From contig CBDCUW010000004.1 in NCBI GenBank assembly GCA_965222745.1, forward strand, positions 686,041 through 750,040: DNA of 64,000 nt, given 5' to 3'. The translations under genes and the position numbers were made by a program. This document shows, one piece after another, positions 1 through 64,000 of the stretch (the first letter of the stretch is position 1; the number at the start of each line of letters is the position of its first letter). The stretch is from Rubripirellula sp. GTDB lineage: Bacteria > Planctomycetota > Planctomycetia > Pirellulales > Pirellulaceae. The notes below the pieces were generated by a model. The model made no database searches, was not told where the DNA came from, and worked only from the letters and a program-made list of their open reading frames with translations.

Positions 1-1
1 C

Positions 2-991
2 ACGGACGATCGCACGGAACGAGGAGACGAGAACCCGAACGCTCGATCTTGGGTCGCGGTCAACCCGGACAGCGAACTGATTCCGGTCGCTCGCGCCGGG
101 GGTGTGTTGGTGGCGATGACGGCGCCTCGCGGACGGTGGTTGCGAGGTCAGGCGGCGGTGCTACAGCTGGATGGCTGGACCGCTGCCGAGATGGCGCTGC
201 TGGCTCCGGCCGGATTGTACGTCGATTGGGGTGCAATGCAGCCTAGGGAAAACGACGACAAGGAACTTGCCGAGCGGCGTGAAGAGAAGTTTCAGCAACT
301 CGACGCGCTGCTTGACGAAGCTCGTCGCTACGGCCGAGCACGCCAATCGGACCCTGAAACGACTCCCACCGACGTTCGCCTGGAAAGTCTTTTGCCGGTG
401 ATCGCAGGAGACCTTCCCCTGATTGCCGAAGCGGATCTGCAAGAGACCATCGAATCGGCGATCACTTACTCGCAAAGTCAGCAACTGCGATTAGTCATCC
501 AAGGAGGTTACGACGCCGAGGCATGTGCCGATCTGCTGAAACAGTATCGTGTTCCCGTCATCATTGACGGGATCTATCGGCTGCCCAAACGCCGTGATGA
601 TCCCTACGACATGCCCTACACCTTGCCCGCGCGACTGCATCGGGCGGGAGTTGCATTTGCGATCGCCGGTGCGGGATCGGGTTCACCGGGCGGTGCCGCC
701 GCGACTCGAAATTTGCCTTATCACGCGGCCAACGCTGTCGCCTACGGCCTATCGCACGAACAAGCTCTTCGCGCAATCACACTGTCGGCCGCCGAGGTTC
801 TTGGGGTGGCCGGCCAGATCGGTTCGATCACCGTTGGCAAAGACGCCACCTTGATCATCGCCGACGGTGACATTTTGGAAACGGAAACCAACGTCACCGC
901 AGCGTACATCCAGGGACGAGTGGTCGATTTGGGAAGCCGACACACGACGTTGTACGAAAAGTACAAAATGAAGTATTCCTCGCGACAATGA
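2..991 (+). CDS. Amidohydrolase-family metal-dependent hydrolase, C-terminal part (5' end outside window)
   Basis: Frame is open from position 2 with no stop. The C-terminus (...AITLSAAEVLGVAGQIGSITVGKDATLIIADGDIL...) is typical of amidohydrolase-superfamily C-terminal beta-sandwich domains. Confidence 0.55.
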   Translation, partial: TDDRTERGDENPNARSWVAVNPDSELIPVARAGGVLVAMTAPRGRWLRGQAAVLQLDGWTAAEMALLAPAGLYVDWGAMQPRENDDKELAERREEKFQQLDALLDEARRYGRARQSDPETTPTDVRLESLLPVIAGDLPLIAEADLQETIESAITYSQSQQLRLVIQGGYDAEACADLLKQYRVPVIIDGIYRLPKRRDDPYDMPYTLPARLHRAGVAFAIAGAGSGSPGGAAATRNLPYHAANAVAYGLSHEQALRAITLSAAEVLGVAGQIGSITVGKDATLIIADGDILETETNVTAAYIQGRVVDLGSRHTTLYEKYKMKYSSRQ

Positions 992-1181
992 ATCGATCCC
1001 CCTCACCACTTGCCTCTCGTACTCGTGCTCGTGCTCGTACTCAGCGCCAGCGGTACTCGTACTCGACTCCCCCCATCTCACGTCAAACACCGACAAAAAA
1101 TCTCTCTGTGAATCGAGCACGAGTACGAGCACGAATAGCGAAGGCGTAAAAAAAGCTCGCCGACTTCCCGGCTAAGCGCGA

Positions 1182-2660
1182 CTAAGCGGGCAGCGTTACC
1201 GAAACCAGCGCTAGCAATGCCAGCAGCATCAGCAGTGCCACCATCCGTGGCGCCCATCTTGCTTTGGCTGGCAACTTTCGATCCGCTCGCATGCCTCGCG
1301 CCCACAAGATAAAAGACGAACCGATCATGATCGTTAGCACGTTGACCGACACCAACAACAGCGGTCCCAGCACGGGTGTTTCGCCCCGTTGAGTGCGCCC
1401 CCATTCTCCGAAGGCGATTTCCAATCCCGCCGTGGCGATCGGCGGCACCAGCGCAGCGGCGATCGCGGCGCCGGCCAGCGCGCTGGATAAATGACTTCTT
1501 GTCCTGGCATACGATGCCGCCATGCCACCGACCAGCCCGACACAAAAATCGAGCGGAGACGGCCGGCAGCGAGCCAACATCTCTCGCGTCGAGGCGAGCT
1601 CTTCCATGAGCGGAATCTGAAATCCCTCCTGCAAAAGTCTGACCAACAGCCCGAACGCCGCGCTGGCGATCAGGGCGCATAAGAATCCCATCGATATCGT
1701 CACCAGCGCCGATTGAAACAGCGGACGATTGCCATGAGTCAGCGCCAGACCCGCTCCCAAGATCGGTGTCATCAGCGGCGCGATCAGCATCGCTCCGATG
1801 ATCACCGCGGCTGAATCTTGCAGCAGCCCAAAGGCGGCCAGCATCGCAGAAGCGGAAATCAGCCCCAGGAATTCAAGATTCGGTTTCGAGCCTTCCTCCA
1901 GGTCGATCGACAGCTGTCGGCGCTGCTCGCGAACCATCGGTGGTGCGACCGAGGCGGCCCAATCCTGAATCTGCGCCCCCAGCGATTCTTTCAGCGATTC
2001 ACCATCGTGAACCAGCGCCAGCGACGTCGGACAGTTGTTTTCCAACAGCTTCAGACCAACCGCGTACACCGGATCTTCGCGGCTGGGATTGTCGATGCCA
2101 ACCAGCACCAGGTCGCCCAACTGATTGGCACTGGCATCGATTTCCGCGGTCACTTTTTCGACGACCTCGCCGACAGGCTCCTCGTCACCTTCAAACGGAT
2201 CGGGCAAGACGGCGGGCGGCTCGAAGCCGAACAGTTTCTCCGAAACCGAAGAGGTGGTGGCATTGTTGCGAGCCATCGCGGCAAACAAGCGGGTCGCCGT
2301 CGCCGGAGGCGGACCGCTGACCTGCAGCCAAAGCGCGGGAGCGCGGCAACTTTCGAACAACGGTTGCTGCAACTCCGAGGCGTCGGACCCGTAAACCATC
2401 ACCAGGGTGCTGCAACGCGCGGCCTTGGTTTTCAGCAATACCGCCTCCAGGTCCGGTTCGACCGCTTCCACCGCCAAACTGTCGATCGGCTGGTCCAGTT
2501 CATCCGACATTTTTCGGCGGGTATGTTCAAGCAGGACCTTGCTGTCCCTGCCGACCACCAGGGCATGAATCGATGCTCCGGAGGTTTGGGCGATCCTCTT
2601 GCACCATGGCATGCCGCTGCTGAGTTGATCTTCCGAGCCGACAACAAAAACGATACTCAT
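1182..2660 (-). CDS. DUF389 / TIGR00341-family integral membrane protein
   Basis: Start chosen at MSIVFVVGSEDQ (internal Met of the 565-aa ORF). It has a USP-like N-terminus plus a multi-TM C-terminus with a GAMLIAPLMTPILG motif, as in DUF389 proteins. Confidence 0.55.
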   Translation of the reverse strand: MSIVFVVGSEDQLSSGMPWCKRIAQTSGASIHALVVGRDSKVLLEHTRRKMSDELDQPIDSLAVEAVEPDLEAVLLKTKAARCSTLVMVYGSDASELQQPLFESCRAPALWLQVSGPPPATATRLFAAMARNNATTSSVSEKLFGFEPPAVLPDPFEGDEEPVGEVVEKVTAEIDASANQLGDLVLVGIDNPSREDPVYAVGLKLLENNCPTSLALVHDGESLKESLGAQIQDWAASVAPPMVREQRRQLSIDLEEGSKPNLEFLGLISASAMLAAFGLLQDSAAVIIGAMLIAPLMTPILGAGLALTHGNRPLFQSALVTISMGFLCALIASAAFGLLVRLLQEGFQIPLMEELASTREMLARCRPSPLDFCVGLVGGMAASYARTRSHLSSALAGAAIAAALVPPIATAGLEIAFGEWGRTQRGETPVLGPLLLVSVNVLTIMIGSSFILWARGMRADRKLPAKARWAPRMVALLMLLALLALVSVTLPA

Positions 2661-2866
2661 GACAGCCAGGAAAAACGAAAACGGCGGACGGCAAACTGCG
2701 GAAAAGCATAACGAATCAGACAATCGCTGGGCGAAAGGGCGATTGCCTTCCGTTGCAAGCCAAGCCGCAAAAAACGATAATCGGGTAGGTGAACAGGCGA
2801 CCGCTGCCGGCCGTAAACCAAAGATCACCAACCTTTTTTTGAAGTGAATCTTCTTTTCAAGAGGAC

Positions 2867-2973
2867 GGCTTTGCCCCAAAAAGGGGTCGGACCCTTTGGA
2901 GGGCGGCGGTGGCGGTTTTCTTTGACAAATGTTGTGCCCGAAGAGGGTCAGCCCCCTTTTTTGGGCAAAGCCC
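2867..2973. repeat. Palindromic ~100-bp intergenic repeat, family A copy 1 (GGCTTTGCCCCAAAAAGGGGTCGGACCC ... GGGTCAGCCCCTTTTTTGGGCAAAGCC)
   Basis: Terminal inverted arms flank a ~45-bp core. A reverse-complement copy sits at ~47728-47828 and half copies at ~62208-62256 and ~62510-62548. It occupies the leader region just upstream of the DegT gene RBS. Confidence 0.7.
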
Positions 2974-2984
2974 AGGAGGACACG

Positions 2985-4151
2985 TTGGAGCGACGTCGCG
3001 AGTATTTGCCGTTCGGCCGTCCCGACTTCACCGAAGAAGAAATCGATGCCGTTGCTCGCGTTTTACGTTCCGGATGGGTGGGAATGGGATCGGAGGTGTT
3101 GGCCTTCGAGGAGGAACTTGCCACTTACACTGGCGCGTCCCATGTCGTTGCGGTCAGCTCCTGCACCACCGCGCTTCATCTGACGCTGGCGGCTTTGGGA
3201 GTCGGTCCTGGTGACGAAGTGATTTGTCCCAGCCTGACCTGGTGCAGCACTGCCAACGCTGCACTTTACCTGGGCGCCGATGTTGTTTTTGCCGACGTCG
3301 ATTCGCAGTCTCTCTGCCTGAGCCATGAAACCGTGGCGGCCAAAATGACGCCGCGAACCAAGGCGGTGATCGTTGTCCATTTCGGAGGATTGGCTATCGA
3401 TACGGCACCGATTCGCAGCGCGGTCCCCGATGCAACCGCGATCGTGGAAGACGCCGCCCACGCCCTGGGTGCAAAGTATCCCGACGGTGGCGCGGTCGGT
3501 TCATCGGGCGATCCTACCTGTTTCAGTTTTTATGCCAACAAGAATCTTTCCACCGCCGACGGGGGCGCCGTTGCGCTTGCGGATTCCTCCCTGGTCGACC
3601 GCTTGCAGACGCTTCGTCAACATGGCCAGGCGGCCAACGCCTGGCAACGGTTTCGCGATCCCAAAATGGTGATGTGGACACCGTCAACCGAGCTTGGATT
3701 CAAGGCAAACTACACCGATCTGCAAGCGTCGATTGGCCGAGTTCAATTGCGCCGGTTCGGGCAGTTGCAGCAGCGCCGGCAGCAGATCGTCGATCACTAT
3801 CAGAATCGTTTGAGCGATCTGACGCCGCCACTGGGCTGGCAGCGGAGCTGTTTTGACGCGGCACACGCCCATCATCTGTTCTCGGTGCTGCTTCCGCTGG
3901 AAAAACTCCGGGCAACCCGCAACGAGATCCTGGCCCAGTTGCGGCAACGAAACATCGGGGCAACGATTCACTACGCCCCTTTGCATCAGATGCCATACTA
4001 TGTTGGGCGGCTGGGAGAAACTCGCTTGCCGGTTACCCAGCAGATTGCCGATCGTATCATGACCTTGCCGATCAGTCCGAGTATGACATGCGAAGATGCA
4101 GATGAAGTCTGCGACCATCTTCAAGAGATATTGGAGCAAGCTGCCCGATGA
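2985..4151 (+). CDS. DegT/DnrJ/EryC1/StrS-family PLP-dependent sugar aminotransferase
   Basis: Conserved N-terminal FGRPDFTEEEIDAV...SGW...G and internal blocks place it in the DegT family. A TTG start at 2985 is preceded by an AGGAGGA RBS. The longer 2844 ORF start is rejected because it lies inside repeat A1. Confidence 0.75.
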   Translation: MERRREYLPFGRPDFTEEEIDAVARVLRSGWVGMGSEVLAFEEELATYTGASHVVAVSSCTTALHLTLAALGVGPGDEVICPSLTWCSTANAALYLGADVVFADVDSQSLCLSHETVAAKMTPRTKAVIVVHFGGLAIDTAPIRSAVPDATAIVEDAAHALGAKYPDGGAVGSSGDPTCFSFYANKNLSTADGGAVALADSSLVDRLQTLRQHGQAANAWQRFRDPKMVMWTPSTELGFKANYTDLQASIGRVQLRRFGQLQQRRQQIVDHYQNRLSDLTPPLGWQRSCFDAAHAHHLFSVLLPLEKLRATRNEILAQLRQRNIGATIHYAPLHQMPYYVGRLGETRLPVTQQIADRIMTLPISPSMTCEDADEVCDHLQEILEQAAR

Positions 4152-5137
4152 ACCAACCAGGTCAATCCGCCGCAAAGTACGGATTCGGTGGTCGTTTGAG
4201 CGCCGCGTTTCCCTCGCAAATCGTCATCGACTCGACCGAGTTGTGTAATTTGGAATGCGTGCATTGCCCCCACCCACAGTTCAAACGCTCGGAAGTTTAT
4301 AGCGGACGGCGCCTCGATCCGGACTTGAGCAACAAAGCGATTGACGAAATCTCGCAAGCCGGCAAAGGTGCGTGCCAGTACGTTCGATTCACCGGCGAAG
4401 GCGAACCGCTGCTGCATGTCGATATCTTCGAGATGCTTCAGTACGCGGTACGGAACTCCGGGACCGCCGTGACCGTCACCACCAACGGGACACTTCACCA
4501 AGGTGGAAAACTGGAAAAGCTGATGGCCACGGAAGTCGACATCATCGACGTCAGCATCGATGCGTTGCTGCCGGAAACGTACGCACAAATCCGCGTCAAA
4601 GGAGACTTGAACGTGACGCGAGAAAACGTGCGGCGGCTGATTCAGATGTCGAAGTCACCGGGTTGCAAAACGAAAGTCGTCGTCAGCTACATTGAACAGC
4701 CGCAAAACGCCGACCAGACCGATGACTTTGAACGTTTCTGGAAAGACGAAGGGGCCGATTATGTTGTCATTCGCCGCATGCATTCCAACGCCGGTTCCCT
4801 GGTCCAGCTTGCCGATCAAATGCGCAGCGCCAACGATTCGCAGCCGCGCCGTGCTTGCTTGTACCCCTGGGAACGAATGATCTTGAACCCCCGCGGCATG
4901 TTGGCGTTCTGCCCAGTGGATTGGGTCAACGGATCGGCCATTGCCGACTACCGCGAAACCACCATCGCCGAAACGTGGCAAGGGGAGTTTTATCGGCGAT
5001 TACGCGAAGCCCATTTGACGAACTGTTACGGTGATCACAGTTTCTGCGAGCAATGTCCCGACTGGAAACAGACGCGATGGCCGGAAGACGGACGCAGCTA
5101 TGCCGACATGGTTCAAGACTTCAAGGACCGCGAGTGA
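4148..5137 (+). CDS. Radical SAM protein with C-terminal SPASM-like Cys-rich domain
   Basis: CNLECVHC CxxxCxxC motif follows the N-terminus. C-terminal cysteines (CLYPW...CPVDW...CEQCPDW) are SPASM-like. The gene overlaps the DegT stop by 4 nt. Confidence 0.7.
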   Translation: MNQPGQSAAKYGFGGRLSAAFPSQIVIDSTELCNLECVHCPHPQFKRSEVYSGRRLDPDLSNKAIDEISQAGKGACQYVRFTGEGEPLLHVDIFEMLQYAVRNSGTAVTVTTNGTLHQGGKLEKLMATEVDIIDVSIDALLPETYAQIRVKGDLNVTRENVRRLIQMSKSPGCKTKVVVSYIEQPQNADQTDDFERFWKDEGADYVVIRRMHSNAGSLVQLADQMRSANDSQPRRACLYPWERMILNPRGMLAFCPVDWVNGSAIADYRETTIAETWQGEFYRRLREAHLTNCYGDHSFCEQCPDWKQTRWPEDGRSYADMVQDFKDRE

Positions 5138-5155
5138 GTTCGCGTTTGGCAGACG

Positions 5156-5860
5156 ATGCGCGTTGGTGTGATTCAAAGCTGTTACCTTCCCTGGCGCGGA
5201 TATTTCGATTTTATCCAAAGCGTCGATCTGTTCGTGCTTTACGATGTCGTTCAGTACAGCAAAGGCAGTTGGCGCAACCGCAACCAGGTGAAAACGGCCG
5301 ATGGGTTGAAGTGGTTGACCGTCCCCGTTTCCGTTCACGGCAAACCGGCAATTGACCGAGTACCGATCGCGACGAGCCCTCCCTTGTGGAAACAGGATCA
5401 CCTGGCACGGTTGACCGAATCGCTCCAACCAGCTCCCTACTTTGAAGACGCGATGCAGCTATGGAGGGAGGGTGTGAACGAGGATTCTGGGCGTCTGAGT
5501 CCGTTGAATGCGCGGCTGATACGAATGATCTGTGATTACCTGGACATTCAAACGCCGATCGTCGATTCTCGTCAGTACCACACCACCGGCAGCAAGACCG
5601 AGCGATTGATCGCTTTGCTGACGCAGATCGGTGCAACGGCCTACCTGAGCGGACCGGCGGCCCGCGATTATTTGGACCAGCAGCAATTCCAGCAACATTC
5701 CATTCGCCTGGAATTCAAGAGTTACGACTACTTGCCCTATCCACAGTTGTGGGGCGATTTCATCGGTGCAGTCAGCGTGCTGGATTTGATCGCCAACGTG
5801 GGTCCCCAATCGGGACAGTTCCTACAAAGCCAGTCTCCTGACCTGATCGCCGTTCCATGA
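5156..5860 (+). CDS. WbqC-family protein (sugar-modification cluster)
   Basis: The N-terminus VIQSCYLPWRGYFDFI matches the WbqC-like family hallmark (MQPYFFPYIGYF...). Length is ~230 aa. Confidence 0.6.
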   Translation: MRVGVIQSCYLPWRGYFDFIQSVDLFVLYDVVQYSKGSWRNRNQVKTADGLKWLTVPVSVHGKPAIDRVPIATSPPLWKQDHLARLTESLQPAPYFEDAMQLWREGVNEDSGRLSPLNARLIRMICDYLDIQTPIVDSRQYHTTGSKTERLIALLTQIGATAYLSGPAARDYLDQQQFQQHSIRLEFKSYDYLPYPQLWGDFIGAVSVLDLIANVGPQSGQFLQSQSPDLIAVP

Positions 5861-7059
5861 AGATTGGTTTCTTTGGCAACACCAACAATTTTCCCTTCAT
5901 GTTGGCAAGGGCGTTTCGAGAATTGGGACACCAGGTGGTGTTCGTCGTCAATCGCAGCGAAAAGTTACATCGGCCTGAATTCCGATACGCCGACGTCGAC
6001 CATCCCTATCCGGATTGGATACACGAGATCGCCATCACCGACGCCGCCGATTTTGTTTCGGCCGGGTCGAAAAGGCGTCGCGTGATTCGATTGTTGCGGG
6101 ATTGTGATTTCGTGGTGTTGAACGACCTGGGAATCAGCCTGGCCGGCAACATCCGCTGTCCCTACTTGGCGCTGATCACCGGCAGCGACCTTTCGTACTA
6201 CTGCCAGCCCGATAGCGGTCGCCGGGTGATCGCCGACATGACCACGCGCAATCCCCTGAAACAGTTGTGGGGACGTTGGGTTTGGCGGCGAATCTTGCAC
6301 CTTCAGCGCCAGGGAGTGCGGCGCGCCGATTTGGTGTTCCACTTTGCCCGCGGTTTGATCCCCAGCAACGATGCGCTATTGGATGATCTGGATGTGAGCG
6401 ACGAGCGGCGGATGTTCTTTTTGATGGCGGATGTCCAGGCATTGCCGGCCAAACCGTTTCACTCCAATCCCCGGCCCAGAACGTTTTGCGCCACGCGGTT
6501 GACCTGGAAAGGAAGAAAGCAACCGGGCGACTCTTCGCTGGACTACAAAGGTTCGGATATCATGATCCGGGGGTTGGGCGAATTCTATCGGCGCAGCGAA
6601 ATGCCGCTGGACATTCACCTGGTGCGCAAAGGACAACACGTCGCGGAGACGGTCGACCTGGTGCAGGCCGAAGGGCTCACGCCGCTGGTTACCTGGCACG
6701 ACGAAATGACTCAAGCCGAAGTGTGGGACCAGTACGAGCTTGCCGATGTGGTGTTTGAACAGTTTGGCCAGGGAATCGTTGCCATGGCCGGATTGGAAGC
6801 GATGGCGGTGGGCCGGCCGGTGATCGCCAACGGACGGCCGGAAATTTTCGAGCCGATGTTGGGCGAACCCTCCGCCATCTGTCAGGCAACCAATCCTCAG
6901 GAGGTCTGTCAGCAGTTGCAACGGTTGCTGGGGGAAGATGCTCAGTGCCGCCAAGCCGGAGCCGCCTCACGAGCATGGGTCGAAAAACACTTTGCTCCCC
7001 AAGTCGCAGCGGAAAGAATTCTGACGCGTTTGGGATTCAAAACTCAAGGCAAAGTGTAG
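5857..7059 (+). CDS. Glycosyltransferase, GT4/GT1-like
   Basis: The C-terminal EX7E-like region FGQGIVAMAGLEAMAVGRPVIA indicates a Rossmann GT-B fold. The gene overlaps wbqC by 4 nt. Confidence 0.65.
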   Translation: MKIGFFGNTNNFPFMLARAFRELGHQVVFVVNRSEKLHRPEFRYADVDHPYPDWIHEIAITDAADFVSAGSKRRRVIRLLRDCDFVVLNDLGISLAGNIRCPYLALITGSDLSYYCQPDSGRRVIADMTTRNPLKQLWGRWVWRRILHLQRQGVRRADLVFHFARGLIPSNDALLDDLDVSDERRMFFLMADVQALPAKPFHSNPRPRTFCATRLTWKGRKQPGDSSLDYKGSDIMIRGLGEFYRRSEMPLDIHLVRKGQHVAETVDLVQAEGLTPLVTWHDEMTQAEVWDQYELADVVFEQFGQGIVAMAGLEAMAVGRPVIANGRPEIFEPMLGEPSAICQATNPQEVCQQLQRLLGEDAQCRQAGAASRAWVEKHFAPQVAAERILTRLGFKTQGKV

Positions 7060-7204
7060 AAAAACGGGGATGCCGGCGACGCTGTCAACGGGGCGCCGTT
7101 TCACCTGATTTTCGTCTCGAAGTGGCCGACTATTTGCTGGGGCGTAACGAAAATTCGGAGCAATCCGACTGGGAACAGGATCGAATCATCGTTAGCCTGG
7201 GGGT

Positions 7205-7858
7205 ATGGCTGCATCACATTCAGATTCCGGCGAAGCCGATTCGTATCTAGTCGAAAGAATTCGCGACGGAGACTCCGACGCCTGGCAAGCACTGATCGAC
7301 CGCTACGAAGGTCGATTGATGGCCTACACCGACAGCCGTATTCGAAATCGTGCCACCAGCGAAGACATCGTCCAAGAGGCGTTTGTCGGTTTTCTGATCA
7401 GCCTGCCGAATTATGACGGTGCGCGATCTTTGGAAAGTTACCTGTTTTCGATTTGCGCCTACAAGATGACCGATCATCTGCGCCGCGAAGGGCGCCGGCC
7501 GTCGATCCAGATGCATCGCCGCGGCAGCAGCTCCGGCGGACAGATGGAACCGGTGGGCGGCGATCGGGTCGCCAGCAGCATCGCTCGTAGCGTGGAACGA
7601 AAAGAAATCGAAGAATCGGCCGTCCGGGAAGCAATCGCCGAACAAATCCAACGTTGGAAAAGTAGTGATGGTTGGACCAAGCTTCGGGTGATCGAATTGT
7701 TGTTTGTGCGCGGATTGCCCAACAAAGAGGTCGCTGCCAAGACCAGCCTGACGGAACAGCAGGTCGCAAACTACAAGAGCGATTTTCAGATCCGGCTGCG
7801 GTCGATCGTGCGCCGAATGAACTTGGACGAGGGCGTGTTTCCTGAACTCGCCGAGTGA
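7205..7858 (+). CDS. RNA polymerase sigma-70 factor, ECF subfamily
   Basis: Region 2 (WQALIDRYEGRLMAYTDSRIRNRATSEDIVQEAFVGF) and a region 4 HTH (LLFVRGLPNKEVAAKTSLTEQQVANY) are both present. Confidence 0.8.
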   Translation: MAASHSDSGEADSYLVERIRDGDSDAWQALIDRYEGRLMAYTDSRIRNRATSEDIVQEAFVGFLISLPNYDGARSLESYLFSICAYKMTDHLRREGRRPSIQMHRRGSSSGGQMEPVGGDRVASSIARSVERKEIEESAVREAIAEQIQRWKSSDGWTKLRVIELLFVRGLPNKEVAAKTSLTEQQVANYKSDFQIRLRSIVRRMNLDEGVFPELAE

Positions 7859-9216
7859 TCGGTCGGCTACCTTCCAACGTGATGCTTCGCAAACTCGCCG
7901 AACGTATGCAGCTGGACAGGCCGCTTGCCTACGCGCTTTCTTCGCGCTTCTGGCAAGCGGTGTCGGGCCCCATCACGATCGCCTTGATCATTCGGGCACT
8001 CAGCGAGGATGAACAGGGAATCTACTACGCGTTCATCCCGGTCATTGGAATCCAGGCGTTTTTTGAACTCGGACTGCTCAATGTTCTGATCAGCCACGCC
8101 GGTCATGCCAGCGCCGCCCATGACGCGGCGGCTGGATCGCAGGACGAATCGGCCCAGGCGTCGGCCGATGGCCGCATGGGCGAACTGATTCGCGCCTCGA
8201 ATCGCTGGTTCGCCGCGGCCAGTGTGTTGTTCGCGCTGTCGGCCCTGGTTTTCGGCTGGTACACCTTTTCCAGCAGCGACCTTGCCGGCGGTTGGCAATG
8301 GCCGCTGGTTGTTTTGGTTCCCCTTGCCGCGATTTCCGTTTTCTTTGCACCGTCGCTGGCAATTCTAGAAGGGGCGGGACATCGCGAAATGATCTACCGC
8401 TTCCGATTCATCCAGATGGTTTGCGGAAGTGCCGCGGTCTGGATTGCCCTGGTTGCCGGCGCGGGAGTCTGGGCGATCGTCATTGCCACCGCGGTTCAAG
8501 CAATCTGTTCGGCCTATTTGGCTCTGGTACACATGGCATCGTTTTTCTCGCGATACCGCACCACCACCTGCAGCGAACATTTTTCGTGGCGGCGCGACGT
8601 ACTGCCGTTGCAATGGCGGGTGGCAGTCAACGGAGCAGCCTATCACCTGGCAACCCAGTTTCTGGTGACGGTGGTGTTGACCTTTCACACCGCGGCGGAA
8701 TCGGGCCGACTGGGAATGACATTGAGCGTGACCATGGCGATCCAGATGTTGGCCCTGGCCTGGACTCAAACGAAGTATTCATTGATTTCGTCGATGCACG
8801 GCAAAGGCGATCGCGAACAAGCGGGAACGATGTGGCGACATACCGCGGTGGTTTCCAGCGGATTGTTGGTGGTCGCTTTCGCACTGCTAGCCGCGGCCGT
8901 GGCGGCGCTGGCACTCTTCGAACGAGGCTGGGAAAACCGCTTCATCGCGCCGTGGCAATTGATCGTGTTGGGCATCGGCTGCCTGGCCAATCACCTGGTC
9001 GCGCTGCAGAGCTTTTATGTTCTGGCGCGGGGAGCAAAACCGCTTGTCGCCGCGTCACTGCCTGGACTGCTGATGACGGCGGCAGCCGTTTGGATCGCAG
9101 GCTATTACGGCGCGACATCAGGAGTCGTCATCGCCTTCACCGCCGGCATGGCATTGATACTGCTACCAATGCACACCTGGGCCTACCTGCGTTTTCGCGC
9201 GCAATACTCTTTTTAA
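7855..9216 (+). CDS. Polytopic membrane protein, flippase/polysaccharide-biosynthesis (MOP-like) candidate
   Basis: About 12 predicted TM helices. It is translationally coupled to the ECF sigma gene (ATGA overlap) and has no recognisable catalytic motif. Confidence 0.4.
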   Translation: MIGRLPSNVMLRKLAERMQLDRPLAYALSSRFWQAVSGPITIALIIRALSEDEQGIYYAFIPVIGIQAFFELGLLNVLISHAGHASAAHDAAAGSQDESAQASADGRMGELIRASNRWFAAASVLFALSALVFGWYTFSSSDLAGGWQWPLVVLVPLAAISVFFAPSLAILEGAGHREMIYRFRFIQMVCGSAAVWIALVAGAGVWAIVIATAVQAICSAYLALVHMASFFSRYRTTTCSEHFSWRRDVLPLQWRVAVNGAAYHLATQFLVTVVLTFHTAAESGRLGMTLSVTMAIQMLALAWTQTKYSLISSMHGKGDREQAGTMWRHTAVVSSGLLVVAFALLAAAVAALALFERGWENRFIAPWQLIVLGIGCLANHLVALQSFYVLARGAKPLVAASLPGLLMTAAAVWIAGYYGATSGVVIAFTAGMALILLPMHTWAYLRFRAQYSF

Positions 9217-9536
9217 GTCTCAAACTGCTCGAACATGGCTGCAACGAAGGCTTTGACCGCGGAGGTCATTTCCACTTCGATTTCGGGTGGGATTTTTGTC
9301 TTCGTCATAGCCAACCCAGACCGAATCCACCCCGGTCGTGTCGAGACAGATTCTCCATTTCCCCAGTCCGGCCCGTGAACAGTTACCCAATCAACCTGTG
9401 CTGTCACCGGCCTAACGAGATACCCGACTTAATCTTCATTCCCCATAGTCCTTTTCCCTGCTTAGGTAGTTGCAACCGAATTTTGTGGTCGCTATGGTTT
9501 CATTGGCGGAGGGCTTGACCTTGCCAATGTGGGGGT

Positions 9537-10835
9537 TTGTGGCATGGGGAGCGGTCGCAAGTGAAGCAGTTAGAACTAACCTTTCGTGTCGTGACACCTT
9601 CTTTCTTGGGTGGCGCCCAACACCGCGTGGAATTCCGTTTGGCCAGTTTCAAGGGTGCGTTGCGATTCTGGTGGCGCTCGTTGCACGGAAATCTCACTAC
9701 GGCGGAGCTACATCGAAGAGAATTTGCGATCTTTGGTTCCAGCAGCCAAGGCACGGGAAGGTCGCGGGTGAGGCTGCGTCTGGTCGATATCGATCCGGCC
9801 GAGCCCCAAGTGATGAAAGCCGGTGATATACTTTGGAAAGAAGGTGGCAGCAACAAGCGGTTCAAGTCCGCTTTCTATCTCGGTTACGGATGCCTCAAAG
9901 CGTTTGACAGTAACCCAGACAATGGTCCTGCTACTAAATCGGGCCAGCTGGAACGCGAGTGCACGATGCCTCATACATTTACGGTCCGTGTTTCGTTCGC
10001 CCCAACGCTTTCACGTTCTCAAGTCGAATCGGTCGAAAATGCTCTTCGGTTACTTGGAACCGTCGGCGGGCTGGGCGGCCGAGCACGTCGTGGCTGGGGC
10101 AGTCTAACCTTGATTGGCTGGAAACGACCGGGGGAATGTGATGGTGCGCAACCGCAACTTGTCTCGGATAACGACCCCCTGAGTTCATTGCGTCGTCTGA
10201 CCGGCAATGATCGATTGAGTTCGCAGCGTACCGAATCCACATCCGCCTGCGACTCACGTCTCCCTGCGTGGACTGCATTGACGAGCCTCTCGCGTGTCAT
10301 CGCGTTGAAGACGTCTATCAAAGATCCTCGTCTCGTGATGAAACACCTGGGCATGGAGTTCGTCCGCTTCCGTGGCTATGGGAAGAAAGGGATGGTAATG
10401 GACGGACCTCGCGAGCAAGTGTCTGGCAAGGCACGCTTCCAAGATGATCACGACTTGTTTCGTCGGACGCAGTCTGTCCCGATCGATCATCCCCGGCGTG
10501 TCGTTTTTGGATTGCCGCACAATTACGGACAAGTCCCCTCGCAGCATTGCGAGCCGATGGATTTTGAACGCCGTGGCAGCCCACTCTTCTTCCATCTTCA
10601 TCAGACGCAGGAGGACCAAGGTGTTACAGTGGTGCTACTGTTTTTGCCATCCCTCTACCTGCCAGCGGGAAAAGGTTCAAATCCTCAGTTGAAGGCCTTT
10701 GGACGAACAGTCGGCCTCGCCACTTCGATCAGTTTTTGGGACCCCGTTCACGACTTCCTGGACCGGATGTCTGGCAAAGGCGGTCAAGACAATCACGCCT
10801 GCACGGAGCTGAGAAATGCGGAGGTGGTGTCATGA
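9537..10835 (+). CDS. cmr1: Type III-B Cmr1 (RAMP)
   Basis: The N-terminus LELTFRVVTPSFLGGAQ...EFRLASFKGALRFWWRSL matches the Cmr1 RAMP signature (TPlfiGG...sSlKGalRfw). It is the first gene of the cmr operon and starts at a TTG/GTG. Confidence 0.7.
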   Translation: MWHGERSQVKQLELTFRVVTPSFLGGAQHRVEFRLASFKGALRFWWRSLHGNLTTAELHRREFAIFGSSSQGTGRSRVRLRLVDIDPAEPQVMKAGDILWKEGGSNKRFKSAFYLGYGCLKAFDSNPDNGPATKSGQLERECTMPHTFTVRVSFAPTLSRSQVESVENALRLLGTVGGLGGRARRGWGSLTLIGWKRPGECDGAQPQLVSDNDPLSSLRRLTGNDRLSSQRTESTSACDSRLPAWTALTSLSRVIALKTSIKDPRLVMKHLGMEFVRFRGYGKKGMVMDGPREQVSGKARFQDDHDLFRRTQSVPIDHPRRVVFGLPHNYGQVPSQHCEPMDFERRGSPLFFHLHQTQEDQGVTVVLLFLPSLYLPAGKGSNPQLKAFGRTVGLATSISFWDPVHDFLDRMSGKGGQDNHACTELRNAEVVS

Positions 10836-12877
10836 CGCAGAAGTTCGAAGACGTCTTTCGATTGTCGTTCGCAGTCGGTCCAGTTCAAACCTTTGTCTCC
10901 CAGTCGCGACGGACGCGAGATCTCTGGTCCGGCAGCTGGCTACTCTCCTTCCTGTCGGAAACCGCCTTGGCAAAAGCGGAACAGACCGGGGGACATGCGA
11001 TCATTCCGTACCGGCACGAACACGAACGGTGCAGGTTGACTTCCAGCCGTTCAGCGATTGGGGGAATCCCGAATCGTTTTGAAGTCTCGTTTGGGAATCA
11101 GCAGCTCGCCGAACGGACTGGTCACGAGTGTGTTGCTACGTTTAGGCACAGCTGGGAAACGATTGCAAACTGCATTTTCGAGAAGTACTTCCACAACGAT
11201 GTATTGGAAAAAGGGAGCCAAACCAAATCAATATGGGATCGTCAAATCTCTGATTTTTGGCAGCTATCGTGGATCGTCTCCAAAACACCGGGCCCACGCA
11301 AATTAGCGGGACTGCCACTCAGTGAACGAAAGCACTTTCGCAACGTGCCAGCATCAAACGAACCTGGCACAAAGTGTTCAATGGTCACGAGCCTGCAGGA
11401 ACTTTCTGGTTGGTACGGGCGAGGAAACTGGACAAAACAAAGCGAGTTTTGGAGACAGCTAGGCGGCAAGCTCAGCGGCCTGGATCTGGGGGATCGCGAA
11501 ATGTTGTCCGCGGTCGGATTCGTTAAACGCATGTTTCCCGAAGTCGTTGATCTTTGCCTTCGTCGTTTTTCAAATGCGTTGCCTGACGGAACTCGTTTCG
11601 AAACGATATCACCGGAAGGTGATCAGGACGCGCTTCGCCATCAGGCACGCTGGCCGTCGCTTGCATTTCTCGCCGCTCTGCCGTGGATGCAAGATGTCAA
11701 TGCAAATCCTGACACGGCTGGCGAAGCGAAGAGAATCACTGCGAAAGCGATTCGCAAATCGCACAGAGATGAGAATGGTTACTGGGAATCCGAAGAGATT
11801 CCCAAAAACGACTTCGGCTTGGGCGATTGGGCGCGCATTGATGCCCCCGTCTGGTTTACGAGCGGATTGAACGCCAACAGTCCCGGATTGCCTGAGAATC
11901 GACTTTCCGAGCTGAAGAATATTCAAATCCGTTTGCACAGTCTGGCTGGCTCGAAACCAGTGCCAAGCTATGCCTTGTTGCTGGCTGACGGTGACTCCAT
12001 GGGGAATTTGCTCGGCGTGATGGATGATCCCACACGACTCAGCGAATGCCTGGGCCGGTTTTCGACCGGGGTCAGCAAGATCATCTGCCCCGAGAACCGA
12101 AACGGACGAGTCGTCTACGCTGGCGGCGACGATGTCTTCGCACTACTCAGTGCGGAAACAGCGCTGGCGGCGGCCGATCAACTGCGCCACGCCTATGCGG
12201 ATGCCTTTGTGGACCAAGGCGTTGATCTTCAAGCGACCCTTTCGGTGGCTATTGTTTACGCTCATTGGCGATACCCGTTGAAGCAGGTCATCCGTTTTGC
12301 TCATCAATTGTTGGATGACGTCGCGAAAGATCAGACCGGCCGGGATTCACTTGCAGTAGCAGTTTTGCAGGGCGGTGGTCTTCGTTCGATTTGGTCAGCT
12401 CCCTGGAATGTGATTCGCGGCAAACGTGACGGCTGTGTTTCATTTGATAGCCTGATCAACCGATTTGCCACTGCTGACGATGAACTGTCGCAATCAGAGA
12501 GTGCTGCAATCAACAGCAGCTTTCTTTACAGCCTTCGAAAGCAGTACTCCGCGTTAATGCCTAACGCTTCGGATCTCCCTGGGAAATACCAATCCGTCGC
12601 GGAAGCAACCAAGGGGAGCGTAGATGCAATCAATCTGTTGCAGTCCATTGCCCATAGTGAATACCGACGACGACTGACACCCTCTGGGCGTTTGAGCAAT
12701 CACCGCGAGGCAACCGAAAAATATATCAACGAATTGATGACGCTTTGCCACCCCTGGCAAAGGGACAACGAAGGCGCCAGCCATTCCGACTCAAACAAGT
12801 TTAGTTTTGACGGTTGGAAGATTGCTCGTTACTTGAAACAGGTCAAGGAGAAACAGGTAGTGGATCATGAGTGCTGA
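10832..12877 (+). CDS. cas10: Cas10/Cmr2, HD-less form with intact GGDD cyclase motif
   Basis: The N-terminus begins directly with the conserved FAVGPVQTFVSQSRRTRDLWSGSWLLSFL block, with no preceding HD domain. VVYAGGDDVFAL (GGDD palm motif) is present. Start set at the internal MTQKF Met, which avoids overlap with cmr1. Confidence 0.85.
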   Translation: MTQKFEDVFRLSFAVGPVQTFVSQSRRTRDLWSGSWLLSFLSETALAKAEQTGGHAIIPYRHEHERCRLTSSRSAIGGIPNRFEVSFGNQQLAERTGHECVATFRHSWETIANCIFEKYFHNDVLEKGSQTKSIWDRQISDFWQLSWIVSKTPGPRKLAGLPLSERKHFRNVPASNEPGTKCSMVTSLQELSGWYGRGNWTKQSEFWRQLGGKLSGLDLGDREMLSAVGFVKRMFPEVVDLCLRRFSNALPDGTRFETISPEGDQDALRHQARWPSLAFLAALPWMQDVNANPDTAGEAKRITAKAIRKSHRDENGYWESEEIPKNDFGLGDWARIDAPVWFTSGLNANSPGLPENRLSELKNIQIRLHSLAGSKPVPSYALLLADGDSMGNLLGVMDDPTRLSECLGRFSTGVSKIICPENRNGRVVYAGGDDVFALLSAETALAAADQLRHAYADAFVDQGVDLQATLSVAIVYAHWRYPLKQVIRFAHQLLDDVAKDQTGRDSLAVAVLQGGGLRSIWSAPWNVIRGKRDGCVSFDSLINRFATADDELSQSESAAINSSFLYSLRKQYSALMPNASDLPGKYQSVAEATKGSVDAINLLQSIAHSEYRRRLTPSGRLSNHREATEKYINELMTLCHPWQRDNEGASHSDSNKFSFDGWKIARYLKQVKEKQVVDHEC

Positions 12878-14069
12878 GCAATGGTGCCAGATGCGTGCCG
12901 TTGATGCGTTGTTTTTTCGTGATGGCACGCCCTTCAATCGCGGTGAAGATCATGGTGACATCAGCAGTGTGTTTCCGCCCGTGCCGCATACACTTTCGGG
13001 AGCGATGCGTTTCGCGTTGGCCCGCGCCAACGGTTGGAGCGGAAAAGGATCATGGTGTGAACAACGTGACGATGCTGGACGCGATTTTGCCGAGACTTTA
13101 GGAGACGGGCCCGACGACCTTCGTCAGCTAAGATTCTTCGGCCCACTGTTGGCGCTTGATCGTGAATCCGATACCGGCACGTCACGACGGTCTCTCCGGC
13201 TGTTCTTTCCCATGCCTCGGCATGTGATTGGTTTCACCGAACGATACGCGGATGGATCTGCCCCCACCTTTCATCCAGATGATTGGTTGGTTCCTGGGGA
13301 GCCCCGATACAGCGATGCCTGCGACAAGCCCGTTGCATTTCCAACACCGGCGACCCGACGCGAAAAACCTCCTTTTGCAGAGCCCACCGATGAATTTTTT
13401 GTCGCGATGGAGGGCATGCAGCAAATCGCTTCAGGATGTTTGCCCGCATCCGACGAATGCCTCCACCGCGATCATCTCTTTCAGTCGGAACCGCGCGTGG
13501 GCATCGCTAGGGAACGTGGTCTGCGTACCGCCGAACATGGCGCGCTTTACAATCCGAGCTTCATTCGCACGACCGACGCTCTGTCTATTCTCTACTGTCT
13601 CCGCGGAACACCGGACGGATGGAGAGTTCCATCAACGATCGCGCTCGGGGGTGAGTCGAGAATGGCTTCACTTGAAAGATTACCCGAGAGTGATGATCCA
13701 CGTATTCCGTGCTACCAACCAGCCTCGTCGGATCGTGTCGCGTTGGTCTTGTTGACACCGGCTTTGTTCGAATCGGACGCCACGAACCAGCCAGACGATA
13801 AATCCACCCATTGGTTCGGTGCAGGCCCCGGCCAATCGGCCAGGCGGCTCGACCCCGCGTTTTCGGGAAACGTCGTCACAACGTCGATCAATCGCCCGCA
13901 ATTCATTGGCGGTTGGAATGCACTGACCGGTGGTCCTGAGCCGTTACGCCCCTATGCGCCGGCGGGAACCGTGTGGTGGCTGGACAACATACCTGCCAAG
14001 CCAGGACCATTCCAAATCGGACGTCGCACCGAACACGGCTACGGTTTGGCCATCTGTTGCAAGGTATGA
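12867..14069 (+). CDS. cmr3: Type III-B Cmr3
   Basis: The N-terminus AVDALFFRDGTPFNRGED...VFPPVPHTLSGAMRFA matches the Cmr3 signature (DpLFFRDGrPF...fPP.PsTl.GalR). Confidence 0.75.
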   Translation: MSAEQWCQMRAVDALFFRDGTPFNRGEDHGDISSVFPPVPHTLSGAMRFALARANGWSGKGSWCEQRDDAGRDFAETLGDGPDDLRQLRFFGPLLALDRESDTGTSRRSLRLFFPMPRHVIGFTERYADGSAPTFHPDDWLVPGEPRYSDACDKPVAFPTPATRREKPPFAEPTDEFFVAMEGMQQIASGCLPASDECLHRDHLFQSEPRVGIARERGLRTAEHGALYNPSFIRTTDALSILYCLRGTPDGWRVPSTIALGGESRMASLERLPESDDPRIPCYQPASSDRVALVLLTPALFESDATNQPDDKSTHWFGAGPGQSARRLDPAFSGNVVTTSINRPQFIGGWNALTGGPEPLRPYAPAGTVWWLDNIPAKPGPFQIGRRTEHGYGLAICCKV

Positions 14070-14114
14070 GAGCGTGGAAAATTGGACCTTATCGTTTGAC
14101 AATCACGATTAAAC

Positions 14115-15053
14115 ATGAAAACAAATCTGTACGGATTATTAGCCGAAACCGCAATACATCCCGGCGCCGGACAAGACGCCGGGTTGATCGATTTGCCCGT
14201 AGCCCGTGAACGTATTACCGATTTCCCGGTCGTCGTTGGGAGTTCGCTAAAGGGGGCGTTACGAGACCAATTGTTCTGGCAAGATTACAAGGACCCCACG
14301 TCGCAACCTGGGTTCAGTCAGTTGGACGAAGAACAACAGCACCATCAAAAAGCGGATTCCCGACGTCAAGTCGACCGGACGCTCGCACCAATATTTGGGG
14401 CCCAGGGGAACGAATCGGCTGGCGCCGGAGGTATCCTGGTCTCTGATGCACGGTTGCTTCTCTTGCCGATCCGAAGTCTGACGAGCCACTATTATTGGAT
14501 CACTTGCCCTTTGATCTTGGAAAGGTTCGTTCGAGATCACAAACGAGCAAATTTTGGTGATGTGGACATTCCAGCATTGACGCTTTCACCACAACAATTC
14601 GCGGGGCTGACTACCGACGACTCGCCTGCGATGATCTTTCTGGAAGAGCTTCAGTTTGCGAGGAACGCTGATCATGATCAGGAAAATACAACTTCTGTGA
14701 AAGCAGCGATCGAGCTGATTCGGCCATTGATTCGCCATGCAGCCACCGCCCAGCGTTTGGAAAGCCAATTGGTCATACTTTGTGACGAAGACTTTACGTG
14801 GTTCGCGCGATACGGTTTGACGGTCACGGCGCGGAACGTGCTAGATCGAGAGACGAAGGCGAGTAAAAACCTATGGTACGAAGAAACCTTGCCAAGTGAT
14901 TCCCTATTCTATTTCAGTGTCTCGGAGCGCAATTCTGGAACGTTGAGTGATTTCGACGATCGGTTTTGCCGGTCTCACTATCTTCAGGTTGGAGGAAATG
15001 AAACGGTTGGGCAAGGTTGGTTCGTCACTCAACGCGTTGACTTCAATCAATAG
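14115..15053 (+). CDS. cmr4: Type III-B Cmr4 (backbone RAMP, target-RNA cleaving subunit)
   Basis: LLAETAIHPGAGQDAGLIDLPVARERITDFPVVVGSSLKGALRDQ matches the Cmr4 consensus, including the catalytic Asp in IDLPV and the G-rich loop. Confidence 0.85.
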   Translation: MKTNLYGLLAETAIHPGAGQDAGLIDLPVARERITDFPVVVGSSLKGALRDQLFWQDYKDPTSQPGFSQLDEEQQHHQKADSRRQVDRTLAPIFGAQGNESAGAGGILVSDARLLLLPIRSLTSHYYWITCPLILERFVRDHKRANFGDVDIPALTLSPQQFAGLTTDDSPAMIFLEELQFARNADHDQENTTSVKAAIELIRPLIRHAATAQRLESQLVILCDEDFTWFARYGLTVTARNVLDRETKASKNLWYEETLPSDSLFYFSVSERNSGTLSDFDDRFCRSHYLQVGGNETVGQGWFVTQRVDFNQ

Positions 15054-15064
15054 GCAGGATTCCG

Positions 15065-15505
15065 ATGCAAACTGTTGAACAGAAACGTGCCGCCGACGCG
15101 GTGCGTAAGATCCAAGGAATGATCAATAGCAATCGCGACTATGGGCATTATGTTTCGTATGCATCCGCGCTTCCCGCGCAGATTGTCAACAATGGGCTTG
15201 GCCAAGCGATCACGATGCTGTGTGCCGCCGCGGGCCGAAAGACGATCCCCCACGAGGATCCACACTACTTTTTGGCCGACCACGTCGCCAGTTGGTTGGC
15301 CGAACAGATTCAAGAACTGAGACCAACTGATGGCGTGAACCATCCCGTCCAAGTCGTCCAGCGTCTGGCCGAAGGCAATCAGAAACAATATTCGCGCGCG
15401 ACGGCCGAGGCGGTTGCGTATCTGAATTGGCTCAAGAGGTTTGCACGCGCCATGCTCACTGAGCCAGGGGAAACCCCGGATGGATCGGAGAATACGAATG
15501 TCTAG
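15065..15505 (+). CDS. cmr5: Type III-B Cmr5 (small alpha-helical subunit)
   Basis: 146 aa, with the LPAQIVNNGLGQAITML motif typical of Cmr5 (LPamIrtnGL.qalaf). Confidence 0.7.
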   Translation: MQTVEQKRAADAVRKIQGMINSNRDYGHYVSYASALPAQIVNNGLGQAITMLCAAAGRKTIPHEDPHYFLADHVASWLAEQIQELRPTDGVNHPVQVVQRLAEGNQKQYSRATAEAVAYLNWLKRFARAMLTEPGETPDGSENTNV

Positions 15506-16841
15506 CGTTCCTTCACGCCCCATCTACCGTACCCGAGGCGAAATTCCCCAGTTGACCAAGATACGGCGAAACGGAAACTTCGGGTTGTTCTTCAACAAGT
15601 TTCCCGATCACTGGGGAATGAAAAAGGATAATCAAGTAGACAAAATCGCGTTCGATCCGGGAAAAACGGAAAGCAACAAAAAGAGTTGGTTGCGAAAAAT
15701 CGCGGGAAACCATCCGCGCGATCGCAAGGCGGACAGCCCATCACAGGCAGTTGGAAACTCGGACGCGATACAAGAGTCTGCGGAACGGCTTTATTGTTTG
15801 ATTGAAAGTCGGGGGGGCAAAGTCTTCGCCATCGAAAACCGGTCTCGATTCTTAACTGGTGCTGGGCTCGAACACCCAACGAGAAATGGGATGCTGTTGC
15901 ATCCGACGCTGGGTGTACCCTTCATCCCCGGCTCCACCGTAAAAGGAGTTCTCAGCGCATGGAATTGGCAGACACTGTGGGCAGACCACGTCGGAGAGGA
16001 CGGAGAATACGACGATGATCGACGCAGAACGCACGACGCGGCGTACATCAGTGAATTCGGCCGTTTATTGGGAACGACGGGGCAGGTCGGCGGAATCCAA
16101 TTCACCGACGTACTGCCAGTCCGAACGGTCGAATTAGATGTCGAGATTCTCACCCCGCACTACGGCAAATACTATGCATCTAACATTGAAGCAGCGGATG
16201 GAACCGGCCAGGAGGCGACCTCGAACAATCCAAACGCATCAACAATCCCCAGTCCCGGCGACTGGCATAGCCCCCTTCCGGTTGAATACCTGGTCGTCGC
16301 CGCCAAACAGGTTTGGGTTGGCGGAATCATTCCCTCCCCTCGCACAAATGCACCCTCCCTTAACGAAGTGCTGGATCTTCTCCGACAAGCGATCGAGGAA
16401 CTTGGCATTGGAGCAAAGACGGAAATCGGTCTTGGGGTTTTTGAATTCTTGGAAAATGCGACCGACCATCGTCCCGACTTCTTGAGCAAGGCGGCGAACA
16501 GTGCTAGCGCTAGGCCGATGGTGGAGAACCTTCAACAGCCTTACGACGATTCCGACCTACAGGTAAAAGCCATCATTGGGGATGGGGGCGATGACCCCAA
16601 CAGTCGGCCTCAGGCGATTCTGCGGTTTTACGATTTACTCTCGGAATCGGGCGACACGTTGTCGATCGACGCCGCACGTTGGATCTGTTCACAGTACCTT
16701 GGGGACGCAGTGATTAAGGCATTACCCCAAGGTGCCGAAACGGCAGCAAAGAAAAAGAAAAAGCTAAAGCAAAAGAAGGATTTGCTGGAAAAGTTTCTGC
16801 CCGTCATTGAGGCGATCATCGAGACGGCGTCACGGGAATAA
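15501..16841 (+). CDS. cmr6: Type III-B Cmr6 (RAMP)
   Basis: GLFFNKFPDHW and LHPTLGVPFIPGSTVKGVLSAW are RAMP motifs characteristic of Cmr6. Start set at the internal Met MSSVPS, which abuts the cmr5 stop. Confidence 0.75.
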   Translation, partial: SSVPSRPIYRTRGEIPQLTKIRRNGNFGLFFNKFPDHWGMKKDNQVDKIAFDPGKTESNKKSWLRKIAGNHPRDRKADSPSQAVGNSDAIQESAERLYCLIESRGGKVFAIENRSRFLTGAGLEHPTRNGMLLHPTLGVPFIPGSTVKGVLSAWNWQTLWADHVGEDGEYDDDRRRTHDAAYISEFGRLLGTTGQVGGIQFTDVLPVRTVELDVEILTPHYGKYYASNIEAADGTGQEATSNNPNASTIPSPGDWHSPLPVEYLVVAAKQVWVGGIIPSPRTNAPSLNEVLDLLRQAIEELGIGAKTEIGLGVFEFLENATDHRPDFLSKAANSASARPMVENLQQPYDDSDLQVKAIIGDGGDDPNSRPQAILRFYDLLSESGDTLSIDAARWICSQYLGDAVIKALPQGAETAAKKKKKLKQKKDLLEKFLPVIEAIIETASRE

Positions 16842-16844
16842 GAC

Positions 16845-17558
16845 ATGATTCAGCGACGAAGTTTGTGGCAACACAATCGAGGCTGGATTCTTTTTGCAAT
16901 CCATCGGCAGCGAATTCTGCTGGTCGCCAATGCCGTTGTCATCTTGCTGGCAGTGATTTTCGTTCGAACATCCCCTGCATTGGCGCAAAACGCCCAACAA
17001 TGGTGGTCTTCCGTCAATACTGTGTTGGGAATCGGCGCGTTATGCGGAACGCTGCTTGTGTGGCAGAACCAGGCCCGGCGCGAGTGGCGTGAAAGCTTGC
17101 CCCTTCGGTTAACGGTGGTTTACTTTTACGAACCTGAAAACCACCTAGAGACCGACGGGAACGGGCAGCGCCCCGTGATGGCGTGCGTCGACGCCCCACT
17201 GGTTGACTCAAGCGATATCAGGGCGATGGCGCAACAACTCGGTTCCCAATTGCTGTGGCCCAATTCGGGGCATTCGGAATCAACGTCAAACAATGCGACT
17301 CGCCGGTTGTCTCTCAAACCAAAGTATCATGTCAAACCGTCGGTGATCGACTATGACGAGCAAGTTGTTCGGCACTCCATTGCGATGTTCATTGATCGCC
17401 TGCCCGAGGGCTGGCCAATTCCGCTGCCAGAGAATCATGGACTGATTCGCGACCCGAGCGTCGCGCAGTGGGAAACTCAGCTTTGTGAGGATATGCCGGA
17501 GTACATGAAGAAACTAATGGACAAGAAGCGGTGGAACGATGTCGACTTACACGATTGA
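16845..17558 (+). CDS. Uncharacterised 2-TM membrane protein encoded within the cmr operon
   Basis: Two N-terminal hydrophobic helices (ILLVANAVVILLAVIFV, VLGIGALCGTLLVW) precede a ~150-aa soluble domain. The gene starts 4 nt after the cmr6 stop and overlaps the next gene. Confidence 0.4.
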   Translation: MIQRRSLWQHNRGWILFAIHRQRILLVANAVVILLAVIFVRTSPALAQNAQQWWSSVNTVLGIGALCGTLLVWQNQARREWRESLPLRLTVVYFYEPENHLETDGNGQRPVMACVDAPLVDSSDIRAMAQQLGSQLLWPNSGHSESTSNNATRRLSLKPKYHVKPSVIDYDEQVVRHSIAMFIDRLPEGWPIPLPENHGLIRDPSVAQWETQLCEDMPEYMKKLMDKKRWNDVDLHD

Positions 17559-17847
17559 AGTTGAGGTGCAAACAGATAAAGAAGTGTTGCTCAAGGTCAG
17601 TTTCAGCGAACAGGCTGACAACACGCAAATTGTCGTCGATGCAAAAGTGGCCATCGAAGCACTCGGGCTTCAAGGTGGCAGATTGGTAAAGTTCAACGGT
17701 GCGGCATCGTTGCCGGTGGCGATGGTGATGTGCCACGCGGTGGCGCATCTCTTTGGTGCCGTCGCGGTTTACGATCCCAAACTCGCAGGATACGTGGTGT
17801 GCGTATCGCATTCGCCCGAGCACAGAGTGGGTGAGTTGATTGATTGA
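17539..17847 (+). CDS. Csx3-like small protein (candidate cyclic-oligoadenylate ring nuclease Crn3)
   Basis: 102 aa. The C-terminal block GAASLPVAMVMCHAVAHLFGAVAVYDPKLAGYVVCVSHSPEHRVGEL resembles the Cas_csx3 family core (R-A-P-x-W-L...vAVyDPrl..yVVv.sH) as I recall it from memory. It is the last gene before the CRISPR leader. Confidence 0.45.
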   Translation: MSTYTIEVEVQTDKEVLLKVSFSEQADNTQIVVDAKVAIEALGLQGGRLVKFNGAASLPVAMVMCHAVAHLFGAVAVYDPKLAGYVVCVSHSPEHRVGELID

Positions 17848-18156
17848 CGGAAATCAGCGATTGGAGTTTGTTTTGCGCGCCCGGTTGGGTTTCGATTCGA
17901 GCCCACATCTATAAGTCGCGAGACAGCAGCCCGCCAAAGTGGGGCGCGTCGCGAACCGTCTGATGCTTCGAAGGGAACCACGACCGCAGTCAGAGTTTGA
18001 CGCGGTGAGAAATTCGAAGCCGTTTGCCACCGGCAGTGTCAGGCTGGAGTGGGGTCTAAACCAACTAACCAATTGCCTTCACCAAAGAAACAGCCATAAA
18101 TCCTTTTCCAATATCGACTTCCGCGATACACTACGCATGTGCCCCCTAAATAGGCG
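17848..18156 (+). promoter_or_regulatory. Putative CRISPR leader / array promoter region
   Basis: ~310-bp non-coding stretch immediately 5' of repeat 1. Repeat orientation (3' end ATTGAAAC gives the crRNA 5' tag AUUGAAAC) implies plus-strand transcription from this side. A degenerate repeat lies at the opposite end. Confidence 0.4.
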
Positions 18157-19960
18157 GTCACAGAATGAGGGTCAGCTGACTCGATTGAAACAAAAAAAGA
18201 ACAAAAAAAAAGAAAAAGTTCACTGGTTTTTGTCACAGAATGAGGGTCAGCTGACTCGATTGAAACAAGCATGTTGCAAGGGCGGAGATGGCCGAAGTCA
18301 CGTCACAGAATGAGGGTCAGCTGACTCGATTGAAACGCACAAACTGGCTCCATCAGAATCGACAAAAAGTCACAGAATGAGGGTCAGCTGACTCGATTGA
18401 AACCTCAAGAGCCAGGCTCAGAACACGGGCCATTTCGTCGTCACAGAATGAGGGTCAGCTGACTCGATTGAAACTATGGTCACCCAAATCTGATTCCATC
18501 AGCTCTCGGCGGGTGTGTCACAGAATGAGGGTCAGCTGACTCGATTGAAACTATTTATACTCTGTTGCCTCTTTCTCCTTGGTAAAAAGTTTCCGTCACA
18601 GAATGAGGGTCAGCTGACTCGATTGAAACAGCCGAAGCCAGAACGCCATTCCATCACTTGCCGAAAGAAGTCACAGAATGAGGGTCAGCTGACTCGATTG
18701 AAACCTTCCCCGAGACCATGGCTCCAGCACGTCCACTGCTGGATGTCACAGAATGAGGGTCAGCTGACTCGATTGAAACCTTCAGGCGTTGTGCCTTCAG
18801 ACTCGGTCAAAATCCCTCGTCACAGAATGAGGGTCAGCTGACTCGATTGAAACGTCAACCCGCTTGCGAGCATTGGCAAGCATGCTCTCAAAGGTCACAG
18901 AATGAGGGTCAGCTGACTCGATTGAAACAGCCCACTGGGCACCAGGATGACCGACATCGCCGTAAAGGCAGTCACAGAATGAGGGTCAGCTGACTCGATT
19001 GAAACTCCTCTTTTTCCCAGTGAAACCCTCTGGGGGAAATTGGTCACAGAATGAGGGTCAGCTGACTCGATTGAAACCTTGGATGACTCGCTTGCCATCC
19101 ATACTTTCTTTTTCTGTCACAGAATGAGGGTCAGCTGACTCGATTGAAACCATTGCGGTCAGACGGAGACTCCTCCGAGACACGCTTGTCGCCAGCGTCA
19201 CAGAATGAGGGTCAGCTGACTCGATTGAAACGTTTTTTCTTTCGCCTTTTATTTAGTTTTCTTCGTCACAGAATGAGGGTCAGCTGACTCGATTGAAACT
19301 TCTTGCCTTCGCCCCAAGTTGCTGGATCAATCTTGTCGAGTCACAGAATGAGGGTCAGCTGACTCGATTGAAACGCCTTCCTGCTTGTTTACGCATGTAA
19401 AGTCTATTCTGCCGTTGTCACAGAATGAGGGTCAGCTGACTCGATTGAAACCGACGGGTACGCAAGGGGATATGGTTCTCAATGAGAGACCAGTCACAGA
19501 ATGAGGGTCAGCTGACTCGATTGAAACGAGCAGAAGCAAAACCTGTCGGGCTTCCGCCAGCTGGAAGTCACAGAATGAGGGTCAGCTGACTCGATTGAAA
19601 CAAGATGTGCCTGACAATCATTCTCACCGTCTTGATGAGAGTCACAGAATGAGGGTCAGCTGACTCGATTGAAACGTAGTCTGATTGACCCTGGAATAGA
19701 TAAGCAGCAGGTCACAGAATGAGGGTCAGCTGACTCGATTGAAACTCGAACTGTGTGTTCCATTCATCAACTGTAGAGTAGGGGTCACAGAATGAGGGTC
19801 AGCTGACTCGATTGAAACGAAGGGTTGCCATCTTCTTCCTTTGGGGTGGAAGTCACAGAATGAGGGTCAGCTGACTCGATTGAAACCCAGGGGTTTTCGG
19901 TGGATGGCAGATCTCGTTTGCCGGGGTCACAGAATGAGGGTCAGCTGACTCGATTGAAAC
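18157..19960 (+). CRISPR. CRISPR array, 25 x 35-bp direct repeats GTCACAGAATGAGGGTCAGCTGACTCGATTGAAAC, 24 spacers (32-46 bp)
   Basis: All 25 repeats are perfect. Repeat starts are 18157, 18232, 18302, 18369, 18440, 18517, 18595, 18670, 18745, 18819, 18894, 18971, 19043, 19116, 19197, 19265, 19340, 19417, 19493, 19567, 19641, 19711, 19784, 19852 and 19926. A probable degenerate terminal repeat sits at ~20002-20040. ORFs called across the array (e.g. 18515-18841) are translation artefacts. Confidence 0.97.
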
Positions 19961-20293
19961 CAACGGAATGTTCATATTTTGCCAAGACATCTGCGATGAT
20001 TGTCACAGTAGTAGATCACAAGTTGCAGAATCTCGATAAGTTGGCTCCACTGTATGCTCCCACCGCCGGTTTTGCCGGGGAAGCCTGGCCCTACGTTGGT
20101 TGGACCGCTGATATTCCTATCAAACTTTAGCGAAGATCGTTGGTCGTGATTCGACGATTGCGAATCTGATTGTAGCTTTGGCGACAAGCAAACGCGCCAG
20201 GCTCCCGAATCTCGGCATGGTGCGGCTCGCTACGATCTGGTTTAAATTGGGTAGCGTACCAGTCAACACCCACCACCTGTAACGGAGGAGGAA

Positions 20294-20566
20294 ATGCCTG
20301 AATACGTGATCGCCTATGATGTGCACGATGACCGCCGAAGAGAACGGATCGCGCGAGTCTTATCGCGATATGGGGAGCGAATTCAGCGGTCGGTCTTTGT
20401 CGCTTTTTTGGACAGCGAAGAGCACCTGGAGCTTCGAATTGAATTGGGTGAACACCTGCGGGTTAACGATCAGCTAGAATTCTTTCCCGTTGACGCTCGT
20501 GCAAAGGCAAAGCACGTTTCTTGGCATGATGATCCTCACGTCGGACTTACCGTTCGAGTCGTCTAG
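20294..20566 (+). CDS. cas2: Cas2
   Basis: 90 aa. MPEYVIAYDVHDDRRRERIARVLSRYGERIQRSVFVAFL matches the Cas2 consensus (vlVtYDV..dkRR.kv.k.L..yG.RvQ.SVFec). Confidence 0.8.
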   Translation: MPEYVIAYDVHDDRRRERIARVLSRYGERIQRSVFVAFLDSEEHLELRIELGEHLRVNDQLEFFPVDARAKAKHVSWHDDPHVGLTVRVV

Positions 20567-20633
20567 CCTCGTTTCCGCGTTGCGCCATATTCTACTGCTC
20601 GAATCGATCTCGACGATTCCACATCCATTTGCC

Positions 20634-21998
20634 ATGCCTGACCAAGCAGATTCCGACACCCGCCAAGCAGACCCCCCAAAATCATCTGGCGATCAATCCC
20701 TGAACTCGGGATCGGAAACGCGTCACCCGGAGATCGTTCCATTTGAATTGAGTTCTGAAAATGCAAAATCAGGATTTCCTCGATGGTTCGCAGTGTATTT
20801 TTTGATCACGTTCACGGCCGTCCATATCGTTGCATTTGAAATCTGGCACCTCTTTATCCAGCCACATCCACTCATCGCGTTTGGGTGCTGGATCTGCGCT
20901 TTGGTCGTGTTTGCGTCGGTGGCATATCACATGTACGTCCACCGCTTTGGGCATCAAACAATAGCGAAAAGAATGTGTCTGAGCCTATCAATCGGCGTGG
21001 CGGGTTTGTTCATCGCTTTTGGTTCTCATGACGGCATGACGTTTTGTTCGAACGCGTTGTTTGCCAATCACTCTCAGCCAGAACACGAGGAAGTGGAGAG
21101 CAAAAACGACACCGAGATACTTCAAGAGCCTGGGGAGAATCATCAAGATTCATCTCACGAGACACACCATGCGCCGGGCTTGGCGGAATGGACGCGCCTT
21201 GTGGTTGCGATTTGTATTGCGGTGACCGGCTTGTGCTATCTTGAAAACGAGCACCATCACTTACCCGAAAAGCGTCTTGTGGAGCATCCGGCAATCGTCG
21301 ATGGCGTCCGGAAGCCGGGTAGCGGCGAACCAATCAAGCATTTGGTGATCCCACTGACAGCTCCGAATTGGGTGCCAGATTGTCGAGAGGGAAAAGCTGG
21401 TTTTCCAACCAAAGACAAGAACGACAAACCCCTCTATCTGGAGTGCAAAGATATTACAGCCGACATTGCGCTCCTCAACGAATTGCCGTTCAATTGCAAT
21501 TGGCAACAACTCTTGCGGGCGATCCAGCCTCACCTTGGGTCACTAGAAAGCATTTGGTTGTTTGGCTCCAACGGCGAGATGGATCAGCAGACCCGCGTGC
21601 CTGGCCCTGTGCCCTACCGAGAGTCTGTTGCAGGCGGCTCAGCTGGATACGTCCGGCTCGCCACATCATTCATTGCCCCCTATCTGCGCGACGAGACCCA
21701 AATTTTCGTCTTTGAGAACCAGGGGGCCGAGAAGTTGCGATTTCAGGATTACGCAAATGTGGATCAAACGATCCGACTTATCTTAAGGGAGATAAACTCA
21801 CGTTTTGCTGTTAGGGAGGCACAGATTGCCATTGATGCAACGGGCGGGCTGAAAACTGTTAGTATTGTGGGTGCCGCCGCGACGTTCAATCGAGAAGCTT
21901 GTTTTCAGTACGTTGATTCAACTGCTGGCCAGCAAAGCCGAGTCTTGATCTACTCCATTCGTAATGAGCATGACCCGAAGAGCGACTGGAGTGCATGA
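20634..21998 (+). CDS. Membrane-anchored CARF-domain protein (4 predicted TM helices + C-terminal CARF), candidate cOA-gated membrane effector
   Basis: Four TM helices are predicted. The soluble C-terminal domain has the CARF beta1 motif KHLVIPLTAPNW and the hallmark IAIDATGGLKTVSIVGAAAT (DxTGGxK) motif. The gene sits between cas2 and cas6-RT-cas1. Start moved to the internal Met (MPDQADS) to avoid overlap with cas2. Confidence 0.6.
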   Translation: MPDQADSDTRQADPPKSSGDQSLNSGSETRHPEIVPFELSSENAKSGFPRWFAVYFLITFTAVHIVAFEIWHLFIQPHPLIAFGCWICALVVFASVAYHMYVHRFGHQTIAKRMCLSLSIGVAGLFIAFGSHDGMTFCSNALFANHSQPEHEEVESKNDTEILQEPGENHQDSSHETHHAPGLAEWTRLVVAICIAVTGLCYLENEHHHLPEKRLVEHPAIVDGVRKPGSGEPIKHLVIPLTAPNWVPDCREGKAGFPTKDKNDKPLYLECKDITADIALLNELPFNCNWQQLLRAIQPHLGSLESIWLFGSNGEMDQQTRVPGPVPYRESVAGGSAGYVRLATSFIAPYLRDETQIFVFENQGAEKLRFQDYANVDQTIRLILREINSRFAVREAQIAIDATGGLKTVSIVGAAATFNREACFQYVDSTAGQQSRVLIYSIRNEHDPKSDWSA

Positions 21999-24870
21999 CC
22001 AGATGGGGCCTCTTTTGGACGGTGAATTATGCAGCTTTCCAACAGTTGTCATGCGGATTGGGCTGCAACTGCGATTAAAGGCACCGCGCCGCATCGCACC
22101 GCATCAGGCTGCGCTGGTGTACGCGCTGTTGTGTAACGCATACGGAACTCGCAACGATACCAAACCGGGCATGCCCGATGGAATCCTTCTAGATGCGCCG
22201 GACCAGGGATTGCGTCATCTAGGACCGGACAGCCCACTAACGATTGGTCTAACCACTGCATGTCCCTCCATCATTCACGCTCACCAAACACTAGAGCATC
22301 TAGTCGAAGGATTGCGGATGATCGGGCGACGGCCGACACCGGATCAGCGTTTGGGAAAGTATTCAATCGATTCGATCGAGGACTTGATCCAAAGAAAGGC
22401 CATTCAAACGGCACAGTTGGCGAGGGCGCTGAGCGACGATCACCTTCAGGAAGAATTTCGCACTTTGGGGAACGACTCCAGGTTAACGCTAAGATTTGTC
22501 ACTCCACTGCGCTGTTCACGACCAAAGACCAAGAAACGCGAAGGTCACGCCTTCTTTGACGAAACTTATTTCTCCGCGACTTCTTTCCTCAGTCGGACCA
22601 AGAGGCGGTTGTGCAATCTCGGTTGGCCGATCGAACAAAAAGAACTTCAAATGTCCAAACAAAGAAGTTCCGCCATCGTTGAAGAAAATCGTTTGGTCTG
22701 GCTTGATATCGGTTATGGGAAAAAGGGAGGCAAGAAGACACTTGGGGGTGCGGTTGGCGAGATCGTTCTGGGCCAGGTGAACGAGTTGGAAAAGCTTGCG
22801 CTCGTTTTGGGGCAATACTGCCGGGTTGGGGAAGGCACGAGGTTTGGTTTTGGCCACTACCGAATTACTGAATTGGGGCCGGACCGATACCGCGTTCAAA
22901 GGAGCCAATCGCTCGTCGAACGCGCCATTGGTGAATTGACCGCAGCACAGTCTGAGAAAATCGCAACCAAATTAAATCTTGGTTCCGGAATTTTGACCGC
23001 AGCACTCCAACAAGTTCGCTGTGGTCAATACGACTGCCAACCGCATTACCGCGTTCGAATCCCCAAGCACGACGACGGGTTTCGCGTCCTGTCCATCCCA
23101 ACAGCAAGAGACCGTGCCACACAGCAAGCCGTGTTGCCCGTGCTCGCAGACGGGATCGATGGATTTTTGGAATCGTCCGCCATGGCGTACCGCAAGGGTT
23201 TTGGACGTCAACAAGTAACCAAACGCATCAAGTGGGCGACGCGAAACGGGTTTCTTTGGGGAGTAAGAGCGGACTTTCTGGGGTTCTTTGATCACGTCGA
23301 CCATGCTTTGTTGCGTCGTCGGTTGGAGGCCTACCTTGCCGATCCGGTAACGGTTGACTGGATCATGGACTGTGTTTCGGCGGGCGCGCCGACCAAGGAC
23401 TGTGGATTGCCCACCGGATCACCACTGTCCCCGGCGCTAGCCAACTTATTCCTGGATCAATTTGACGAACAGCTTTGTCCGAACGGTTCGATACTGATGC
23501 GCTACGCCGACGACTTGTTAGTCCTTTGCAAGTCAAAAGAGCAAGCGGCGTCCATCATGCGACGTGCAAAGGAAGAGGCCAGTCACCTCTTGCTGGAGCT
23601 GAATCATGACAAGTCTCAGACGTTTGGCGCCGAAGATGACTTCCAGTTCCTCGGGTTTCAGTTTTTCCGTAGTGCTAGGGCTGATTCAAACGAGGCTTCT
23701 TGGGAAAACAGGTGTCAGCATGACGAACCCGCACTGGTTCACGACATCATGTGGACGACGGCAAAAACGGAAGTCAAGAAATCGAATTCACGTTACGCAC
23801 TGCCGGGCGAAAGTGAACTTGATACAGCATCGCGGCAGGCGCACCTGATCGCGGGTCCGGATGTTTCGGAGGTCGCACGTGACGGAAACTCGATTATCTT
23901 CCACAAGCGTGTCGGCCCTTCCGATCGAATCAAAGTTGCTGGTATTCGCGATATGACGATTATCGGAAAACCAAAGATCCATTTTCCCGGATTGGACCCA
24001 ATCGTGAACGCAGGAGGGACTGTCTGGTTTCTTGAAGACACCGGACGAGTTCACGCTCAATTGGCGCCGAAACCGTCCTCTGCGGATGCTGCGGGATTGC
24101 AGGCTCAAGTTGGACTATCTGACGACATAAGTCGCAAGCTGCGAATTTGTCAAACTCTCATTGCCAGCAAGATTTGCAACTACGCCGCGTTGTGGCGCAT
24201 CCTTTGGACGCACCAGCATGCTTCCGAACGCAAGCTTCAACAGTTGGCAACAAAGGTGCTGGAGGCAGATTCCGATCAGGAACTGTTGGGTTATGAGGGT
24301 GCTGCAGCAGCAATCTGGTATGGACAATTTTCATCCTGTTTGGGCCGCGGATTCGAATTTAAACGGCGGGTTGCGCCCGATGCGTGTGACCCGGTCAATG
24401 TGCTGCTCAATTTCGGCCAAACGATTCTGCACAGGATGTTGATTCACTGGATCGAACACGCGCGGTTGTCACCGATGCTGGGGATCTTTCACCACAATCG
24501 TTCAGGACATGCAACGCTCGCCTCGGATTTACAGGAGCCATTTCGCCACTTGGTCGATTTGGTTGTGATTGAAACCACCCATGAGCTACGCCAGTCGGAC
24601 TTTTTGCATGATTCCGACGGGCCCTATCCGCTTCGAATAAGGCCTCGGGCACGAACCACTTTTCTCACCAAATTACACCGGCGACTGATGCAATCCGTGG
24701 CAGGACAGGATCAACATTACCCGGCAAATTACCATCATCAGATGAGATCACTCGCTCGTCAGCTAAGACGCTATCTGATGTGTACGAGCGAAGAGTTGAT
24801 TGGATTTTGGCACCCTGGGAGTCTTGCCCAATTGTGCTTGGAGAAGATTCGCAAACGCGCACCCAAATAG
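21964..24870 (+). CDS. cas1: Cas6-reverse transcriptase-Cas1 triple fusion (RT-Cas1 adaptation protein)
   Basis: The N-terminal domain ends with a G-rich loop (GYGKKGGKKTLGGAVGEIVLG...GEGTRFGFGHYRI), consistent with Cas6. The middle domain has group-II-intron-like RT motifs, including RYADDLLVLC (YADD). The C-terminus NVLLNFGQTILHRMLIHWIEHARLSPMLGIFHHNRSGHATLASDLQEPFRHLVD matches the Cas1 core (NalLnygY...G..p..G.lH...al.lDlmEpfRp.vD). Confidence 0.85.
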   Translation: MSMTRRATGVHDQMGPLLDGELCSFPTVVMRIGLQLRLKAPRRIAPHQAALVYALLCNAYGTRNDTKPGMPDGILLDAPDQGLRHLGPDSPLTIGLTTACPSIIHAHQTLEHLVEGLRMIGRRPTPDQRLGKYSIDSIEDLIQRKAIQTAQLARALSDDHLQEEFRTLGNDSRLTLRFVTPLRCSRPKTKKREGHAFFDETYFSATSFLSRTKRRLCNLGWPIEQKELQMSKQRSSAIVEENRLVWLDIGYGKKGGKKTLGGAVGEIVLGQVNELEKLALVLGQYCRVGEGTRFGFGHYRITELGPDRYRVQRSQSLVERAIGELTAAQSEKIATKLNLGSGILTAALQQVRCGQYDCQPHYRVRIPKHDDGFRVLSIPTARDRATQQAVLPVLADGIDGFLESSAMAYRKGFGRQQVTKRIKWATRNGFLWGVRADFLGFFDHVDHALLRRRLEAYLADPVTVDWIMDCVSAGAPTKDCGLPTGSPLSPALANLFLDQFDEQLCPNGSILMRYADDLLVLCKSKEQAASIMRRAKEEASHLLLELNHDKSQTFGAEDDFQFLGFQFFRSARADSNEASWENRCQHDEPALVHDIMWTTAKTEVKKSNSRYALPGESELDTASRQAHLIAGPDVSEVARDGNSIIFHKRVGPSDRIKVAGIRDMTIIGKPKIHFPGLDPIVNAGGTVWFLEDTGRVHAQLAPKPSSADAAGLQAQVGLSDDISRKLRICQTLIASKICNYAALWRILWTHQHASERKLQQLATKVLEADSDQELLGYEGAAAAIWYGQFSSCLGRGFEFKRRVAPDACDPVNVLLNFGQTILHRMLIHWIEHARLSPMLGIFHHNRSGHATLASDLQEPFRHLVDLVVIETTHELRQSDFLHDSDGPYPLRIRPRARTTFLTKLHRRLMQSVAGQDQHYPANYHHQMRSLARQLRRYLMCTSEELIGFWHPGSLAQLCLEKIRKRAPK

Positions 24871-25057
24871 GTATCTCTTTGTCCTTAAAGGAATGATTCG
24901 CAGCCGGACACAAGTGTGCATTATTTCTCAAGGTCCGGTGAAGTGCGCCGCCCCGTGACCAGGATCGACGTTCGAGATAGACTCGGACGCAATCTGGTAG
25001 GATTACCAAGGGTTCTCCAGAGGTACGTACGCCGCCATTTTTGACGAGGTTTGGAAG

Positions 25058-26182
25058 TTGAGGCTCGAATTTGGATCGCTAACGCATCTGTTCATCGCTG
25101 TCACGGTCGCTGTGTGTTGCGACTCGGTATGCGCCCAGCAGCAGCCGTCGAATCTCAAAACGGATGAGACGATTTTATTCTTCCCCACGTTCGGTCGCTT
25201 TGAACAGCCGGCAAACGTGTGGCGATTGAACGTCCACGGCAAGGTCTATGAGCCTGAGTTCAGCTCGACCAAGCGCGATGCCTTGATCGCGATATTGCAG
25301 CGTTCGGCAAACGTTAGCTTCTCCATCGGCAATGAAGCCCCGCTGAATGATCGACTCCGCCCATTCTTGGTCGATAACGAGCGCGGCAAATCAGTCACAA
25401 TCACTGTCGCGGGCAAAAAGTTCGCAGCCGGAATCTCCGCGGCCAACGGTCACTTTTCCAAGACATTGGTGCTCCGTGCAGACGTTCTTGGGCCGATCAA
25501 AGGAAATCACCGCGTTGAGGTCATCGAAGCTGTGTTGCCACGCGGCGATTCACGAAAGCTGACCGGCCAAGTGCATTTGATTGCTCCCCAAGGGATATCG
25601 GTCATTTCTGATATTGACGACACCATCAAACATTCACAGGTGACTGACAAGTCAGAGCTAATCCAAAACACGTTCCTGCGACCATTCCGACATGTCGATG
25701 GCATGCCCGCGCTGTACACGCGATTGTCGAAAATGAACGTCTGCTTCCACTACGTATCGGGAAGCCCCTGGCAACTGTACAAGCCGTTGCGGTCGTTCAT
25801 TGTCAACGCCGGTTTTCCGACCGGGACGTTTCACCTCAAGCAGTTCCGGCTTAAAGATTCCAGAGCGCTCGAGTTATTTGCGTCGCAAGAAGGCACCAAG
25901 TTAGCCGCGATCACACCGCTACTGAAGTCGTTTCCAGATCGCCGCTTCATTCTGATCGGCGATTCGGGAGAGCAGGATCCCGAAATCTACGGCCGAATCG
26001 CGCGCGAGTACCCAGATCAAGTGATCGGCATCTACATTCGTAACGTGACCAAAGAAAAACGCGGTGACGCAAGGTTTATCACGGCGTTTGAAGATGTACC
26101 TTCGGATCGTTGTGTGCTTTTCGATGATGTATCGGCAATCAGCGATCGGCTGCTCCACGTAGCACGGACTTCCCATCGATGA
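25058..26182 (+). CDS. App1-family (DUF2183) phosphatase, secreted
   Basis: It has a signal peptide and the HAD-like ISDIDDTIKHSQV motif. The architecture is that of App1-like lipid phosphatase proteins. Confidence 0.55.
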   Translation: MRLEFGSLTHLFIAVTVAVCCDSVCAQQQPSNLKTDETILFFPTFGRFEQPANVWRLNVHGKVYEPEFSSTKRDALIAILQRSANVSFSIGNEAPLNDRLRPFLVDNERGKSVTITVAGKKFAAGISAANGHFSKTLVLRADVLGPIKGNHRVEVIEAVLPRGDSRKLTGQVHLIAPQGISVISDIDDTIKHSQVTDKSELIQNTFLRPFRHVDGMPALYTRLSKMNVCFHYVSGSPWQLYKPLRSFIVNAGFPTGTFHLKQFRLKDSRALELFASQEGTKLAAITPLLKSFPDRRFILIGDSGEQDPEIYGRIAREYPDQVIGIYIRNVTKEKRGDARFITAFEDVPSDRCVLFDDVSAISDRLLHVARTSHR

Positions 26183-26213
26183 ACGATCGGGTGACTGCAG
26201 CGTTGGACATGCA

Positions 26214-28106
26214 TCATTCAAGCAAAAAGACATCACGCTGGTCGCGGTTTTGCATCAATTCATCGATTCGCTGAGAATTCAGAACTCCGTTTTCGTCAAT
26301 CAACAGCGCAGGGTTGGCGGGAAGTTTTGTCTCCTGCTTGACTTTGTCCAGCTCCTGGTTGATCCGGTGATGCCGGTCCATGGGCAGAGCAAGGAAGTCG
26401 TAACCGGCAAGCGGGGCGCCGAAAAGAGAAGCGTACACTCGTTGCGCAATCAGCCGAATCGCTTCGTAGGGATCGTCCATCCCAATCAACAGATAAGGGC
26501 GCAACCAAGCCGTACCCGATGCCTGATGAGCATCGGATGATTCAAACGCCGCGATTTGGACGGCACGTTGTCCGGCGTCACCCTGAAGCAACGACAGCAC
26601 CGATGCCGCGACGCTAGATTGCAGGTTTGTCAGCTTCGGTTTGCGATGGCCGAACCAATCTGCCAGGTGATTCGATGTTTGCTGCAACGTGTGATCGAGG
26701 TGGCACAGATTGCACGCCGTGGGACGGCCGGTCCGTAGCGCCGATGCTACCGATGGGCTGCTGATGCGATGCGAGCGAATGGTTTTTAGCAGGCCATAAA
26801 CCGTGGCAGGCATGTGGCAGTTCATGCAGCGGCTTCCGGACGATTGCGGCAGATGATGGGTATGTGCCGAAGCCAGGTCTCGATATTCGGCGTGACACTG
26901 CAAGCAAGCCGCATCGCCTCGCATTTCGGGTTTCAATTGGTCGTCTTTCCAGGCGGGACGCAGCTGGGCATCCTGCTGATGCATTGTGTGACAAGACATG
27001 CAGGAAAGGTCACCCTGCTGGTAACATGCCGATTCGATCATGCCGTTGTAATCTCGCCCCGATATTCTCACTTCCCCATCCGGCCAGAAGTGGCTGCGCA
27101 TCATATCGGGCGCCGTGTTCCATCGTGCAAACAACGTCGTTTGTTGAAATTCCGGTATCGCGCGAATGATCTGATGAAAGTGATCCTCGTCGAGCACCTG
27201 ACCGGGGCGAAAGGGCGAACCGTGCTGCGAAAAGTTTTCTTTGCTGGTCTTGGAAAAATCGTACATCGAGATGCTGTGGCATTGTCCGCACAAGTCCGAT
27301 CGGGAAGCGGCGGGCAAGTCCAAGGGATTGACGATCGGATCGGCGCCAACATTTTCTTCGTTGCGGTGAAACTGGATGTGATCCTGGCCGGGGCCGTGGC
27401 AGGCTTCGCAGGCGATTCCGAATTCAACAACCCGCGTCTCCCAAGTCCTCGCATCAGTGTTGGGACGCAAGCGGGGATGAGTCGAATGGCAGCGAGAACA
27501 AGTGCTGTTCCAACGACCCATTTCGTTCTCGCCAGGCGTTTCGTCAGGTGGTCTCAAGAATGCGGATCGGCGGGGAATCCATCGTTGCTGGTCACGCAGA
27601 TAGATGATGGGCAATTGCGCCGGTGTACCCTCGATTTCCGACTGGTACCAAAACACGTGCATGTGATGCGAACCGGTCATCATCAACAATTGGCGCTGGC
27701 GGCGCATGCCGCCAGAAGTCGGGTCGTTCAACTCGACGTAGTGGTTGTCACCATCGCGGCGAAAACGGTACGTCAGGCCTTCGACCGTGACGCTGGCGTT
27801 TTCGATCACATCGGGCGCCGATGCGGGGGAAATGACCTGCGTCATCGTACGATGATAAGAATCGTGCCACGACCGATAAAAATCCTCGTGGCACTCCTGG
27901 CACGACTGCGAGCCAACGTAACCGTTTTCGGAAACCTCGTTGGGCCGGGACCGCACCAGTGTGCTTGGCGGCGGCGAAGCTGGCGAAGTGTCTGTCGCAG
28001 CCGTGTTGTTTTTCTCCGGCTGAGTTGGTTGACCCGACAGCAGCACCCAAGCAACCGCCGCCACGGCCACCGTCAGGACCACCAACGCGCCGCCAATCTT
28101 GTTCAT
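26214..28106 (-). CDS. Multiheme c-type cytochrome (8 CxxCH motifs), secreted/membrane-anchored
   Basis: CQECH, CSRCH, CEACH, CGQCH, CMSCH, CLQCH, CMNCH and CNLCH give 8 heme-binding sites. There is an N-terminal signal/anchor. Confidence 0.8.
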   Translation of the reverse strand: MNKIGGALVVLTVAVAAVAWVLLSGQPTQPEKNNTAATDTSPASPPPSTLVRSRPNEVSENGYVGSQSCQECHEDFYRSWHDSYHRTMTQVISPASAPDVIENASVTVEGLTYRFRRDGDNHYVELNDPTSGGMRRQRQLLMMTGSHHMHVFWYQSEIEGTPAQLPIIYLRDQQRWIPRRSAFLRPPDETPGENEMGRWNSTCSRCHSTHPRLRPNTDARTWETRVVEFGIACEACHGPGQDHIQFHRNEENVGADPIVNPLDLPAASRSDLCGQCHSISMYDFSKTSKENFSQHGSPFRPGQVLDEDHFHQIIRAIPEFQQTTLFARWNTAPDMMRSHFWPDGEVRISGRDYNGMIESACYQQGDLSCMSCHTMHQQDAQLRPAWKDDQLKPEMRGDAACLQCHAEYRDLASAHTHHLPQSSGSRCMNCHMPATVYGLLKTIRSHRISSPSVASALRTGRPTACNLCHLDHTLQQTSNHLADWFGHRKPKLTNLQSSVAASVLSLLQGDAGQRAVQIAAFESSDAHQASGTAWLRPYLLIGMDDPYEAIRLIAQRVYASLFGAPLAGYDFLALPMDRHHRINQELDKVKQETKLPANPALLIDENGVLNSQRIDELMQNRDQRDVFLLE

Positions 28107-28201
28107 GCCAGGTCAGTTCAATCACATTCGTAAACAACCGCCCACGTCGGCGATTTCTCCGAAATCGCTTCGCGTAATCCAGTTCGAAGAACCGGTTTAC
28201 G

Positions 28202-28648
28202 TTAGTCCATCCGAACACCCACCGTCAGCAAAATATTCGCATAACGCTGTTGGTCGGCAGTTTGTATCGTGAGGACGTGATCATCGGTGCTGACCGCCTC
28301 GTAGAACGCCCATTTGTCGATCGGTTGAAGCTGCAAGTCAAGGTTTGCATCCTTGATGGTTCGGCGATAGTCGTCCCAGACGGGTGGGTCACCATCCAAC
28401 GCGTAGGGGCCGCTTGTTTCGGTTTCCATCGTTTGGATCGCTTCGACTGGCACGGCGGAAAGGACCGCTTCGAGCACCTGGTTGCAAGTGGGGATGCCAG
28501 GCATCAAATTCAAACTGATCAGCTCGGCCCGGGGCCCTCGTTTGCTGGCGGCGGGGTAGTTTCCATCGGCGATCAGCACCGTGCTGTGGTGTCCGGCTGC
28601 GGCCAATACGGCACTGATCTGCGGGTGAATGAGTTTGTGACGAAGCAT
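28202..28648 (-). CDS. RbsD/FucU-family sugar mutarotase/transport protein
   Basis: Start set at the internal MLRHKLIHPQISAVLAAAGHHSTVLIADGNYP, which matches the RbsD/FucU N-terminus (L.s.Ls.vLa.lGH.D.ivIaDAg.P). Confidence 0.55.
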   Translation of the reverse strand: MLRHKLIHPQISAVLAAAGHHSTVLIADGNYPAASKRGPRAELISLNLMPGIPTCNQVLEAVLSAVPVEAIQTMETETSGPYALDGDPPVWDDYRRTIKDANLDLQLQPIDKWAFYEAVSTDDHVLTIQTADQQRYANILLTVGVRMD

Positions 28649-28838
28649 GTGGCAGGTTCTCGCGGGAAAGGGGCGCGGTGCAATTTGACGGTTTCCGATA
28701 GGATGCAGCATCAAGCCAGCGAATCCCGACCCATTGTTACATTTTGACGGAACGATACGAAGGTGGGTTCCCGACAGCCAGTAGCAAGCAATGATGTGAT
28801 AGGAAAACGGACTTGACGGAAAACCCACTCGGCACACC

Positions 28839-30014
28839 ATGCTAGATCGACGACTGAAAATCGGCACTTTTCTGGGCATTGGGCTGTACGTCCACTGGAC
28901 CTTTGCCCTGTTGATCGGCTTCTTTGCCTACCAGGCTAGCGGTCAGGGAATCGTTGCAGTCGCGTTCAGCGTCGCGATCGTGCTAGGCGTTTTCTTCTGC
29001 GTTACCCTGCATGAATATGGTCACGCGTTGGCGGCACGACGATTTGGCATTCCCACCATCGATATCACGCTGCTTCCCATTGGCGGCGTGGCGCGGCTTC
29101 AGCGAATGCCGCGAATCCCTTGGCAGGAACTGGTGGTTGCCGTCGCCGGTCCCGCCGTCAACGTGGTGATCGCGTCGCTGCTTGCGCTCGGATTCATCGT
29201 CGTCGGTGGCGTCAAGATGTTCATGGGCGCCTCGTTGGAAGCCGAAGCTGCCGTGGCGGGCAGTTCCATGTTCGGCAGGCCATCGTTTGAGCAGTTTGCT
29301 TTCTACATGATGTTGGTCAACGCCACGTTGGTGTTGTTCAACATGATTCCCGCCTTTCCGATGGATGGGGGACGAGTCTTTCGAAGCATCATGGCGATGC
29401 TGATCGACTACCGAAAAGCGACCGTGCTGGCCTCTCGCGTGGGTGTGGTTTGCGCAGCACTGATGGTGGTGGCGGTGTTGGCATCTGGAAACCCCAATCC
29501 AATTCCGATTTTGATCGCCGTCTTCATCGCCTTTGCGGGAATCGCCGAAGCGCGGCAGGTGGAAGTGATGGAGTCGGTAAGAGGTCTGACCGTCCGGCAA
29601 GTGATGGTGAGGTCGCATGAATCGTTGCCGATGGACATGCCGCTGTTTGAGATCGTGCGGCGGTGGCAGATGACTGGGGCGAAAGCGATTCCGGTTGTGT
29701 CGGTTGCAGGGACGGTGGTCGGGATGCTGCGATTGCAAGATGTCTGCGGCGCGATCGCCAGCGGCAAGAATTCGCTGACCACGGCCGGTCAGCTGATCGA
29801 CCACGAGGAAACGGACCATCCGGTCGGGTTGGAGGATGACCTGGAGTCGGTGGTGCTGCAGGTGGGACATCGCGGCCGGCAACTGGCGGTGGTCGATGCC
29901 AACGGACATTTGGCCGGCATTTTGGACCTTGATTCGATGCTGCTGCGTGGTCGTCTGCCGAGCGACCTTGATGAGGCGACTATTCCGAACGATCGATTCA
30001 ACGCGATCAGCTAG
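28839..30014 (+). CDS. Site-2 protease family (M50) zinc metalloprotease with tandem CBS domains
   Basis: HEYGHALAARRFG is the HExxH motif in a TM context. The C-terminal region is CBS-like. Confidence 0.75.
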   Translation: MLDRRLKIGTFLGIGLYVHWTFALLIGFFAYQASGQGIVAVAFSVAIVLGVFFCVTLHEYGHALAARRFGIPTIDITLLPIGGVARLQRMPRIPWQELVVAVAGPAVNVVIASLLALGFIVVGGVKMFMGASLEAEAAVAGSSMFGRPSFEQFAFYMMLVNATLVLFNMIPAFPMDGGRVFRSIMAMLIDYRKATVLASRVGVVCAALMVVAVLASGNPNPIPILIAVFIAFAGIAEARQVEVMESVRGLTVRQVMVRSHESLPMDMPLFEIVRRWQMTGAKAIPVVSVAGTVVGMLRLQDVCGAIASGKNSLTTAGQLIDHEETDHPVGLEDDLESVVLQVGHRGRQLAVVDANGHLAGILDLDSMLLRGRLPSDLDEATIPNDRFNAIS

Positions 30015-30098
30015 CCCGGTCGGGAAAGTTGGCCGCGATTTCCCGGACCCTGGCTCCGACCCCGATCGTAAACGTGAGCTACGTTCTGGTAGGACACG

Positions 30099-30938
30099 TT
30101 GTTCTTTCTAGAAAAAACGGATTTGTGGCATGGGAAAGCGCCCCGCATGGGGGAGAAAATTCGCCATGCTATTACCTTGGACGAGCCTTCCTTTCTCCCT
30201 CTCGATGCAGTGGCCGGCGGATCGGTGCCAGAATCACTCCTTCAAATCGCCGAACGAATGTTTGTCGGTCCGTTGTGGCCGGCATCGATTCTCGTTTGCC
30301 TGCTGGTGCTGTACACGCTCATTGCGCTGATCGGTTTGGTCGACTTCGGGTTCGATGTGCCCGACCTTGATCTTGATGTCGATCCGGGGGTGGACCTGGA
30401 TGTTGATTTGGGGGTGGATGCTCCCGACGTGGACGCCGGGGCGCACGTCAACGCTGATTTTCTGGGAGGCATTGCCGGGCTGACGGTTCGGTGGACCAAT
30501 TTTGGACGAGTCCCGATTGTTTTGTGGGGCGGGATCTTTTCGGTCGCGTTTTGGGCTGTGTCGTATTACCTGTGGCACACGTTCGATTCGCGAAAATACG
30601 ATCCCGTTTTATTACCCAGCGTGTTGCTATCGATCCGCAACCTGGTGATCGCCACCGGCATCACCAAAATGATCACGCAACCGATGCTGGGCCAGTTCAC
30701 TGAACCACCGTCGTACGATCAACATAAGTTGTTGGGTGCGACCTGCGAAATCTGTACCACCGAAGCGACGCCCGAATTTGGCCAAGCCAAGTTTCGCACC
30801 AACGCTTCACCGCTGCTGTTGAACGTCCGTACCGACGGACCTCACATCCCAAAGGGAACAGAAGTTCGCATCATTGGTTTCGATAAAGAAAAACGAATTT
30901 ACAAAGTCACTCATCTTCAACCGGAGACACAGTCGTGA
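30099..30938 (+). CDS. NfeD-like membrane protein (partner of flotillin)
   Basis: TM helices plus a C-terminal beta-barrel segment (GATCEICTTEATPEFGQAKFRTNASPLLLNVRTDGPHIPKGTEVRIIGFDKEKRIYKV) typical of the NfeD OB-fold. It lies immediately upstream of, and overlapping, the flotillin gene. Confidence 0.5.
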   Translation: MFFLEKTDLWHGKAPRMGEKIRHAITLDEPSFLPLDAVAGGSVPESLLQIAERMFVGPLWPASILVCLLVLYTLIALIGLVDFGFDVPDLDLDVDPGVDLDVDLGVDAPDVDAGAHVNADFLGGIAGLTVRWTNFGRVPIVLWGGIFSVAFWAVSYYLWHTFDSRKYDPVLLPSVLLSIRNLVIATGITKMITQPMLGQFTEPPSYDQHKLLGATCEICTTEATPEFGQAKFRTNASPLLLNVRTDGPHIPKGTEVRIIGFDKEKRIYKVTHLQPETQS

Positions 30939-33067
30939 CATCTGCTTTACCCATTGCGTTCATCGACCCAACCGGTGGACTGGCGATATTCCTGTACTTT
31001 CTTTTCGCGCTGGCGTTGCTGATCGTCGTGACGTTCAAGAAGTATTACATCGTGGTCGGCCCGGACAAGGCGATCGTCAAAACCGGGCTTGGCGGGCTGG
31101 ATGTCAAATCGGCTGGCGGCAAGTTCATCGTTCCGATGCTGCACCGGTTCGAGTACATGGATCTGACACTGAAGAGTTTCGAGATCAGCCGTCAAGGTAG
31201 CGAAGGATTGATTTGCCGCGACAACATTCGCGCCGACATCAAAGTGGCCTTCTTCATTCGCGTCGACAGCACCGACGAAGAAATGAAAGAAGTCGCTCAG
31301 TCCATTGGCGCACGTCGTTGCAGCGAAATCGATACGCTTCGCGAATTGTTCGACGCGAAGTTCTCCGAGGCGCTCAAGACGGTGGGCAAGCAGTTTGACT
31401 TTGTGGACTTGTACGATCAACGCGACAAGTTCAAAGATGAAATCTTGAAGGTCATCGGAACTGACTTGAACGGCTACCGGCTGGACGACGCCGCGATCGA
31501 CTACCTGGAACAGACGCCGCTGGAGCTGCTCAGCCCGTCGAACATCCTGGATGCCGAGGGGATCAAGAAGATCACCGAGTTGACCGCGGCCGAAAAGGTC
31601 AAGGAAAACCAGTTCACCCGCGACAAAGAAAAAACGCTGAAAAAGCAAGACGTCGAGGCTCAGGAAACCATCCTGGCGCTGGAACGGCAACGCGTCGAAG
31701 CGGTCGAAAAACAACAACGCGAAATCGCGGAAGTGTCCGCGCGTGAGCAGGCGGCTGCCGCAAAAGTGCAGGAAGAACAACGCCTGGAGTCCGAACGAGC
31801 TCGCATTCAAACCGAAGAAGAAATCGGGATTGCCGAAGAAAACAAAATGCGGCAGGTGTTGGTCGCCCAACGAAACAAGGAAAAAACCGACGCGGTCGAA
31901 TTGGAACGTGTTTCCCGCGATCGTGACCTGGAAATGACCGAACGCCTTCGCGTGGTCGGTGTCGCCGACGTGGAAAAAGAAAAGGCGATCGAAGTCGAAA
32001 AACGAAACATCCAGGAAGTGATTCGCGAACGAGTCGCCGTCGAACGAGCGGTGGTGGAAGAGGAAGAACGGATCAAGGATACCCACGAAATCGCGCAGGC
32101 CGAACGAACGAAGAAAGTTCAAGTCACCGCCGCCGAAATGAAGGCGCAAGAGGAACTGATTCGTCAAACCAAGCTGGCCCAGGCCGAGAAGGATGCCAGC
32201 GAGTTGCTGGCCGAAAAGGTCCGGATCGAGGCGGATGCCAAGAAGGATGCGGCGGAAAAAGAAACGGCAGCAACAAAGATGCTGGCCGAAGCCGAAGCTG
32301 CCAAGGCCGCCGCGACGGGGCTGGCCGAAGCAACCGTTCAAGAGGCCAAAGCCGTCAGCTTGGAAAAAGAAGGCGCCGCCGAAGCGACCGTGCTGCAAAA
32401 GCAAATGACCGCCGAAGCCAAGGGAATCGAGGCCAAAGCCGAAGCGATCGAGAAACAAGGGCTGGCCGAAGCGAACGTGACCCGCGAAAAGTATCACAGC
32501 GAGGCGACCGGAATTACCGAGAAAGCCGAAGCGATGAAACAGCTGGACAGCGTCGGCAAAGAACACGAAGAGTTCAAGCTGAGCCTGCAGAAGGAAAAGG
32601 ATGTCGAAATCGCCGCGATCGATGCTCAGCGCGGTATCGCCGAAAGCCAGGCTGGCGTGGTGGGCGACGCATTGAAGGCGGCGAGAATCGATATCGTCGG
32701 CGGCGACGGCGAGTTCTTTGATCAGATCACTTCGGCCGTCAAGGGCGGAAAGGCGATCGACCGATTCGTCTACAACTCGAAGGTCGCCACCGACATCAAA
32801 GACACTTTCTTTGACGGTAACGCCGAGTACTTCCGTGACCAGCTGACCGAACTGATTCAGCAGTTCAACTTGGACACCGACGGCGTGAAAGACCTGTCGA
32901 TCGCAGCGCTGATCGCAAAAATGATGGGAATGGCCAGCACCGATGACGTTCGCAGTCAGCTGACCAGCCTGTTGTCGGTGGCTGGAACTGCCAACGTTGC
33001 CGACCAGAAGGCGGGCCGATTACTGGCCGCCACGGCGCCGGCGGCAAGCAACGGCAAGAAGAGTTAG
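30935..33067 (+). CDS. Flotillin / SPFH (band-7) family protein with long E/A/K-rich coiled coil
   Basis: N-terminal TM helix and SPFH core (KAIVKTGLGG...FIVPMLHRFEYMDLTLKSFEISRQGSEGLICRDNIRADIKVAFFIRV). A ~350-aa coiled-coil EA repeat follows. Confidence 0.85.
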   Translation: MTSALPIAFIDPTGGLAIFLYFLFALALLIVVTFKKYYIVVGPDKAIVKTGLGGLDVKSAGGKFIVPMLHRFEYMDLTLKSFEISRQGSEGLICRDNIRADIKVAFFIRVDSTDEEMKEVAQSIGARRCSEIDTLRELFDAKFSEALKTVGKQFDFVDLYDQRDKFKDEILKVIGTDLNGYRLDDAAIDYLEQTPLELLSPSNILDAEGIKKITELTAAEKVKENQFTRDKEKTLKKQDVEAQETILALERQRVEAVEKQQREIAEVSAREQAAAAKVQEEQRLESERARIQTEEEIGIAEENKMRQVLVAQRNKEKTDAVELERVSRDRDLEMTERLRVVGVADVEKEKAIEVEKRNIQEVIRERVAVERAVVEEEERIKDTHEIAQAERTKKVQVTAAEMKAQEELIRQTKLAQAEKDASELLAEKVRIEADAKKDAAEKETAATKMLAEAEAAKAAATGLAEATVQEAKAVSLEKEGAAEATVLQKQMTAEAKGIEAKAEAIEKQGLAEANVTREKYHSEATGITEKAEAMKQLDSVGKEHEEFKLSLQKEKDVEIAAIDAQRGIAESQAGVVGDALKAARIDIVGGDGEFFDQITSAVKGGKAIDRFVYNSKVATDIKDTFFDGNAEYFRDQLTELIQQFNLDTDGVKDLSIAALIAKMMGMASTDDVRSQLTSLLSVAGTANVADQKAGRLLAATAPAASNGKKS

Positions 33068-33164
33068 GCGGGACATGTTGTCGGGGAAAGCCGCGCCAAC
33101 GGCGCGGCATTGCCCTCGGCTTGAGAATGAAACTCAAACCACACTTCACCCGCCGCCACCTGTC

Positions 33165-36100
33165 ATGTCAGAAACCCAGCTTGCTGCCGGAACTTACGAA
33201 GTTCTTCGCAATCGATTGCGGGACGCATCGTCCGATCTGCGCCAGCGGCTGGCAAAGCTGAATGACGCGCGCGCCGAGGTCTTCGGCAACATCGAAACGT
33301 CGTTGATCTCGACCGAACGGGTGACGACCGACCACAACTGCGTGCCCCGCGACCTGGTTTCGATCGGCGACCAATTCCTGTTCGGTTACAACGTCCAATT
33401 CGGCCTGAAAACCGATATCGCACTCGCCGACGTCTTTTCGGTCTATCGATTCGCCGATCACCAGTTTCATGCCGCGTCGTTGGACCTGATCGGTGACGAA
33501 CGGTTTGACAGCGATTTTCACGAGCTGTATCGGTTCTACAAGGACACCACTTTTTCGCGGTTCTTTCGCGCCGGACCGATGTTGCACATGGTGTTTCAGG
33601 TCGGCAAGACCACCCGCGACATCAAGTCCTTCAAGTGGCGCGTTACTCCCGACCATATCGAGTATCTGGACAATCGCAGCGAACACGAGGTGCGCGATCC
33701 GCCGCAGCACGAGTTCCGCTGGGCCCGTACCACGCGCGACCAGCATCACTACGGTAAGCATCCGCACATTTCGATCGAAGATCGCGTGTTTGTGGAAACC
33801 GTTGGCGGTGATCTGACGGTCAAGGTCGAAAACAACACCGAAACCGGCGAAGGAATCTACTCCGAACCGGTCGATCATACCGATCAAACTCTCGATGATG
33901 CCGAAATCCACTATGCCGTGGTCGGAAACCTGGTGTTGTTGAAGATCAAGCCGTACCAGGAAGATGGCACGCGCTACCTGGTCTTCAACGGCAAGATCGA
34001 ACAGGCGATGCGGCTGGACGAAATCAAACACTCCTGCGTGATGTTGCCGGGAGATCATGGATTGATTTTTCCGGGCGGCTATTACCTGCAGACCGGCGAA
34101 TTCAAGCGATTCGACCACGGGCTGAGCGACATGCGTTATCAGCGCACGATTGCCTCGCCCAACGGCGAAGACTACTTGTACATTTTCTACAACCACGAAT
34201 CAGGAACCTACATTCAGCTGCTGTACAACCTGATTCGTCAAACGGTGGAAACGCCGCTGGTCTGTCATGGGCAGACACTCTTTGAGCGGGGCGAGATGGT
34301 TTGTTTTCGCGGCCAGGATGACCCGCAGAAACATCATGCCATTCAGATCTGGCAGACGCCCTTCACCAGCGCAAATTACGTGCCGGAAAACCAAACCGAT
34401 TCTCTGCTGTTCAAAATCGGCAACAAAGAAATCGTTCGCGGCATGGCCGAATGCAGTGAACTGCTGCAGCTGATCGAAAAAGATGATAGCTACGAGGGTC
34501 TGTATCTGGACCTGGTCAAGAAATCGTCCGACGTCTTGGATAGCTATTTCTGGATCGACAAAGAGGAAACGCTGCACCTTGCCGATCCGCTGCGAAAGAT
34601 TCGCGACGCGGCAACTGCGGCGGTCGAAGAGTTTGACAAGGTCGTGCGTGTTCGGCGCGATACAAGCGCGCGGACCAAAGAGGTGCAGCAAGCGATCGAA
34701 TCGCTGATCAAATCGATCGAACGGAGCCGGTTTGAATCGATCGACGATTTCGTTTCGTCCCTGGCGCAGCTTCGCGAGCAACGAGGCCATGCCCTGGGAC
34801 TAAAAGAACTGCGCTATGTCGACGAGTCGATTGTTCAGCAGCTGGAAGAGGTCACGGCGGAGCGGAGCCAAAGACTAAGCCGGCGCTGTGTCGACTTTCT
34901 GCTGACGCCCGGTTCTTTGGACCCGTATGTGCAACGCGTGCAGGAGGCTGGTGACCAGGTCGGCGTTGTGACGACCGTTGCCGAAGCGAAAAAACTGGAG
35001 GAAGAAATCGACGCCGGCGCTTCGCAGCTGGAACTGCTGACCGAGACGGTTAGCAATTTGAAAATCGACGACGCCACCAAGCGAACGGAAATCATCGACG
35101 CCATCGGCAACGTCTACGCATCGCTCAATCGGGTGAGAAGCTCGCTAAAAGCCCGCGTTGGCGAGTTGATCAGTGTCGAGGGAAAAGCCGAGTTTGCTTC
35201 GCAGTTGAAGCTGCTGGAACAAACCACGTCGGGTTACCTGGACGTCTGCGATTCGCCCGAAAAGTGTGACGAGTATCTGACCAAGGTGATGGTCCAGTTG
35301 GAGGAACTGGAGGGTCGGTTCGCGGAGTTTGACGAATTCGTTGTCGAATTGGCACAGCGCCGTGACGATGTCTATGCGGCTTTCGAATCTCGCAAGGTGC
35401 AACTGGTCGAAAAGCGAAATCGCCGCGCCGAATCACTCGCTGCGGCAGCCGACCGAATTTTGAAAGGGATCGATTCGCGGATTCGCAAGATGGAATCGAC
35501 CGACGAGATCGCCGCCTATTTTGCGGGCGATTTGATGGTCGAAAAGGTGCGCGACATCATCGATTCGCTCGGCCAGCTCGATGACGCCGTCCGCGTGGAA
35601 GACCTGCAGAGCCGGATGAAGACGATTCGCGAGGATGCGACGCGGCAGCTGAAAGACCGCCAAGATCTTTATGAAGAGGGCGGCGACGTGATTCGTCTGG
35701 GCAGCCAGCGATTTGCCGTCAACACCCAGCCGCTCGATTTGACCACCGTGCTTCGCAACAGCCAACTTTGTCTCCATTTGACTGGCACTCAGTTTTTCGA
35801 GCCGCTTGCCCATGAAGAGTTGATCGCCGCCAAGGACCTGTGGAATCAGGAACTGGTTAGCGAGAATACCGATGTCTATCGTGCCGAATACCTCGCCGTG
35901 GACTTGTTCAATCAGCTCAAATCGTCCGAAGGCTATTCGGCAACGCCCGTTGAACTGTCTTGGGTTCAAGAACAGATGGGCGGCAGGTTTGACGAAGGAT
36001 ATGCCAAGGGAGTTCACGATCATGATGCCGCCGAAATTTTGAATGGCTTGATCCAGCTGGACGGATCGATCGGGTTGCTTCGGCACGGTCCGACAGTTCG

Positions 36101-38417
36101 CGCCGCCGGGCTGCTTTGGTTCTACAAATTGCTGGATGCGAAAAACCGCAAAGCGATGACCGACTGGATGGGCGGATTCGCAAAACTCGCCAAGGCTTAC
36201 CCCGCGGCCCGCCCGGCAGTGGAGTTTCGTCAACGGCTGGCCGTTTTGGCGGAGGCCGATCGGGAAAGGTGGGGGCCGCTGTTCGCGGGCGATACCAAGC
36301 CGGAACGAATCGCCGACTATTTGTTTGACGAACTGACCCACGGGCCCAGGAAGCCAATCGTCAGCGGCCGCGCCGCCAACCTGTTTGCGGAATTCACGGC
36401 CGCTGTGCCGGAGGCCGAACGGGAAAAGCTGTTGACCGCCGCGATCAAAACGACCGAATCGGACGCCGTTCGCGCATTCATTCTGGCTCGAAACTGGGCC
36501 GACGCGTTCCTGCAAACCCATGCCAAGGCTGACGACGCCGACCCCGCCAGCGAACATCTGGACGAATTGGCCTGGTTGGTCATGGTCGGCGGTCCGGGGT
36601 CGATGCGAGTCGTCGACGCACCGGTCGCCCTGCACGTCGAAAACCTAGCCGGCAACCACTCGCGAATCAGCAAGGGCGCCGCACCAGTTCACTATCACGA
36701 GTTGCTGCGCCGCGTGCGCCGTTATCACGACCAGGTGGTGCCCCGTTTTCGCCGGCTGCACGAAACCAAAACACGTGTCGTTGACGAAGGTCGTCAGGAA
36801 ATGCGGCTGGACGAGTTCAAACCTCGTGTGCTGACCAGCTTTGTTCGTAACCAATTGCTGGATGAGGTCTACTTGCCGCTGATTGGTGACAACCTGGCCA
36901 AGCAAATGGGATCGGCGGGCGAGGACAAACGAACCGACCGAATGGGGCTGTTGTTGTTGATTTCGCCGCCCGGTTACGGCAAGACGACGTTGATGGAATA
37001 CATCGCCAACCGGTTGGGCATTGTGTTCATGAAGATCAATGGTCCGGCCATCGGCCACGGCGTCACCTCGCTGGATCCGGCCGAGGCGCCCAATGCGGCG
37101 GCGCGCGAAGAGATCGAACGATTGAACCTGGCCCTGGAAATGGGCGACAACGTGATGCTGTATTTGGACGACATCCAGCACACCAACCCGGAATTGCTAC
37201 AGAAGTTCATTTCGCTGTGTGACGCCACGCGAAAGATCGAGGGTGTCCGCAATGGACGCACGCGAACTTACGACTTGCGTGGCAGGCGAGTGGCTGTCGT
37301 GATGGCGGGCAATCCGTATACCGAAAGTGGCGAGCGTTTTCAGATTCCCGACATGCTTTCCAACCGCGCCGATGTCTACAATTTGGGCGAAATCATCGGC
37401 GACTCGGAAGATGCTTTCGAGATGAGCTACCTGGAAAACTGCTTGACCAGCAATCGCACACTGGCTCCCCTTTCCACCGCCGCGCCCGAAGACGCACGGG
37501 CGATCATTCGTGCCGCCGCGCGCGACTCGCTGGAGGGAATCGAGCTGCAAAGTAACCTGTCGATGGATCAGGTTCGCGAAATGTTCGAGGTGATGCGAAA
37601 ACTGTTGCGGGTCCGCGATGTGGTGCTGCGAGTCAACCGCGCCTACATTCGCAGTGCGGCTCAAGCTGATGCTTACCGCACCGAGCCGCCCTTCAAGTTG
37701 CAGGGCAGCTATCGAAACATGAATCGGATCGCCGAACGCGTCGCCGGCGTGATGAACGAATCCGAATTGCAAACGCTGATCATCAGCAGCTACGAACAGG
37801 ATTCGCAAACGCTGACGACCGACAACGAAGCGAACTTGCTGAAGTTCAAGGAAATCATGGGAATCCTGACGCCCGAAGAAAAGGAACGTTGGGATTCGAT
37901 CAAGTACGCTTTTGTGGAAAGTGTCCGGATGTCGGGGCTGGACAGCGAAGATCAGGCGGGACAACTGATGCGCCAGCTGGCTTCGATGCGCGACGGCCTG
38001 GAGTCGATTCGGGCGGTGATTTCGCGAGCGATTGCGGCCAGCGGTGACGGCGCGGAAGAGAGAATGGACGCCCGCATCGATTCGATTCGCCACACGCTGT
38101 CAGCTTCGGGAGCACAACTGGCCGAGACACTCAACGCCACCAGCCAGCAGTTGGAGAAAATCACCGAGCAACAAATCCTTCAGCCGCCTGACCAGAAGGT
38201 ATTCGTTCAGCACAAAGTCCCCCGCGTCCTGGCCGACCTGGTGAAGGGACAATTCCATCTGATGCAAGAGTGGTTGCGGCCGATCCTGAGCGAATCGATC
38301 GACAACGGCCGAGACCTGGAGCGGTTGAAAACACAGCTCGAAGCAATGCTGGAAAACTACCAGCAAGTCGAAACCTCCTTCCAATCCGCCGACACGTCCG
38401 ACAAACCGCAATCCTAA
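33165..38417 (+). CDS. Giant (~1750 aa) hypothetical protein with C-terminal MoxR/AAA_5-like AAA+ ATPase domain
   Basis: The C-terminal region has Walker A LLLISPPGYGKTTLMEYIA and Walker B/sensor VMLYLDDIQHTNPELLQKF...VAVVMAGNPYTESGERF (MoxR/dynein-like). The N-terminal 1200 aa is largely coiled coil or unknown. Start set at the internal Met MSETQLAAG, 97 bp after the flotillin stop. Confidence 0.55.
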   Translation: MSETQLAAGTYEVLRNRLRDASSDLRQRLAKLNDARAEVFGNIETSLISTERVTTDHNCVPRDLVSIGDQFLFGYNVQFGLKTDIALADVFSVYRFADHQFHAASLDLIGDERFDSDFHELYRFYKDTTFSRFFRAGPMLHMVFQVGKTTRDIKSFKWRVTPDHIEYLDNRSEHEVRDPPQHEFRWARTTRDQHHYGKHPHISIEDRVFVETVGGDLTVKVENNTETGEGIYSEPVDHTDQTLDDAEIHYAVVGNLVLLKIKPYQEDGTRYLVFNGKIEQAMRLDEIKHSCVMLPGDHGLIFPGGYYLQTGEFKRFDHGLSDMRYQRTIASPNGEDYLYIFYNHESGTYIQLLYNLIRQTVETPLVCHGQTLFERGEMVCFRGQDDPQKHHAIQIWQTPFTSANYVPENQTDSLLFKIGNKEIVRGMAECSELLQLIEKDDSYEGLYLDLVKKSSDVLDSYFWIDKEETLHLADPLRKIRDAATAAVEEFDKVVRVRRDTSARTKEVQQAIESLIKSIERSRFESIDDFVSSLAQLREQRGHALGLKELRYVDESIVQQLEEVTAERSQRLSRRCVDFLLTPGSLDPYVQRVQEAGDQVGVVTTVAEAKKLEEEIDAGASQLELLTETVSNLKIDDATKRTEIIDAIGNVYASLNRVRSSLKARVGELISVEGKAEFASQLKLLEQTTSGYLDVCDSPEKCDEYLTKVMVQLEELEGRFAEFDEFVVELAQRRDDVYAAFESRKVQLVEKRNRRAESLAAAADRILKGIDSRIRKMESTDEIAAYFAGDLMVEKVRDIIDSLGQLDDAVRVEDLQSRMKTIREDATRQLKDRQDLYEEGGDVIRLGSQRFAVNTQPLDLTTVLRNSQLCLHLTGTQFFEPLAHEELIAAKDLWNQELVSENTDVYRAEYLAVDLFNQLKSSEGYSATPVELSWVQEQMGGRFDEGYAKGVHDHDAAEILNGLIQLDGSIGLLRHGPTVRAAGLLWFYKLLDAKNRKAMTDWMGGFAKLAKAYPAARPAVEFRQRLAVLAEADRERWGPLFAGDTKPERIADYLFDELTHGPRKPIVSGRAANLFAEFTAAVPEAEREKLLTAAIKTTESDAVRAFILARNWADAFLQTHAKADDADPASEHLDELAWLVMVGGPGSMRVVDAPVALHVENLAGNHSRISKGAAPVHYHELLRRVRRYHDQVVPRFRRLHETKTRVVDEGRQEMRLDEFKPRVLTSFVRNQLLDEVYLPLIGDNLAKQMGSAGEDKRTDRMGLLLLISPPGYGKTTLMEYIANRLGIVFMKINGPAIGHGVTSLDPAEAPNAAAREEIERLNLALEMGDNVMLYLDDIQHTNPELLQKFISLCDATRKIEGVRNGRTRTYDLRGRRVAVVMAGNPYTESGERFQIPDMLSNRADVYNLGEIIGDSEDAFEMSYLENCLTSNRTLAPLSTAAPEDARAIIRAAARDSLEGIELQSNLSMDQVREMFEVMRKLLRVRDVVLRVNRAYIRSAAQADAYRTEPPFKLQGSYRNMNRIAERVAGVMNESELQTLIISSYEQDSQTLTTDNEANLLKFKEIMGILTPEEKERWDSIKYAFVESVRMSGLDSEDQAGQLMRQLASMRDGLESIRAVISRAIAASGDGAEERMDARIDSIRHTLSASGAQLAETLNATSQQLEKITEQQILQPPDQKVFVQHKVPRVLADLVKGQFHLMQEWLRPILSESIDNGRDLERLKTQLEAMLENYQQVETSFQSADTSDKPQS

Positions 38418-38625
38418 TTGGCTACGCGGCGTCGGTGATGACGACCGAGGCATGGTTCCGCGCACCTCACTTCGGTGGCCTCACCGAAGTGCTGAACGGA
38501 ATTTCACCCGCAACTTCTGTCGATGCATCCGAGGGGAGTTTACGAACGCAAGGACAGGAGCGACGAGGGTCTGTTTCATGTCCTTGCGATTTATGCCCGT
38601 CAATCTGTCCTAACGAGGCGCGAAT

Positions 38626-39489
38626 CTAGGTTTGCAGGGTCCGGAGGGCAATGTTTCCTTGGATTCGCTCCAGTCGCAAAACCAACTCTGCTGCGCTTGG
38701 ACGCATGGAAGGATCATCGTGCATGAGCTGGAGGATAACTTGCGACAGCGGCGCCGTGATGCGGCCCGCAAAGTCGGCCTGAGAGGGTTTCGAGTTTTTC
38801 TGGCGAATCGAGAGGACTTCAACAAGGTTCGGATGCGAGAACTCCGATGCCCGCTCCGCCGACGCAATGATCCGTTCTTTGGCCGATGCGATCGGCCCGT
38901 CGGGTTTGAGGCGGATAAGTCTTGCCGGTGTTCCAGAGTCACGGTGAGAGGCAATAAAAGCTTCCCAATTGCTCGAAGAATATATACGCTCTCCGAGCAG
39001 CCACTGTCCGACCGCTTTGAGTGTATCAAACTGATGGGGCGTACAACTGTCGCCGGTCGTTGCTGTTGATTGAGGTAGTGACACCGGGGATTGGGACTGA
39101 CACGTCCCCAGCACAGCGATCACCTCCTCGATACTGCCAGGGCGAGACTTAATCTCCCTCGCGATCATGCGCGTGATTACATGGCTCAGCGGTGATGGCA
39201 GGTCGCTGCGGAGATCGGAGATCGGGAGCCGGTCCATGGCGCAACACCAGCGCCGGATCTCCTGAGGTGTTGCGCGCCGAGGATACGGCGTCTCCCTTAG
39301 AATCATACAGGCGAGAGTCATTCCCATTGCGTACAGGTCGCTCGATGGTGAAAATCTTGGCGGGGTCTCGAACAACTCCGGTGCCATGAACGGAAGCGTA
39401 CCAGCGAAGTCGTGCTTGGCAACGTCATGCCAGGTCGTTGCGAGTCCGAGATCGGCCAGCTTGACGCGAGAGTCAGGAAATGTGTGATA
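38626..39489 (-). pseudogene. Truncated Ser/Thr protein kinase (C-lobe only: DLG...APE onward), N-lobe missing
   Basis: The open frame reads FPDSRVKLADLGLATTWHDVAKHDFAGTLPFMAPELFETPPRF..., i.e. the DFG-like and APE motifs. An in-frame TAA lies immediately upstream. No Gly-loop, VAIK or HRDLK catalytic loop is present. Confidence 0.6.
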
Positions 39490-40109
39490 TTATCTATCTT
39501 CATGGATTTGGCGTAAGTGATCCTTCGCGTTGCCATGTCGCGATAGCGTTGGAGGCTGCTATACGATCAACGCTTATTCATCGGCCACACTATCATCCGG
39601 AAGGCAGCGTCTTCGAGACACGACTTGCGCACACACTTAGCGAGTGCGAAGACATCATTGAACGATCGAACTCTAGCAGCGTTCATTTGGTTGGATATTC
39701 CTTTGGAGGATTACTCGCCGCGATTTTGGCCGAGCGTCCTATTGACAAGATCGGCAAGGTGTTGCTGCTCGCTCCAGCAATCGACAACTACGATCGAAAC
39801 TACGCACACAGCGAGCCGCGGCATTGGCGTATGCCAGTCGATTACGTCGAGGAGTTGCGGAGGTTTCCTGCTCGACCAAGCATAGTACGCCCGACAACGC
39901 TTGTTCATGGCATGCTTGACGGGGACAAAGGAGGATCACACCCTCGCCGCATCGAGGAATGGGGCAAGGTGGAGTCTTTTGCTGACATCTACTTGGTCGA
40001 CCGAACGGGCCACTCACTTGAACCGTGGCTGTCAGCCAACAACTGGATCAACGATAATGGGCAGCGTATTCCGACGTTTCGCCGTCTCATCGAGCAACTC
40101 TTGTCCTAA
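39480..40109 (+). CDS. Alpha/beta-hydrolase esterase, YqiA/UPF0227-like
   Basis: IIYLHGFGVS and the nucleophile elbow LVGYSFGG (GxSxG). 209 aa. It occupies the position where the kinase N-lobe would be. Confidence 0.55.
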   Translation: MCDIIYLHGFGVSDPSRCHVAIALEAAIRSTLIHRPHYHPEGSVFETRLAHTLSECEDIIERSNSSSVHLVGYSFGGLLAAILAERPIDKIGKVLLLAPAIDNYDRNYAHSEPRHWRMPVDYVEELRRFPARPSIVRPTTLVHGMLDGDKGGSHPRRIEEWGKVESFADIYLVDRTGHSLEPWLSANNWINDNGQRIPTFRRLIEQLLS

Positions 40110-40253
40110 GACTTGCAGGTGGCCAACAGACGCGTCGCATTCGGCAAAGCCTCATCAATGTGCCGTCTCAAGTTCGCAAGTCGATGGCGGCTGAAAGTGG
40201 CAATTCGCTCAATCTACTGTTTTCTTTCCTTCTCAGAACAGATGGTCCGTGGG

Positions 40254-40664
40254 TCAAAAAGGAGCTAGAGCGAGCTCTTGCGAACGGGCCGGGTCGTGTC
40301 CTTCCGATCCCGCGAGATTGATGAGTTCCACATGGCTCTTGATCCAGTGTAGTTTCCAATCACCTCGGCGGACGGCCCATTCGTTTTCCGGTCCCTTGCT
40401 CCAGAACAGCGTGTCGTGATGTCGTGTCGATTCGCCGGTCAACAACGGCAAGATACTTTTGCCCGCGAAGTCGTGCTTGGCCGGCATCGCATCCACGGCA
40501 TCCAGCGCGGTGGGGAGAATGTCGAATGAAATGACCGGGGTATCGAGCGTTCGGCCTCCCTTGAATTTGGCGGGCCACGACACGATGAATGGTGTCGGGA
40601 TTCCGGATGGACCAGCTAGTTTTTTCGGAGCCGCACGATCGGTCGTGGCTCCTTTGAGCTTTCA
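40254..40664 (-). pseudogene. Sulfatase C-terminal fragment (remnant)
   Basis: The frame reads ...GIPTPFIVSWPAKFKGGRTLDTPVISFDILPTALDA...HHDTLFWSKGPENEWAVRRGDWKLHW, which is the arylsulfatase C-terminal subdomain. An upstream in-frame stop falls after only ~135 codons, so the catalytic N-domain is absent. Confidence 0.5.
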
Positions 40665-41177
40665 GCGTTCTGCTGGCTGATTCAGATTGATCCATCCGAG
40701 GCGTTCGCGTGAGGGAATTTTGGTTCGCCAGGCCTTCAAGTCCTTCGCGAGATCGGCGACAACTTCCGGGTGGTCGTCATGGACGTTTTTGGCAAGCCGA
40801 CGGGGAAGGCACGCGTCGATTCTCGCATTCGTTGTCGGCTTGCGGAATCGGTCCGTATGCGGGCTTAGCGGCAATGAACAATTGTCCATCATTCGTCGTG
40901 AGACCACGCCAACAATCGCGCCCACCGCAGCGAGTGCCAAAAAGGATACTTGGTAGCGGGGTCATGAAGAAAATACTTCTCAACGGAGAAGCAACAGACC
41001 CCTTGGCATCATTCAAGTGGTGCGGGCAACGGTTTCTATCCTGCAAATACGGGATGCAACCCAGGAACCCAAGGGTTGTATATTAACCGTAAGTGCGCCG
41101 ATTGGGACGAGTTCAACCCACTGGTCGGTTCATGGTTGGGGTACCGCACCGAATTCATTCTCACATTGGGTAGTTCA

Positions 41178-42410
41178 ATGAAACTTTCTAAGGTCAGTCG
41201 TGGTTTCACTTTGGTGGAACTGCTGGTTGTCATTGCAATCATTGGTGTCCTCATAGGCCTGCTCTTGCCGGCTGTGCAGGCGGCAAGAGAAGCTGCTCGG
41301 CGAATGAGTTGCAGCAACAACTTCAAGCAAATTGGCTTGGCGATTCACAACTATCACTCGGCATACAAACAGCTTCCCAGGCATGGAGGGGGAACTCTGC
41401 CGCATGTGGGTGCGTTTGCGCCGGGACCTTGGTTTCGTCCTTCCGACTTCGGCACCCGTTTTCGATTGAGTGTTCTTGTTCCCCTGACGCCATTCATCGA
41501 GCAGCAGCCTCTGTGGGAACAGATCTCTGTCGAGAACCAGCAGCGGACCGATGGCGGGATCCAGAGTCCGCCATGGCCGCCAATGGGACCAACACCCGAT
41601 CGGATTCAGTACGTTCCTTGGGTCAATGAAGTCCCCACCTACCGTTGTCCGAGTGATCCAGGCGTTGGATTGCCGGCTTTGGGACGGACCAACTACGCGG
41701 CTTGTCTCGGCGATTCGATGTGGCTTCTTCATGTCGCTCCCTACAACAACAATCGCACGATGATCACGACGGGCCGCTCACGTCACGCTCGAGCTGCGCA
41801 TCGTGGATTCTTCAAGCCGCACCAGGACGCCAAGTTCCGCGATACACTCGACGGCTTGGCGAACACCATTGCGATGGGCGAGATCATGACTGCTCTTCAG
41901 GACGGTGACATCCGCGGCAACGGCGTCGCGAACAATGGTGGCAATTCGGGTCCATTCGGGTTTGCTGCGCTGCGGAACAACCCCTCGCTCTGTCAGGACA
42001 ACGGCTACATCGATCCGGAACGGCCCCGATTCTGGCTACCGCAATGGCGACAGCGGAACCGCATCAACTTTGGCCGAGGTCATCGCTGGGCAAGTAGCTA
42101 TCCGATCATGTCCGGAATCACCACCATCCTGCCCCCGAACCGGGAAGCGTGCGGTCGGTACAATGCGCTGGGGACAACCTTGGTTGCACCGCCGTCAAGT
42201 CGGCATCAAGGTGGTGCCCACATCTTGATGGGGGACGGAGCGGTCATCTTTATCACCGATTCCATCGAAGCGGGTAATTCTCGCGCGCCGATGGTCTGGC
42301 TAAATGGCACCGGTACCGCCACACCAGGCTCAGCAAGCCCCTATGGATTATGGGGTGCCCTGGGAACGCGGGCTAGCAGCGAAGTCATCGAAGAGGAGCT
42401 AAACCAATGA
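41178..42410 (+). CDS. DUF1559-domain protein with type IV pilin-like N-terminal methylation motif
   Basis: [53 protein letters not shown] is the canonical Planctomycete DUF1559 N-terminus. The C-terminus is H...G rich. Confidence 0.85.
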
Positions 42411-42598
42411 AGTGTTTGACGTTGATCGTTCTACTCTGCCTACTGACCACGGCTGGCTGCGGGGGGCCAAAAGAAAACCCGCTTGCGACCGACGGTGCCA
42501 CGGCCGAAGATTTCGCCAAGTACGAAGAAGAATTAGCCGCCGTATCAGGCGGCGAAAGCTATGAAGACGCCGAGGGTGGTGATGATGCTGCGGAGTAG
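42407..42598 (+). CDS. Small acidic lipoprotein (63 aa)
   Basis: Lipobox LLTTAGC follows a signal peptide. There is a 4-nt ATGA overlap with the DUF1559 stop, and an acidic tail. Confidence 0.45.
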
Positions 42599-42650
42599 CT
42601 GTATCTGAGATTCTTACAGCTGTGTTGCCATTCGTCTGGATGCGTGCTGC

Positions 42651-45587
42651 ATGACAGTACGACGACAGTTTCTGAGCGTCTTTCTGGTTCTGGTTCTTTG
42701 TACGAGCTGTGACCGTGGCACGTCGGAAGTTGCTGTCGACGATCCAACCACAGGCCCGCAGATTTCGATCGAGGGCCTGGACGAAGCACGTCGATTGATC
42801 GCAACTGGTAAGTTCGATGCGGCTCGGGGTGTGCTCGAGCGATACCTGCAAGCACACCCCGACGATCCAGATGCTTTGGAAATGGCCGGTGACGGCGCGA
42901 TCCAGGCAAACGACTTGGCAAAAGCGATCGAGTATTTCGAAGCGGCGGTCAAGGCGACGAACGCTCCTGCCAAAGAATTGTGGTTCAAATGGGCGGGGGC
43001 AACGATCACCGCGGAACATCCGTTCGACACGATCGCCATCTTGCGAGACGCGGTCGAGGACTATCCCGATATTTTCGAGATACGGCAGAACTTGGCCACT
43101 CTCCTTGCACGAGTGGGACTGCAGAACGAGGCTGCCGAGCACCTTCAGTGGTTGGTACAACACAAGCATGGCAGTCAGAGTATCTTGCTCCAGTTGTGCG
43201 ATTTGACGTTTCCGCAAACGCACGATGCGACTTGCCGATCCGCACTCCGCCGCAATCCGGACGACCTTCGACCGGTTTTTTCTTTGGCCCAACTTGACGT
43301 TTCGGAGTCAAATTGGCAGGAAGTTGAAAAGGCGCTCGTGCCGGTCGTCAGGCAACACCCCGATTTCTTGCCTGCGCTGGCGCTGTATGGCCGGGCACTC
43401 GTGGAACTTGACAAGGTCGAAGCGGTTGAGAAATGGAGTCAATCGTTGCCACAGGGAATCGAGGCGTATTCACAGTACTGGATGGCAGCCGGAAATTGGG
43501 CGTACCGCCATGGATCGGTGGAGCAGGCCGCCCGCGCCTATTGGTCTGCCGTGCGATTGAACGAAAACGATCCCGAAGCGCTCAATCGGCTGTCGACCTC
43601 GCTGAGCCAATTGGGACGAACGGAGCAGGCGGAGCTTGCCGCTGGTCGCGCTGAGAAAATTGCTACGTTGCGGAGTCACGTTGCGACGTTGACGACGTGG
43701 GACTTTAGCTCTCAAAAGACGGTCGTGGATCTCGCGCTGACTCTGCAGAAACTCGGACGCCAGTGGGAGGCAACGAATTGGTTGATGATCGGGTATTCGA
43801 TGAAACAGCATCCCGATCCCAGGTTCGACCAGACCTTGCGTGCGATTCACAGTGACCTGACGGGCACCACGCCTTGGCAACTGCCAGAACAATTGGTTTC
43901 CACGAAGATCGATCTGTCCTCTTTTCCATTGATTGCTTGGCGTCAGTCTCCCCCAATAACTTCGCCGCCGATTCGCGATCGTTCCGGAGGAATCTTTCAG
44001 TTCCGTGACGAAGCGTCGGCGCGATCGCTCCTTCACGTTTGTGCCATCGGCAAGACTGACGATCAAGAATCGGGATTGATGATTTATCAATCGGGAGCAG
44101 GCGGCGCCGGAGTGATTGATTTTGATCTTGATGGCTGGCCCGATATCTATTTGACCGTGATGGATGGGACTCCGCGCCGGGAGGATTCTGGGCCCAATCG
44201 CCTGCATCGAAATTTAGCGGGCAAGTTTTTCGATGTCACTGACAATTCGTCGCTGATCGATCGCGGTTTTTCACAAGGTATCTCGGCCGGTGACTACAAC
44301 GCCGATGGTTGGCCAGACGTGTACGTCGCAAACATTGGCAAAAATCGTCTCTATCGAAACAATGGAGATGGGACGTTTAGCGATGTCACCCAGCAATGCA
44401 GACTCGATGGAACCGGATGGACCACTTCGGTCGCGATCGCGGACCTGAATGACGATGGACACGCCGACATCTACGAAGTCGGTTACTGCCGTGGCGAGAA
44501 ACCATTGACGCACAAGTGCAACCTGCCATCGATCCGTTCTTGCAATCCCATGGCCTTTGATGCCCAGCCGGACCGGATTTGGGCTGGCAATGGCGATGGA
44601 ACGTTTTCTGACCGGGCCCGCTGGCTAGGGCCGCACCAAGTGGGCCGTGGATTTGCCCTGGTGATCGGAGATTTGGATCGTCATTCCGGTTTGGAAACCT
44701 ATGTGGCCAACGACATGACGGCCAATCATTATTGGGCCAGACCAGCGGATGCGAGCGAGTTCGGACTTTCCGAGCAAGCTACCATTCGTGGATTGGCGTT
44801 CAACCGTCAATCCAACGCCCAAGCCTCGATGGGCATTGCCGCCGCTGACGCCGACAATGACGGTGACATCGATTTCCTGCTGACGCATTTTGTCGACGAA
44901 TACAATACCTACTACCAGCAATCCCGCGACGGGATTTGGTCCGATGAGTCACACGTCGCGGGCTTTGCGGACTCCTCCAAGCCAATGCTCGCTTATGGCA
45001 CTCAGTGGATCGACGTCGACAACGACGGCTCGTTGGAAGTGTTCATTGCCAACGGCGACATCGACGACTTTCAATCCCAAGGACGATCGTATCGGCAACC
45101 TGCACAACTTTTGAAACAGGTCACGCCTAGCCGATGGCAGGCGATGCGCGCCAATCAATTGGGCGACTATTTCGCCAAGGATCGACTGGCCCGCGCCGTC
45201 GCGACTCTGGACGCCAATCGAGACGGCCGATCCGATTTGATCGTCACCCATCTATTCGACCCCGTCGCCCTACTGATCAATCGATCCGAAACCTCTGGCA
45301 AGCAAACGCGATTCTTCTTGCGGGCCCGATCGACACATCGCGATGCAATCGGCGCACGCATCCGTTTCACCAGTGATAAGCAAATGTTCGAGCAACAATT
45401 GCTTGCCGGAAACGGATTCCATTGTGTCAACGAACCGTGCATCGTTTTCGGAGTGCCGGAAGCAGAGAACCTTGAAGAAGTCCAAGTGATTTGGCCCCGC
45501 GGTACCAACGAGTCGCTAGGCAACCTGGCAGCCGGCGGCGATTATCTCGTCATCGAAGGGCTGGGCGCCTCGGCACTGGGACCTTAA
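42651..45587 (+). CDS. TPR-repeat + FG-GAP/ASPIC-UnbV (CRTAC1-like) repeat protein, secreted
   Basis: Signal peptide, then a TPR region, then repeated DxDxDGxxD calcium-binding FG-GAP-like blocks (DFDLDGWPDIYL, GDYNADGWPDVYVAN, DLNDDGHADIY, DADNDGDIDFLL, DVDNDGSLEVFIANGD). An UnbV/ASPIC-like tail follows. Confidence 0.75.
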   Translation: MTVRRQFLSVFLVLVLCTSCDRGTSEVAVDDPTTGPQISIEGLDEARRLIATGKFDAARGVLERYLQAHPDDPDALEMAGDGAIQANDLAKAIEYFEAAVKATNAPAKELWFKWAGATITAEHPFDTIAILRDAVEDYPDIFEIRQNLATLLARVGLQNEAAEHLQWLVQHKHGSQSILLQLCDLTFPQTHDATCRSALRRNPDDLRPVFSLAQLDVSESNWQEVEKALVPVVRQHPDFLPALALYGRALVELDKVEAVEKWSQSLPQGIEAYSQYWMAAGNWAYRHGSVEQAARAYWSAVRLNENDPEALNRLSTSLSQLGRTEQAELAAGRAEKIATLRSHVATLTTWDFSSQKTVVDLALTLQKLGRQWEATNWLMIGYSMKQHPDPRFDQTLRAIHSDLTGTTPWQLPEQLVSTKIDLSSFPLIAWRQSPPITSPPIRDRSGGIFQFRDEASARSLLHVCAIGKTDDQESGLMIYQSGAGGAGVIDFDLDGWPDIYLTVMDGTPRREDSGPNRLHRNLAGKFFDVTDNSSLIDRGFSQGISAGDYNADGWPDVYVANIGKNRLYRNNGDGTFSDVTQQCRLDGTGWTTSVAIADLNDDGHADIYEVGYCRGEKPLTHKCNLPSIRSCNPMAFDAQPDRIWAGNGDGTFSDRARWLGPHQVGRGFALVIGDLDRHSGLETYVANDMTANHYWARPADASEFGLSEQATIRGLAFNRQSNAQASMGIAAADADNDGDIDFLLTHFVDEYNTYYQQSRDGIWSDESHVAGFADSSKPMLAYGTQWIDVDNDGSLEVFIANGDIDDFQSQGRSYRQPAQLLKQVTPSRWQAMRANQLGDYFAKDRLARAVATLDANRDGRSDLIVTHLFDPVALLINRSETSGKQTRFFLRARSTHRDAIGARIRFTSDKQMFEQQLLAGNGFHCVNEPCIVFGVPEAENLEEVQVIWPRGTNESLGNLAAGGDYLVIEGLGASALGP

Positions 45588-45588
45588 C

Positions 45589-45665
45589 CCGGATGATTCG
45601 CGTAGGCCGGACCGGCGTCGCAAAACCATGCCGTCATTGCGCCGAGCCGGTTTGCACTTTCGGTT
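45589..45665. repeat. Family B structured repeat, truncated copy 1 (CCGGATGATTCGCGTAGGCCGG...CCGGTTTGCA)
   Basis: ~75 bp share >85% identity with the 5' half of the ~155-bp elements at ~49279-49433 and ~59016-59167. It begins 1 nt after the stop of the upstream gene. Confidence 0.6.
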
Positions 45666-45822
45666 CAGAGGGTGATCCGACCGGCGCTCGAAGCCTGTGT
45701 ATAATTCAACGTGATCAAACACTCATCTGTGTCTAGCGCCGATTCGACTAGACACAACGTGTGGATCCCGGTGTCGGGTTTGGTGTTCTCGTGTCTACCG
45801 CAACTTCTGCAGCCTGGGCGAA

Positions 45823-46803
45823 TTGTTGGGAGCCTTAGAGGATTACGGCGTGCGGTTTCAATACTCGATTCGTTTCTTGCTCTTTGCCACAGCTATTCTT
45901 GGCGTGCTCGCTTTGGGGCTCGGGTGGTGGATGAATCAAATGACACTCGAGGACGTCGTGGCGGAACTGAATCGCGCGAACGCGAATCCCTACGTTTGGG
46001 ATCACTGGAACGCCGACGCGTTCCTTGAGGACCGGGTGGAAGTGGCCCATCTGACAGGGGCAATTCCCTGCGTCGGACTTCACTTTGACCAACTCAAGTC
46101 GCGAGAGACACTGATCGCCGCTTCTAGAGTGACCCAGGCGACAGAACTCGTCATCGGCAACATCGATTCGTCGCTTTCCGTAAACGGATGCGATTTCACG
46201 CACCTAACCGATTTGCACTTGGGCGGGGGGACTGTGAAACAGTTAACGGAATGGCTGGGGGTAACCGGGCGACTGGAGGATCTCAGTCTCGCACTGAAAG
46301 AAGAGATGGCGAAGCCGGATTACTCACGTATTGCCGCGATCAAGTCGTTGAAGGTGTTCCGATTGAGCAACGCCAAGGTTTCTCCAGGCGACCTGTCCGA
46401 TCTGCGGCGACTTCCACGGTTATCTCATATTTCGTTCTATTCGTGCGAAATCGAGGATGACGTGTTTGCCGAGCTGAAGTCGTTTCCTGCGCTGAGCAGC
46501 CTCGAACTCTACGGTAAGACCTGCGACGACCACACGGTGCGCCAGTTACGTGAACTGCGGAACATCGATTCGATCGACCTCTCGTCATCACGCGTGACCG
46601 ATCGTGGTGTGAGCATCCTCTCGGAAATGAATCACCTCAAAAGCCTGAGCCTATACGACTGCCAAGACATCACGCCAAGCTGCGTCGCCGACTTGTCGAA
46701 AATGGGATTCCTCGATTGGCTGAATGTCCTGAGGACAGCCGCTGAGAACGACGAAACTCTCAATCGGGATCTGCCCACGCAGCTGGCAGTGTGGATTGAG
46801 TAA
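45823..46803 (+). CDS. Leucine-rich-repeat (LRR) protein, hypothetical
   Basis: Repeating LxxLxLxxC/N units are present (LSLYDCQDITPS, LSSSRVTDRGVSILSEMNHLKSLSL). An N-terminal TM/signal is predicted. Confidence 0.4.
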   Translation: MLGALEDYGVRFQYSIRFLLFATAILGVLALGLGWWMNQMTLEDVVAELNRANANPYVWDHWNADAFLEDRVEVAHLTGAIPCVGLHFDQLKSRETLIAASRVTQATELVIGNIDSSLSVNGCDFTHLTDLHLGGGTVKQLTEWLGVTGRLEDLSLALKEEMAKPDYSRIAAIKSLKVFRLSNAKVSPGDLSDLRRLPRLSHISFYSCEIEDDVFAELKSFPALSSLELYGKTCDDHTVRQLRELRNIDSIDLSSSRVTDRGVSILSEMNHLKSLSLYDCQDITPSCVADLSKMGFLDWLNVLRTAAENDETLNRDLPTQLAVWIE

Positions 46804-46874
46804 TGATCACGGCATCAAGTCGAGGTGTCGCCACTAGGTCGATCCCCAGGCAAGTGGGAAACTGGTAAAGCGGG

Positions 46875-47693
46875 TCATTGATCCAGGCCGCCGTAGAATT
46901 GGGGGCAGCGGTCGTTGAAGCGGTCAATCACGTGGGCGCCGGCTTTGCGCTCGATTCGTTTGTTGCGGGCTTGTTGTGGGTCGGCTTCGGCATAAAGAAT
47001 CGTTTCTTCATCTCCCTGAGCCTTGGCCAATACAATTCCGTCGGGGCCGCAGATGGAACTGCAGCCGCAAAAGTCGAAACCGTTTTCACTGCCGATTCGG
47101 TTGGCGGCGACAAAGTACAGGTGATTCTCCATGCTGCGCGCCGGCGGCACGATGTCGGCCGTGTGAGCGGCGCCCACGGGCCAGTTAGTTCCCAGTGCGA
47201 TCACGTCGGCTCCCCGCAGCGCCAAAATTCGCATCGGTTCGGGGAACGAGCTGTCGTAGCAGATCCCCAGCCCTATTCTGGCCTCGCCCGCCGCTAGTAC
47301 TCCCAGTGGAATATCGCCCCGGTCGACAAAGCGGTCGATGCCCAGATGCGGCAGGTGGATTTTGCGGTAGTGTCCGACGACGCCTTGCGGACCGACCAGC
47401 GCCGCCGCGTTGAACAACCGCTCGCCATCGCGCTGAAGAAAACCCAGGGTGAGATGCAGGTCGTGAGAGGCGGCCAATTGGGTGATGTCCGCAAACAGCG
47501 GATCATCGAGCGATCGAGCGTGTGGCAGAGCCGACTCGCGGCTGTCGTAGGCATAGCCCGACAACATACATTCGGGAAAAACGACCAGGTCCGCACCGCG
47601 ACGGCCGGCCCGACCCACGGCGTCGGTGACCCGATCGAGATTCGCCTGCAGATCAGCAATCGTAATATCGGTCTGGACGCAAGCGATCAACAT
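46875..47693 (-). CDS. Carbon-nitrogen hydrolase (nitrilase superfamily)
   Basis: Catalytic triad context is present: VVFPECMLSGY (Glu), HYRKIHL (Lys) and GLGICYD (Cys). Confidence 0.8.
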   Translation of the reverse strand: MLIACVQTDITIADLQANLDRVTDAVGRAGRRGADLVVFPECMLSGYAYDSRESALPHARSLDDPLFADITQLAASHDLHLTLGFLQRDGERLFNAAALVGPQGVVGHYRKIHLPHLGIDRFVDRGDIPLGVLAAGEARIGLGICYDSSFPEPMRILALRGADVIALGTNWPVGAAHTADIVPPARSMENHLYFVAANRIGSENGFDFCGCSSICGPDGIVLAKAQGDEETILYAEADPQQARNKRIERKAGAHVIDRFNDRCPQFYGGLDQ

Positions 47694-47727
47694 CGTAACA
47701 TCATCCACGCGTTGTTATGGTTTCGGT

Positions 47728-47828
47728 GGGCTTTGCCCAAAAAAGGGGTCAGACCCTCTCCGGGCACAACATTCGTCAAAGAAAACCGCTGCCCTCCAAA
47801 GGGTCAGACCCCTTTTTTGGGCAAAGCC
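47728..47828. repeat. Palindromic ~100-bp intergenic repeat, family A copy 2 (reverse complement of copy 1)
   Basis: GGCTTTGCCCAAAAAAGGGGTCAGACCC ... GGGTCAGACCCCTTTTTTGGGCAAAGCC. Its central core is the reverse complement of the core at 2867-2973. It lies between the CN-hydrolase and sthA genes. Confidence 0.7.
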
Positions 47829-47866
47829 GTTTCGGTATTTCACAAAGGTCGCGCAAGGCATTCCAG

Positions 47867-49255
47867 ATGAACGATTCAAACTTCGATTACGACTTGCTTG
47901 TTATCGGCACGGGGCCCGGCGGGGAAGGGGCGGCGATGCAGGCGGCCAAGGGCGGATTGCGCGTCGCCGTGGCTGAAAGATACCAGCAGATCGGCGGCGG
48001 CTGTACCCACTGGGGAACAATTCCCAGCAAAGCGCTCCGCTTTGCGATCACCAGCACCATGACGGCGCTGAAAAATCCGACCTTCCGCGAGATCGGTATC
48101 AACGCCAGCCCCACACTGGCTCAGCTGCGGCGGGGAACGGCGGCCATCATCAGCCGGCAGGTCACGATGCGACGATCTTTTTATGACCGCAACGACGTGC
48201 CCGTTTTGCGGGGACACGCGGAGTTTGTCGACGAACATACAGTGACGGTCGACCGAAAAAAAGTCCGCGCCAAGGCGTTTGTGATCGCCACCGGCAGCCG
48301 GCCATATCGTCCTGACTATGTCGATTTCAACCACCGGCGGATCTACGACAGCGACACCATTTTGACGATGGAGGACAAGCCGTCGTCGATCTGCATCTAT
48401 GGCGCGGGAGTGATCGGAACCGAATATGCCTCGATGTTTCGAAATCTTGAAATCAAAGTCAACCTGATCAACACTCGCGATGCGCTGCTGGAATTTCTGG
48501 ACGACGAAATCACCGACGCTCTTTCCTATCACCTTCGTGACCAGGGCGTGATCATTCGGCACAACGAAAGTGTAAAGAGCGTCGACGGCATCGACGACGG
48601 CGTGATCCTGGACTTGAAGAGTGGAAAACGAGTCAAAGCGGAAGCGTTTCTATGGGCCAACGGGCGATCGGGAAACACCGATGACCTGGGGCTGGAAAAC
48701 ATTGGCTTGGAACCGAACAACCGAGGCCAGCTGGTTGTCGACGATCAGTTTCAAACATCGCTCGAACACATCTATGCGGTCGGTGACGTGATCGGATTTC
48801 CGTCACTTGCCAGCGCCGCGTACACCCAGGGGCGCGCCGCCGGCATGCATCTGCTGGGCAAGAAAGACGGCAACTTGCGGATTCACGACATTCCCACGGG
48901 GATTTATACCAGCCCCGAAATCAGTTCGGTGGGCAAAACCGAACGAGAACTCACCGCCGACCAACAAGCCTACGAGGTCGGCCACAGCCTGTTCCGCAGC
49001 CTGGCTCGCGCCCAGATCACCGGACAAACGACCGGCATGCTCAAGATCCTGTTCGACCGCAACACGCTTGAAATCCTTGGCATCCATTGTTTCGGCGCCA
49101 ACGCGTCGGAGATCGTCCATATCGGCCAAGCGATCATGAACCAGCCGGCGCCACACAACACGCTGAACTATTTCGTCGAAACAACGTTCAACTACCCGAC
49201 CATGGCCGAAGCGTACCGCGTCGCGGCACTCAACGGCCTGAACCGGTTGTTCTGA
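47867..49255 (+). CDS. sthA: Soluble pyridine nucleotide transhydrogenase (Si-specific NAD(P)+ transhydrogenase)
   Basis: [60 protein letters not shown] is nearly collinear with E. coli SthA. The product is 463 aa. The longer 47717 start is rejected because it reads through repeat A2. Confidence 0.9.
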
Positions 49256-49278
49256 GTGGTGAAAAGACCCGTCGCCTA

Positions 49279-49433
49279 AACCGGATGATTCGCGTAGGCC
49301 GGGCCGAGGTCGCAAAACCATGCCGTAACTGCGCAAACCGGTTTGTATTTGCGCATAGCATGCGCGACGAGAAAACTTCCCACAGGCGACCGAAGTTCCG
49401 GCACTGTAAAGGTTTGCTTGTTACGGCCTACGA
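49279..49433. repeat. Family B ~155-bp structured intergenic repeat, copy 2
   Basis: CCGGATGATTCGCGTAGGCCGGGCCGAGGTCGCAAAACCATGCCGTAACTGCGCAAACCGGTTTG...GGTTTGCTTGTTACGGCCTACG. The termini CGTAGGCCG/CGGCCTACG and the internal GCCGTAAC/GTTACGGC are inverted repeats. Copy 3 at ~59016-59167 is ~92% identical. Confidence 0.7.
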
Positions 49434-49452
49434 TGGTCATGAATAATCCAGG

Positions 49453-51057
49453 CTAAGAATCGATTTCGACTCGTTCGCCCGCCGAATCGCGGCAATCCAT
49501 GTCGAGGTGTTCCGGGAACAGTCCTTCGCTGCCGAGGATTTGGACGGACATCTTTCCGGCGTCTTCCATTTCCATCACTTCTCGCCGTTTCTTGTTGTTC
49601 AGGTGCGCGGCGACGGCATCGTTGACTCGAACGGTGACTCGTTTGATGTGTTCGTTCTTGACCGCGAGCGCCAACATGCGGACCACTTCGATCGACATGC
49701 TTTCGGCGGTTTTGACCAGTCCGCGGCCGTCGCAACAGGGGCAGTCGCGATAGATGCTTCGCTTCAAGCTGGGGCGAATCCGTTGGCGGGTCATTTCAAT
49801 TAGCCCGAAGGGACTGGTGCGCAAGATCTTGGTTCGCGCGCGGTCGTTGGCCATCGCGTCGCGTAGCGCCCGTTCGACCTTTCGCCGATGGCTTTCCTTG
49901 CGCATGTCGATGAAGTCGTTGACGATCACTCCGCCCAGGTCACGCAGCCTCAACTGCCGAGCGATCTCTTTGGCGGCGGCCAGATTGAGACGAAACGCGT
50001 TTTCTTCGGCCGAGTCGTTCCCGCGGAAGTTTCCGCTGTTGACGTCGATCGCGACCAGCGCCTCGGTGGGATCAATGACGATCGATCCCCCTTCCTTCAA
50101 TTTCACTTGCCGCTGGTTGATCTTGATGATCTCGTCTTCCAAGCGGTACTTGTGAAACAGCGGTTCGCGGCCGTCATAAAGCTTCAACCGGTCGACGACG
50201 CGCGGCATGACCATTTTCAAGAAGTCACGCGCCTTTTCATACGACTCCGGCTGGTCGATCAGGATCTGGTCGATATCGTCGCTGTAGATGTCGCGGATGG
50301 TGCGAATGATCAAATCGCTTTCTTCGTAGATCACCCCCGGTTGCTGAGTATTCTTGACGCGGCGAACGATCGCTTTCCACAACCGCAGCAGGTATTCCAT
50401 GTCGCGCTGCAGCGCCGCTTCTTTTCGTCCGGCCCCGGCGGTGCGAACGATGAAACCGAGTCCCTTGGGCGGGTTGAGCGACAGCAGGCAACGTTTGAGC
50501 CGTTTGCGATCATCCTCGTCCTCGATTTTGCGGCTGACGCCGACGCGAGCCAAAGCGGGCATCAACACCAGGTAGCGGCCGGGAATGGAGATGTAAGTGC
50601 TAAGCGTCGGCCCCTTGGTACCGATCCCTTCTTTGATGACTTGAACCAGAACCTCGTCACCGCGTCGAAAGATCTCTTGGATCGGCGGTTTGACTCGCGG
50701 GCGTCCACCCTTGAAGGCACGTTTTCCGCCGCGTCCCGATTCGCGTGCTCGGCGAGCGGCTGCTTCCGCCATCTCGTCCGATTCACGCATGATTTCTTCA
50801 GGGTCATAACCACCCTGGCGAAAGTATTGCGGTTCGACGTCGCTGATGTGCAAGAAACCGTTTCGGCCGACGCCAAAATCGACAAACGCCGCCTGGATAC
50901 TCGGTTCCAAATTGACGACTTTTCCCCGATAAATATTTCCCGCGAACGCTTCCACGCTCTTGCGTTCGATGTACAGCTCGTCAAGCCGCCGGTCTTCCAA
51001 AACCGCGATCCGGCTTTCTTCGGGCTGCAACACATTGATCAACATTTCTTTCTTCAT
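49453..51057 (-). CDS. rng: Ribonuclease E/G family protein
   Basis: MKKEMLINVLQPEESRIAVLEDRRLDELYIERKSVEAFAGNIYRGKVVNLEPSIQAAFVDFGVGRNGFLHISDV is collinear with the RNase G/E S1 N-terminus. Start set at this internal Met of the longer ORF. Confidence 0.85.
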   Translation of the reverse strand: MKKEMLINVLQPEESRIAVLEDRRLDELYIERKSVEAFAGNIYRGKVVNLEPSIQAAFVDFGVGRNGFLHISDVEPQYFRQGGYDPEEIMRESDEMAEAAARRARESGRGGKRAFKGGRPRVKPPIQEIFRRGDEVLVQVIKEGIGTKGPTLSTYISIPGRYLVLMPALARVGVSRKIEDEDDRKRLKRCLLSLNPPKGLGFIVRTAGAGRKEAALQRDMEYLLRLWKAIVRRVKNTQQPGVIYEESDLIIRTIRDIYSDDIDQILIDQPESYEKARDFLKMVMPRVVDRLKLYDGREPLFHKYRLEDEIIKINQRQVKLKEGGSIVIDPTEALVAIDVNSGNFRGNDSAEENAFRLNLAAAKEIARQLRLRDLGGVIVNDFIDMRKESHRRKVERALRDAMANDRARTKILRTSPFGLIEMTRQRIRPSLKRSIYRDCPCCDGRGLVKTAESMSIEVVRMLALAVKNEHIKRVTVRVNDAVAAHLNNKKRREVMEMEDAGKMSVQILGSEGLFPEHLDMDCRDSAGERVEIDS

Positions 51058-51161
51058 TGAAAAGCACCTCTTCCGGGTGTTGGGCCAGCTTGATGCGAGC
51101 AACAATCGCTGCTGCATGGACGCCGGCGTAGTCAGTGTTCGGTTGGTAGCGGCGGTCAGCG

Positions 51162-51923
51162 CTATGCATCGCGATCCTCCGCTGAAATGGTTTCTGCAGT
51201 CGCGACCCACTGCGGGTCGTCGCTTTCCAGTTCGCGCTGCAGCACAACCTGTGTTCGAGCGATCATCGCTCCTTTTTCAATCCAGTCGCCGATCCCCAGC
51301 AAGTCCAAAACGTCACCGGGACGAAGCGAAGCGGATTGGGCCGCGGCAAGCGACAGGTGGAGCTTGCCGTCGCCGATCCGCAGCTGGGGAATCTGCGCGG
51401 CGACATCGACGGTGAGCGTCTTGCCTTTGCGAATCACCGAGACCGTCTGCTCGGCGAGCAAACGGTCGATCGACTGCTCGATCGCGGCAATGTCGGCCGA
51501 TTCGATGATCGAGATCTCATAGTCGCTTCGCATCAGCTGCGCCTTGCCAAATCGGTCGGGAAGACGCTGGACACTGATGATCGACAAGCCCGGTTGGTTG
51601 TCGCTGGCCAGGCGGTCCAGCAGCTGGGCGGGCGAAAGTTCCTCGGCCAGTTCCAATTCGACGACTTCGTCCCAGCCGTCCACGCCCAGGGCCAGGGCGG
51701 AGGGAAATCCGATCCGCGGCTTGGGGTGAAACCCTTCGGTCATCGACAACTTCAACGAAGCGCGTCGCACCAATCGTTCCCACAGCCGGGCCAGATCGCG
51801 ATGGCTGATCCAGCGCAACAAATCGGTCTTCGAAAAGCGGATCCGGTAGCGCAGGCGAAGCGCGGCTGGTGGAGAGCCGGCTGCTTGCTGCTTGCTGGGG
51901 AGGGGCGCTTCGGTCACGGACAT
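51162..51923 (-). CDS. TIGR03936/DUF2344-family protein (radical-SAM-linked, typically adjacent to rng/rne)
   Basis: RLRYRIRFSKTDLLRWISHRDLARLWERLVRRASLKLSMTEGFHPKPRI matches the DUF2344 N-terminal block as I recall it. It is encoded immediately upstream of the RNase E/G gene. Confidence 0.55.
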   Translation of the reverse strand: MSVTEAPLPSKQQAAGSPPAALRLRYRIRFSKTDLLRWISHRDLARLWERLVRRASLKLSMTEGFHPKPRIGFPSALALGVDGWDEVVELELAEELSPAQLLDRLASDNQPGLSIISVQRLPDRFGKAQLMRSDYEISIIESADIAAIEQSIDRLLAEQTVSVIRKGKTLTVDVAAQIPQLRIGDGKLHLSLAAAQSASLRPGDVLDLLGIGDWIEKGAMIARTQVVLQRELESDDPQWVATAETISAEDRDA

Positions 51924-51942
51924 GGGGAACAGGGGAGGGGAA

Positions 51943-53688
51943 TTAGTTGACGATCAGCTCCGGTGCTAGGTCTCCGAGTCGGTCTAACAAATACATATCG
52001 ACGTCGCGGGCCGCTTCCAGCTTCATCACCCGATCGGCAATCTGGCGACACTGCTCGATCGACACACTTCGAATGGCCTTTTTGACTCGCGGCAATGCCG
52101 ACGGCGGGACGCTCAGGTTGCGAACGCCCAGACCCAACAGCAACAACGCCCTGCCCGGATTGCTGCTCATCTCACCGCATACCGCGATCGGCGTCTCGCT
52201 GGCATCGGCAACTTCTACGCTTTGCTGAATCAATCTCAGCACCGCCGGATCACTCGATTGATACAGATCGGCGACGTATTCGTTACTGCGGTCCACCGCC
52301 AGGGTGTACTGCGCCAGGTCGTTGGTGCCGATGCTCAGGAAATCAACCTCGCGGGCAAAATATTCCAGCATCACGACCGCCGCGGGCACTTCGACCATCA
52401 TTCCTACTGGAATATCACTGCGGAAGTCGATTCCAGCTTCGCCAAGATCCTCGGCGACCACCTTCAACAACATTCTTGCCTGCCGCAATTCCGCAATCGT
52501 GGTGATCAACGGAAACATGATTCGAATATCGCCGTGAACCGCCGCCCGCAGCACTGCCCTTAGTTGAGGACGAAACAGGTCAAGATTGCGCAGCGACAAG
52601 CGGATACTTCGCAATCCCAAGAAGGGGTTGTGTTCGTTTTCTGCTAGCGGCCGATGCCCCATCTTGTCGGCACCCAGATCGAGTGTGCGGATCACGACGG
52701 GGCGGCCGTTCATTTCCTGGACGACTTGGCTGTAGGCCCGGTAGTGATCTTCCTCGCTGGGCTCTTCGCTGCTGGCCAGATACAGAAACTCGGTGCGGTA
52801 CAGCCCGATTCCATCGGCACCATGCTGCAAACAGGACGCCGTCTCGTGAGGAAACTCGATGTTGGCGCTCAACCGGATCCGCACGCCATCGGCCGTTTCG
52901 GCGGGCAGGTCACGCAGTTCGGCCAGTCGAGCGGTCAACGATCGGCGTTGTTCGAGCCGTTTCTGATAGCTTTCCAAAGTCGCGTCATCGGGATCGATGA
53001 TGACTTTGCCACGATCGCCGTCGACGATCACTCGCGCCGAACCGCCGACCGAATCAAGAAACGCGCCGATTCCGACCACGGCCGGCAATTCCAACCCCTT
53101 GGCAACGATCGCCGTGTGGCCGCCCGGACCGCCGGTTTCGGTGCAAAAACCGCGGACGTAACGACGATCCAAATTCGCCGTCTCACTGGGAGTCAGCTCG
53201 TGCGACAACACGATCACCGGTTCGGTCAAATCGGACAGCGGTTGCCGGGTCACCGCGCCAAGTTGCAACAGCAACTGCTTTTCGATGTCCAAGACATCTT
53301 GGGCACGGTCGGCAAACAGCGGATTGTCCAACCGGCGGAACGAGGCGGCGAAATTGTGCAACACTCGGCTGACCGCATAGGCAGCGGAATGATTCTGTTG
53401 GCGAATGCGGCGACCCAGTTCCGCATGCAGATAAGGATCGTGCAGCATCTGCAGCTGGGCAGCGAAAATGTCACCGGTATGTTCGCCCGCCACAGCGGCG
53501 GTTTCCAACCGATGTTGTTCCAGCTTTTTGGAGACTTCGTCGACCGCATCGCGCAAGCGCGCGTATTCGTTTTCCGCGTCTTCGGCGGCTACGATGCAGC
53601 GGGGAATTCGATAACCATCGGCGTCCAGCACTAATGCTGGACCGATAGCGACTCCCGGCGAGACAGGAATGCCTTGCAGTTCGACCAT
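51943..53688 (-). CDS. ptsI: Phosphoenolpyruvate-protein phosphotransferase (PTS enzyme I)
   Basis: Phosphohistidine region GGPGGHTAIVAKGLELPAVVG and PEP-utilising blocks IRTLDLGADK and NDLAQYTLAVDR are present. Confidence 0.9.
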   Translation of the reverse strand: MVELQGIPVSPGVAIGPALVLDADGYRIPRCIVAAEDAENEYARLRDAVDEVSKKLEQHRLETAAVAGEHTGDIFAAQLQMLHDPYLHAELGRRIRQQNHSAAYAVSRVLHNFAASFRRLDNPLFADRAQDVLDIEKQLLLQLGAVTRQPLSDLTEPVIVLSHELTPSETANLDRRYVRGFCTETGGPGGHTAIVAKGLELPAVVGIGAFLDSVGGSARVIVDGDRGKVIIDPDDATLESYQKRLEQRRSLTARLAELRDLPAETADGVRIRLSANIEFPHETASCLQHGADGIGLYRTEFLYLASSEEPSEEDHYRAYSQVVQEMNGRPVVIRTLDLGADKMGHRPLAENEHNPFLGLRSIRLSLRNLDLFRPQLRAVLRAAVHGDIRIMFPLITTIAELRQARMLLKVVAEDLGEAGIDFRSDIPVGMMVEVPAAVVMLEYFAREVDFLSIGTNDLAQYTLAVDRSNEYVADLYQSSDPAVLRLIQQSVEVADASETPIAVCGEMSSNPGRALLLLGLGVRNLSVPPSALPRVKKAIRSVSIEQCRQIADRVMKLEAARDVDMYLLDRLGDLAPELIVN

Positions 53689-53993
53689 CGTCGGGCGAGG
53701 GATCGAACTTCACGGTCGAAGCGGACCATGGTGACGACCGAGGTGGCTCGGCAATCGCCCGGTTCGTCCAACAAGGGCGGCGGCTCGGCCAGCCCAAGAG
53801 TTGTGAAACGATCCATCAAATTTTTTTGTATGGGTTTTGGGTGTGATGAGGTGCGTGAAGTGCAGCGGTGACACCTAGGACAGGGTCCGCCTCCCGGCGT
53901 TCGGGACCGTTCGCTTCACAAACGCGTCGGCTGCGCTTGGTCAATCGAAGGTCTTGCACCTTCGACTGGCCGGTGGAATCGGTCCACCTTGGT

Positions 53994-54299
53994 TCAGCGT
54001 CCGTCCGCGCCTTGCACCTCATTGGATTCGTCAAAACCCGCTTCGAACAATTCACTGATCGATTGAAGAGCTTCAGCGGCGTCGCTCCCTTCGGCTGAAA
54101 GAGACAGTTCGGTTCCCTGAGCGGCACCGAGTGTCAACAGCTTCAGGATGCTCTTGCAATCCACCAATTCGCCATTCGATCCAATCAGAATCGTCGACTC
54201 GAACTTGCTGGCCAATCGGACCAGCAAATCAGCCGGGCGCGCATGCAACCCTTGCGGATTGCGTACGGTCACTGTTCGGGTAAGCGGGGAAGTACTCAT
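53994..54299 (-). CDS. ptsH: Phosphocarrier protein HPr/NPr
   Basis: TVTVRNPQGLHARPADLLV contains the active-site His region of HPr. Confidence 0.8.
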   Translation of the reverse strand: MSTSPLTRTVTVRNPQGLHARPADLLVRLASKFESTILIGSNGELVDCKSILKLLTLGAAQGTELSLSAEGSDAAEALQSISELFEAGFDESNEVQGADGR

Positions 54300-54778
54300 T
54301 AGCCAGAAACAAACTGGTTGTCGTCGGCCTCTTGGAGCAACTGGTTGATGTCCTCGGCAGTCTTACTCTGCTTGAGGAACCGGCAGAACGTTTCGTCTCG
54401 CAATTGCCGCGAGATATTTTCGAGGGCCCGCAAGTGATCGCCTGGACGTTCGGGTGGGCTGATCAGCAGGAAGAACAGCTGTACCCGTTCGCCATCGAGC
54501 GAATCGAAGTCGACGCCTTCGGTGCTGACACCGACCGTGCCGACCAGCTTCTGGACGCTGGGATGTTTGGTGTGAGGAACGGCCACACCGCGGCCGATCC
54601 CTGTGCTGCCAAGCTCTTCACGCTTCATGATCGCTGCGATGATGTCCTCGCGTTGGTCGGCATCAATTTGACCCGAATCCAACAACGATTGGACCAGCTC
54701 TTCGATCACCGCGTCTTTGGACGCGGCTTGCAAATCTGCGCGAATGGCTTCGGTGTTGATAAAGTCTGCGAACTTCAT
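54299..54778 (-). CDS. ptsN: PTS IIA-like nitrogen regulatory protein (EIIA-Ntr)
   Basis: [19 protein letters not shown] is the EIIA(Fru/Ntr) active-site His block. 159 aa. Confidence 0.8.
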
Positions 54779-55013
54779 TGGGGTGCGATTCCTTGTGATG
54801 AATCAAGGTGTGAAATCACCCGCCCGTGGAAGCGGAATCCGGATTCGATCTCTGGCCGAAACGGCGAAACATTCCTGCGTCGCTTGATCCGATCCATTGC
54901 GTCCGAGGCAAAACGCGTCGATCACAATCGTCACCAGAATGGCCGGTTGTCTCCCACTATGTGGGCGGTGGTCACTGGGATGCCAAGGCGTGACTTGTCA
55001 GCGGTTGGCAAAG

Positions 55014-55358
55014 TCAGTCTTCGTCCGCAGCGACCTGCGTGTCCATGTGTTTGTGTCCTGTGGCTCGGTGGCCGGTTTTTTTCTCTTTCAAACGCCGCAA
55101 CTGCTGCTCGACCTTGGGGATTGCCGCGTCAAGTGCGGCAAGCACCGTGGTCGATTCCGCCGTCGCGACGCAATCTTCGGCCTCCTCGGCCGAAACACGA
55201 ATTTCAACGGAAGGTTTGTCCAAGTGTTCCAGGTTGAACGTCACCTCAATGGCGTTGATGCGATCATAAAGTCGACGAAGCTTCTCTGATTTTTCTACAA
55301 TGAACTGTTGATCGCCCGGCTGCAGATTGCCGTGACGCGCCGAGACGCTGACCTGCAT
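55014..55358 (-). CDS. hpf: Ribosome hibernation promoting factor (RaiA/HPF family)
   Basis: MQVSVSARHGNLQPGDQQFIVEKSEKLRRLYDRINAIEVTF matches HPF/sigma-54 modulation protein. Start set at this internal Met of the longer ORF. Confidence 0.8.
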   Translation of the reverse strand: MQVSVSARHGNLQPGDQQFIVEKSEKLRRLYDRINAIEVTFNLEHLDKPSVEIRVSAEEAEDCVATAESTTVLAALDAAIPKVEQQLRRLKEKKTGHRATGHKHMDTQVAADED

Positions 55359-55785
55359 GCTGTAACTCTCCCTCCGATGTTTTTGGGCCAAACCGACCCG
55401 GAACCAAACGTCCAGCATAGGCGACAAGCCGCCTCACGAATAGCGATCCTTTGCAGAACTTCGACTTGCAGTGATTTACGCCGATTTGAGCATCCGACAG
55501 CAGGGTGTGGGGGGCGAATCACCCCGTTGTCAGCCTGCAGAGGCTGGGGCTTTCCGGTAGCCAAACTCGCCAAGAGTTTCGGCGGATCGCAATTCACCAA
55601 AAGTCTTGGCGAGTTTCGCTACCGCCTGAGAAGCGGTTTTTCCAAATTTAGCGGGCAAAAGGCATGAACTCTCACAAATGAAGGCACTCCGGTTTGCCTC
55701 CCCTGACAGAATTCTTCCAACCGTGGTAACCTGCTGCCAACAGAGTGATTTTCGCATTTCTTCCACCTAACCCCCTGTTCGTTTC

Positions 55786-56088
55786 ATGGCCCGAAAGGTC
55801 GTCAGTCGCAAGGCAAAGGCCGCCGAGGCCGAGGCAGCAGAAAAACTGGCAAAGGTAAAGAAAAAAAAGGCTGCTAAGAAGAAAACCACTAAGCGGAAAA
55901 CGAAAAAAGAAGCGGGTTCCGTCCGCTTGAAACTCTATTGGGGTGTTTTTAGCCAGAACCTTAAACGGGTCGCCGTCTTCGAGTTTGACCAGAAGAAAGA
56001 GGCCCAAAAGCGAGCCACCGAGCTGAGCAAGGGAGGAAAATCTCCTCACTTCATCCAGAAGGTCAAAGAAGAAATCAAACCGGAGTGA
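55786..56088 (+). CDS. Lysine/alanine-rich small basic protein (histone H1-like N-terminal tail), hypothetical
   Basis: 100 aa. The first ~45 residues are KKAAKK-type low-complexity basic repeats and the C-terminal half is conserved-looking. Confidence 0.4.
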   Translation: MARKVVSRKAKAAEAEAAEKLAKVKKKKAAKKKTTKRKTKKEAGSVRLKLYWGVFSQNLKRVAVFEFDQKKEAQKRATELSKGGKSPHFIQKVKEEIKPE

Positions 56089-56918
56089 TGAACACCCGAT
56101 CAGGATTTCGTCGGCCAGCCTTGGCAGCCGGGATCGCGGTAGCAGTGATTTCCATGACAGCTGGCGGGCAAGATCCAAAACCGGCCAGCGAACAGGAAAC
56201 TTCTTGGCGGTCGGCATACGAATCGGCCACCTTCCAGTCGGAATCGGGCCAGACGCTTCCTTACCGGATGCTTCGGCCAGTGGCGCCGGACTCGGGGCAG
56301 CGTTATCCGCTGGTTCTGTTTTTACATGGCGCCGGTGAACGGGGCGATGACAACGAAAAACAGTTGGTACACGCCGCCGAAGAATTTGCTCGCCCCCAAC
56401 GACGCCAGAAGTATCCCGCCTTTGTTGTTTTTCCCCAATGTCCCGCCGATCTGCGCTGGGTTGAATCGGATTGGAACCTGCCGAGCGGACGCGGACAGAT
56501 TCCGGAAGAACCATCGGTAACGATGAAGCTGGTGTTGGAATTGGTCGACAAGCTGATCGAAACGCAGCCGGTTGACCGACGCCGAGTCTACGTCACGGGG
56601 TTATCGATGGGCGGCCAAGGTGCATGGTTCGCCGCTGCTGCCCGGCCCCAGCGGTTTGCAGCTCTGCTGGAAGTCTGTGGCGGTTGTGATCCCGATTGGG
56701 CGCCGCGCTATGCCGGTGTTCCGATTTGGGCATTCCACGGACAGGAGGACACCGTCGTTCCGGTCTCTCGCGGCAGAGAGATGATCAGTGCTTTGGTTCA
56801 GGCAGGCCATTTTCCCGATCTGCGGTACGTGGAATATCCCGGCGTCAAGCACAACAGCTGGACGCAAACGTACGCTCGCGATGACGTGTTCCAGTGGCTG
56901 TTCTCTCAACGCAAATGA
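56085..56918 (+). CDS. Secreted alpha/beta-hydrolase esterase (dienelactone hydrolase / PHB-depolymerase-like)
   Basis: Signal peptide, LVLFLHGAGERGDDNE, and the nucleophile elbow VTGLSMGG (GxSxG). Confidence 0.65.
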   Translation: MMNTRSGFRRPALAAGIAVAVISMTAGGQDPKPASEQETSWRSAYESATFQSESGQTLPYRMLRPVAPDSGQRYPLVLFLHGAGERGDDNEKQLVHAAEEFARPQRRQKYPAFVVFPQCPADLRWVESDWNLPSGRGQIPEEPSVTMKLVLELVDKLIETQPVDRRRVYVTGLSMGGQGAWFAAAARPQRFAALLEVCGGCDPDWAPRYAGVPIWAFHGQEDTVVPVSRGREMISALVQAGHFPDLRYVEYPGVKHNSWTQTYARDDVFQWLFSQRK

Positions 56919-56930
56919 CGGAGTGGGCTG

Positions 56931-57995
56931 GTGAATGCGGCTGCCGCCGATGGCCAACGGCGAATATCGGTCGAACCAGGTTCGACCAGCCGGTTTCGGT
57001 CCCCTGCGCCCTGGAAATCACCAGCCGCCGTCTGGCTAGCCTGGCCGCACAACCGTGAAACGTGGCCCGACCGCTTTGACGCCATTCCAAAATTCTTTCG
57101 CCGCTGGGTGGAGTTGATCGCCGAATCGACCCCGGTGCGAGTTCTGGCTTCCGGCCAAGCGATGGAGTCGGCTCGGTCGATGATCGGATCGATCAATAAC
57201 GTTGAACTCGTCGACATTCCCACCAACGATTGTTGGATCCGCGATTTCGGTCCCACCTTTATCTTCCCCCAAGAAGGTGATGCGGTCGAAGCGGTCCATT
57301 GGCGATACAACGCCTGGGGCGGCAAGTATCCACCGTGGGATTTAGATCAAGCGGCAACTCCGGCGCTCTGCGCCCACGCAAACATTCCGTGTCACACCAG
57401 CGAATTGTGTTTGGAAGGGGGCGCGATCGAAACGGATGGTTCGGGCCGGTTGCTGACCACGCCAGGTTGCTTGGTCACCGCGACCCGCAATCCAGGTTGG
57501 TCGGCCGACGACGTGGCGCGAGAGTTGTATCGCTGGTTGGGAGTCGAAGAGATCCTTTGGCTCGATGGTGGGCCTCTGGAGGGCGACGACACCGACGGAC
57601 ACATCGACCAGCTGGCTCGTTTTATCAACTCGGAAAACATCGTGGCAGCAGTTTGTGACGACCACAGCGATCCGAATCACCCTCGCCTGGAAGACAACTA
57701 CCGGCAACTTCATCTGTGGGGCGACGTGACCTCGCCTCACGTTCAAACCCACCGACTGCCGATTCCGCCGGCCCGCCACGTCCATGGCCAACGTGTTCCC
57801 GAAAGTTATTGCAACTTCCAGTGGCTGGGACGCGACCGATTGCTTGTCCCGACATTCGACGCTCCCTCCGACGACGCGGCGCTGGGCCTGCTGAAAGAGC
57901 TGACCGGAGCCGACGTGGTCGGTGTTGACTGCCGCGATCTGGTTTGGGGACTGGGGGCTCTGCATTGTGCTAGCACGGAGCAACCGGCGGGATAG
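56931..57995 (+). CDS. aguA: Agmatine deiminase family protein (PAD_porph)
   Basis: WLAWPHNRETW, TNDCWIRDFGPTF, DGHIDQLARFI and the C-terminal catalytic Cys context GALHCAS match the agmatine deiminase family. The exact start is uncertain. Confidence 0.7.
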   Translation: MNAAAADGQRRISVEPGSTSRFRSPAPWKSPAAVWLAWPHNRETWPDRFDAIPKFFRRWVELIAESTPVRVLASGQAMESARSMIGSINNVELVDIPTNDCWIRDFGPTFIFPQEGDAVEAVHWRYNAWGGKYPPWDLDQAATPALCAHANIPCHTSELCLEGGAIETDGSGRLLTTPGCLVTATRNPGWSADDVARELYRWLGVEEILWLDGGPLEGDDTDGHIDQLARFINSENIVAAVCDDHSDPNHPRLEDNYRQLHLWGDVTSPHVQTHRLPIPPARHVHGQRVPESYCNFQWLGRDRLLVPTFDAPSDDAALGLLKELTGADVVGVDCRDLVWGLGALHCASTEQPAG

Positions 57996-58156
57996 CCGAT
58001 CGGTGGCAGTCTGTCGGCCAGTTCTCCGAACTGGCTGCGCGTAGCGACTTTGGAAAAGTCGCCGACGGAACTGGCCTTGCGACCAAGTGTGGGCAGCTCC
58101 TACTTTCCGAAACACTGGCTGTCGATGCGCCGTCATTCAATCCAAGAGCCCCGCAG

Positions 58157-59014
58157 ATGTATTCTGTGCCCCCACGATCGATCGCACCTCATTGGCTGCT
58201 TTTGTTGGCAAGCTCGCTGATGGGGATTGTCGTCGCGCCGGGTTGCAGCCGCAATCCGTACTACGCGGCCCCTGGAGGCGCTGCCTGGCAGGTGCCGGCG
58301 ACCGCATCGGTCAACTCCAATGATGCGGTCGTGGCGGAACTGAATCGTCGCGTCCAACTGCTGGACGACAACAACCGACAACTGACAACGCAGCTGGCTC
58401 AAAGCGAACAGCAGTCGCAAGTTTATCGCGACGAAAACGAACTGTATCGCAAGCAACTTGCCGACATGACGGCGCAACTGGAATCGGCTACCTCGCTGGC
58501 CCGCAATGCCCAGGATCAGGTACGTGGCTTTCAAGCGTCGTCCCGTGTTCGCGGCGGCGCGTCGATTCAAGCCAACACCAACCTGGGGCAACTTGCCGCT
58601 CGGTTGAATCTCGGCGGCCTGGCGGCGGAACAAGATGGCGAGGTGGTGCGGATCCTCATTCCTGCCGATCGTCTGTTTCAACCCGGTTCTGCTCAGTTGC
58701 AACCCCAGGCAACCGCCGTGTTGGATCCTCTTTCGGCACAACTCAAAAGCGTTTTTGCTCGGCAACGAATCGGCATCGAAGGCTACACCGACAATGCACC
58801 GCTGTACGGTGGAGCGGCGGGGACAAGTCATCAGCTTGCCGCGATGCAGGCGGCTGCCGTGCTCGACCTGCTGACTCGCCGGGCTGGCATGCCGGCCCAA
58901 CAGCTGTTCACGGTTGCTCAAGGCGCCAACAACCCGCGGCAAGACAACGCAACGCCAGCCGGCCGGGCCGCCAACCGCCGCATCGAATTGGTGATCTACC
59001 CCGACACCTTCTAG
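58157..59014 (+). CDS. OmpA/MotB-domain lipoprotein with coiled-coil linker
   Basis: Lipobox VVAPGCS. A Q-rich coiled coil precedes a C-terminal OmpA-like domain (GYTDNAPL...NRRIELVIYP). Confidence 0.7.
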   Translation: MYSVPPRSIAPHWLLLLASSLMGIVVAPGCSRNPYYAAPGGAAWQVPATASVNSNDAVVAELNRRVQLLDDNNRQLTTQLAQSEQQSQVYRDENELYRKQLADMTAQLESATSLARNAQDQVRGFQASSRVRGGASIQANTNLGQLAARLNLGGLAAEQDGEVVRILIPADRLFQPGSAQLQPQATAVLDPLSAQLKSVFARQRIGIEGYTDNAPLYGGAAGTSHQLAAMQAAAVLDLLTRRAGMPAQQLFTVAQGANNPRQDNATPAGRAANRRIELVIYPDTF

Positions 59015-59015
59015 C

Positions 59016-59167
59016 CCGGATTATTCACGTAGGCCGGGCCGAGGTCGCAAAACCATGCCGTAACTGCGCAAACCGGTTTGTACTTGTGCGCAGTGTGCGC
59101 AATGAAAAAACTTCCTACAGGCGACCGAAGTTCCGGCACTGTACGGGTTTGCTTGTTACGGCCTACA
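59016..59167. repeat. Family B ~155-bp structured intergenic repeat, copy 3
   Basis: CCCGGATTATTCACGTAGGCCGGGCCGAGGTCGCAAAACCATGCCGTAACTGCGCAAACCGGTTTG...GGTTTGCTTGTTACGGCCTACAG. It begins 1 nt after the OmpA-like gene stop. The spurious ORFs 59078 and 59086 start inside it. Confidence 0.7.
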
Positions 59168-59245
59168 GAAAGCCAGCAGCGAAATGCGTGGCGAGAGAAG
59201 TTATGCTTGAGGGCTCCACTTCGCTCGCCCGCAGGAACTGTTTTT

Positions 59246-60568
59246 GTGAACGTCCGATCCCTTTGTTGCCTTTGTCTGTTGTTGGTGGTCGCCACAGTGG
59301 GCCATCCGGTTGCGTCTGCCGACGATGCTGCCCCCCAGGAACAGAAACCGAAGCCGTTTGTTTTGAAGGACGAGGTCCGCGATGCGCTCGTACCACTGTT
59401 TTCTAAGATCGCTGGAGCCGATGTCTCTCGGGTCACGGCAGCCATGTCGGCCGAATCGGCGGTCGATGGGGCGATTGTGGATCGTCAAGAATCGACCTAC
59501 CAGATCGCTTCACAGCAACCCAATCGTTTCACGGTCTATTTGAAAGAGCCGGAACAACGAACACGAATCTACAGCGACGGCAAGTCGATGGTCGTTGCCC
59601 TGGCTCCCGATGCTTACTTTCGATTACCCGATGCCATGGGAACCCAGGAAGCCTCCGTGGCACTGCCCGTGCCGATGGGACCTTACCCCGAACCGATCAT
59701 GGCGCTGTCGCTGGCCGGTGTCGATCCAGCCGTCTCCTTTCTGGGCGGCATGAAATCGGTGGAGGTGATCGATCGCAACAAGTTCCGCGACAAGACACCC
59801 GCGATCCATTTGAGAGGTGTTCAACATGACCTGGTCTCCTGGGACCTGTGGATCACCGCCGAGAAACAACCCAGACCGCTCCGCCTGCTGGTCGATATGA
59901 CGGCGATGCTGCGGGCAAGCGACCAAGTGCAGATACCCGATAACTTTTCTTATCAGCTGCGAGTCGACTTTCATTCCTGGCGGATGGCCGGTGAAGTGGA
60001 TCCGAAACTGTTCACCTACACTCCGCCGAAGGATGCCACCGAGTACGAGTCGTTGGATGATTACTACCAATCGATTGCTGGAGTCGTTTCCGAGCATCCT
60101 TTGTTGGGCAAACCGATGCCCACTTTCCAGGCTCCGACGCTGACGGGTGACAAACTGGAATCGAAGCAGCTGGCCGACAAGGTGGTGGTGATTGATTTTT
60201 GGGCGACGTGGTGCGAATCGTGTGTCGTGGCAATTCCCGAAATCAAGAAAATCACGGACAAATTCGCCGACAAAGACGTCCTCTTCTTGGCCGTCAACGT
60301 GGGTGAAGAATCAGCCAAGATCAAAGGTTTTCTTGAATCGCAAAAGTGGGATGTCCGCGTGTTGGTCGATTCCGAAGGAAAACTCGCCGACGCGTTTGGT
60401 GCCGAGGCGCTTCCGCAAACGGTCGTTGTCGGCAAAAGCGGTGTCGTCGAATCGGTACACATCGGCTTTCTGGGCGCCGATCAACTGCAACAGCGGCTCA
60501 CCGACGAACTGCAGGTGCTCTCGGCCGGCGGCCGAATCGCCTCGGCAGACAGCGACCAACGGCAGTAG
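59246..60568 (+). CDS. Secreted TlpA/ResA-like thiol:disulfide oxidoreductase with N-terminal uncharacterised domain
   Basis: The C-terminal thioredoxin fold has VVIDFWATWCESCVVAIPE (WCxxC). A GTG start at 59246 gives a clean signal peptide (VNVRSLCCLCLLLVVATVGHPVASA). The longer 59078 start is rejected because it reads through repeat B3. Confidence 0.6.
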   Translation: MNVRSLCCLCLLLVVATVGHPVASADDAAPQEQKPKPFVLKDEVRDALVPLFSKIAGADVSRVTAAMSAESAVDGAIVDRQESTYQIASQQPNRFTVYLKEPEQRTRIYSDGKSMVVALAPDAYFRLPDAMGTQEASVALPVPMGPYPEPIMALSLAGVDPAVSFLGGMKSVEVIDRNKFRDKTPAIHLRGVQHDLVSWDLWITAEKQPRPLRLLVDMTAMLRASDQVQIPDNFSYQLRVDFHSWRMAGEVDPKLFTYTPPKDATEYESLDDYYQSIAGVVSEHPLLGKPMPTFQAPTLTGDKLESKQLADKVVVIDFWATWCESCVVAIPEIKKITDKFADKDVLFLAVNVGEESAKIKGFLESQKWDVRVLVDSEGKLADAFGAEALPQTVVVGKSGVVESVHIGFLGADQLQQRLTDELQVLSAGGRIASADSDQRQ

Positions 60569-60816
60569 CCCTTCTGCAGGGTGGTATCGAATCGTCTCTG
60601 GCCACCGGAATGCGGGATTGTTTGGCTCCCGACGCGTTTGTTCTTGGTGCTGCTTCTCATCGGACTATTCTGAACAGACACCGACAAGTCGCTCTTCGCG
60701 GCAACCTTGAATCATTGACAGGGGCAACTATGACGCCTTTAATTGAGGTTGCTTGGGTCATTGCGCCCATTTTGCACTTGTTCCTTTTCTCGTTAAGTTT
60801 TCATGAGGCTCATAAC

Positions 60817-62088
60817 ATGAGTAGACTCTCTTCCCGGCGACCGGGTTTCACCTTAGTGGAACTGCTGGTTGTCATCGCAATCATCGGCGTCTTGATAGGC
60901 CTGTTATTGCCTGCCGTTCAAGCCGCCCGTGAAGCTGCCCGCCGCATGAGCTGCAGCAACAACTTCAAGCAAATTGGCCTGGCGATCCACAACTACCACG
61001 CGGCCTACAAGCGGTTGCCCCGCTACGCCGCTGGTACGGACGGTCTGGGTGACAACAAGAGCGGACCTCCGAGCGAAGATGGCTGGGTGCGTTCGGTCAT
61101 GCACAACTCGCAGGCGCTGAGCATTCGTGTCGGCATCACGCCGTTCATCGAACAGCAAGCGGTCTGGGAGCTGATTTCGCAACCGAACGACTTCAACAAC
61201 AACGGCATCATCGACTTTCCGGCGATGGGACCCTATCCAACCATCCAGACTGGACTGGCCAATCCGATTGGTGATTCGGCCGACGGCACCGACTATGTGC
61301 CTTGGGTGACTCAGATTCCTACTTACCGTTGTCCGAGCGATCCCGGCGTCGGCGTTCCCGGTGCCGGCCGCCACAACTTTGCCGAGTGTCTTGGTGATGG
61401 AACACGAAACCTCTTTACCGGTCCGATCAAATGGAGCGCTCCCGGTTTTGAACCCAACAACTGGGCTGGCCGGGTGACCCGTTCGGCTTGTCGCGGCGCA
61501 TTCGTTCCACGCACCGACGCTCGGTTCCGCGATTTGCTGGACGGCTTGTCCAACACGATCCTGATGGGCGAGATTGCGACCGACTTGTCCGACAACGACA
61601 AGCGTACGCGTTTGAACCGGCTGTTGGACAACGTCGAAACCGACATCAAAGCTTGTGAAAACGCGATGCACATCGATCCCACGCGGCCGCAGTTCTGGTG
61701 TGACGGAGCCGACTGCCCCGTGCCGACCGGACCGGGAGCTTTCCCAGGCCCAAGTTCGCTATGGGCCCGTGGAATGCAATGGGCCTGGGCGATGCCGTTC
61801 AATAGCGCCTTCACCACCACCACGCCTCCCAACTCCGAACTTTGCGTGGACCGCTGGGACGAAGGTGGCGGATCGCTTTCGGCCAGCAGCCGTCATCAGG
61901 GTGGCTGTCACATTCTGATGGGTGACGGTGCGGTGATCTTCATTACCGATTCGGTGGAAGCGGGTAACCAGCAAGCCGAACCGATCTGGATCAACAACCG
62001 CGCCGGCGCGAAGAGTCCCTTTGGATTGTGGGGCGCACTTGGCACCAAGGCGAACAAGGAAGTGATCGAAGAGGAACTGAACCAGTAG
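60817..62088 (+). CDS. DUF1559-domain protein with pilin-like N-terminus (paralog of 41178-42410)
   Basis: [53 protein letters not shown]. The first ~150 nt are ~85% identical at the DNA level to the other copy. Confidence 0.85.
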   Translation: MSRLSSRRPGFTLVELLVVIAIIGVLIGLLLPAVQAAREAARRMSCSNNFKQIGLAIHNYHAAYKRLPRYAAGTDGLGDNKSGPPSEDGWVRSVMHNSQALSIRVGITPFIEQQAVWELISQPNDFNNNGIIDFPAMGPYPTIQTGLANPIGDSADGTDYVPWVTQIPTYRCPSDPGVGVPGAGRHNFAECLGDGTRNLFTGPIKWSAPGFEPNNWAGRVTRSACRGAFVPRTDARFRDLLDGLSNTILMGEIATDLSDNDKRTRLNRLLDNVETDIKACENAMHIDPTRPQFWCDGADCPVPTGPGAFPGPSSLWARGMQWAWAMPFNSAFTTTTPPNSELCVDRWDEGGGSLSASSRHQGGCHILMGDGAVIFITDSVEAGNQQAEPIWINNRAGAKSPFGLWGALGTKANKEVIEEELNQ

Positions 62089-62207
62089 CTTCACGCCTGA
62101 CCCAAAAGATCGATGTACCCCGCCCGGTCCTTTCCGAGCGGGGTACTTTTGTGAACGATGAACAGCTTGTCGATCGAATCAGGGTGGCTTAATCTACACC
62201 TTGAAAA

Positions 62208-62256
62208 CGCTTTCCCCAAAAAAAAGAGGTCTGACCCTCTTTTTTTGGGCAAAGCC
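62208..62256. repeat. Family A half-element: perfect 49-bp palindrome GCTTTCCCCAAAAAAAAGAGGTCTGACCCTCTTTTTTTGGGCAAAGC
   Basis: Self-complementary hairpin 120 bp after the DUF1559 stop. It is a likely bidirectional terminator. The related arm at ~62510-62548 lies after the next small gene. Confidence 0.65.
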
Positions 62257-62315
62257 TCCCCGATGGCAACGCTTACTTTTGTATTTCGGTTTCCACAGAA
62301 CTTGGTAACACTCAA

Positions 62316-62507
62316 ATGAATCGGTTCTTCTTTTCAGTGCTCTCGTTGGGATTGGCGCTCGCGTTGGTTGTCGGCTGTGGCGAAAGCACGCGGGTGATCG
62401 AGACCGAGGTTAACAGCGAAGACCAGCAGCTCGCCGACCAAACCGCTCAAGAATACGACTCGGAAGACTACCAGAACTCGTTCAACGCTCAGCAGAACGA
62501 GCAGTAG
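62316..62507 (+). CDS. Small acidic lipoprotein (63 aa)
   Basis: Lipobox LVVGCG follows a signal peptide, with an acidic/Q-rich tail. It has the same size and position relative to a DUF1559 gene as the 42407-42598 ORF. Confidence 0.45.
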   Translation: MNRFFFSVLSLGLALALVVGCGESTRVIETEVNSEDQQLADQTAQEYDSEDYQNSFNAQQNEQ

Positions 62508-62509
62508 TC

Positions 62510-62548
62510 GCCCTCCAAAGGGTCAGACCCCTTTTTGGGACACGCTGG
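62510..62548. repeat. Family A half-element (GCCCTCCAAAGGGTCAGACCCCTTTTTGGGAC)
   Basis: It matches the right arm of the 47728-47828 copy and sits immediately after the lipoprotein gene stop. Confidence 0.55.
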
Positions 62549-62568
62549 GGCCGGTAGAGGGAAATGGA

Positions 62569-63264
62569 ATGTCGCTCGAAAAAAATGGCTCGCCAGCCGC
62601 TTTCCTGCGTCGCGCGCTGCATGATCTGAACAGCCCGGTCAGGCACATTCACCTTTTCACGGACATGCTCCGCGAATCGCTGGCTGAATCGCAGATCAGC
62701 GATACCTCTCAAGAATACCTGGACGTCATTCAACGGGCTTCCGCCCAAATGAAAGGCGTCCTGGAATCATTGGGAAACTTCCTGCGGCTGCCTGAATCGG
62801 CCGATCAGACGGCACCGATCGACGTCGCATCGCTGCTGCAGCATTGTTGGGAAGAAGCATCATCGCAGATCGACGGCAGCCTTTCAGCCAAAATGGAAAC
62901 CGACGGAACAGCCGGCATCGCCAGTGATCCCAAGTTGCTGTCAAAAATGGTGGTCGAAATCTTTCGCAACTCAATGCGGTTTCGCAACCCAAGCCGGTCG
63001 CTGCAAGTTGGCTGTCAGGTGCGGCAGGAGCACGACCGTTGCCGCATCCAAATACGTGACAACGGGATCGGAATCGAACCCGGTTTTCTGGACCGCGTGA
63101 TCGAACCGTTTGAGTCGTTGCCGGCCGAGGGTGTTCAACGCAGCGCCGGTTTGGGGCTGGCACTATGCCGGAAAGTCGCCAACCTGTTGGATGGATCGAT
63201 CTCGCTTTCGTCCGACGGCAGCAGCGGAACGACCGTCGAGGTTGAATTACCACTGGAACGTTGA
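62569..63264 (+). CDS. Soluble sensor histidine kinase (HisKA + HATPase_c)
   Basis: H-box LHDLNSPVRHI, N-box and G-boxes (IRDNGIGIEPGF, GLGLALCRKV). Confidence 0.75.
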   Translation: MSLEKNGSPAAFLRRALHDLNSPVRHIHLFTDMLRESLAESQISDTSQEYLDVIQRASAQMKGVLESLGNFLRLPESADQTAPIDVASLLQHCWEEASSQIDGSLSAKMETDGTAGIASDPKLLSKMVVEIFRNSMRFRNPSRSLQVGCQVRQEHDRCRIQIRDNGIGIEPGFLDRVIEPFESLPAEGVQRSAGLGLALCRKVANLLDGSISLSSDGSSGTTVEVELPLER

Positions 63265-63279
63265 AACAGACAGGCGACG

Positions 63280-63927
63280 TCAATCGCCCTTTTCTGACTT
63301 CTGGGCACCGTGATTGGGATCGATCGCGATCAATAGTTTCAACAAGTCCACTTCGTTGGCGATGTCCAGCTTATTGAACAGGCTGCTGCGATGTTTGGAA
63401 GCAGTCTGGACGGAGATCTGGAACTCGGCGGCAATTTCTTTCAACGTTTTGCCATCGGCAAGCAGGTACATCACGTCCTTTTCGCGCGACGAAAGCAGGC
63501 CCAGCTTCTCCAGGAACAAATCGCGTTGCTGTCTTTGTCCCACTTCCTCTTGGTTTGCCTGCAAGGCGCGTTGGATCACGGCAAGCAGGTCGTTGGGGTT
63601 GAAGCTCTTTTCCAGAAAATCGAACACGCCGTTGTTGAACGCCTTGCGACAAGTACCAGCGTCAGCGTGACCGGTCACGACAATGATCGGCATCGTGACC
63701 CCCTTTTTCCTGAGATTGGAAAAGAGTTGCAGGCCGGTCATCTGGGGCATCAGCAGATCGACAACCACGCAGCCTCGGCTGTCGCTATCGACATCGGTCA
63801 AAAAAGTGGTGGGTGATTGGTAGGTGCGAACCGGCAGACCAACCGATTCACACTGCTTGCGGATCAGCAGCAGTTCGTCGGGATGATCGTCGACGAGATA
63901 GACGATCGAATCGGTTGGCAAAGACAT
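63280..63927 (-). CDS. Response regulator, REC + LuxR/FixJ-type HTH
   Basis: REC domain features (VYLVDDHPDE ... VVDLLMPQMTG ... K in IIVVTGHAD). The C-terminal LSSREKDVMYLLADGKTLKEIAAEFQISVQTASKHRSSLFNKL is a LuxR HTH. Confidence 0.85.
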   Translation of the reverse strand: MSLPTDSIVYLVDDHPDELLLIRKQCESVGLPVRTYQSPTTFLTDVDSDSRGCVVVDLLMPQMTGLQLFSNLRKKGVTMPIIVVTGHADAGTCRKAFNNGVFDFLEKSFNPNDLLAVIQRALQANQEEVGQRQQRDLFLEKLGLLSSREKDVMYLLADGKTLKEIAAEFQISVQTASKHRSSLFNKLDIANEVDLLKLLIAIDPNHGAQKSEKGD

Positions 63928-64000
63928 GGGTCACTGCGTGGGGCAAACAGGTAATCAATGAAAACGCCTCTTGCTCATCCAAGCACGCCACCCCAGCGAT

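Follow-up and report, generated by a model that had tools for sequence, protein, structure and literature searches.

A planctomycete type III-B (Cmr) CRISPR-Cas locus with a Cas6-RT-Cas1 fusion and predicted cA4 signaling to the membrane

Introduction

Catalogues of Cas6-RT-Cas1 fusions have included planctomycete examples since 2017, among them that of Pirellula staleyi in Toro clade 8 (PMC5541045, PMC5513706). Uptake of spacers from RNA was demonstrated in M. mediterranea (Silas 2016, as cited in PMC5513706), and the same paper gives a lack of spacer matches as the rule for RT-associated arrays. On the signaling side, Cap1 of Parafilimonas terrae is a tetrameric membrane pore gated by cyclic tetra-adenylate (cA4), with the cA4-binding motif R(X3)QQ(X10)L; the DUF4579 domain is rare among its homologues, most of which consist of TM and CARFL parts only (bioRxiv 10.1101/2025.11.13.688252). 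Csx3/Crn3 is a cA4-specific ring nuclease (PMC12409355).

Here, a locus related to these systems was analyzed in a 64,000-nucleotide stretch of DNA from Rubripirellula sp. (the window). With a probability of roughly 0.85, its sequence is read as that of a type III-B (Cmr) system that belongs to the RT-using lineage, is self-contained and signals to the membrane by way of cA4. The locus is well preserved, and the kind of system is already known.

Organization of the locus

The type III-B locus occupies window positions 9537-24870, with every gene on the + strand, in the order cmr1-cas10-cmr3-cmr4-cmr5-cmr6-cap1-like-csx3, leader, 25-repeat array, cas2, TM-CARF gene and cas6-RT-cas1 (Table 1). 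From cmr1 to csx3 the genes form a tightly packed operon in which neighbors overlap or stand 4-12 nt apart. Curated HMMs recovered all six Cmr genes as well as cas2 and csx3, and identified Cas6, RT and Cas1 within the fusion, in most cases with scores above the family cutoffs; none of the thirteen elements was interrupted, and all catalytic motifs checked were intact. The GC content of the locus was 0.49-0.55, compared with 0.57-0.60 in the flanks. Two proteins of the DUF1559 + N-methyl type and an ECF sigma factor (PF07638) are typical of a planctomycete host, as is the presence of best homologues in Planctomycetota.

The original prediction, that a planctomycete-like genome here carries a complete type III-B locus including a Cas6-RT-Cas1 fusion, agrees with the HMMs, the alignment to structure 7KFT, the catalytic residues and the host signals, and the features it named all lay where it had placed them, far beyond chance. 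The profile-HMM check that it proposed recovered all of Cmr1-6, Cas10, Cas1 and Cas2. Its gene list was right for the genes named, but passed over the cap1-like gene and csx3, which lie between cmr6 and the array.

Table 1. Elements of the locus, with positions in the window and the evidence for each assignment
Feature	Position	Strand	Evidence
cmr1, two-RAMP subunit of Cmr complex	9537-10835	+	TIGR01894 33.8 bits (cutoff 28.65), 3.4e-8; Pfam RAMPs 1e-17; PADLOC Cmr1 5e-18
cas10/cmr2, cyclase-type large subunit, 681 aa	10832-12877 (ORF opens 10736)	+	TIGR02577 110.9 vs cutoff 79.4, 7e-32; palm2 2e-30
cmr3	12867-14069	+	Pfam Cas_Cmr3 3e-51; TIGR01888 2e-23, below its equivalog cutoff
cmr4, Cas7 backbone RNase	14115-15053	+	TIGR02580 1.9e-51, above cutoff
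cmr5, small subunit, Cas11	15065-15505	+	Pfam Cas_Cmr5 4e-28; TIGR01881 4e-15, above cutoff
cmr6, 447 aa from probable ATG	15498-16841 (ORF opens 15441)	+	TIGR01898 7.7e-29, above cutoff
cap1-like gene, 237-aa protein	16845-17558	+	Motif, predicted topology, architecture, locus context
csx3/crn3, cA4 ring nuclease, 102 aa	17539-17847	+	PADLOC Csx3 5.7e-17; Pfam Cas_csx3 5.9e-8, above cutoff
CRISPR leader	17848-18156	+	Conserved AGGCTGG box 18041-18047, 110 nt before first repeat
CRISPR array	18157-19960	+	25 identical 35-nt repeats GTCACAGAATGAGGGTCAGCTGACTCGATTGAAAC, 24 spacers
cas2	20294-20566	+	Pfam CRISPR_Cas2 2.5e-15; TIGR01573 1.3e-10, above cutoff
TM+CARF ancillary effector, 490 aa	ATG 20526-21998 (ORF opens 20490)	+	PADLOC Csx1 'TM+CARF' 2.2e-16, 'CARF, 2 TMs' 4e-15, CARF8-CARF_TM profiles
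cas6-RT-cas1 fusion, 955 aa	22003-24870 (968-aa ORF opens 21964)	+	Pfam Cas6, RVT_1, Cas1 in order

Cmr effector genes

All six assignments made earlier from motifs (cmr1, cas10, cmr3, cmr4, cmr5 and cmr6) were borne out by profile HMMs, and the GGDD cyclase motif of cas10 was present, at 12122-12133. The TTG start of cmr1 at 9537 is a mechanical ORF start. The probable ATG of cas10 (10832) and the stop codon of cmr1 overlap in the sequence ATGA. In Cas10, a Cmr2_N match (3e-18) began at about residue 11 of the protein; a domain-profile search gave no HD family match, and because the HD nuclease domain is absent, Cas10 is taken to contribute the GGDD cyclase only. The conserved Asp of Cmr4 is D26 in GLIDLPVARE (nt 14190-14192). 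The TIGR01898 match of Cmr6 stopped at residue 335 of the 466-residue ORF, leaving a C-terminal extension of ~130 aa that ends in a Lys-rich tract.

Array, leader and spacers

The count of exactly 25 identical repeats matched that given earlier. Spacers were all different, 32-46 nt long, with a mean GC of 0.50. The repeat contains a 5-bp stem that ends 1 nt 5′ of the 8-nt ATTGAAAC tag, and in L083, the nearest relative with sufficient sequence (45% identity), one stem pair reads A-T instead of G-C, a compensatory change. Orientation was assigned from the ATTGAAAC 3′ end of the repeat and from the 3′ degeneracy of the last repeat in four arrays belonging to relatives, and by these sequence features the array is transcribed on the + strand. 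In four related loci, the regions preceding a total of six arrays all contain the AGGCTGG box of the leader without variation.

The leader is on the csx3 side, and the adaptation genes therefore lie beyond the trailer. The earlier description of the adaptation module as 'trailer-distal' holds if it means the far, trailer end; the genes are at that end and not beside the leader. No spacer had a match in 50,697 phage genomes, in 152 related loci, elsewhere in the window or, for the three spacers tried, in IMG/VR contigs.

Adaptation genes

The cas2 prediction was upheld by its Pfam match, and the ATG of cas2 is preceded by a GGAGGAGG ribosome-binding site. The 968-aa ORF described as fusing Cas6 (G-rich loop), RT (YADD) and Cas1 contained these domains in that order: Cas6 (PF10040, 30.4 bits vs cutoff 25, 6.7e-7) at about 22489-22860, with the G-rich loop GFGHY in the fusion; a group-II-type RT (RVT_1, 8.9e-31) at about 23059-23664, with an intact YADD at 23503-23514; and Cas1 (Pfam, 2.7e-45) at about 23869-24675. 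PADLOC Cas1_IIIb matched residues 203-912 (6e-72). A 100% identical database protein of 955 aa begins at M14 of the ORF (nt 22003), and 65 homologues share the architecture. The fusion aligned with the Thiomicrospira Cas6-RT-Cas1 cryo-EM structure 7KFT over residues 231-915 (E 3.2e-66), while its N-terminal Cas6 region, residues 1-230, was too divergent for this alignment. Residues D503/D504, K537, E765, H830, D842 and E845 were invariant among 19 diverged homologues, and two invariant residues map onto residues mutated in the 7KFT protein.

In a neighbor-joining tree, as had been proposed as a check, the RT domain fell among known Cas6-RT-Cas1 clades: it grouped with planctomycete Cas6-RT-Cas1 proteins including that of Pirellula staleyi, beside the gammaproteobacterial clade, which includes a Marinomonas sp. 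protein (L013). Because the order cmr genes, cap1-like gene, csx3, array, cas2, Cas6-RT-Cas1 recurs in L083, the arrangement is a trait of the lineage and not an oddity, and calling it unusual overstated the case; two other relatives have the array between cas1 and cas2. Among the loci compared, what sets this window apart is only the insertion of the TM-CARF gene, which separates cas2 from cas1.

Membrane proteins and ring nuclease

An effector gene does separate cas2 from cas1, as predicted, but it encodes an ancillary TM+CARF protein and not a Cmr subunit. This protein has four hydrophobic helices (hydropathy peaks at residues 88-134, 146-168 and 219-237) and a C-terminal CARF domain, with DATGG at 21834-21848. 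A 490-aa database protein was 100% identical, homologues were present in five related loci (L084, L046, L002, L090 and L102), and comparison with solved CARF structures gave zero sequence matches.

The 237-aa protein had zero sequence matches in Pfam, PADLOC, NCBIfam and PDB and about 197 representative homologues. Its N-terminal segment is followed by a pair of TM helices and then by a CARF-like (CARFL) domain, which carries R126-x3-Q130-Q131 (nt 17220-17237). An AF2 model (pLDDT 82.9) gave two long helices followed by b-b-a-b-b-b-b-a. In the family consensus, DIRAxxQQIGxQMxxxxxL, the R(X3)QQ(X10)L motif of Cap1 is reproduced; this motif was complete in 70 of 150 family representatives, with Rx3QQ in 125, and the capping loop of the window's protein is ~13 residues longer than in the R(X3)QQ(X10)L consensus. 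Homologues are located in type III loci, often directly 3′ of cmr6. L130, a Cmr locus with GGDD but no HD domain, has no accessory gene other than the cap1-like one, and in two other loci (L101, L111) the cap1-like gene is accompanied by csx3 only. The protein is predicted, from sequence and model, to be a Cap1-family cA4-gated membrane pore.

The last 20 nt of the cap1-like gene are shared with the start of csx3, whose product matched the A. fulgidus Csx3 structures 6YUD/3WZI weakly, with the H-x3-H stretch aligned. In a related metagenome locus (L131), cap1-like and csx3 are apparently one ORF.

Proposed mechanism

The locus is predicted to target RNA and to encode two membrane alarm proteins and an off-switch. 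The Cas6 domain would cut pre-crRNA 8 nt before each repeat end, leaving a 5′ AUUGAAAC tag. The Cmr complex would bind complementary transcripts, Cmr4 would cleave them through its conserved Asp, and the GGDD cyclase of Cas10 would make cA4, the signal proposed because Csx3/Crn3, a CARF protein and a Cap1-family protein occur together. cA4 would open the 237-aa protein as a Cap1-type tetrameric pore and, as the assumed ligand, activate the four-TM CARF protein; both would depolarize the membrane and arrest the infected cell, until Csx3/Crn3 broke down cA4 and reset the system. Cas6-RT-Cas1 with Cas2 would integrate new spacers at the leader-proximal repeat from DNA, or from RNA after reverse transcription, and new memories can probably be copied from RNA by the reverse transcriptase fused to the integrase.

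Alternative readings

That the RT domain has a structural or other role and spacers come from DNA only would fit the missing protospacers, the finding that the RT palm in 7KFT adopts a conformation incompetent for reverse transcription (PMC8102632) and the uptake of spacers from both RNA and DNA by the M. mediterranea system (PMC5576922). However, the invariance of the motif-3 Asp, the RT-helix Lys and YADD across the 19 diverged homologues points to selection for catalysis, and RT-dependent RNA spacer uptake is described for related RT-Cas1 proteins in PMC5541045, PMC6821258 and PMC5513706, making a DNA-only system improbable. Loss of both adaptation and interference from genes that merely look intact, leaving an inactive relic, is less plausible still: no spacer has a detectable target in the searched sets and the GC content is below that of the flanks, as expected of horizontally acquired, possibly silenced DNA, but missing matches are the rule for RT-associated arrays (PMC5513706), the thirteen elements are uninterrupted with checked catalytic motifs intact, 25/25 repeats are identical with 24/24 spacers different, and gene junctions retain translational-coupling overlaps.

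The 237-aa protein could instead anchor the Cmr or adaptation machinery to the membrane, or be a non-catalytic Nudix-like sensor of another ligand. Both roles are unlikely for a family whose consensus exactly reproduces the published cA4-binding motif, whose predicted strand and helix order is the published CARFL topology, and whose repeated association with Csx3, a ring nuclease for cA4, as in the native Cap1 locus, fits an effector that needs switching off; Pfam NUDIX matched 0/40 family members.

Comparison with known systems

The effector module resembles type III-B complexes with HD-less Cas10 in its complete cmr1-6 set in canonical order, its GGDD and the context of the Cmr4 catalytic Asp; it differs in the extension of Cmr6, and its Cmr3, below the TIGR01888 equivalog cutoff, is well over that of Pfam. 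With Cap1 as published, the 237-aa protein shares the N-terminal segment, TM1/TM2 hairpin and CARF-like domain, the placement of Rx3QQ in the first CARF-like helix, and the presence of a Csx3-like ring nuclease in a type III locus, whereas it lacks DUF4579, has the longer capping loop and belongs to a III-B locus, the Cap1 locus studied being III-A. Like AF1864 of A. fulgidus, Csx3 is a single domain of ~100 aa whose conserved C-terminal half aligns, but it is very divergent (E 0.04) and its gene overlaps another. The TM+CARF protein shares with Cam1 and with the TM1-4 + CARF part of Chp1 the N-terminal TM helices followed by a cytosolic CARF domain, and with Cam1 a ring nuclease in the same locus (81% of Cam1 loci); it differs in its 490-aa length, four predicted TM helices and His/Glu-rich loop, and in having no HAD domain.

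The fusion is closest to the proteins of Toro 'RT-CRISPR clade 8' or Silas 'branch 1' (M. mediterranea MMB-1; Thiomicrospira 7KFT/7KFU; P. staleyi WP_012910084), sharing the three-domain order in one polypeptide with Cas2 alongside, the RT Asp-Asp, the RT-helix Lys and the Cas1 His. WP_012910084 is 38% identical over 95% of its length and works with another type III effector module, one that is not Cmr, whereas gammaproteobacterial members are only 25-28% identical; Thiomicrospira has FADD where the window has YADD, and in the window cas2 is split from the fusion gene by the TM-CARF gene.

Composition of the type III-B locus

Curated profile HMMs recovered all six Cmr genes between positions 9537 and 24870 of the window, in agreement with the original prediction of a complete cmr1-6 set. 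Cas10/Cmr2 matched TIGR02577 with 110.9 bits (cutoff 79.4) and contains Cmr2_N and second palm (palm2) domains, with the cyclase motif GGDD kept. Cmr1 (TIGR01894), Cmr4 (TIGR02580, 2e-51), Cmr5 (TIGR01881) and Cmr6 (TIGR01898) scored above their family cutoffs, while Cmr3 scored above the Pfam cutoff (3e-51) and below the TIGR01888 cutoff. Cas10 opens directly with Cmr2_N and matched no HD family; in the related loci L082-L084, L111 and L130, it is likewise short and GGDD-positive. An HD nuclease domain is present on Cas10 in many, not all, III-B systems and is not strictly defining. Cmr4 retains an Asp in the context GLIDLPVARE, which we take to be the counterpart of D26, the RNA-cleaving residue of P. 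furiosus Cmr4. From family membership, the Cmr complex is expected to carry out transcription-dependent RNA targeting and cOA synthesis. Probable true starts of cas10, cmr6 and the gene after cas2 were set from overlaps with upstream stops (see table). Cmr6 extends approximately 130 aa beyond the TIGR01898 match and ends in KKKKKLKQKK; its counterpart in L083 is longer still (748 aa).

Positions of features in the window
Feature	Position (nt)	Remarks
ECF sigma factor gene and two overlapping ORFs	7205-9518	directly upstream of cmr1
cas10, probable start	10832	
Cas10 GGDD motif	12122-12133	
cmr6, probable start	15498	
Cmr6 C-terminal extension	16450-16841	
cap1-like gene	16845-17558	237-aa membrane protein
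csx3/crn3	17539-17847	102 aa; 20-nt overlap with cap1-like gene
Leader	17848-18156	csx3 side of array
AGGCTGG box	18041-18047	110 nt before repeat 1
CRISPR array	18157-19960	
Spacer 1	18192-18231	leader-proximal
Spacer 15	19232-19264	
cas2	20294-20566	precedes TM-CARF gene
TM-CARF gene, probable start	20526	
cas6-RT-cas1 ORF	21964-24870	968 aa; second Met at 22003
SPFH/Band-7 gene and 1806-aa gene	30935-38414	+ strand, 6 kb from CRISPR locus

The host had been described as Planctomycete-like, which fits the presence of two DUF1559/N-methyl proteins and a PF07638 ECF sigma factor; the best homologues are from Pirellula, Stieleria, Gemmataceae and Phycisphaerales. GC content is 0.49-0.56 over positions 10001-26000, against 0.57-0.60 in 2-kb segments to either side, and the lower GC of the CRISPR locus is consistent with horizontal acquisition. 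The ECF sigma factor (PF07638/Sigma70_r2) is encoded next to two overlapping ORFs (453 and 408 aa), which matched no family and nothing in PADLOC, and no protease partner is present. A CalpS/CalpT-like pair formed by the sigma factor and its neighbour was considered and rejected because neither ORF had a PADLOC match and the gene tables of the close relatives L082-L084 list no sigma-factor gene; adjacency to cmr1 is treated as coincidental. On the other side of the locus, a gene for a 710-aa SPFH/Band-7 protein adjoins one whose 1806-aa product matched DUF3686 (2e-196; 'ATPase involved in DNA repair') and also has DUF7902 and AAA domains.

Predicted ancillary effectors and ring nuclease

The gene list of the original prediction was incomplete, as two genes between cmr6 and the array, the cap1-like gene and csx3, had been overlooked. 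The 237-aa product of the cap1-like gene matched nothing in Pfam, NCBIfam, PADLOC or the PDB sequence set, and a word-index protein search returned only the protein itself. An exhaustive HMMER search yielded approximately 197 representative homologues, with lengths of around 200 aa; in their alignment, a pair of hydrophobic helices is accompanied by a soluble domain that is conserved (consensus SLPKRLTV...C..A.L..E.DIRA..QQIG.QM.....L.F.P). An AF2 model calculated from a 40-sequence alignment (pLDDT 82.9; single-sequence AlphaFold, only pLDDT 50) has helices at residues 3-42 and 51-84, followed by a mixed α/β domain at 87-226. Basic residues flank the helical hairpin on its N- and C-terminal sides. 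DSSP assigned strands 87-95 and 109-119, helix 122-136, strands 156-169, 174-185, 199-202 and 211-214, and helix 219-226.

The modeled order of strands and helices corresponds to the published topology of the Cap1 CARFL domain, β1-β2-α3-β4-β5-β6-β7-α8, and the predicted architecture to that of Cap1, which has an N-terminal segment, two TM helices and a cytosolic CARF-like domain. Cap1 tetramers bind one cA4, upon which the pore opens and the membrane is depolarised; the conserved cA4-binding motif R(X3)QQ(X10)L lies on helix αH1 and the capping loop, most homologues consist of TM and CARFL only and reside in type III loci, and the native locus includes a Csx3-like ring nuclease (10.1101/2025.11.13.688252). 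Rx3QQ occurs in 125 of 150 representatives of the 237-aa family, and the exact R(X3)QQ(X10)L in 70. In the window protein, the motif is R126-x3-Q130-Q131 on predicted helix 122-136, and the loop to the conserved Leu (the capping loop) is approximately 13 residues longer than in the Cap1 consensus.

Gene context is consistent with these likenesses. Among the 68 metagenome loci that hold a cap1-like homologue, 35 are at least 6 kb long; simple phmmer queries found Cmr, Cas10, RT-Cas1 or Cas2 genes in 22 of the 35, and PADLOC found Csm, III-D, III-A or CARF-effector genes in at least 6 more. The cap1-like gene typically lies directly after cmr6, and in L130, a cas6-cmr1-6-RT-Cas1-cas2 locus with a GGDD-positive Cas10 lacking HD, no other accessory gene is present. 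This occurrence in type III loci was decisive for the function proposed, and by motif, topology, architecture and context together the 237-aa protein was assigned to the Cap1 family, as a predicted member. A Nudix hydrolase was considered instead, but the Nudix box GX5EX7REUXEEXGU is not matched. Csx23, with two TM helices and a PB1/beta-grasp-like cA4-binding domain, was another candidate, and the comparison yielded no support for homology. Foldseek of the model against the PDB returned nothing significant. Two metagenome loci place the cap1-like gene next to defence-type genes unrelated to CRISPR, one for a TIR-like protein (L099:3679-4407) and one for an AAA/TRIP13-like 'PDC-M37B/DolB' protein (L095:5197-7812). 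From these neighbours, some family members may work outside type III systems.

Csx3 was identified by Pfam PF09620 (32.9 bits, cutoff 21) and PADLOC (5.7e-17), and its gene immediately follows the cap1-like gene in the window, L082, L083, L101 and L111. Ring nucleases of the Csx3/Crn3 family act specifically on cA4, the messenger that predominates in type III systems (PMC11229360, PMC12409355). Membrane effectors without intrinsic ring-nuclease activity usually have a ring nuclease alongside, as in 81% of Cam1 loci (PMC12409355). Locus L131 contains a stop-free 348-aa frame (7469-8512) with a cap1-like match at residues 55-139 and a Csx3 match at residues 302-337, possibly an effector/ring-nuclease fusion that echoes the overlapping gene pair of the window.

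The gene said to separate cas2 from cas1 is indeed a separate gene, but the "effector" it encodes is an ancillary TM-CARF protein and not a Cmr subunit. [quoted passage not shown] The predicted layout, a transmembrane N-terminal part and a C-terminal CARF domain, appears to be shared with Cam1-like effectors.

CRISPR array and leader

The predicted 25-repeat array was confirmed by count: exactly 25 identical 35-nt repeats (GTCACAGAATGAGGGTCAGCTGACTCGATTGAAAC) are separated by 24 different spacers of 32-46 nt, with a mean spacer GC of 0.50. On the + strand, the repeat ends 3' in ATTGAAAC, and its 5-bp stem closes 1 nt before the 8-nt tag; in the L083 repeat, one stem pair is changed on both sides from G-C to A-T. 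The arrays of L082, L083 and L084 have closely related repeats and, read in the same orientation, a last repeat that decays at its 3' end. In six arrays of four loci (the window, L082, L083 and L084), an AGGCTGG box is invariant within the 120-150 nt that precede repeat 1, at approximately 110-120 nt, and may serve integration or transcription as part of the leader. The leader was placed on the csx3 side because of the ATTGAAAC end, the 3'-decaying last repeats of the relatives and the shared box. The cas2, TM-CARF and cas6-RT-cas1 genes therefore all lie beyond the array trailer. A candidate degenerate 26th repeat at 20002 (a GTCACAG heptamer in the right register) was rejected, as 179 of 500 shuffles were equally good in a local-alignment shuffle test. 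An Rfam scan of the window detected no CRISPR-DR family and no group II intron RNA.

Spacer targets were sought in the masked window and 84 loci (no significant match), in 50,697 phage genomes using 23 concatenated spacers (blastn, E up to 1; none) and in IMG/VR using three 23-mers (none). Spacer 1 (AAAAAAAGAACAAAAAAAAAGAAAAAGTTCACTGGTTTTT) is extremely A-rich (GC 0.20) and spacer 15 is T-rich (GC 0.27); no comparably skewed spacers occur among 34 spacers of three related loci. The best self-match of spacer 1 (16/17) lies where cmr6 encodes its Lys-rich end (16747-16763) and is probably low-complexity chance.

Cas6-RT-Cas1 fusion

The single ORF reported to join Cas6, RT and Cas1 matched PF10040, PF00078 (RVT_1) and PF01867 in that order. 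A 100% identical database protein (955 aa) begins at the second Met, 4 nt past the stop of the preceding gene, and residues are numbered here from this Met. Approximately 60 homologues combine these three Pfam domains. The catalytic residues of the RT, whose loss would have counted against the original prediction, are present: YADD at 501-504 is invariant across 19 homologues (25%-47% identical), as are the RT-helix Lys K537 and E765, H830, D842 and E845 of Cas1. The fusion aligned by phmmer with the Thiomicrospira homologue of known structure, 7KFT, at E 3e-66, and in this alignment D503, K537 and H830 are the counterparts of D540, K574 and H873, the residues mutated in the study of that protein (PMC8102632). 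The Cas6 part has a G-rich loop, GFGHY; across residues 1-230, divergence was too great for alignment with 7KFT.

An RT phylogeny, the check proposed originally, was calculated by neighbor joining from 80 RT domains, with no bootstrap. The window RT joined P. staleyi and further fusions from Planctomycetota in a group that was sister to the gammaproteobacterial fusions; group II intron RTs and cyanobacterial RT-Cas1 lay elsewhere in the tree. Descriptions of Cas6-RT-Cas1 fusions date from 2016-2017. The P. staleyi protein is listed in clade 8, of which subclade 8B includes Planctomycetia (Toro et al., PMC5541045), and the fusion group corresponds to branch 1 of Silas et al. (PMC5513706). For the relatives from M. 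mediterranea and V. vulnificus, spacer insertion from DNA or reverse-transcribed RNA has been demonstrated.

Gene order in related loci

The arrangement had been called unusual, a view not borne out within the lineage. Outside the source genome, the closest homologues of the fusion are encoded in L082 (47% identity) and L083 (45%). L083 has the same order as the window minus the TM-CARF gene: cas10, cmr3-6, cap1-like, csx3, one small gene, the array with its degenerate end facing cas2, cas2 and Cas6-RT-Cas1. In L082 and L084, a short array lies between Cas6-RT-Cas1 and cas2, and L084 encodes a TM-CARF homologue on the opposite strand. In P. staleyi, cas2 directly follows the fusion gene, then come the array and a type III effector module unlike that of the window. 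With these layouts, cas1 and cas2 are often apart in the clade, and among the relatives compared only the insertion of a TM-CARF gene between them is particular to the window. The P. staleyi locus (L001; CP001848, 1395107-1417935) encodes in its effector module a 570-aa protein of unknown family, a 499-aa protein that faintly matched the Cas10 palm and RAMP fusions of 661 aa and >1272 aa; a type I restriction-modification system precedes its Cas6-RT-Cas1/cas2/array. As these effectors are atypical, closely related adaptation modules serve different type III effectors.

The cap1-like gene lies directly upstream of (Cas6-)RT-Cas1, usually after cmr6, in L085, L086, L101, L111, L117, L130 and L132, and the order cmr6, cap1-like, (csx3), (Cas6-)RT-Cas1, cas2 is found in the window and again in seven or more independent metagenome loci. 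Among the cap1-like loci 6 kb or longer, 9 of 35 contain an RT, which seems high given that most type III systems lack one. That the recurrent order reflects functional coupling and not shared ancestry, with depolarisation by cA4 arresting the cell while the RT-integrase captures spacers from invader transcripts, is in our estimate very improbable. Were coupling true, the A-rich spacer 1 could have been acquired from A-tailed RNA. The adjacency of cap1-like and RT-Cas1 genes is recorded as a speculative lead.

Proposed mechanism and comparison with known systems

Gene content, motifs, operon structure, array orientation and conservation were read from the sequence, and from the protein families we infer the following steps. 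Cas6-RT-Cas1 and Cas2 would insert leader-adjacent spacers from DNA or reverse-transcribed RNA, and the Cas6 domain would yield crRNAs with a 5' AUUGAAAC tag. Cmr would bind complementary transcripts, to be cleaved by Cmr4, and the HD-less Cas10 would contribute cOA synthesis only. The signal is most likely cA4, because Csx3/Crn3 is specific for cA4, Cap1 binds cA4 and cA4 predominates in type III systems. It would open the Cap1-like pore and activate the TM-CARF protein, and Crn3 would clear it. With no HD nuclease domain on Cas10 in this lineage, the collateral arm would rest on the two membrane effectors and the ring nuclease.

To our knowledge, few CRISPR systems of Planctomycetota have been studied, and the locus contributes to this phylum a complete, clean case of a type III-B system that uses an RT. 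It offers a compact natural test bed for the division of labour between a Cap1-type pore and a TM-CARF protein under one cA4 signal, and for RNA-derived adaptation with a trailer-side adaptation module. Judged by their sequences, all components belong to described families, of which Cap1 is the latest, described only in 2025-2026. The locus does not overturn current understanding; mildly notable are the frequent adjacency of cap1-like genes to RT-Cas1 and the combination of an HD-less Cmr complex, two predicted membrane effectors, Crn3 and an RT-integrase.

Follow-up and report, generated by a model that had tools for sequence, protein, structure and literature searches.

A four-helix transmembrane CARF protein as a candidate membrane effector of a type III-B CRISPR locus in Rubripirellula sp.

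Introduction

Membrane-acting CARF effectors have been characterized only recently, and three gating solutions have been described so far, those of Cam1 (PMC10808066), Cap1 (bioRxiv 10.1101/2025.11.13.688252) and Chp1 (PMC12715507). All three are cA4-binding TM-CARF proteins, shown or modelled as tetramers, that depolarize the membrane and arrest growth. [quoted passage not shown] Chp1 was solved as a cA4-gated tetrameric pore (2026 preprint, bioRxiv 10.64898/2026.08.05.743128), in which cA4 is bound at CARF dimers within the tetramer and a central pore opens. An uncharacterized 'TM+CARF' cluster has also been catalogued (Shah et al. 2018, PMC6546367). As to the removal of the messenger, cA4 is the substrate of the ring nucleases Csx3/Crn3 and Crn2 (PMC12409355), and Csx15 is cA4-specific (PMC13148439).

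[quoted passage not shown] Effectors of this kind have already been described and no new defence category is opened, but the subfamily and its conserved two-TM neighbour, here called orf237, are unstudied: a search of the literature returned no description of either.

Results and Discussion

The type III-B locus

The locus carries the following features.

9537..10835, + strand: cmr1 (RAMP; Pfam RAMPs 1e-17, TIGR01894 Cmr1 3.4e-8)
10736..12877, + strand: cas10/cmr2 (Cas10-Cmr2_palm2 2.3e-30, Cmr2_N 3e-18, TIGR02577 7e-32)
12867..14069, + strand: cmr3 (Pfam Cas_Cmr3 3e-51)
14115..15053, + strand: cmr4 (TIGR02580 1.9e-51)
15065..15505, + strand: cmr5 (Pfam Cas_Cmr5 4e-28)
15441..16841, + strand: cmr6 (TIGR01898 7.7e-29)
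16845..17558, + strand: orf237, 237 aa, two TM helices followed by about 150 soluble residues
17539..17847, + strand: csx3/crn3, cA4 ring nuclease family, 102 aa (PF09620, PADLOC, phmmer)
17848..18156, + strand: putative CRISPR leader, between csx3 and the first repeat
18157..19960, + strand: CRISPR array, 25 repeats of 35 nt, GTCACAGAATGAGGGTCAGCTGACTCGATTGAAAC (repeat search and sequence)
20294..20566, + strand: cas2 (Pfam CRISPR_Cas2 2.5e-15, PADLOC Cas2 models)
20634..21998, + strand: candidate 4TM-CARF effector gene, ATG at 20634, stop codon ending at 21998, 454 aa
21964..24870, + strand: cas6-RT-cas1 fusion (Pfam Cas6 6.7e-7, RVT_1 8.9e-31, Cas1 2.7e-45, PADLOC Cas1_IIIb 6e-72)

With a complete set of Cmr1-6 genes and a Cas10 with an intact GGDD motif, the locus is of type III-B with cOA signalling. 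The true start of cas10 is likely the ATG at about 10832. In line with an initial annotation of this DNA, which described a Cas10 with a cyclase motif and no HD nuclease, the ORF has GGDD at its residue 463 and lacks the dipeptide 'HD' throughout. Because a degenerate repeat (at about 20002) marks the end of the array away from csx3, the csx3 side would be the leader side. A 124-aa ORF at 17939-18313 was rejected as a gene, as it spans the putative leader into the CRISPR array.

Screening most long ORFs of the 64-kb window with the family HMM and Pfam revealed no second CARF or SAVED effector. The initial statement that no soluble CARF nuclease of the Csm6/Csx1/Can type is present is therefore true in the window, but the annotation had missed the Csx3/Crn3 ring nuclease gene.

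The candidate effector gene

The ORF of about 450 aa that had been reported at 20634-21998, between cas2 and cas6-RT-cas1, was recovered exactly, both in its extent and in its position. A longer version from TTG 20490 runs into the 3' end of cas2, and the public-database version of the protein (P0001, 490 aa) likewise overlaps it. ATG 20634 is supported as the start because the homologue P0002 begins at the aligned 'MPD'. Pfam and NCBIfam scans of the protein gave no match.

At its other end the ORF overlaps the listed cas6-RT-cas1 ORF by 35 nt. This overlap, together with the adjacency of cas2 and the 4TM-CARF gene that recurs in L001 and L019, the two closest relatives, would fit a role linked to adaptation, in which the protein would tie cOA signals to the uptake of new spacers at the membrane. 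However, the gene is preceded in most other loci by cmr genes or a ring nuclease rather than by adaptation genes, and no feature of the protein points to contact with nucleic acid or Cas1. To our knowledge there is no precedent for a coupling of cOA signalling and adaptation at the membrane, and we consider it highly improbable.

Membrane domain and topology

Two regions of the protein are distinguished.

20781..21254, + strand: membrane domain, TM1-TM4 (hydropathy, AlphaFold2 model, loop charge census)
21327..21968, + strand: CARF domain, about aa 232-445

The four strongly hydrophobic helices that had been noted initially are seen both in the Kyte-Doolittle profile (segments at about 50-75, 78-103, 113-132 and 181-205) and in the AlphaFold2 model (helices 50-75, 79-102, 110-146 and 183-207; mean pLDDT 82.6, pTM 0.79). 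Accordingly, TM1 comprises aa 50-75, TM2 79-102, TM3 110-132, with the helix extending to 146, and TM4 183-207. The short TM2-TM3 connection (about 7-12 residues, YVHRFGHQTIAK) has loop charges of +2/0, the acidic, His-rich TM3-TM4 loop (133-182), which is predicted to be extracytoplasmic, has +1/-11, and the segment after TM4 contains five K/R. Taken together, hydropathy, model and loop charges predict an N-in/C-in protein with four TM helices and a cytoplasmic C-terminal CARF domain.

TM1 is preceded by an N-terminal tail of 49 aa containing one conserved strand. Within the 4TM subfamily, the conserved positions of the membrane region are F52, H64, W71, F93, R104 and G124. R104, at the centre of the TM2-TM3 loop, is invariant (17/17), and none of the conserved TM-helix positions in the subfamily is acidic (compare D17 of Cam1).

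The CARF sensor domain

In the model, the C-terminal domain adopts a Rossmann-like fold, with a parallel six-stranded β-sheet (strands 236-241, 306-311, 356-362, 398-401, 423-427 and 437-444) flanked by helices and with a β-hairpin insertion at 249-269. Both CARF signature motifs claimed for this domain in the initial annotation are present and are conserved in relatives: KHLVIPLTAPNW and IAIDATGGLKTVS correspond to the predicted β1 and β4 strands plus their following loops. The β1 strand is followed by IPLTAPN, in which P244 is invariant in the 4TM subfamily, and the loop after β4 is of the D-x-T-G-G-x-K type (DATGGLK, 401-407). Across 150 relatives, D401, T403, G404, G405, K407 and S410 each reach at least 90% conservation, and so do W290, R295 and H300 of the conserved helix WQQLLRAIQPH (290-300), together with G311 and S312.

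The comparison with CARF structures that had been suggested at the outset returned a CARF fold, with Cam1 and Crn1-type structures among the matches. The best Foldseek match is a cA6-bound form of Cam1, which is uninformative on ligand specificity, and the likeness to Cam1 is at the fold level, no closer than to other CARF proteins. When PDB sequences were searched with a 150-sequence profile, Crn1/Sso2081 was retrieved (E 0.0016), aligned over D-TGG-K-S with DATGGLK opposite DITGGRK of Crn1, and nothing relevant beyond it. The same search with the single protein and with a 4-sequence profile gave noise or a marginal Crn1 match.

That the family profile has just one significant match among PDB sequences, a ring nuclease, that Crn1-type structures also appear among the fold matches, and that ring nuclease activity is intrinsic to many CARF effectors (PMC12409355) would be consistent with a membrane-anchored cA4 sink or ring nuclease, whose CARF domain slowly cleaves or sequesters cA4 and which, instead of being a toxic effector, tunes signalling. 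Nevertheless, we regard this as quite improbable: the window would then hold no effector, though its Cas10 lacks HD, the four-helix domain would be conserved across many clusters with no obvious role, and the dedicated ring nucleases beside or fused to relatives would be redundant. Moreover, a high co-occurrence with extrinsic ring nucleases, which for Cam1 reaches 81%, has been taken as lack of intrinsic activity (PMC12409355).

Family and relatives

The protein matches the PADLOC models 'TM+CARF' (PDLC01053, 1.6e-16), 'CARF, 2 TMs' (PDLC01168, 3.1e-15), CARF8--CARF_CSX16_TM (PDLC01940, 3.6e-14) and PDLC01947 (7.3e-10), all confined to the CARF part (query residues about 236-441). A significant profile match combined with four predicted TM helices places it in the PADLOC TM+CARF group; its assignment to CARF8 follows from the names of the PADLOC models only. 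An exhaustive HMMER profile search yielded 1356 cluster representatives. A reading of the protein as an 'orphan', based on a word-indexed search that gave 3 and then 6 relatives, was discarded in view of this family size.

Four TM helices are found in about 28-38 of the 150 closest cluster representatives, or about a fifth. The initial annotation had presented the protein as a different architecture, which overstates its novelty, given this number of 4TM relatives and the published Chp architecture. The Pfam CARF family HFX_2341_N is matched by 43/150 relatives, and others of the 150 match Csa3_N, APE2256 or Card1 CARF. No HAD domain was detected in the protein or its 150 closest relatives, and no DUF4579 among these 150. 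Related loci, scanned among GTDB representatives, show a conserved type III context.

The Csx3 ring nuclease and the likely ligand

The product of csx3 scores 32.9 bits with PF09620 (E 5.9e-8), above the gathering threshold of 21, and matches two PADLOC Csx3 models (5.7e-17 and 2.3e-15) as well as three Csx3 queries in phmmer (about 1e-4). Its orthologue beside the closest homologue of the candidate effector (L001) matches at 4e-38. Csx3 adjoins relatives in L001, L002, L005, L008, L009, L011 and L017, whereas Crn2/DUF1874 does so in L003, L010, L012 and L016, and Csx15 in L019. Additionally, four 4TM relatives (P0012, P0017-19) carry an N-terminal Csx3 fusion and one (P0020) a Crn2 fusion.

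Because Csx3/Crn3 is encoded in the window and the relatives stand beside, or are fused to, the cA4-specific Csx3, Crn2 and Csx15, the ligand of the CARF domain is, judged from sequence, likely cA4. Of the two messengers that had been proposed initially, cA4 or cA6, the former is thus favoured over the latter. An effector of the same type could in principle respond to cA3, cA6 or a non-cOA nucleotide, and cA3-responsive CARF-TM proteins do exist in type II Panoptes (PMC13577387). We give this little credence, as every ring nuclease family beside or fused to the relatives is cA4-specific and a survey found no cA4 ring nuclease with effectors using another messenger (PMC12409355).

orf237, a conserved two-TM neighbour

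The gene between cmr6 and csx3, orf237, was overlooked in the initial annotation. It has no family match in Pfam, NCBIfam or PADLOC, apart from a very weak match to DUF4231 (E 0.049), and a word-indexed homologue search returned orf237 alone. A single-sequence model (pLDDT 49.7) places its TM helices at 5-42 and 44-84, the rest of the model being unreliable.

Homologues of orf237 (phmmer E 2e-9 to 5e-18; HMM E down to 1e-83) adjoin 4TM-CARF genes in four other independent loci (L007, L008/L018, L017 and L019), the pairing being seen in three different gene orders, and none was found beside 2-TM relatives (L003-L006, L009-L015). Two 4TM-CARF loci, L016 (10-kb flanks) and L002 (8-kb contig), are without a homologue. 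orf237 is a candidate partner, and may belong to the effector module.

Its occurrence solely beside 4TM-CARF genes and its two TM helices would suit a two-component effector, in which 4TM-CARF senses cA4 while the output, be it membrane damage or regulation, needs orf237, either in a hetero-oligomer or as an inhibitor or chaperone keeping the pore closed. The two loci devoid of orf237 argue against such a requirement, as does the fact that Cam1, Cap1 and Chp1 each work alone in a heterologous host, and orf237 itself has no assignable fold or family. An effector that depends on orf237 is therefore, in our estimation, unlikely.

Proposed mechanism

We consider it moderately probable that the 4TM-CARF gene encodes a cOA-responsive membrane effector of the type III-B (Cmr) system that works as follows. 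Once target RNA is bound, the cyclase (GGDD) of the HD-less Cas10 would become active and produce cOA, most likely cA4. The messenger would bind the cytoplasmic CARF domains, arranged as CARF dimers in a homo-oligomer that, by analogy with the characterized effectors, is probably a tetramer. By way of the short linker after TM4 and the conserved strand of the N-terminal tail, the resulting conformational change would reach the four membrane helices, where an ion-conducting path would open. The membrane would depolarize, as it does with the analogues, and growth would be halted until the invader is cleared. Csx3/Crn3, encoded after cmr6, would degrade cA4 and reset the system, and orf237 would possibly act as a partner or modulator. 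The oligomeric state, pore formation and depolarization are modelled on the known effectors, and the role given to orf237 is likewise what we infer.

The case for a CARF effector is built on the fold, the TM+CARF profile matches and the type III context of the relatives. The cOA-gated membrane effector proposed initially is thus upheld in the main, as a membrane protein whose cytoplasmic CARF domain would respond to cOA, whereas its architectural novelty is not, and the csx3 gene and orf237 had been missed.

A bolder proposal is that 4TM-CARF and orf237 form an undescribed two-component module, reset by a cA4 ring nuclease, in which gating or conduction by the His-rich loop, H64, W71 and R104 is distinct from that of Cam1, Cap1 and Chp1; this seems to us possible but doubtful. 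Should orf237 be a pore subunit, inhibitor or immunity factor, it would widen the view of how type III membrane toxicity is controlled. The Csx3- or Crn2-fused 4TM-CARF relatives would be self-limiting membrane effectors. With one effector beside cmr1-6, a ring nuclease and an adaptation module with RT-Cas1, the locus is compact and therefore convenient for reconstitution.

Comparison with known membrane effectors

Since no sequence relationship to Cam1 was detected and Chp1 and Cap1 are known by description, the likeness of 4TM-CARF to characterized membrane effectors is limited to the CARF fold and general topology. Cam1 of Nitrosococcus halophilus (PMC10808066; PDB 8T64-8T66) has 206 aa and one TM helix, compared with 454 aa and four TM helices here. 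Its conserved pore-lining Asp (D17 in NhCam1) has no counterpart among conserved TM residues of 4TM-CARF, whose CARF domain is about 70 aa larger and contains the β-hairpin insertion. HMMER found no sequence similarity to Cam1, whether with the single protein or the 4-sequence profile (up to E 10) or with the 150-sequence profile (up to E 1).

Cap1 is also a type III effector of TM plus CARF type, forming a tetrameric cA4-gated pore. Compared by description alone, its ligand-binding motif R(X3)QQ(X10)L in the first helix of the sensor resembles the near-invariant [R/N]xxWQQ..R...H in the equivalent helix of the family. Many relatives have R-x-x-W-Q-Q, whereas 4TM-CARF has N-C-N-W-Q-Q and a Leu at X11 instead of X10, and the resemblance may be coincidental. 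Furthermore, the two TM helices of Cap1 are combined with a mixed β-sheet that is compact and CARF-like (about 134 aa); each tetramer binds one cA4, and DUF4579 is often present. 4TM-CARF has instead the canonical CARF fold with DxTGGxK and four TM helices.

Csx23 (PMC11014256) is likewise a membrane effector of type III systems, which combines TM helices at its N terminus with a cytoplasmic domain that binds cA4. This sensor, however, does not have a CARF fold, and each tetramer binds a single cA4. The PADLOC-DB groups PDLC01053, PDLC01168, PDLC01940 and PDLC01947 share with 4TM-CARF the CARF profile matches and the type III association, although, going by the names and lengths of the TM+CARF/CARF8 models, those proteins are shorter and have one or two TM helices or are fused to Csx16.

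Chp1, again compared by description alone, shares with the predicted 4TM-CARF protein its standing as a type III accessory, the N-in orientation, four TM helices and a cytoplasmic C-terminal CARF domain of about 220 aa. Chp proteins, however, start with an HAD domain where 4TM-CARF has only its 49-aa tail, with no Pfam or NCBIfam domain in residues 1-49. The 22-residue loop-helix-loop between TM2 and TM3 of Chp1 ('segment J'), which gates lipid fenestrations, contrasts with a loop of about 10 aa here, and, unlike Chp1, 4TM-CARF has about 50 aa of acidic, His-rich loop between TM3 and TM4. Next to Cam1, Cap1 and Chp1, the 4TM-CARF subfamily would represent a fourth form of membrane-acting CARF effector, HAD-less and built on four helices.

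Organization of the type III-B locus

The CRISPR locus occupies the following positions of the window:

9537-10835, cmr1
to 12877, cas10/cmr2
to 16841, cmr3, cmr4, cmr5 and cmr6, in that order
16845-17558 (+), orf237, encoding a 237-aa protein with two TM helices
17539-17847, 102-aa ORF of the Csx3/Crn3 family
between the 102-aa ORF and the array, putative leader
18157-19960, CRISPR array with 25 repeats
20294-20566, cas2
20634-21998 (+), gene of the four-TM CARF (4TM-CARF) protein
21964-24870, cas6-RT-cas1

Consistent with the initial annotation, Cas10 carries GGDD, and an HD dipeptide is absent from the whole protein. An HMM of 150 relatives of the 4TM-CARF protein, run against every ORF of ≥ 40 aa in the window, recovered no second CARF protein, and Pfam scans, which covered most long ORFs across the 64 kb and revealed housekeeping genes only, added none. 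The 4TM-CARF protein is the only CARF protein within the window, where the proposed lack of a soluble CARF nuclease holds. Overlooked initially was the 102-aa ORF, which is assigned to the Csx3/Crn3 family by profile matches (PF09620, 32.9 bits with the threshold at 21, E 5.9e-8; PADLOC Csx3 models, 5.7e-17 and 2.3e-15) and has an orthologue (4e-38) beside the closest homologue of the 4TM-CARF protein, at locus L001.

A degenerate terminal repeat (20002-20040, GTCACAGTAGTAGATCACAAGTTGCAG...) follows the last spacer, which sets the leader on the csx3 side of the array. Next to the leader, the spacer at 18192-18231, presumably the newest in this array associated with RT-Cas1, is almost pure A (AAAAAAAGAACAAAAAAAAAGAAAAAGT...) and might have been acquired from poly(A)-rich RNA or represent an RT artefact.

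Just downstream of the CRISPR locus lies a large, conserved-looking membrane/ATPase module of three consecutive genes (30099-38417, +):

first, ORF with a very weak NfeD-like match (E 0.009)
second, 710-aa SPFH/Band-7 protein
third, 1806-aa protein with DUF3686, DUF7902 and AAA ATPase domains

At 41076-42410 and 60346-62088 lie genes for two DUF1559 (SBP_bac_10) proteins, both bearing N-terminal methylation motifs, a gene type characteristic of Planctomycetota and related phyla.

Structure of the 4TM-CARF protein

The 454-aa ORF runs from an ATG at 20634 to a stop codon ending at 21998. Both the mechanical ORF, starting at a TTG at 20490, and the public database version (P0001, 490 aa), starting 36 codons upstream of the ATG, overlap the end of cas2. 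Since P0002, the closest full-length homologue, opens with the aligned 'MPD', the ATG at 20634 is favoured; as judged from this alignment, the N-terminus of the public annotation probably extends too far. Hydropathy delineates four hydrophobic segments (approximately 50-75, 78-103, 113-132 and 181-205), in agreement with a confident AlphaFold2 model from 150 relatives (mean pLDDT 82.6, pTM 0.79) with helices at 50-75, 79-102, 110-146 and 183-207, confirming a real ORF with the four helices first annotated. The charge distribution, with +2/0 in the TM2-TM3 loop, +1/-11 in the 50-residue TM3-TM4 loop and five Lys/Arg in the segment after TM4, is compatible with an N-in/C-in topology and a cytoplasmic C-terminal domain. 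Conserved positions of the membrane part in the four-TM subfamily are F52, H64, W71, F93, R104 (17/17) and G124; a short N-terminal strand (33-37, pLDDT ∼88) is also position-conserved among relatives.

The TM3-TM4 loop (residues 133-182, window 21030-21179), predicted to be extracytoplasmic, contains 11 D/E, 6 H and 1 K. Among Csx3-fused relatives the loop is much reduced or missing; in the closest full-length relatives it is long and of low complexity, and in one of these (P0003) it is His-rich. This very acidic, His-rich loop may respond to metals or pH.

Pfam and NCBIfam scans of the protein gave no match. PADLOC models of catalogued 'TM+CARF' families match residues ∼236-441: PDLC01053 (1.6e-16), PDLC01168 'CARF, 2 TMs' (3.1e-15) and PDLC01940 CARF8--CARF_CSX16_TM (3.6e-14). 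By these profile matches, the protein belongs to the catalogued CARF8-type families. The two CARF signatures initially recognized from the sequence fall in beta1 (236-241) and beta4 (398-401) and the loops after each, and at least 90% of the 150 relatives conserve D401, T403, G404, G405, K407 and S410. Pfam CARF family HFX_2341_N is matched by 43 of these 150, others matching Csa3_N, APE2256 or Card1 CARF. Between beta1 and the near-invariant helix WQQLLRAIQPH (290-300) lies a beta-hairpin insertion (249-269). The C-terminal domain is a CARF domain and a member of the CARF superfamily; that the protein is a CARF-containing membrane accessory protein of a type III-B system is highly probable.

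Family and genomic context

By word-indexed search, which returned three and then six relatives, the protein looked near-orphan; an exhaustive HMMER search through 1.84 billion cluster representatives gave 1356 family matches at E ≤ 1e-3, 708 at E ≤ 1e-10 and 106 at E ≤ 1e-30. A simple hydropathy count on the closest 150 representatives gave the following distribution.

TM helices predicted ahead of the CARF domain
two, 79 representatives
four, 28 representatives
three (probably undercounted four), 10 representatives
one, 20 representatives

Full-length proteins with the four-TM layout include P0002, P0003, P0008, P0009, P0010 (40% identity), P0014 and P0023. In some of the next closest relatives, an N-terminal ring nuclease domain precedes the four helices: Csx3 in P0012, P0017, P0018 and P0019. 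In P0020, a Crn2/DUF1874 (STIV B116-like) domain takes this place. We found no description of such fusions to four TM helices and CARF in the accessible literature; they would be self-limiting membrane effectors.

Twenty loci of relatives were surveyed by phmmer, the queries being the window Cas proteins and ring nuclease domains. In these loci the TM-CARF gene sits within or beside type III-B gene sets, almost always adjacent to a cA4 ring nuclease.

Ring nucleases beside the TM-CARF gene
Csx3: L001, L002, L005, L008/L018, L009, L011, L017
Crn2: L003, L010, L012, L016
Csx15: L019

Crn3/Csx3 ring nucleases are specific for cA4 (PMC12409355), as is Csx15 (PMC13148439). Mainly because relatives are consistently paired with or fused to cA4 ring nucleases, we infer cA4 as ligand, narrowing the 'cA4/cA6' of the initial annotation to its first member; response to a different messenger seems improbable. 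Similarly improbable is a membrane-anchored cA4 sink or ring nuclease: the family profile does match its beta4 motif to DITGGRK in Crn1, a ring nuclease (E 0.0016), but dedicated ring nucleases are adjacent or fused in relatives and the four-helix domain is conserved. A role linked to adaptation, for which the cas2 adjacency kept in L001 and L019 is the sole argument, is very improbable.

The most novel element of the locus is orf237, directly after cmr6. It has no Pfam, NCBIfam or PADLOC match, a word-indexed search returned only itself, and its single-sequence model reaches pLDDT 49.7. By phmmer and HMM, clear homologues were recovered in four further independent loci, where they immediately neighbour 4TM-CARF genes in three different arrangements:

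L007 (Limisphaerales MAG), 8582-9214, orf237-like (E 5e-18), then 4TM-CARF
L008 (Verrucomicrobiota MAG), 10674-11099, after cmr genes, csx3 and 4TM-CARF; grouped as one locus with L018, a metagenome contig of identical layout
L017 (metagenome contig), 8694-9431, after cmr genes, csx3 and 4TM-CARF
L019 (locus of the closest relative, P0010), 11374-12009 (-), after cmr6 and csx15, convergent with cas2 and 4TM-CARF

Searches beside the two-TM relatives, and in L016 and L002, recovered none. The homologues share a conserved core of W(R/K/S)(E/D)SLP.RL.V..(F/Y), followed by P.(L/I/M)VC and next by D(I/A)R(A/S)W.QQ(I/L)G. One homologue has a very weak DUF4231 match (E 0.049), a lead only. That the 4TM-CARF protein and orf237 form a two-component effector is conceivable, if unlikely.

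The type III-B locus L019 is flanked by transposase, tyrosine integrase and relaxase-like genes (1-2444 and 20763-21377), suggesting that the entire module, with its 4TM-CARF, Csx15 and orf237-like genes, travels on a mobile element.

Proposed mechanism and comparison with known effectors

We consider the following model, taken as a whole, reasonably probable and the best supported; it starts from the fold, topology, context and ring nuclease association established here and extends by analogy to ligand, oligomer, pore and phenotype. Cas10 would make cA4, and an oligomer of the protein would bind it through its cytoplasmic CARF domains; an ion path would then open in the membrane domain, leading to depolarisation and growth arrest, and Csx3 would afterwards remove cA4.

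Three characterised TM-CARF type III effectors, Cam1, Cap1 and Chp1, were taken for comparison. Cam1 has one TM helix, binds cA4 at CARF dimers and, with a tetrameric pore model, causes depolarisation and growth arrest (PMC10808066). The modelled CARF fold of our protein resembles that of Cam1, but the domain is larger, four helices replace one, the conserved acidic TM residue is missing and no similarity is detectable by HMMER; strictly speaking, the protein is not Cam1. Cap1 combines two TM helices with a CARF-like domain, its pore being widened by one cA4 per tetramer. A canonical CARF fold, four helices and the lack of DUF4579 set the protein apart from Cap1. The family helix motif [R/N]xxWQQ resembles R(X3)QQ(X10)L of Cap1, perhaps by coincidence. 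With Chp1 it shares the predicted topology (N-in, four TM, C-terminal CARF). By domain make-up it is not Chp, as it lacks the HAD domain and the 22-residue segment J.

The initial annotation identified the protein correctly from sequence alone, while its claim of a new architecture was too strong in view of the numerous relatives with four TM helices and of the Chp proteins already in the literature. The protein represents a subfamily of CARF effectors with four TM helices and no HAD domain, marked by ring nucleases as partners or fused domains and by an unclassified but conserved neighbour with two TM helices. A specialist would not be surprised by the protein, which merits bench work mainly for its partner gene orf237 and the ring nuclease fusions.
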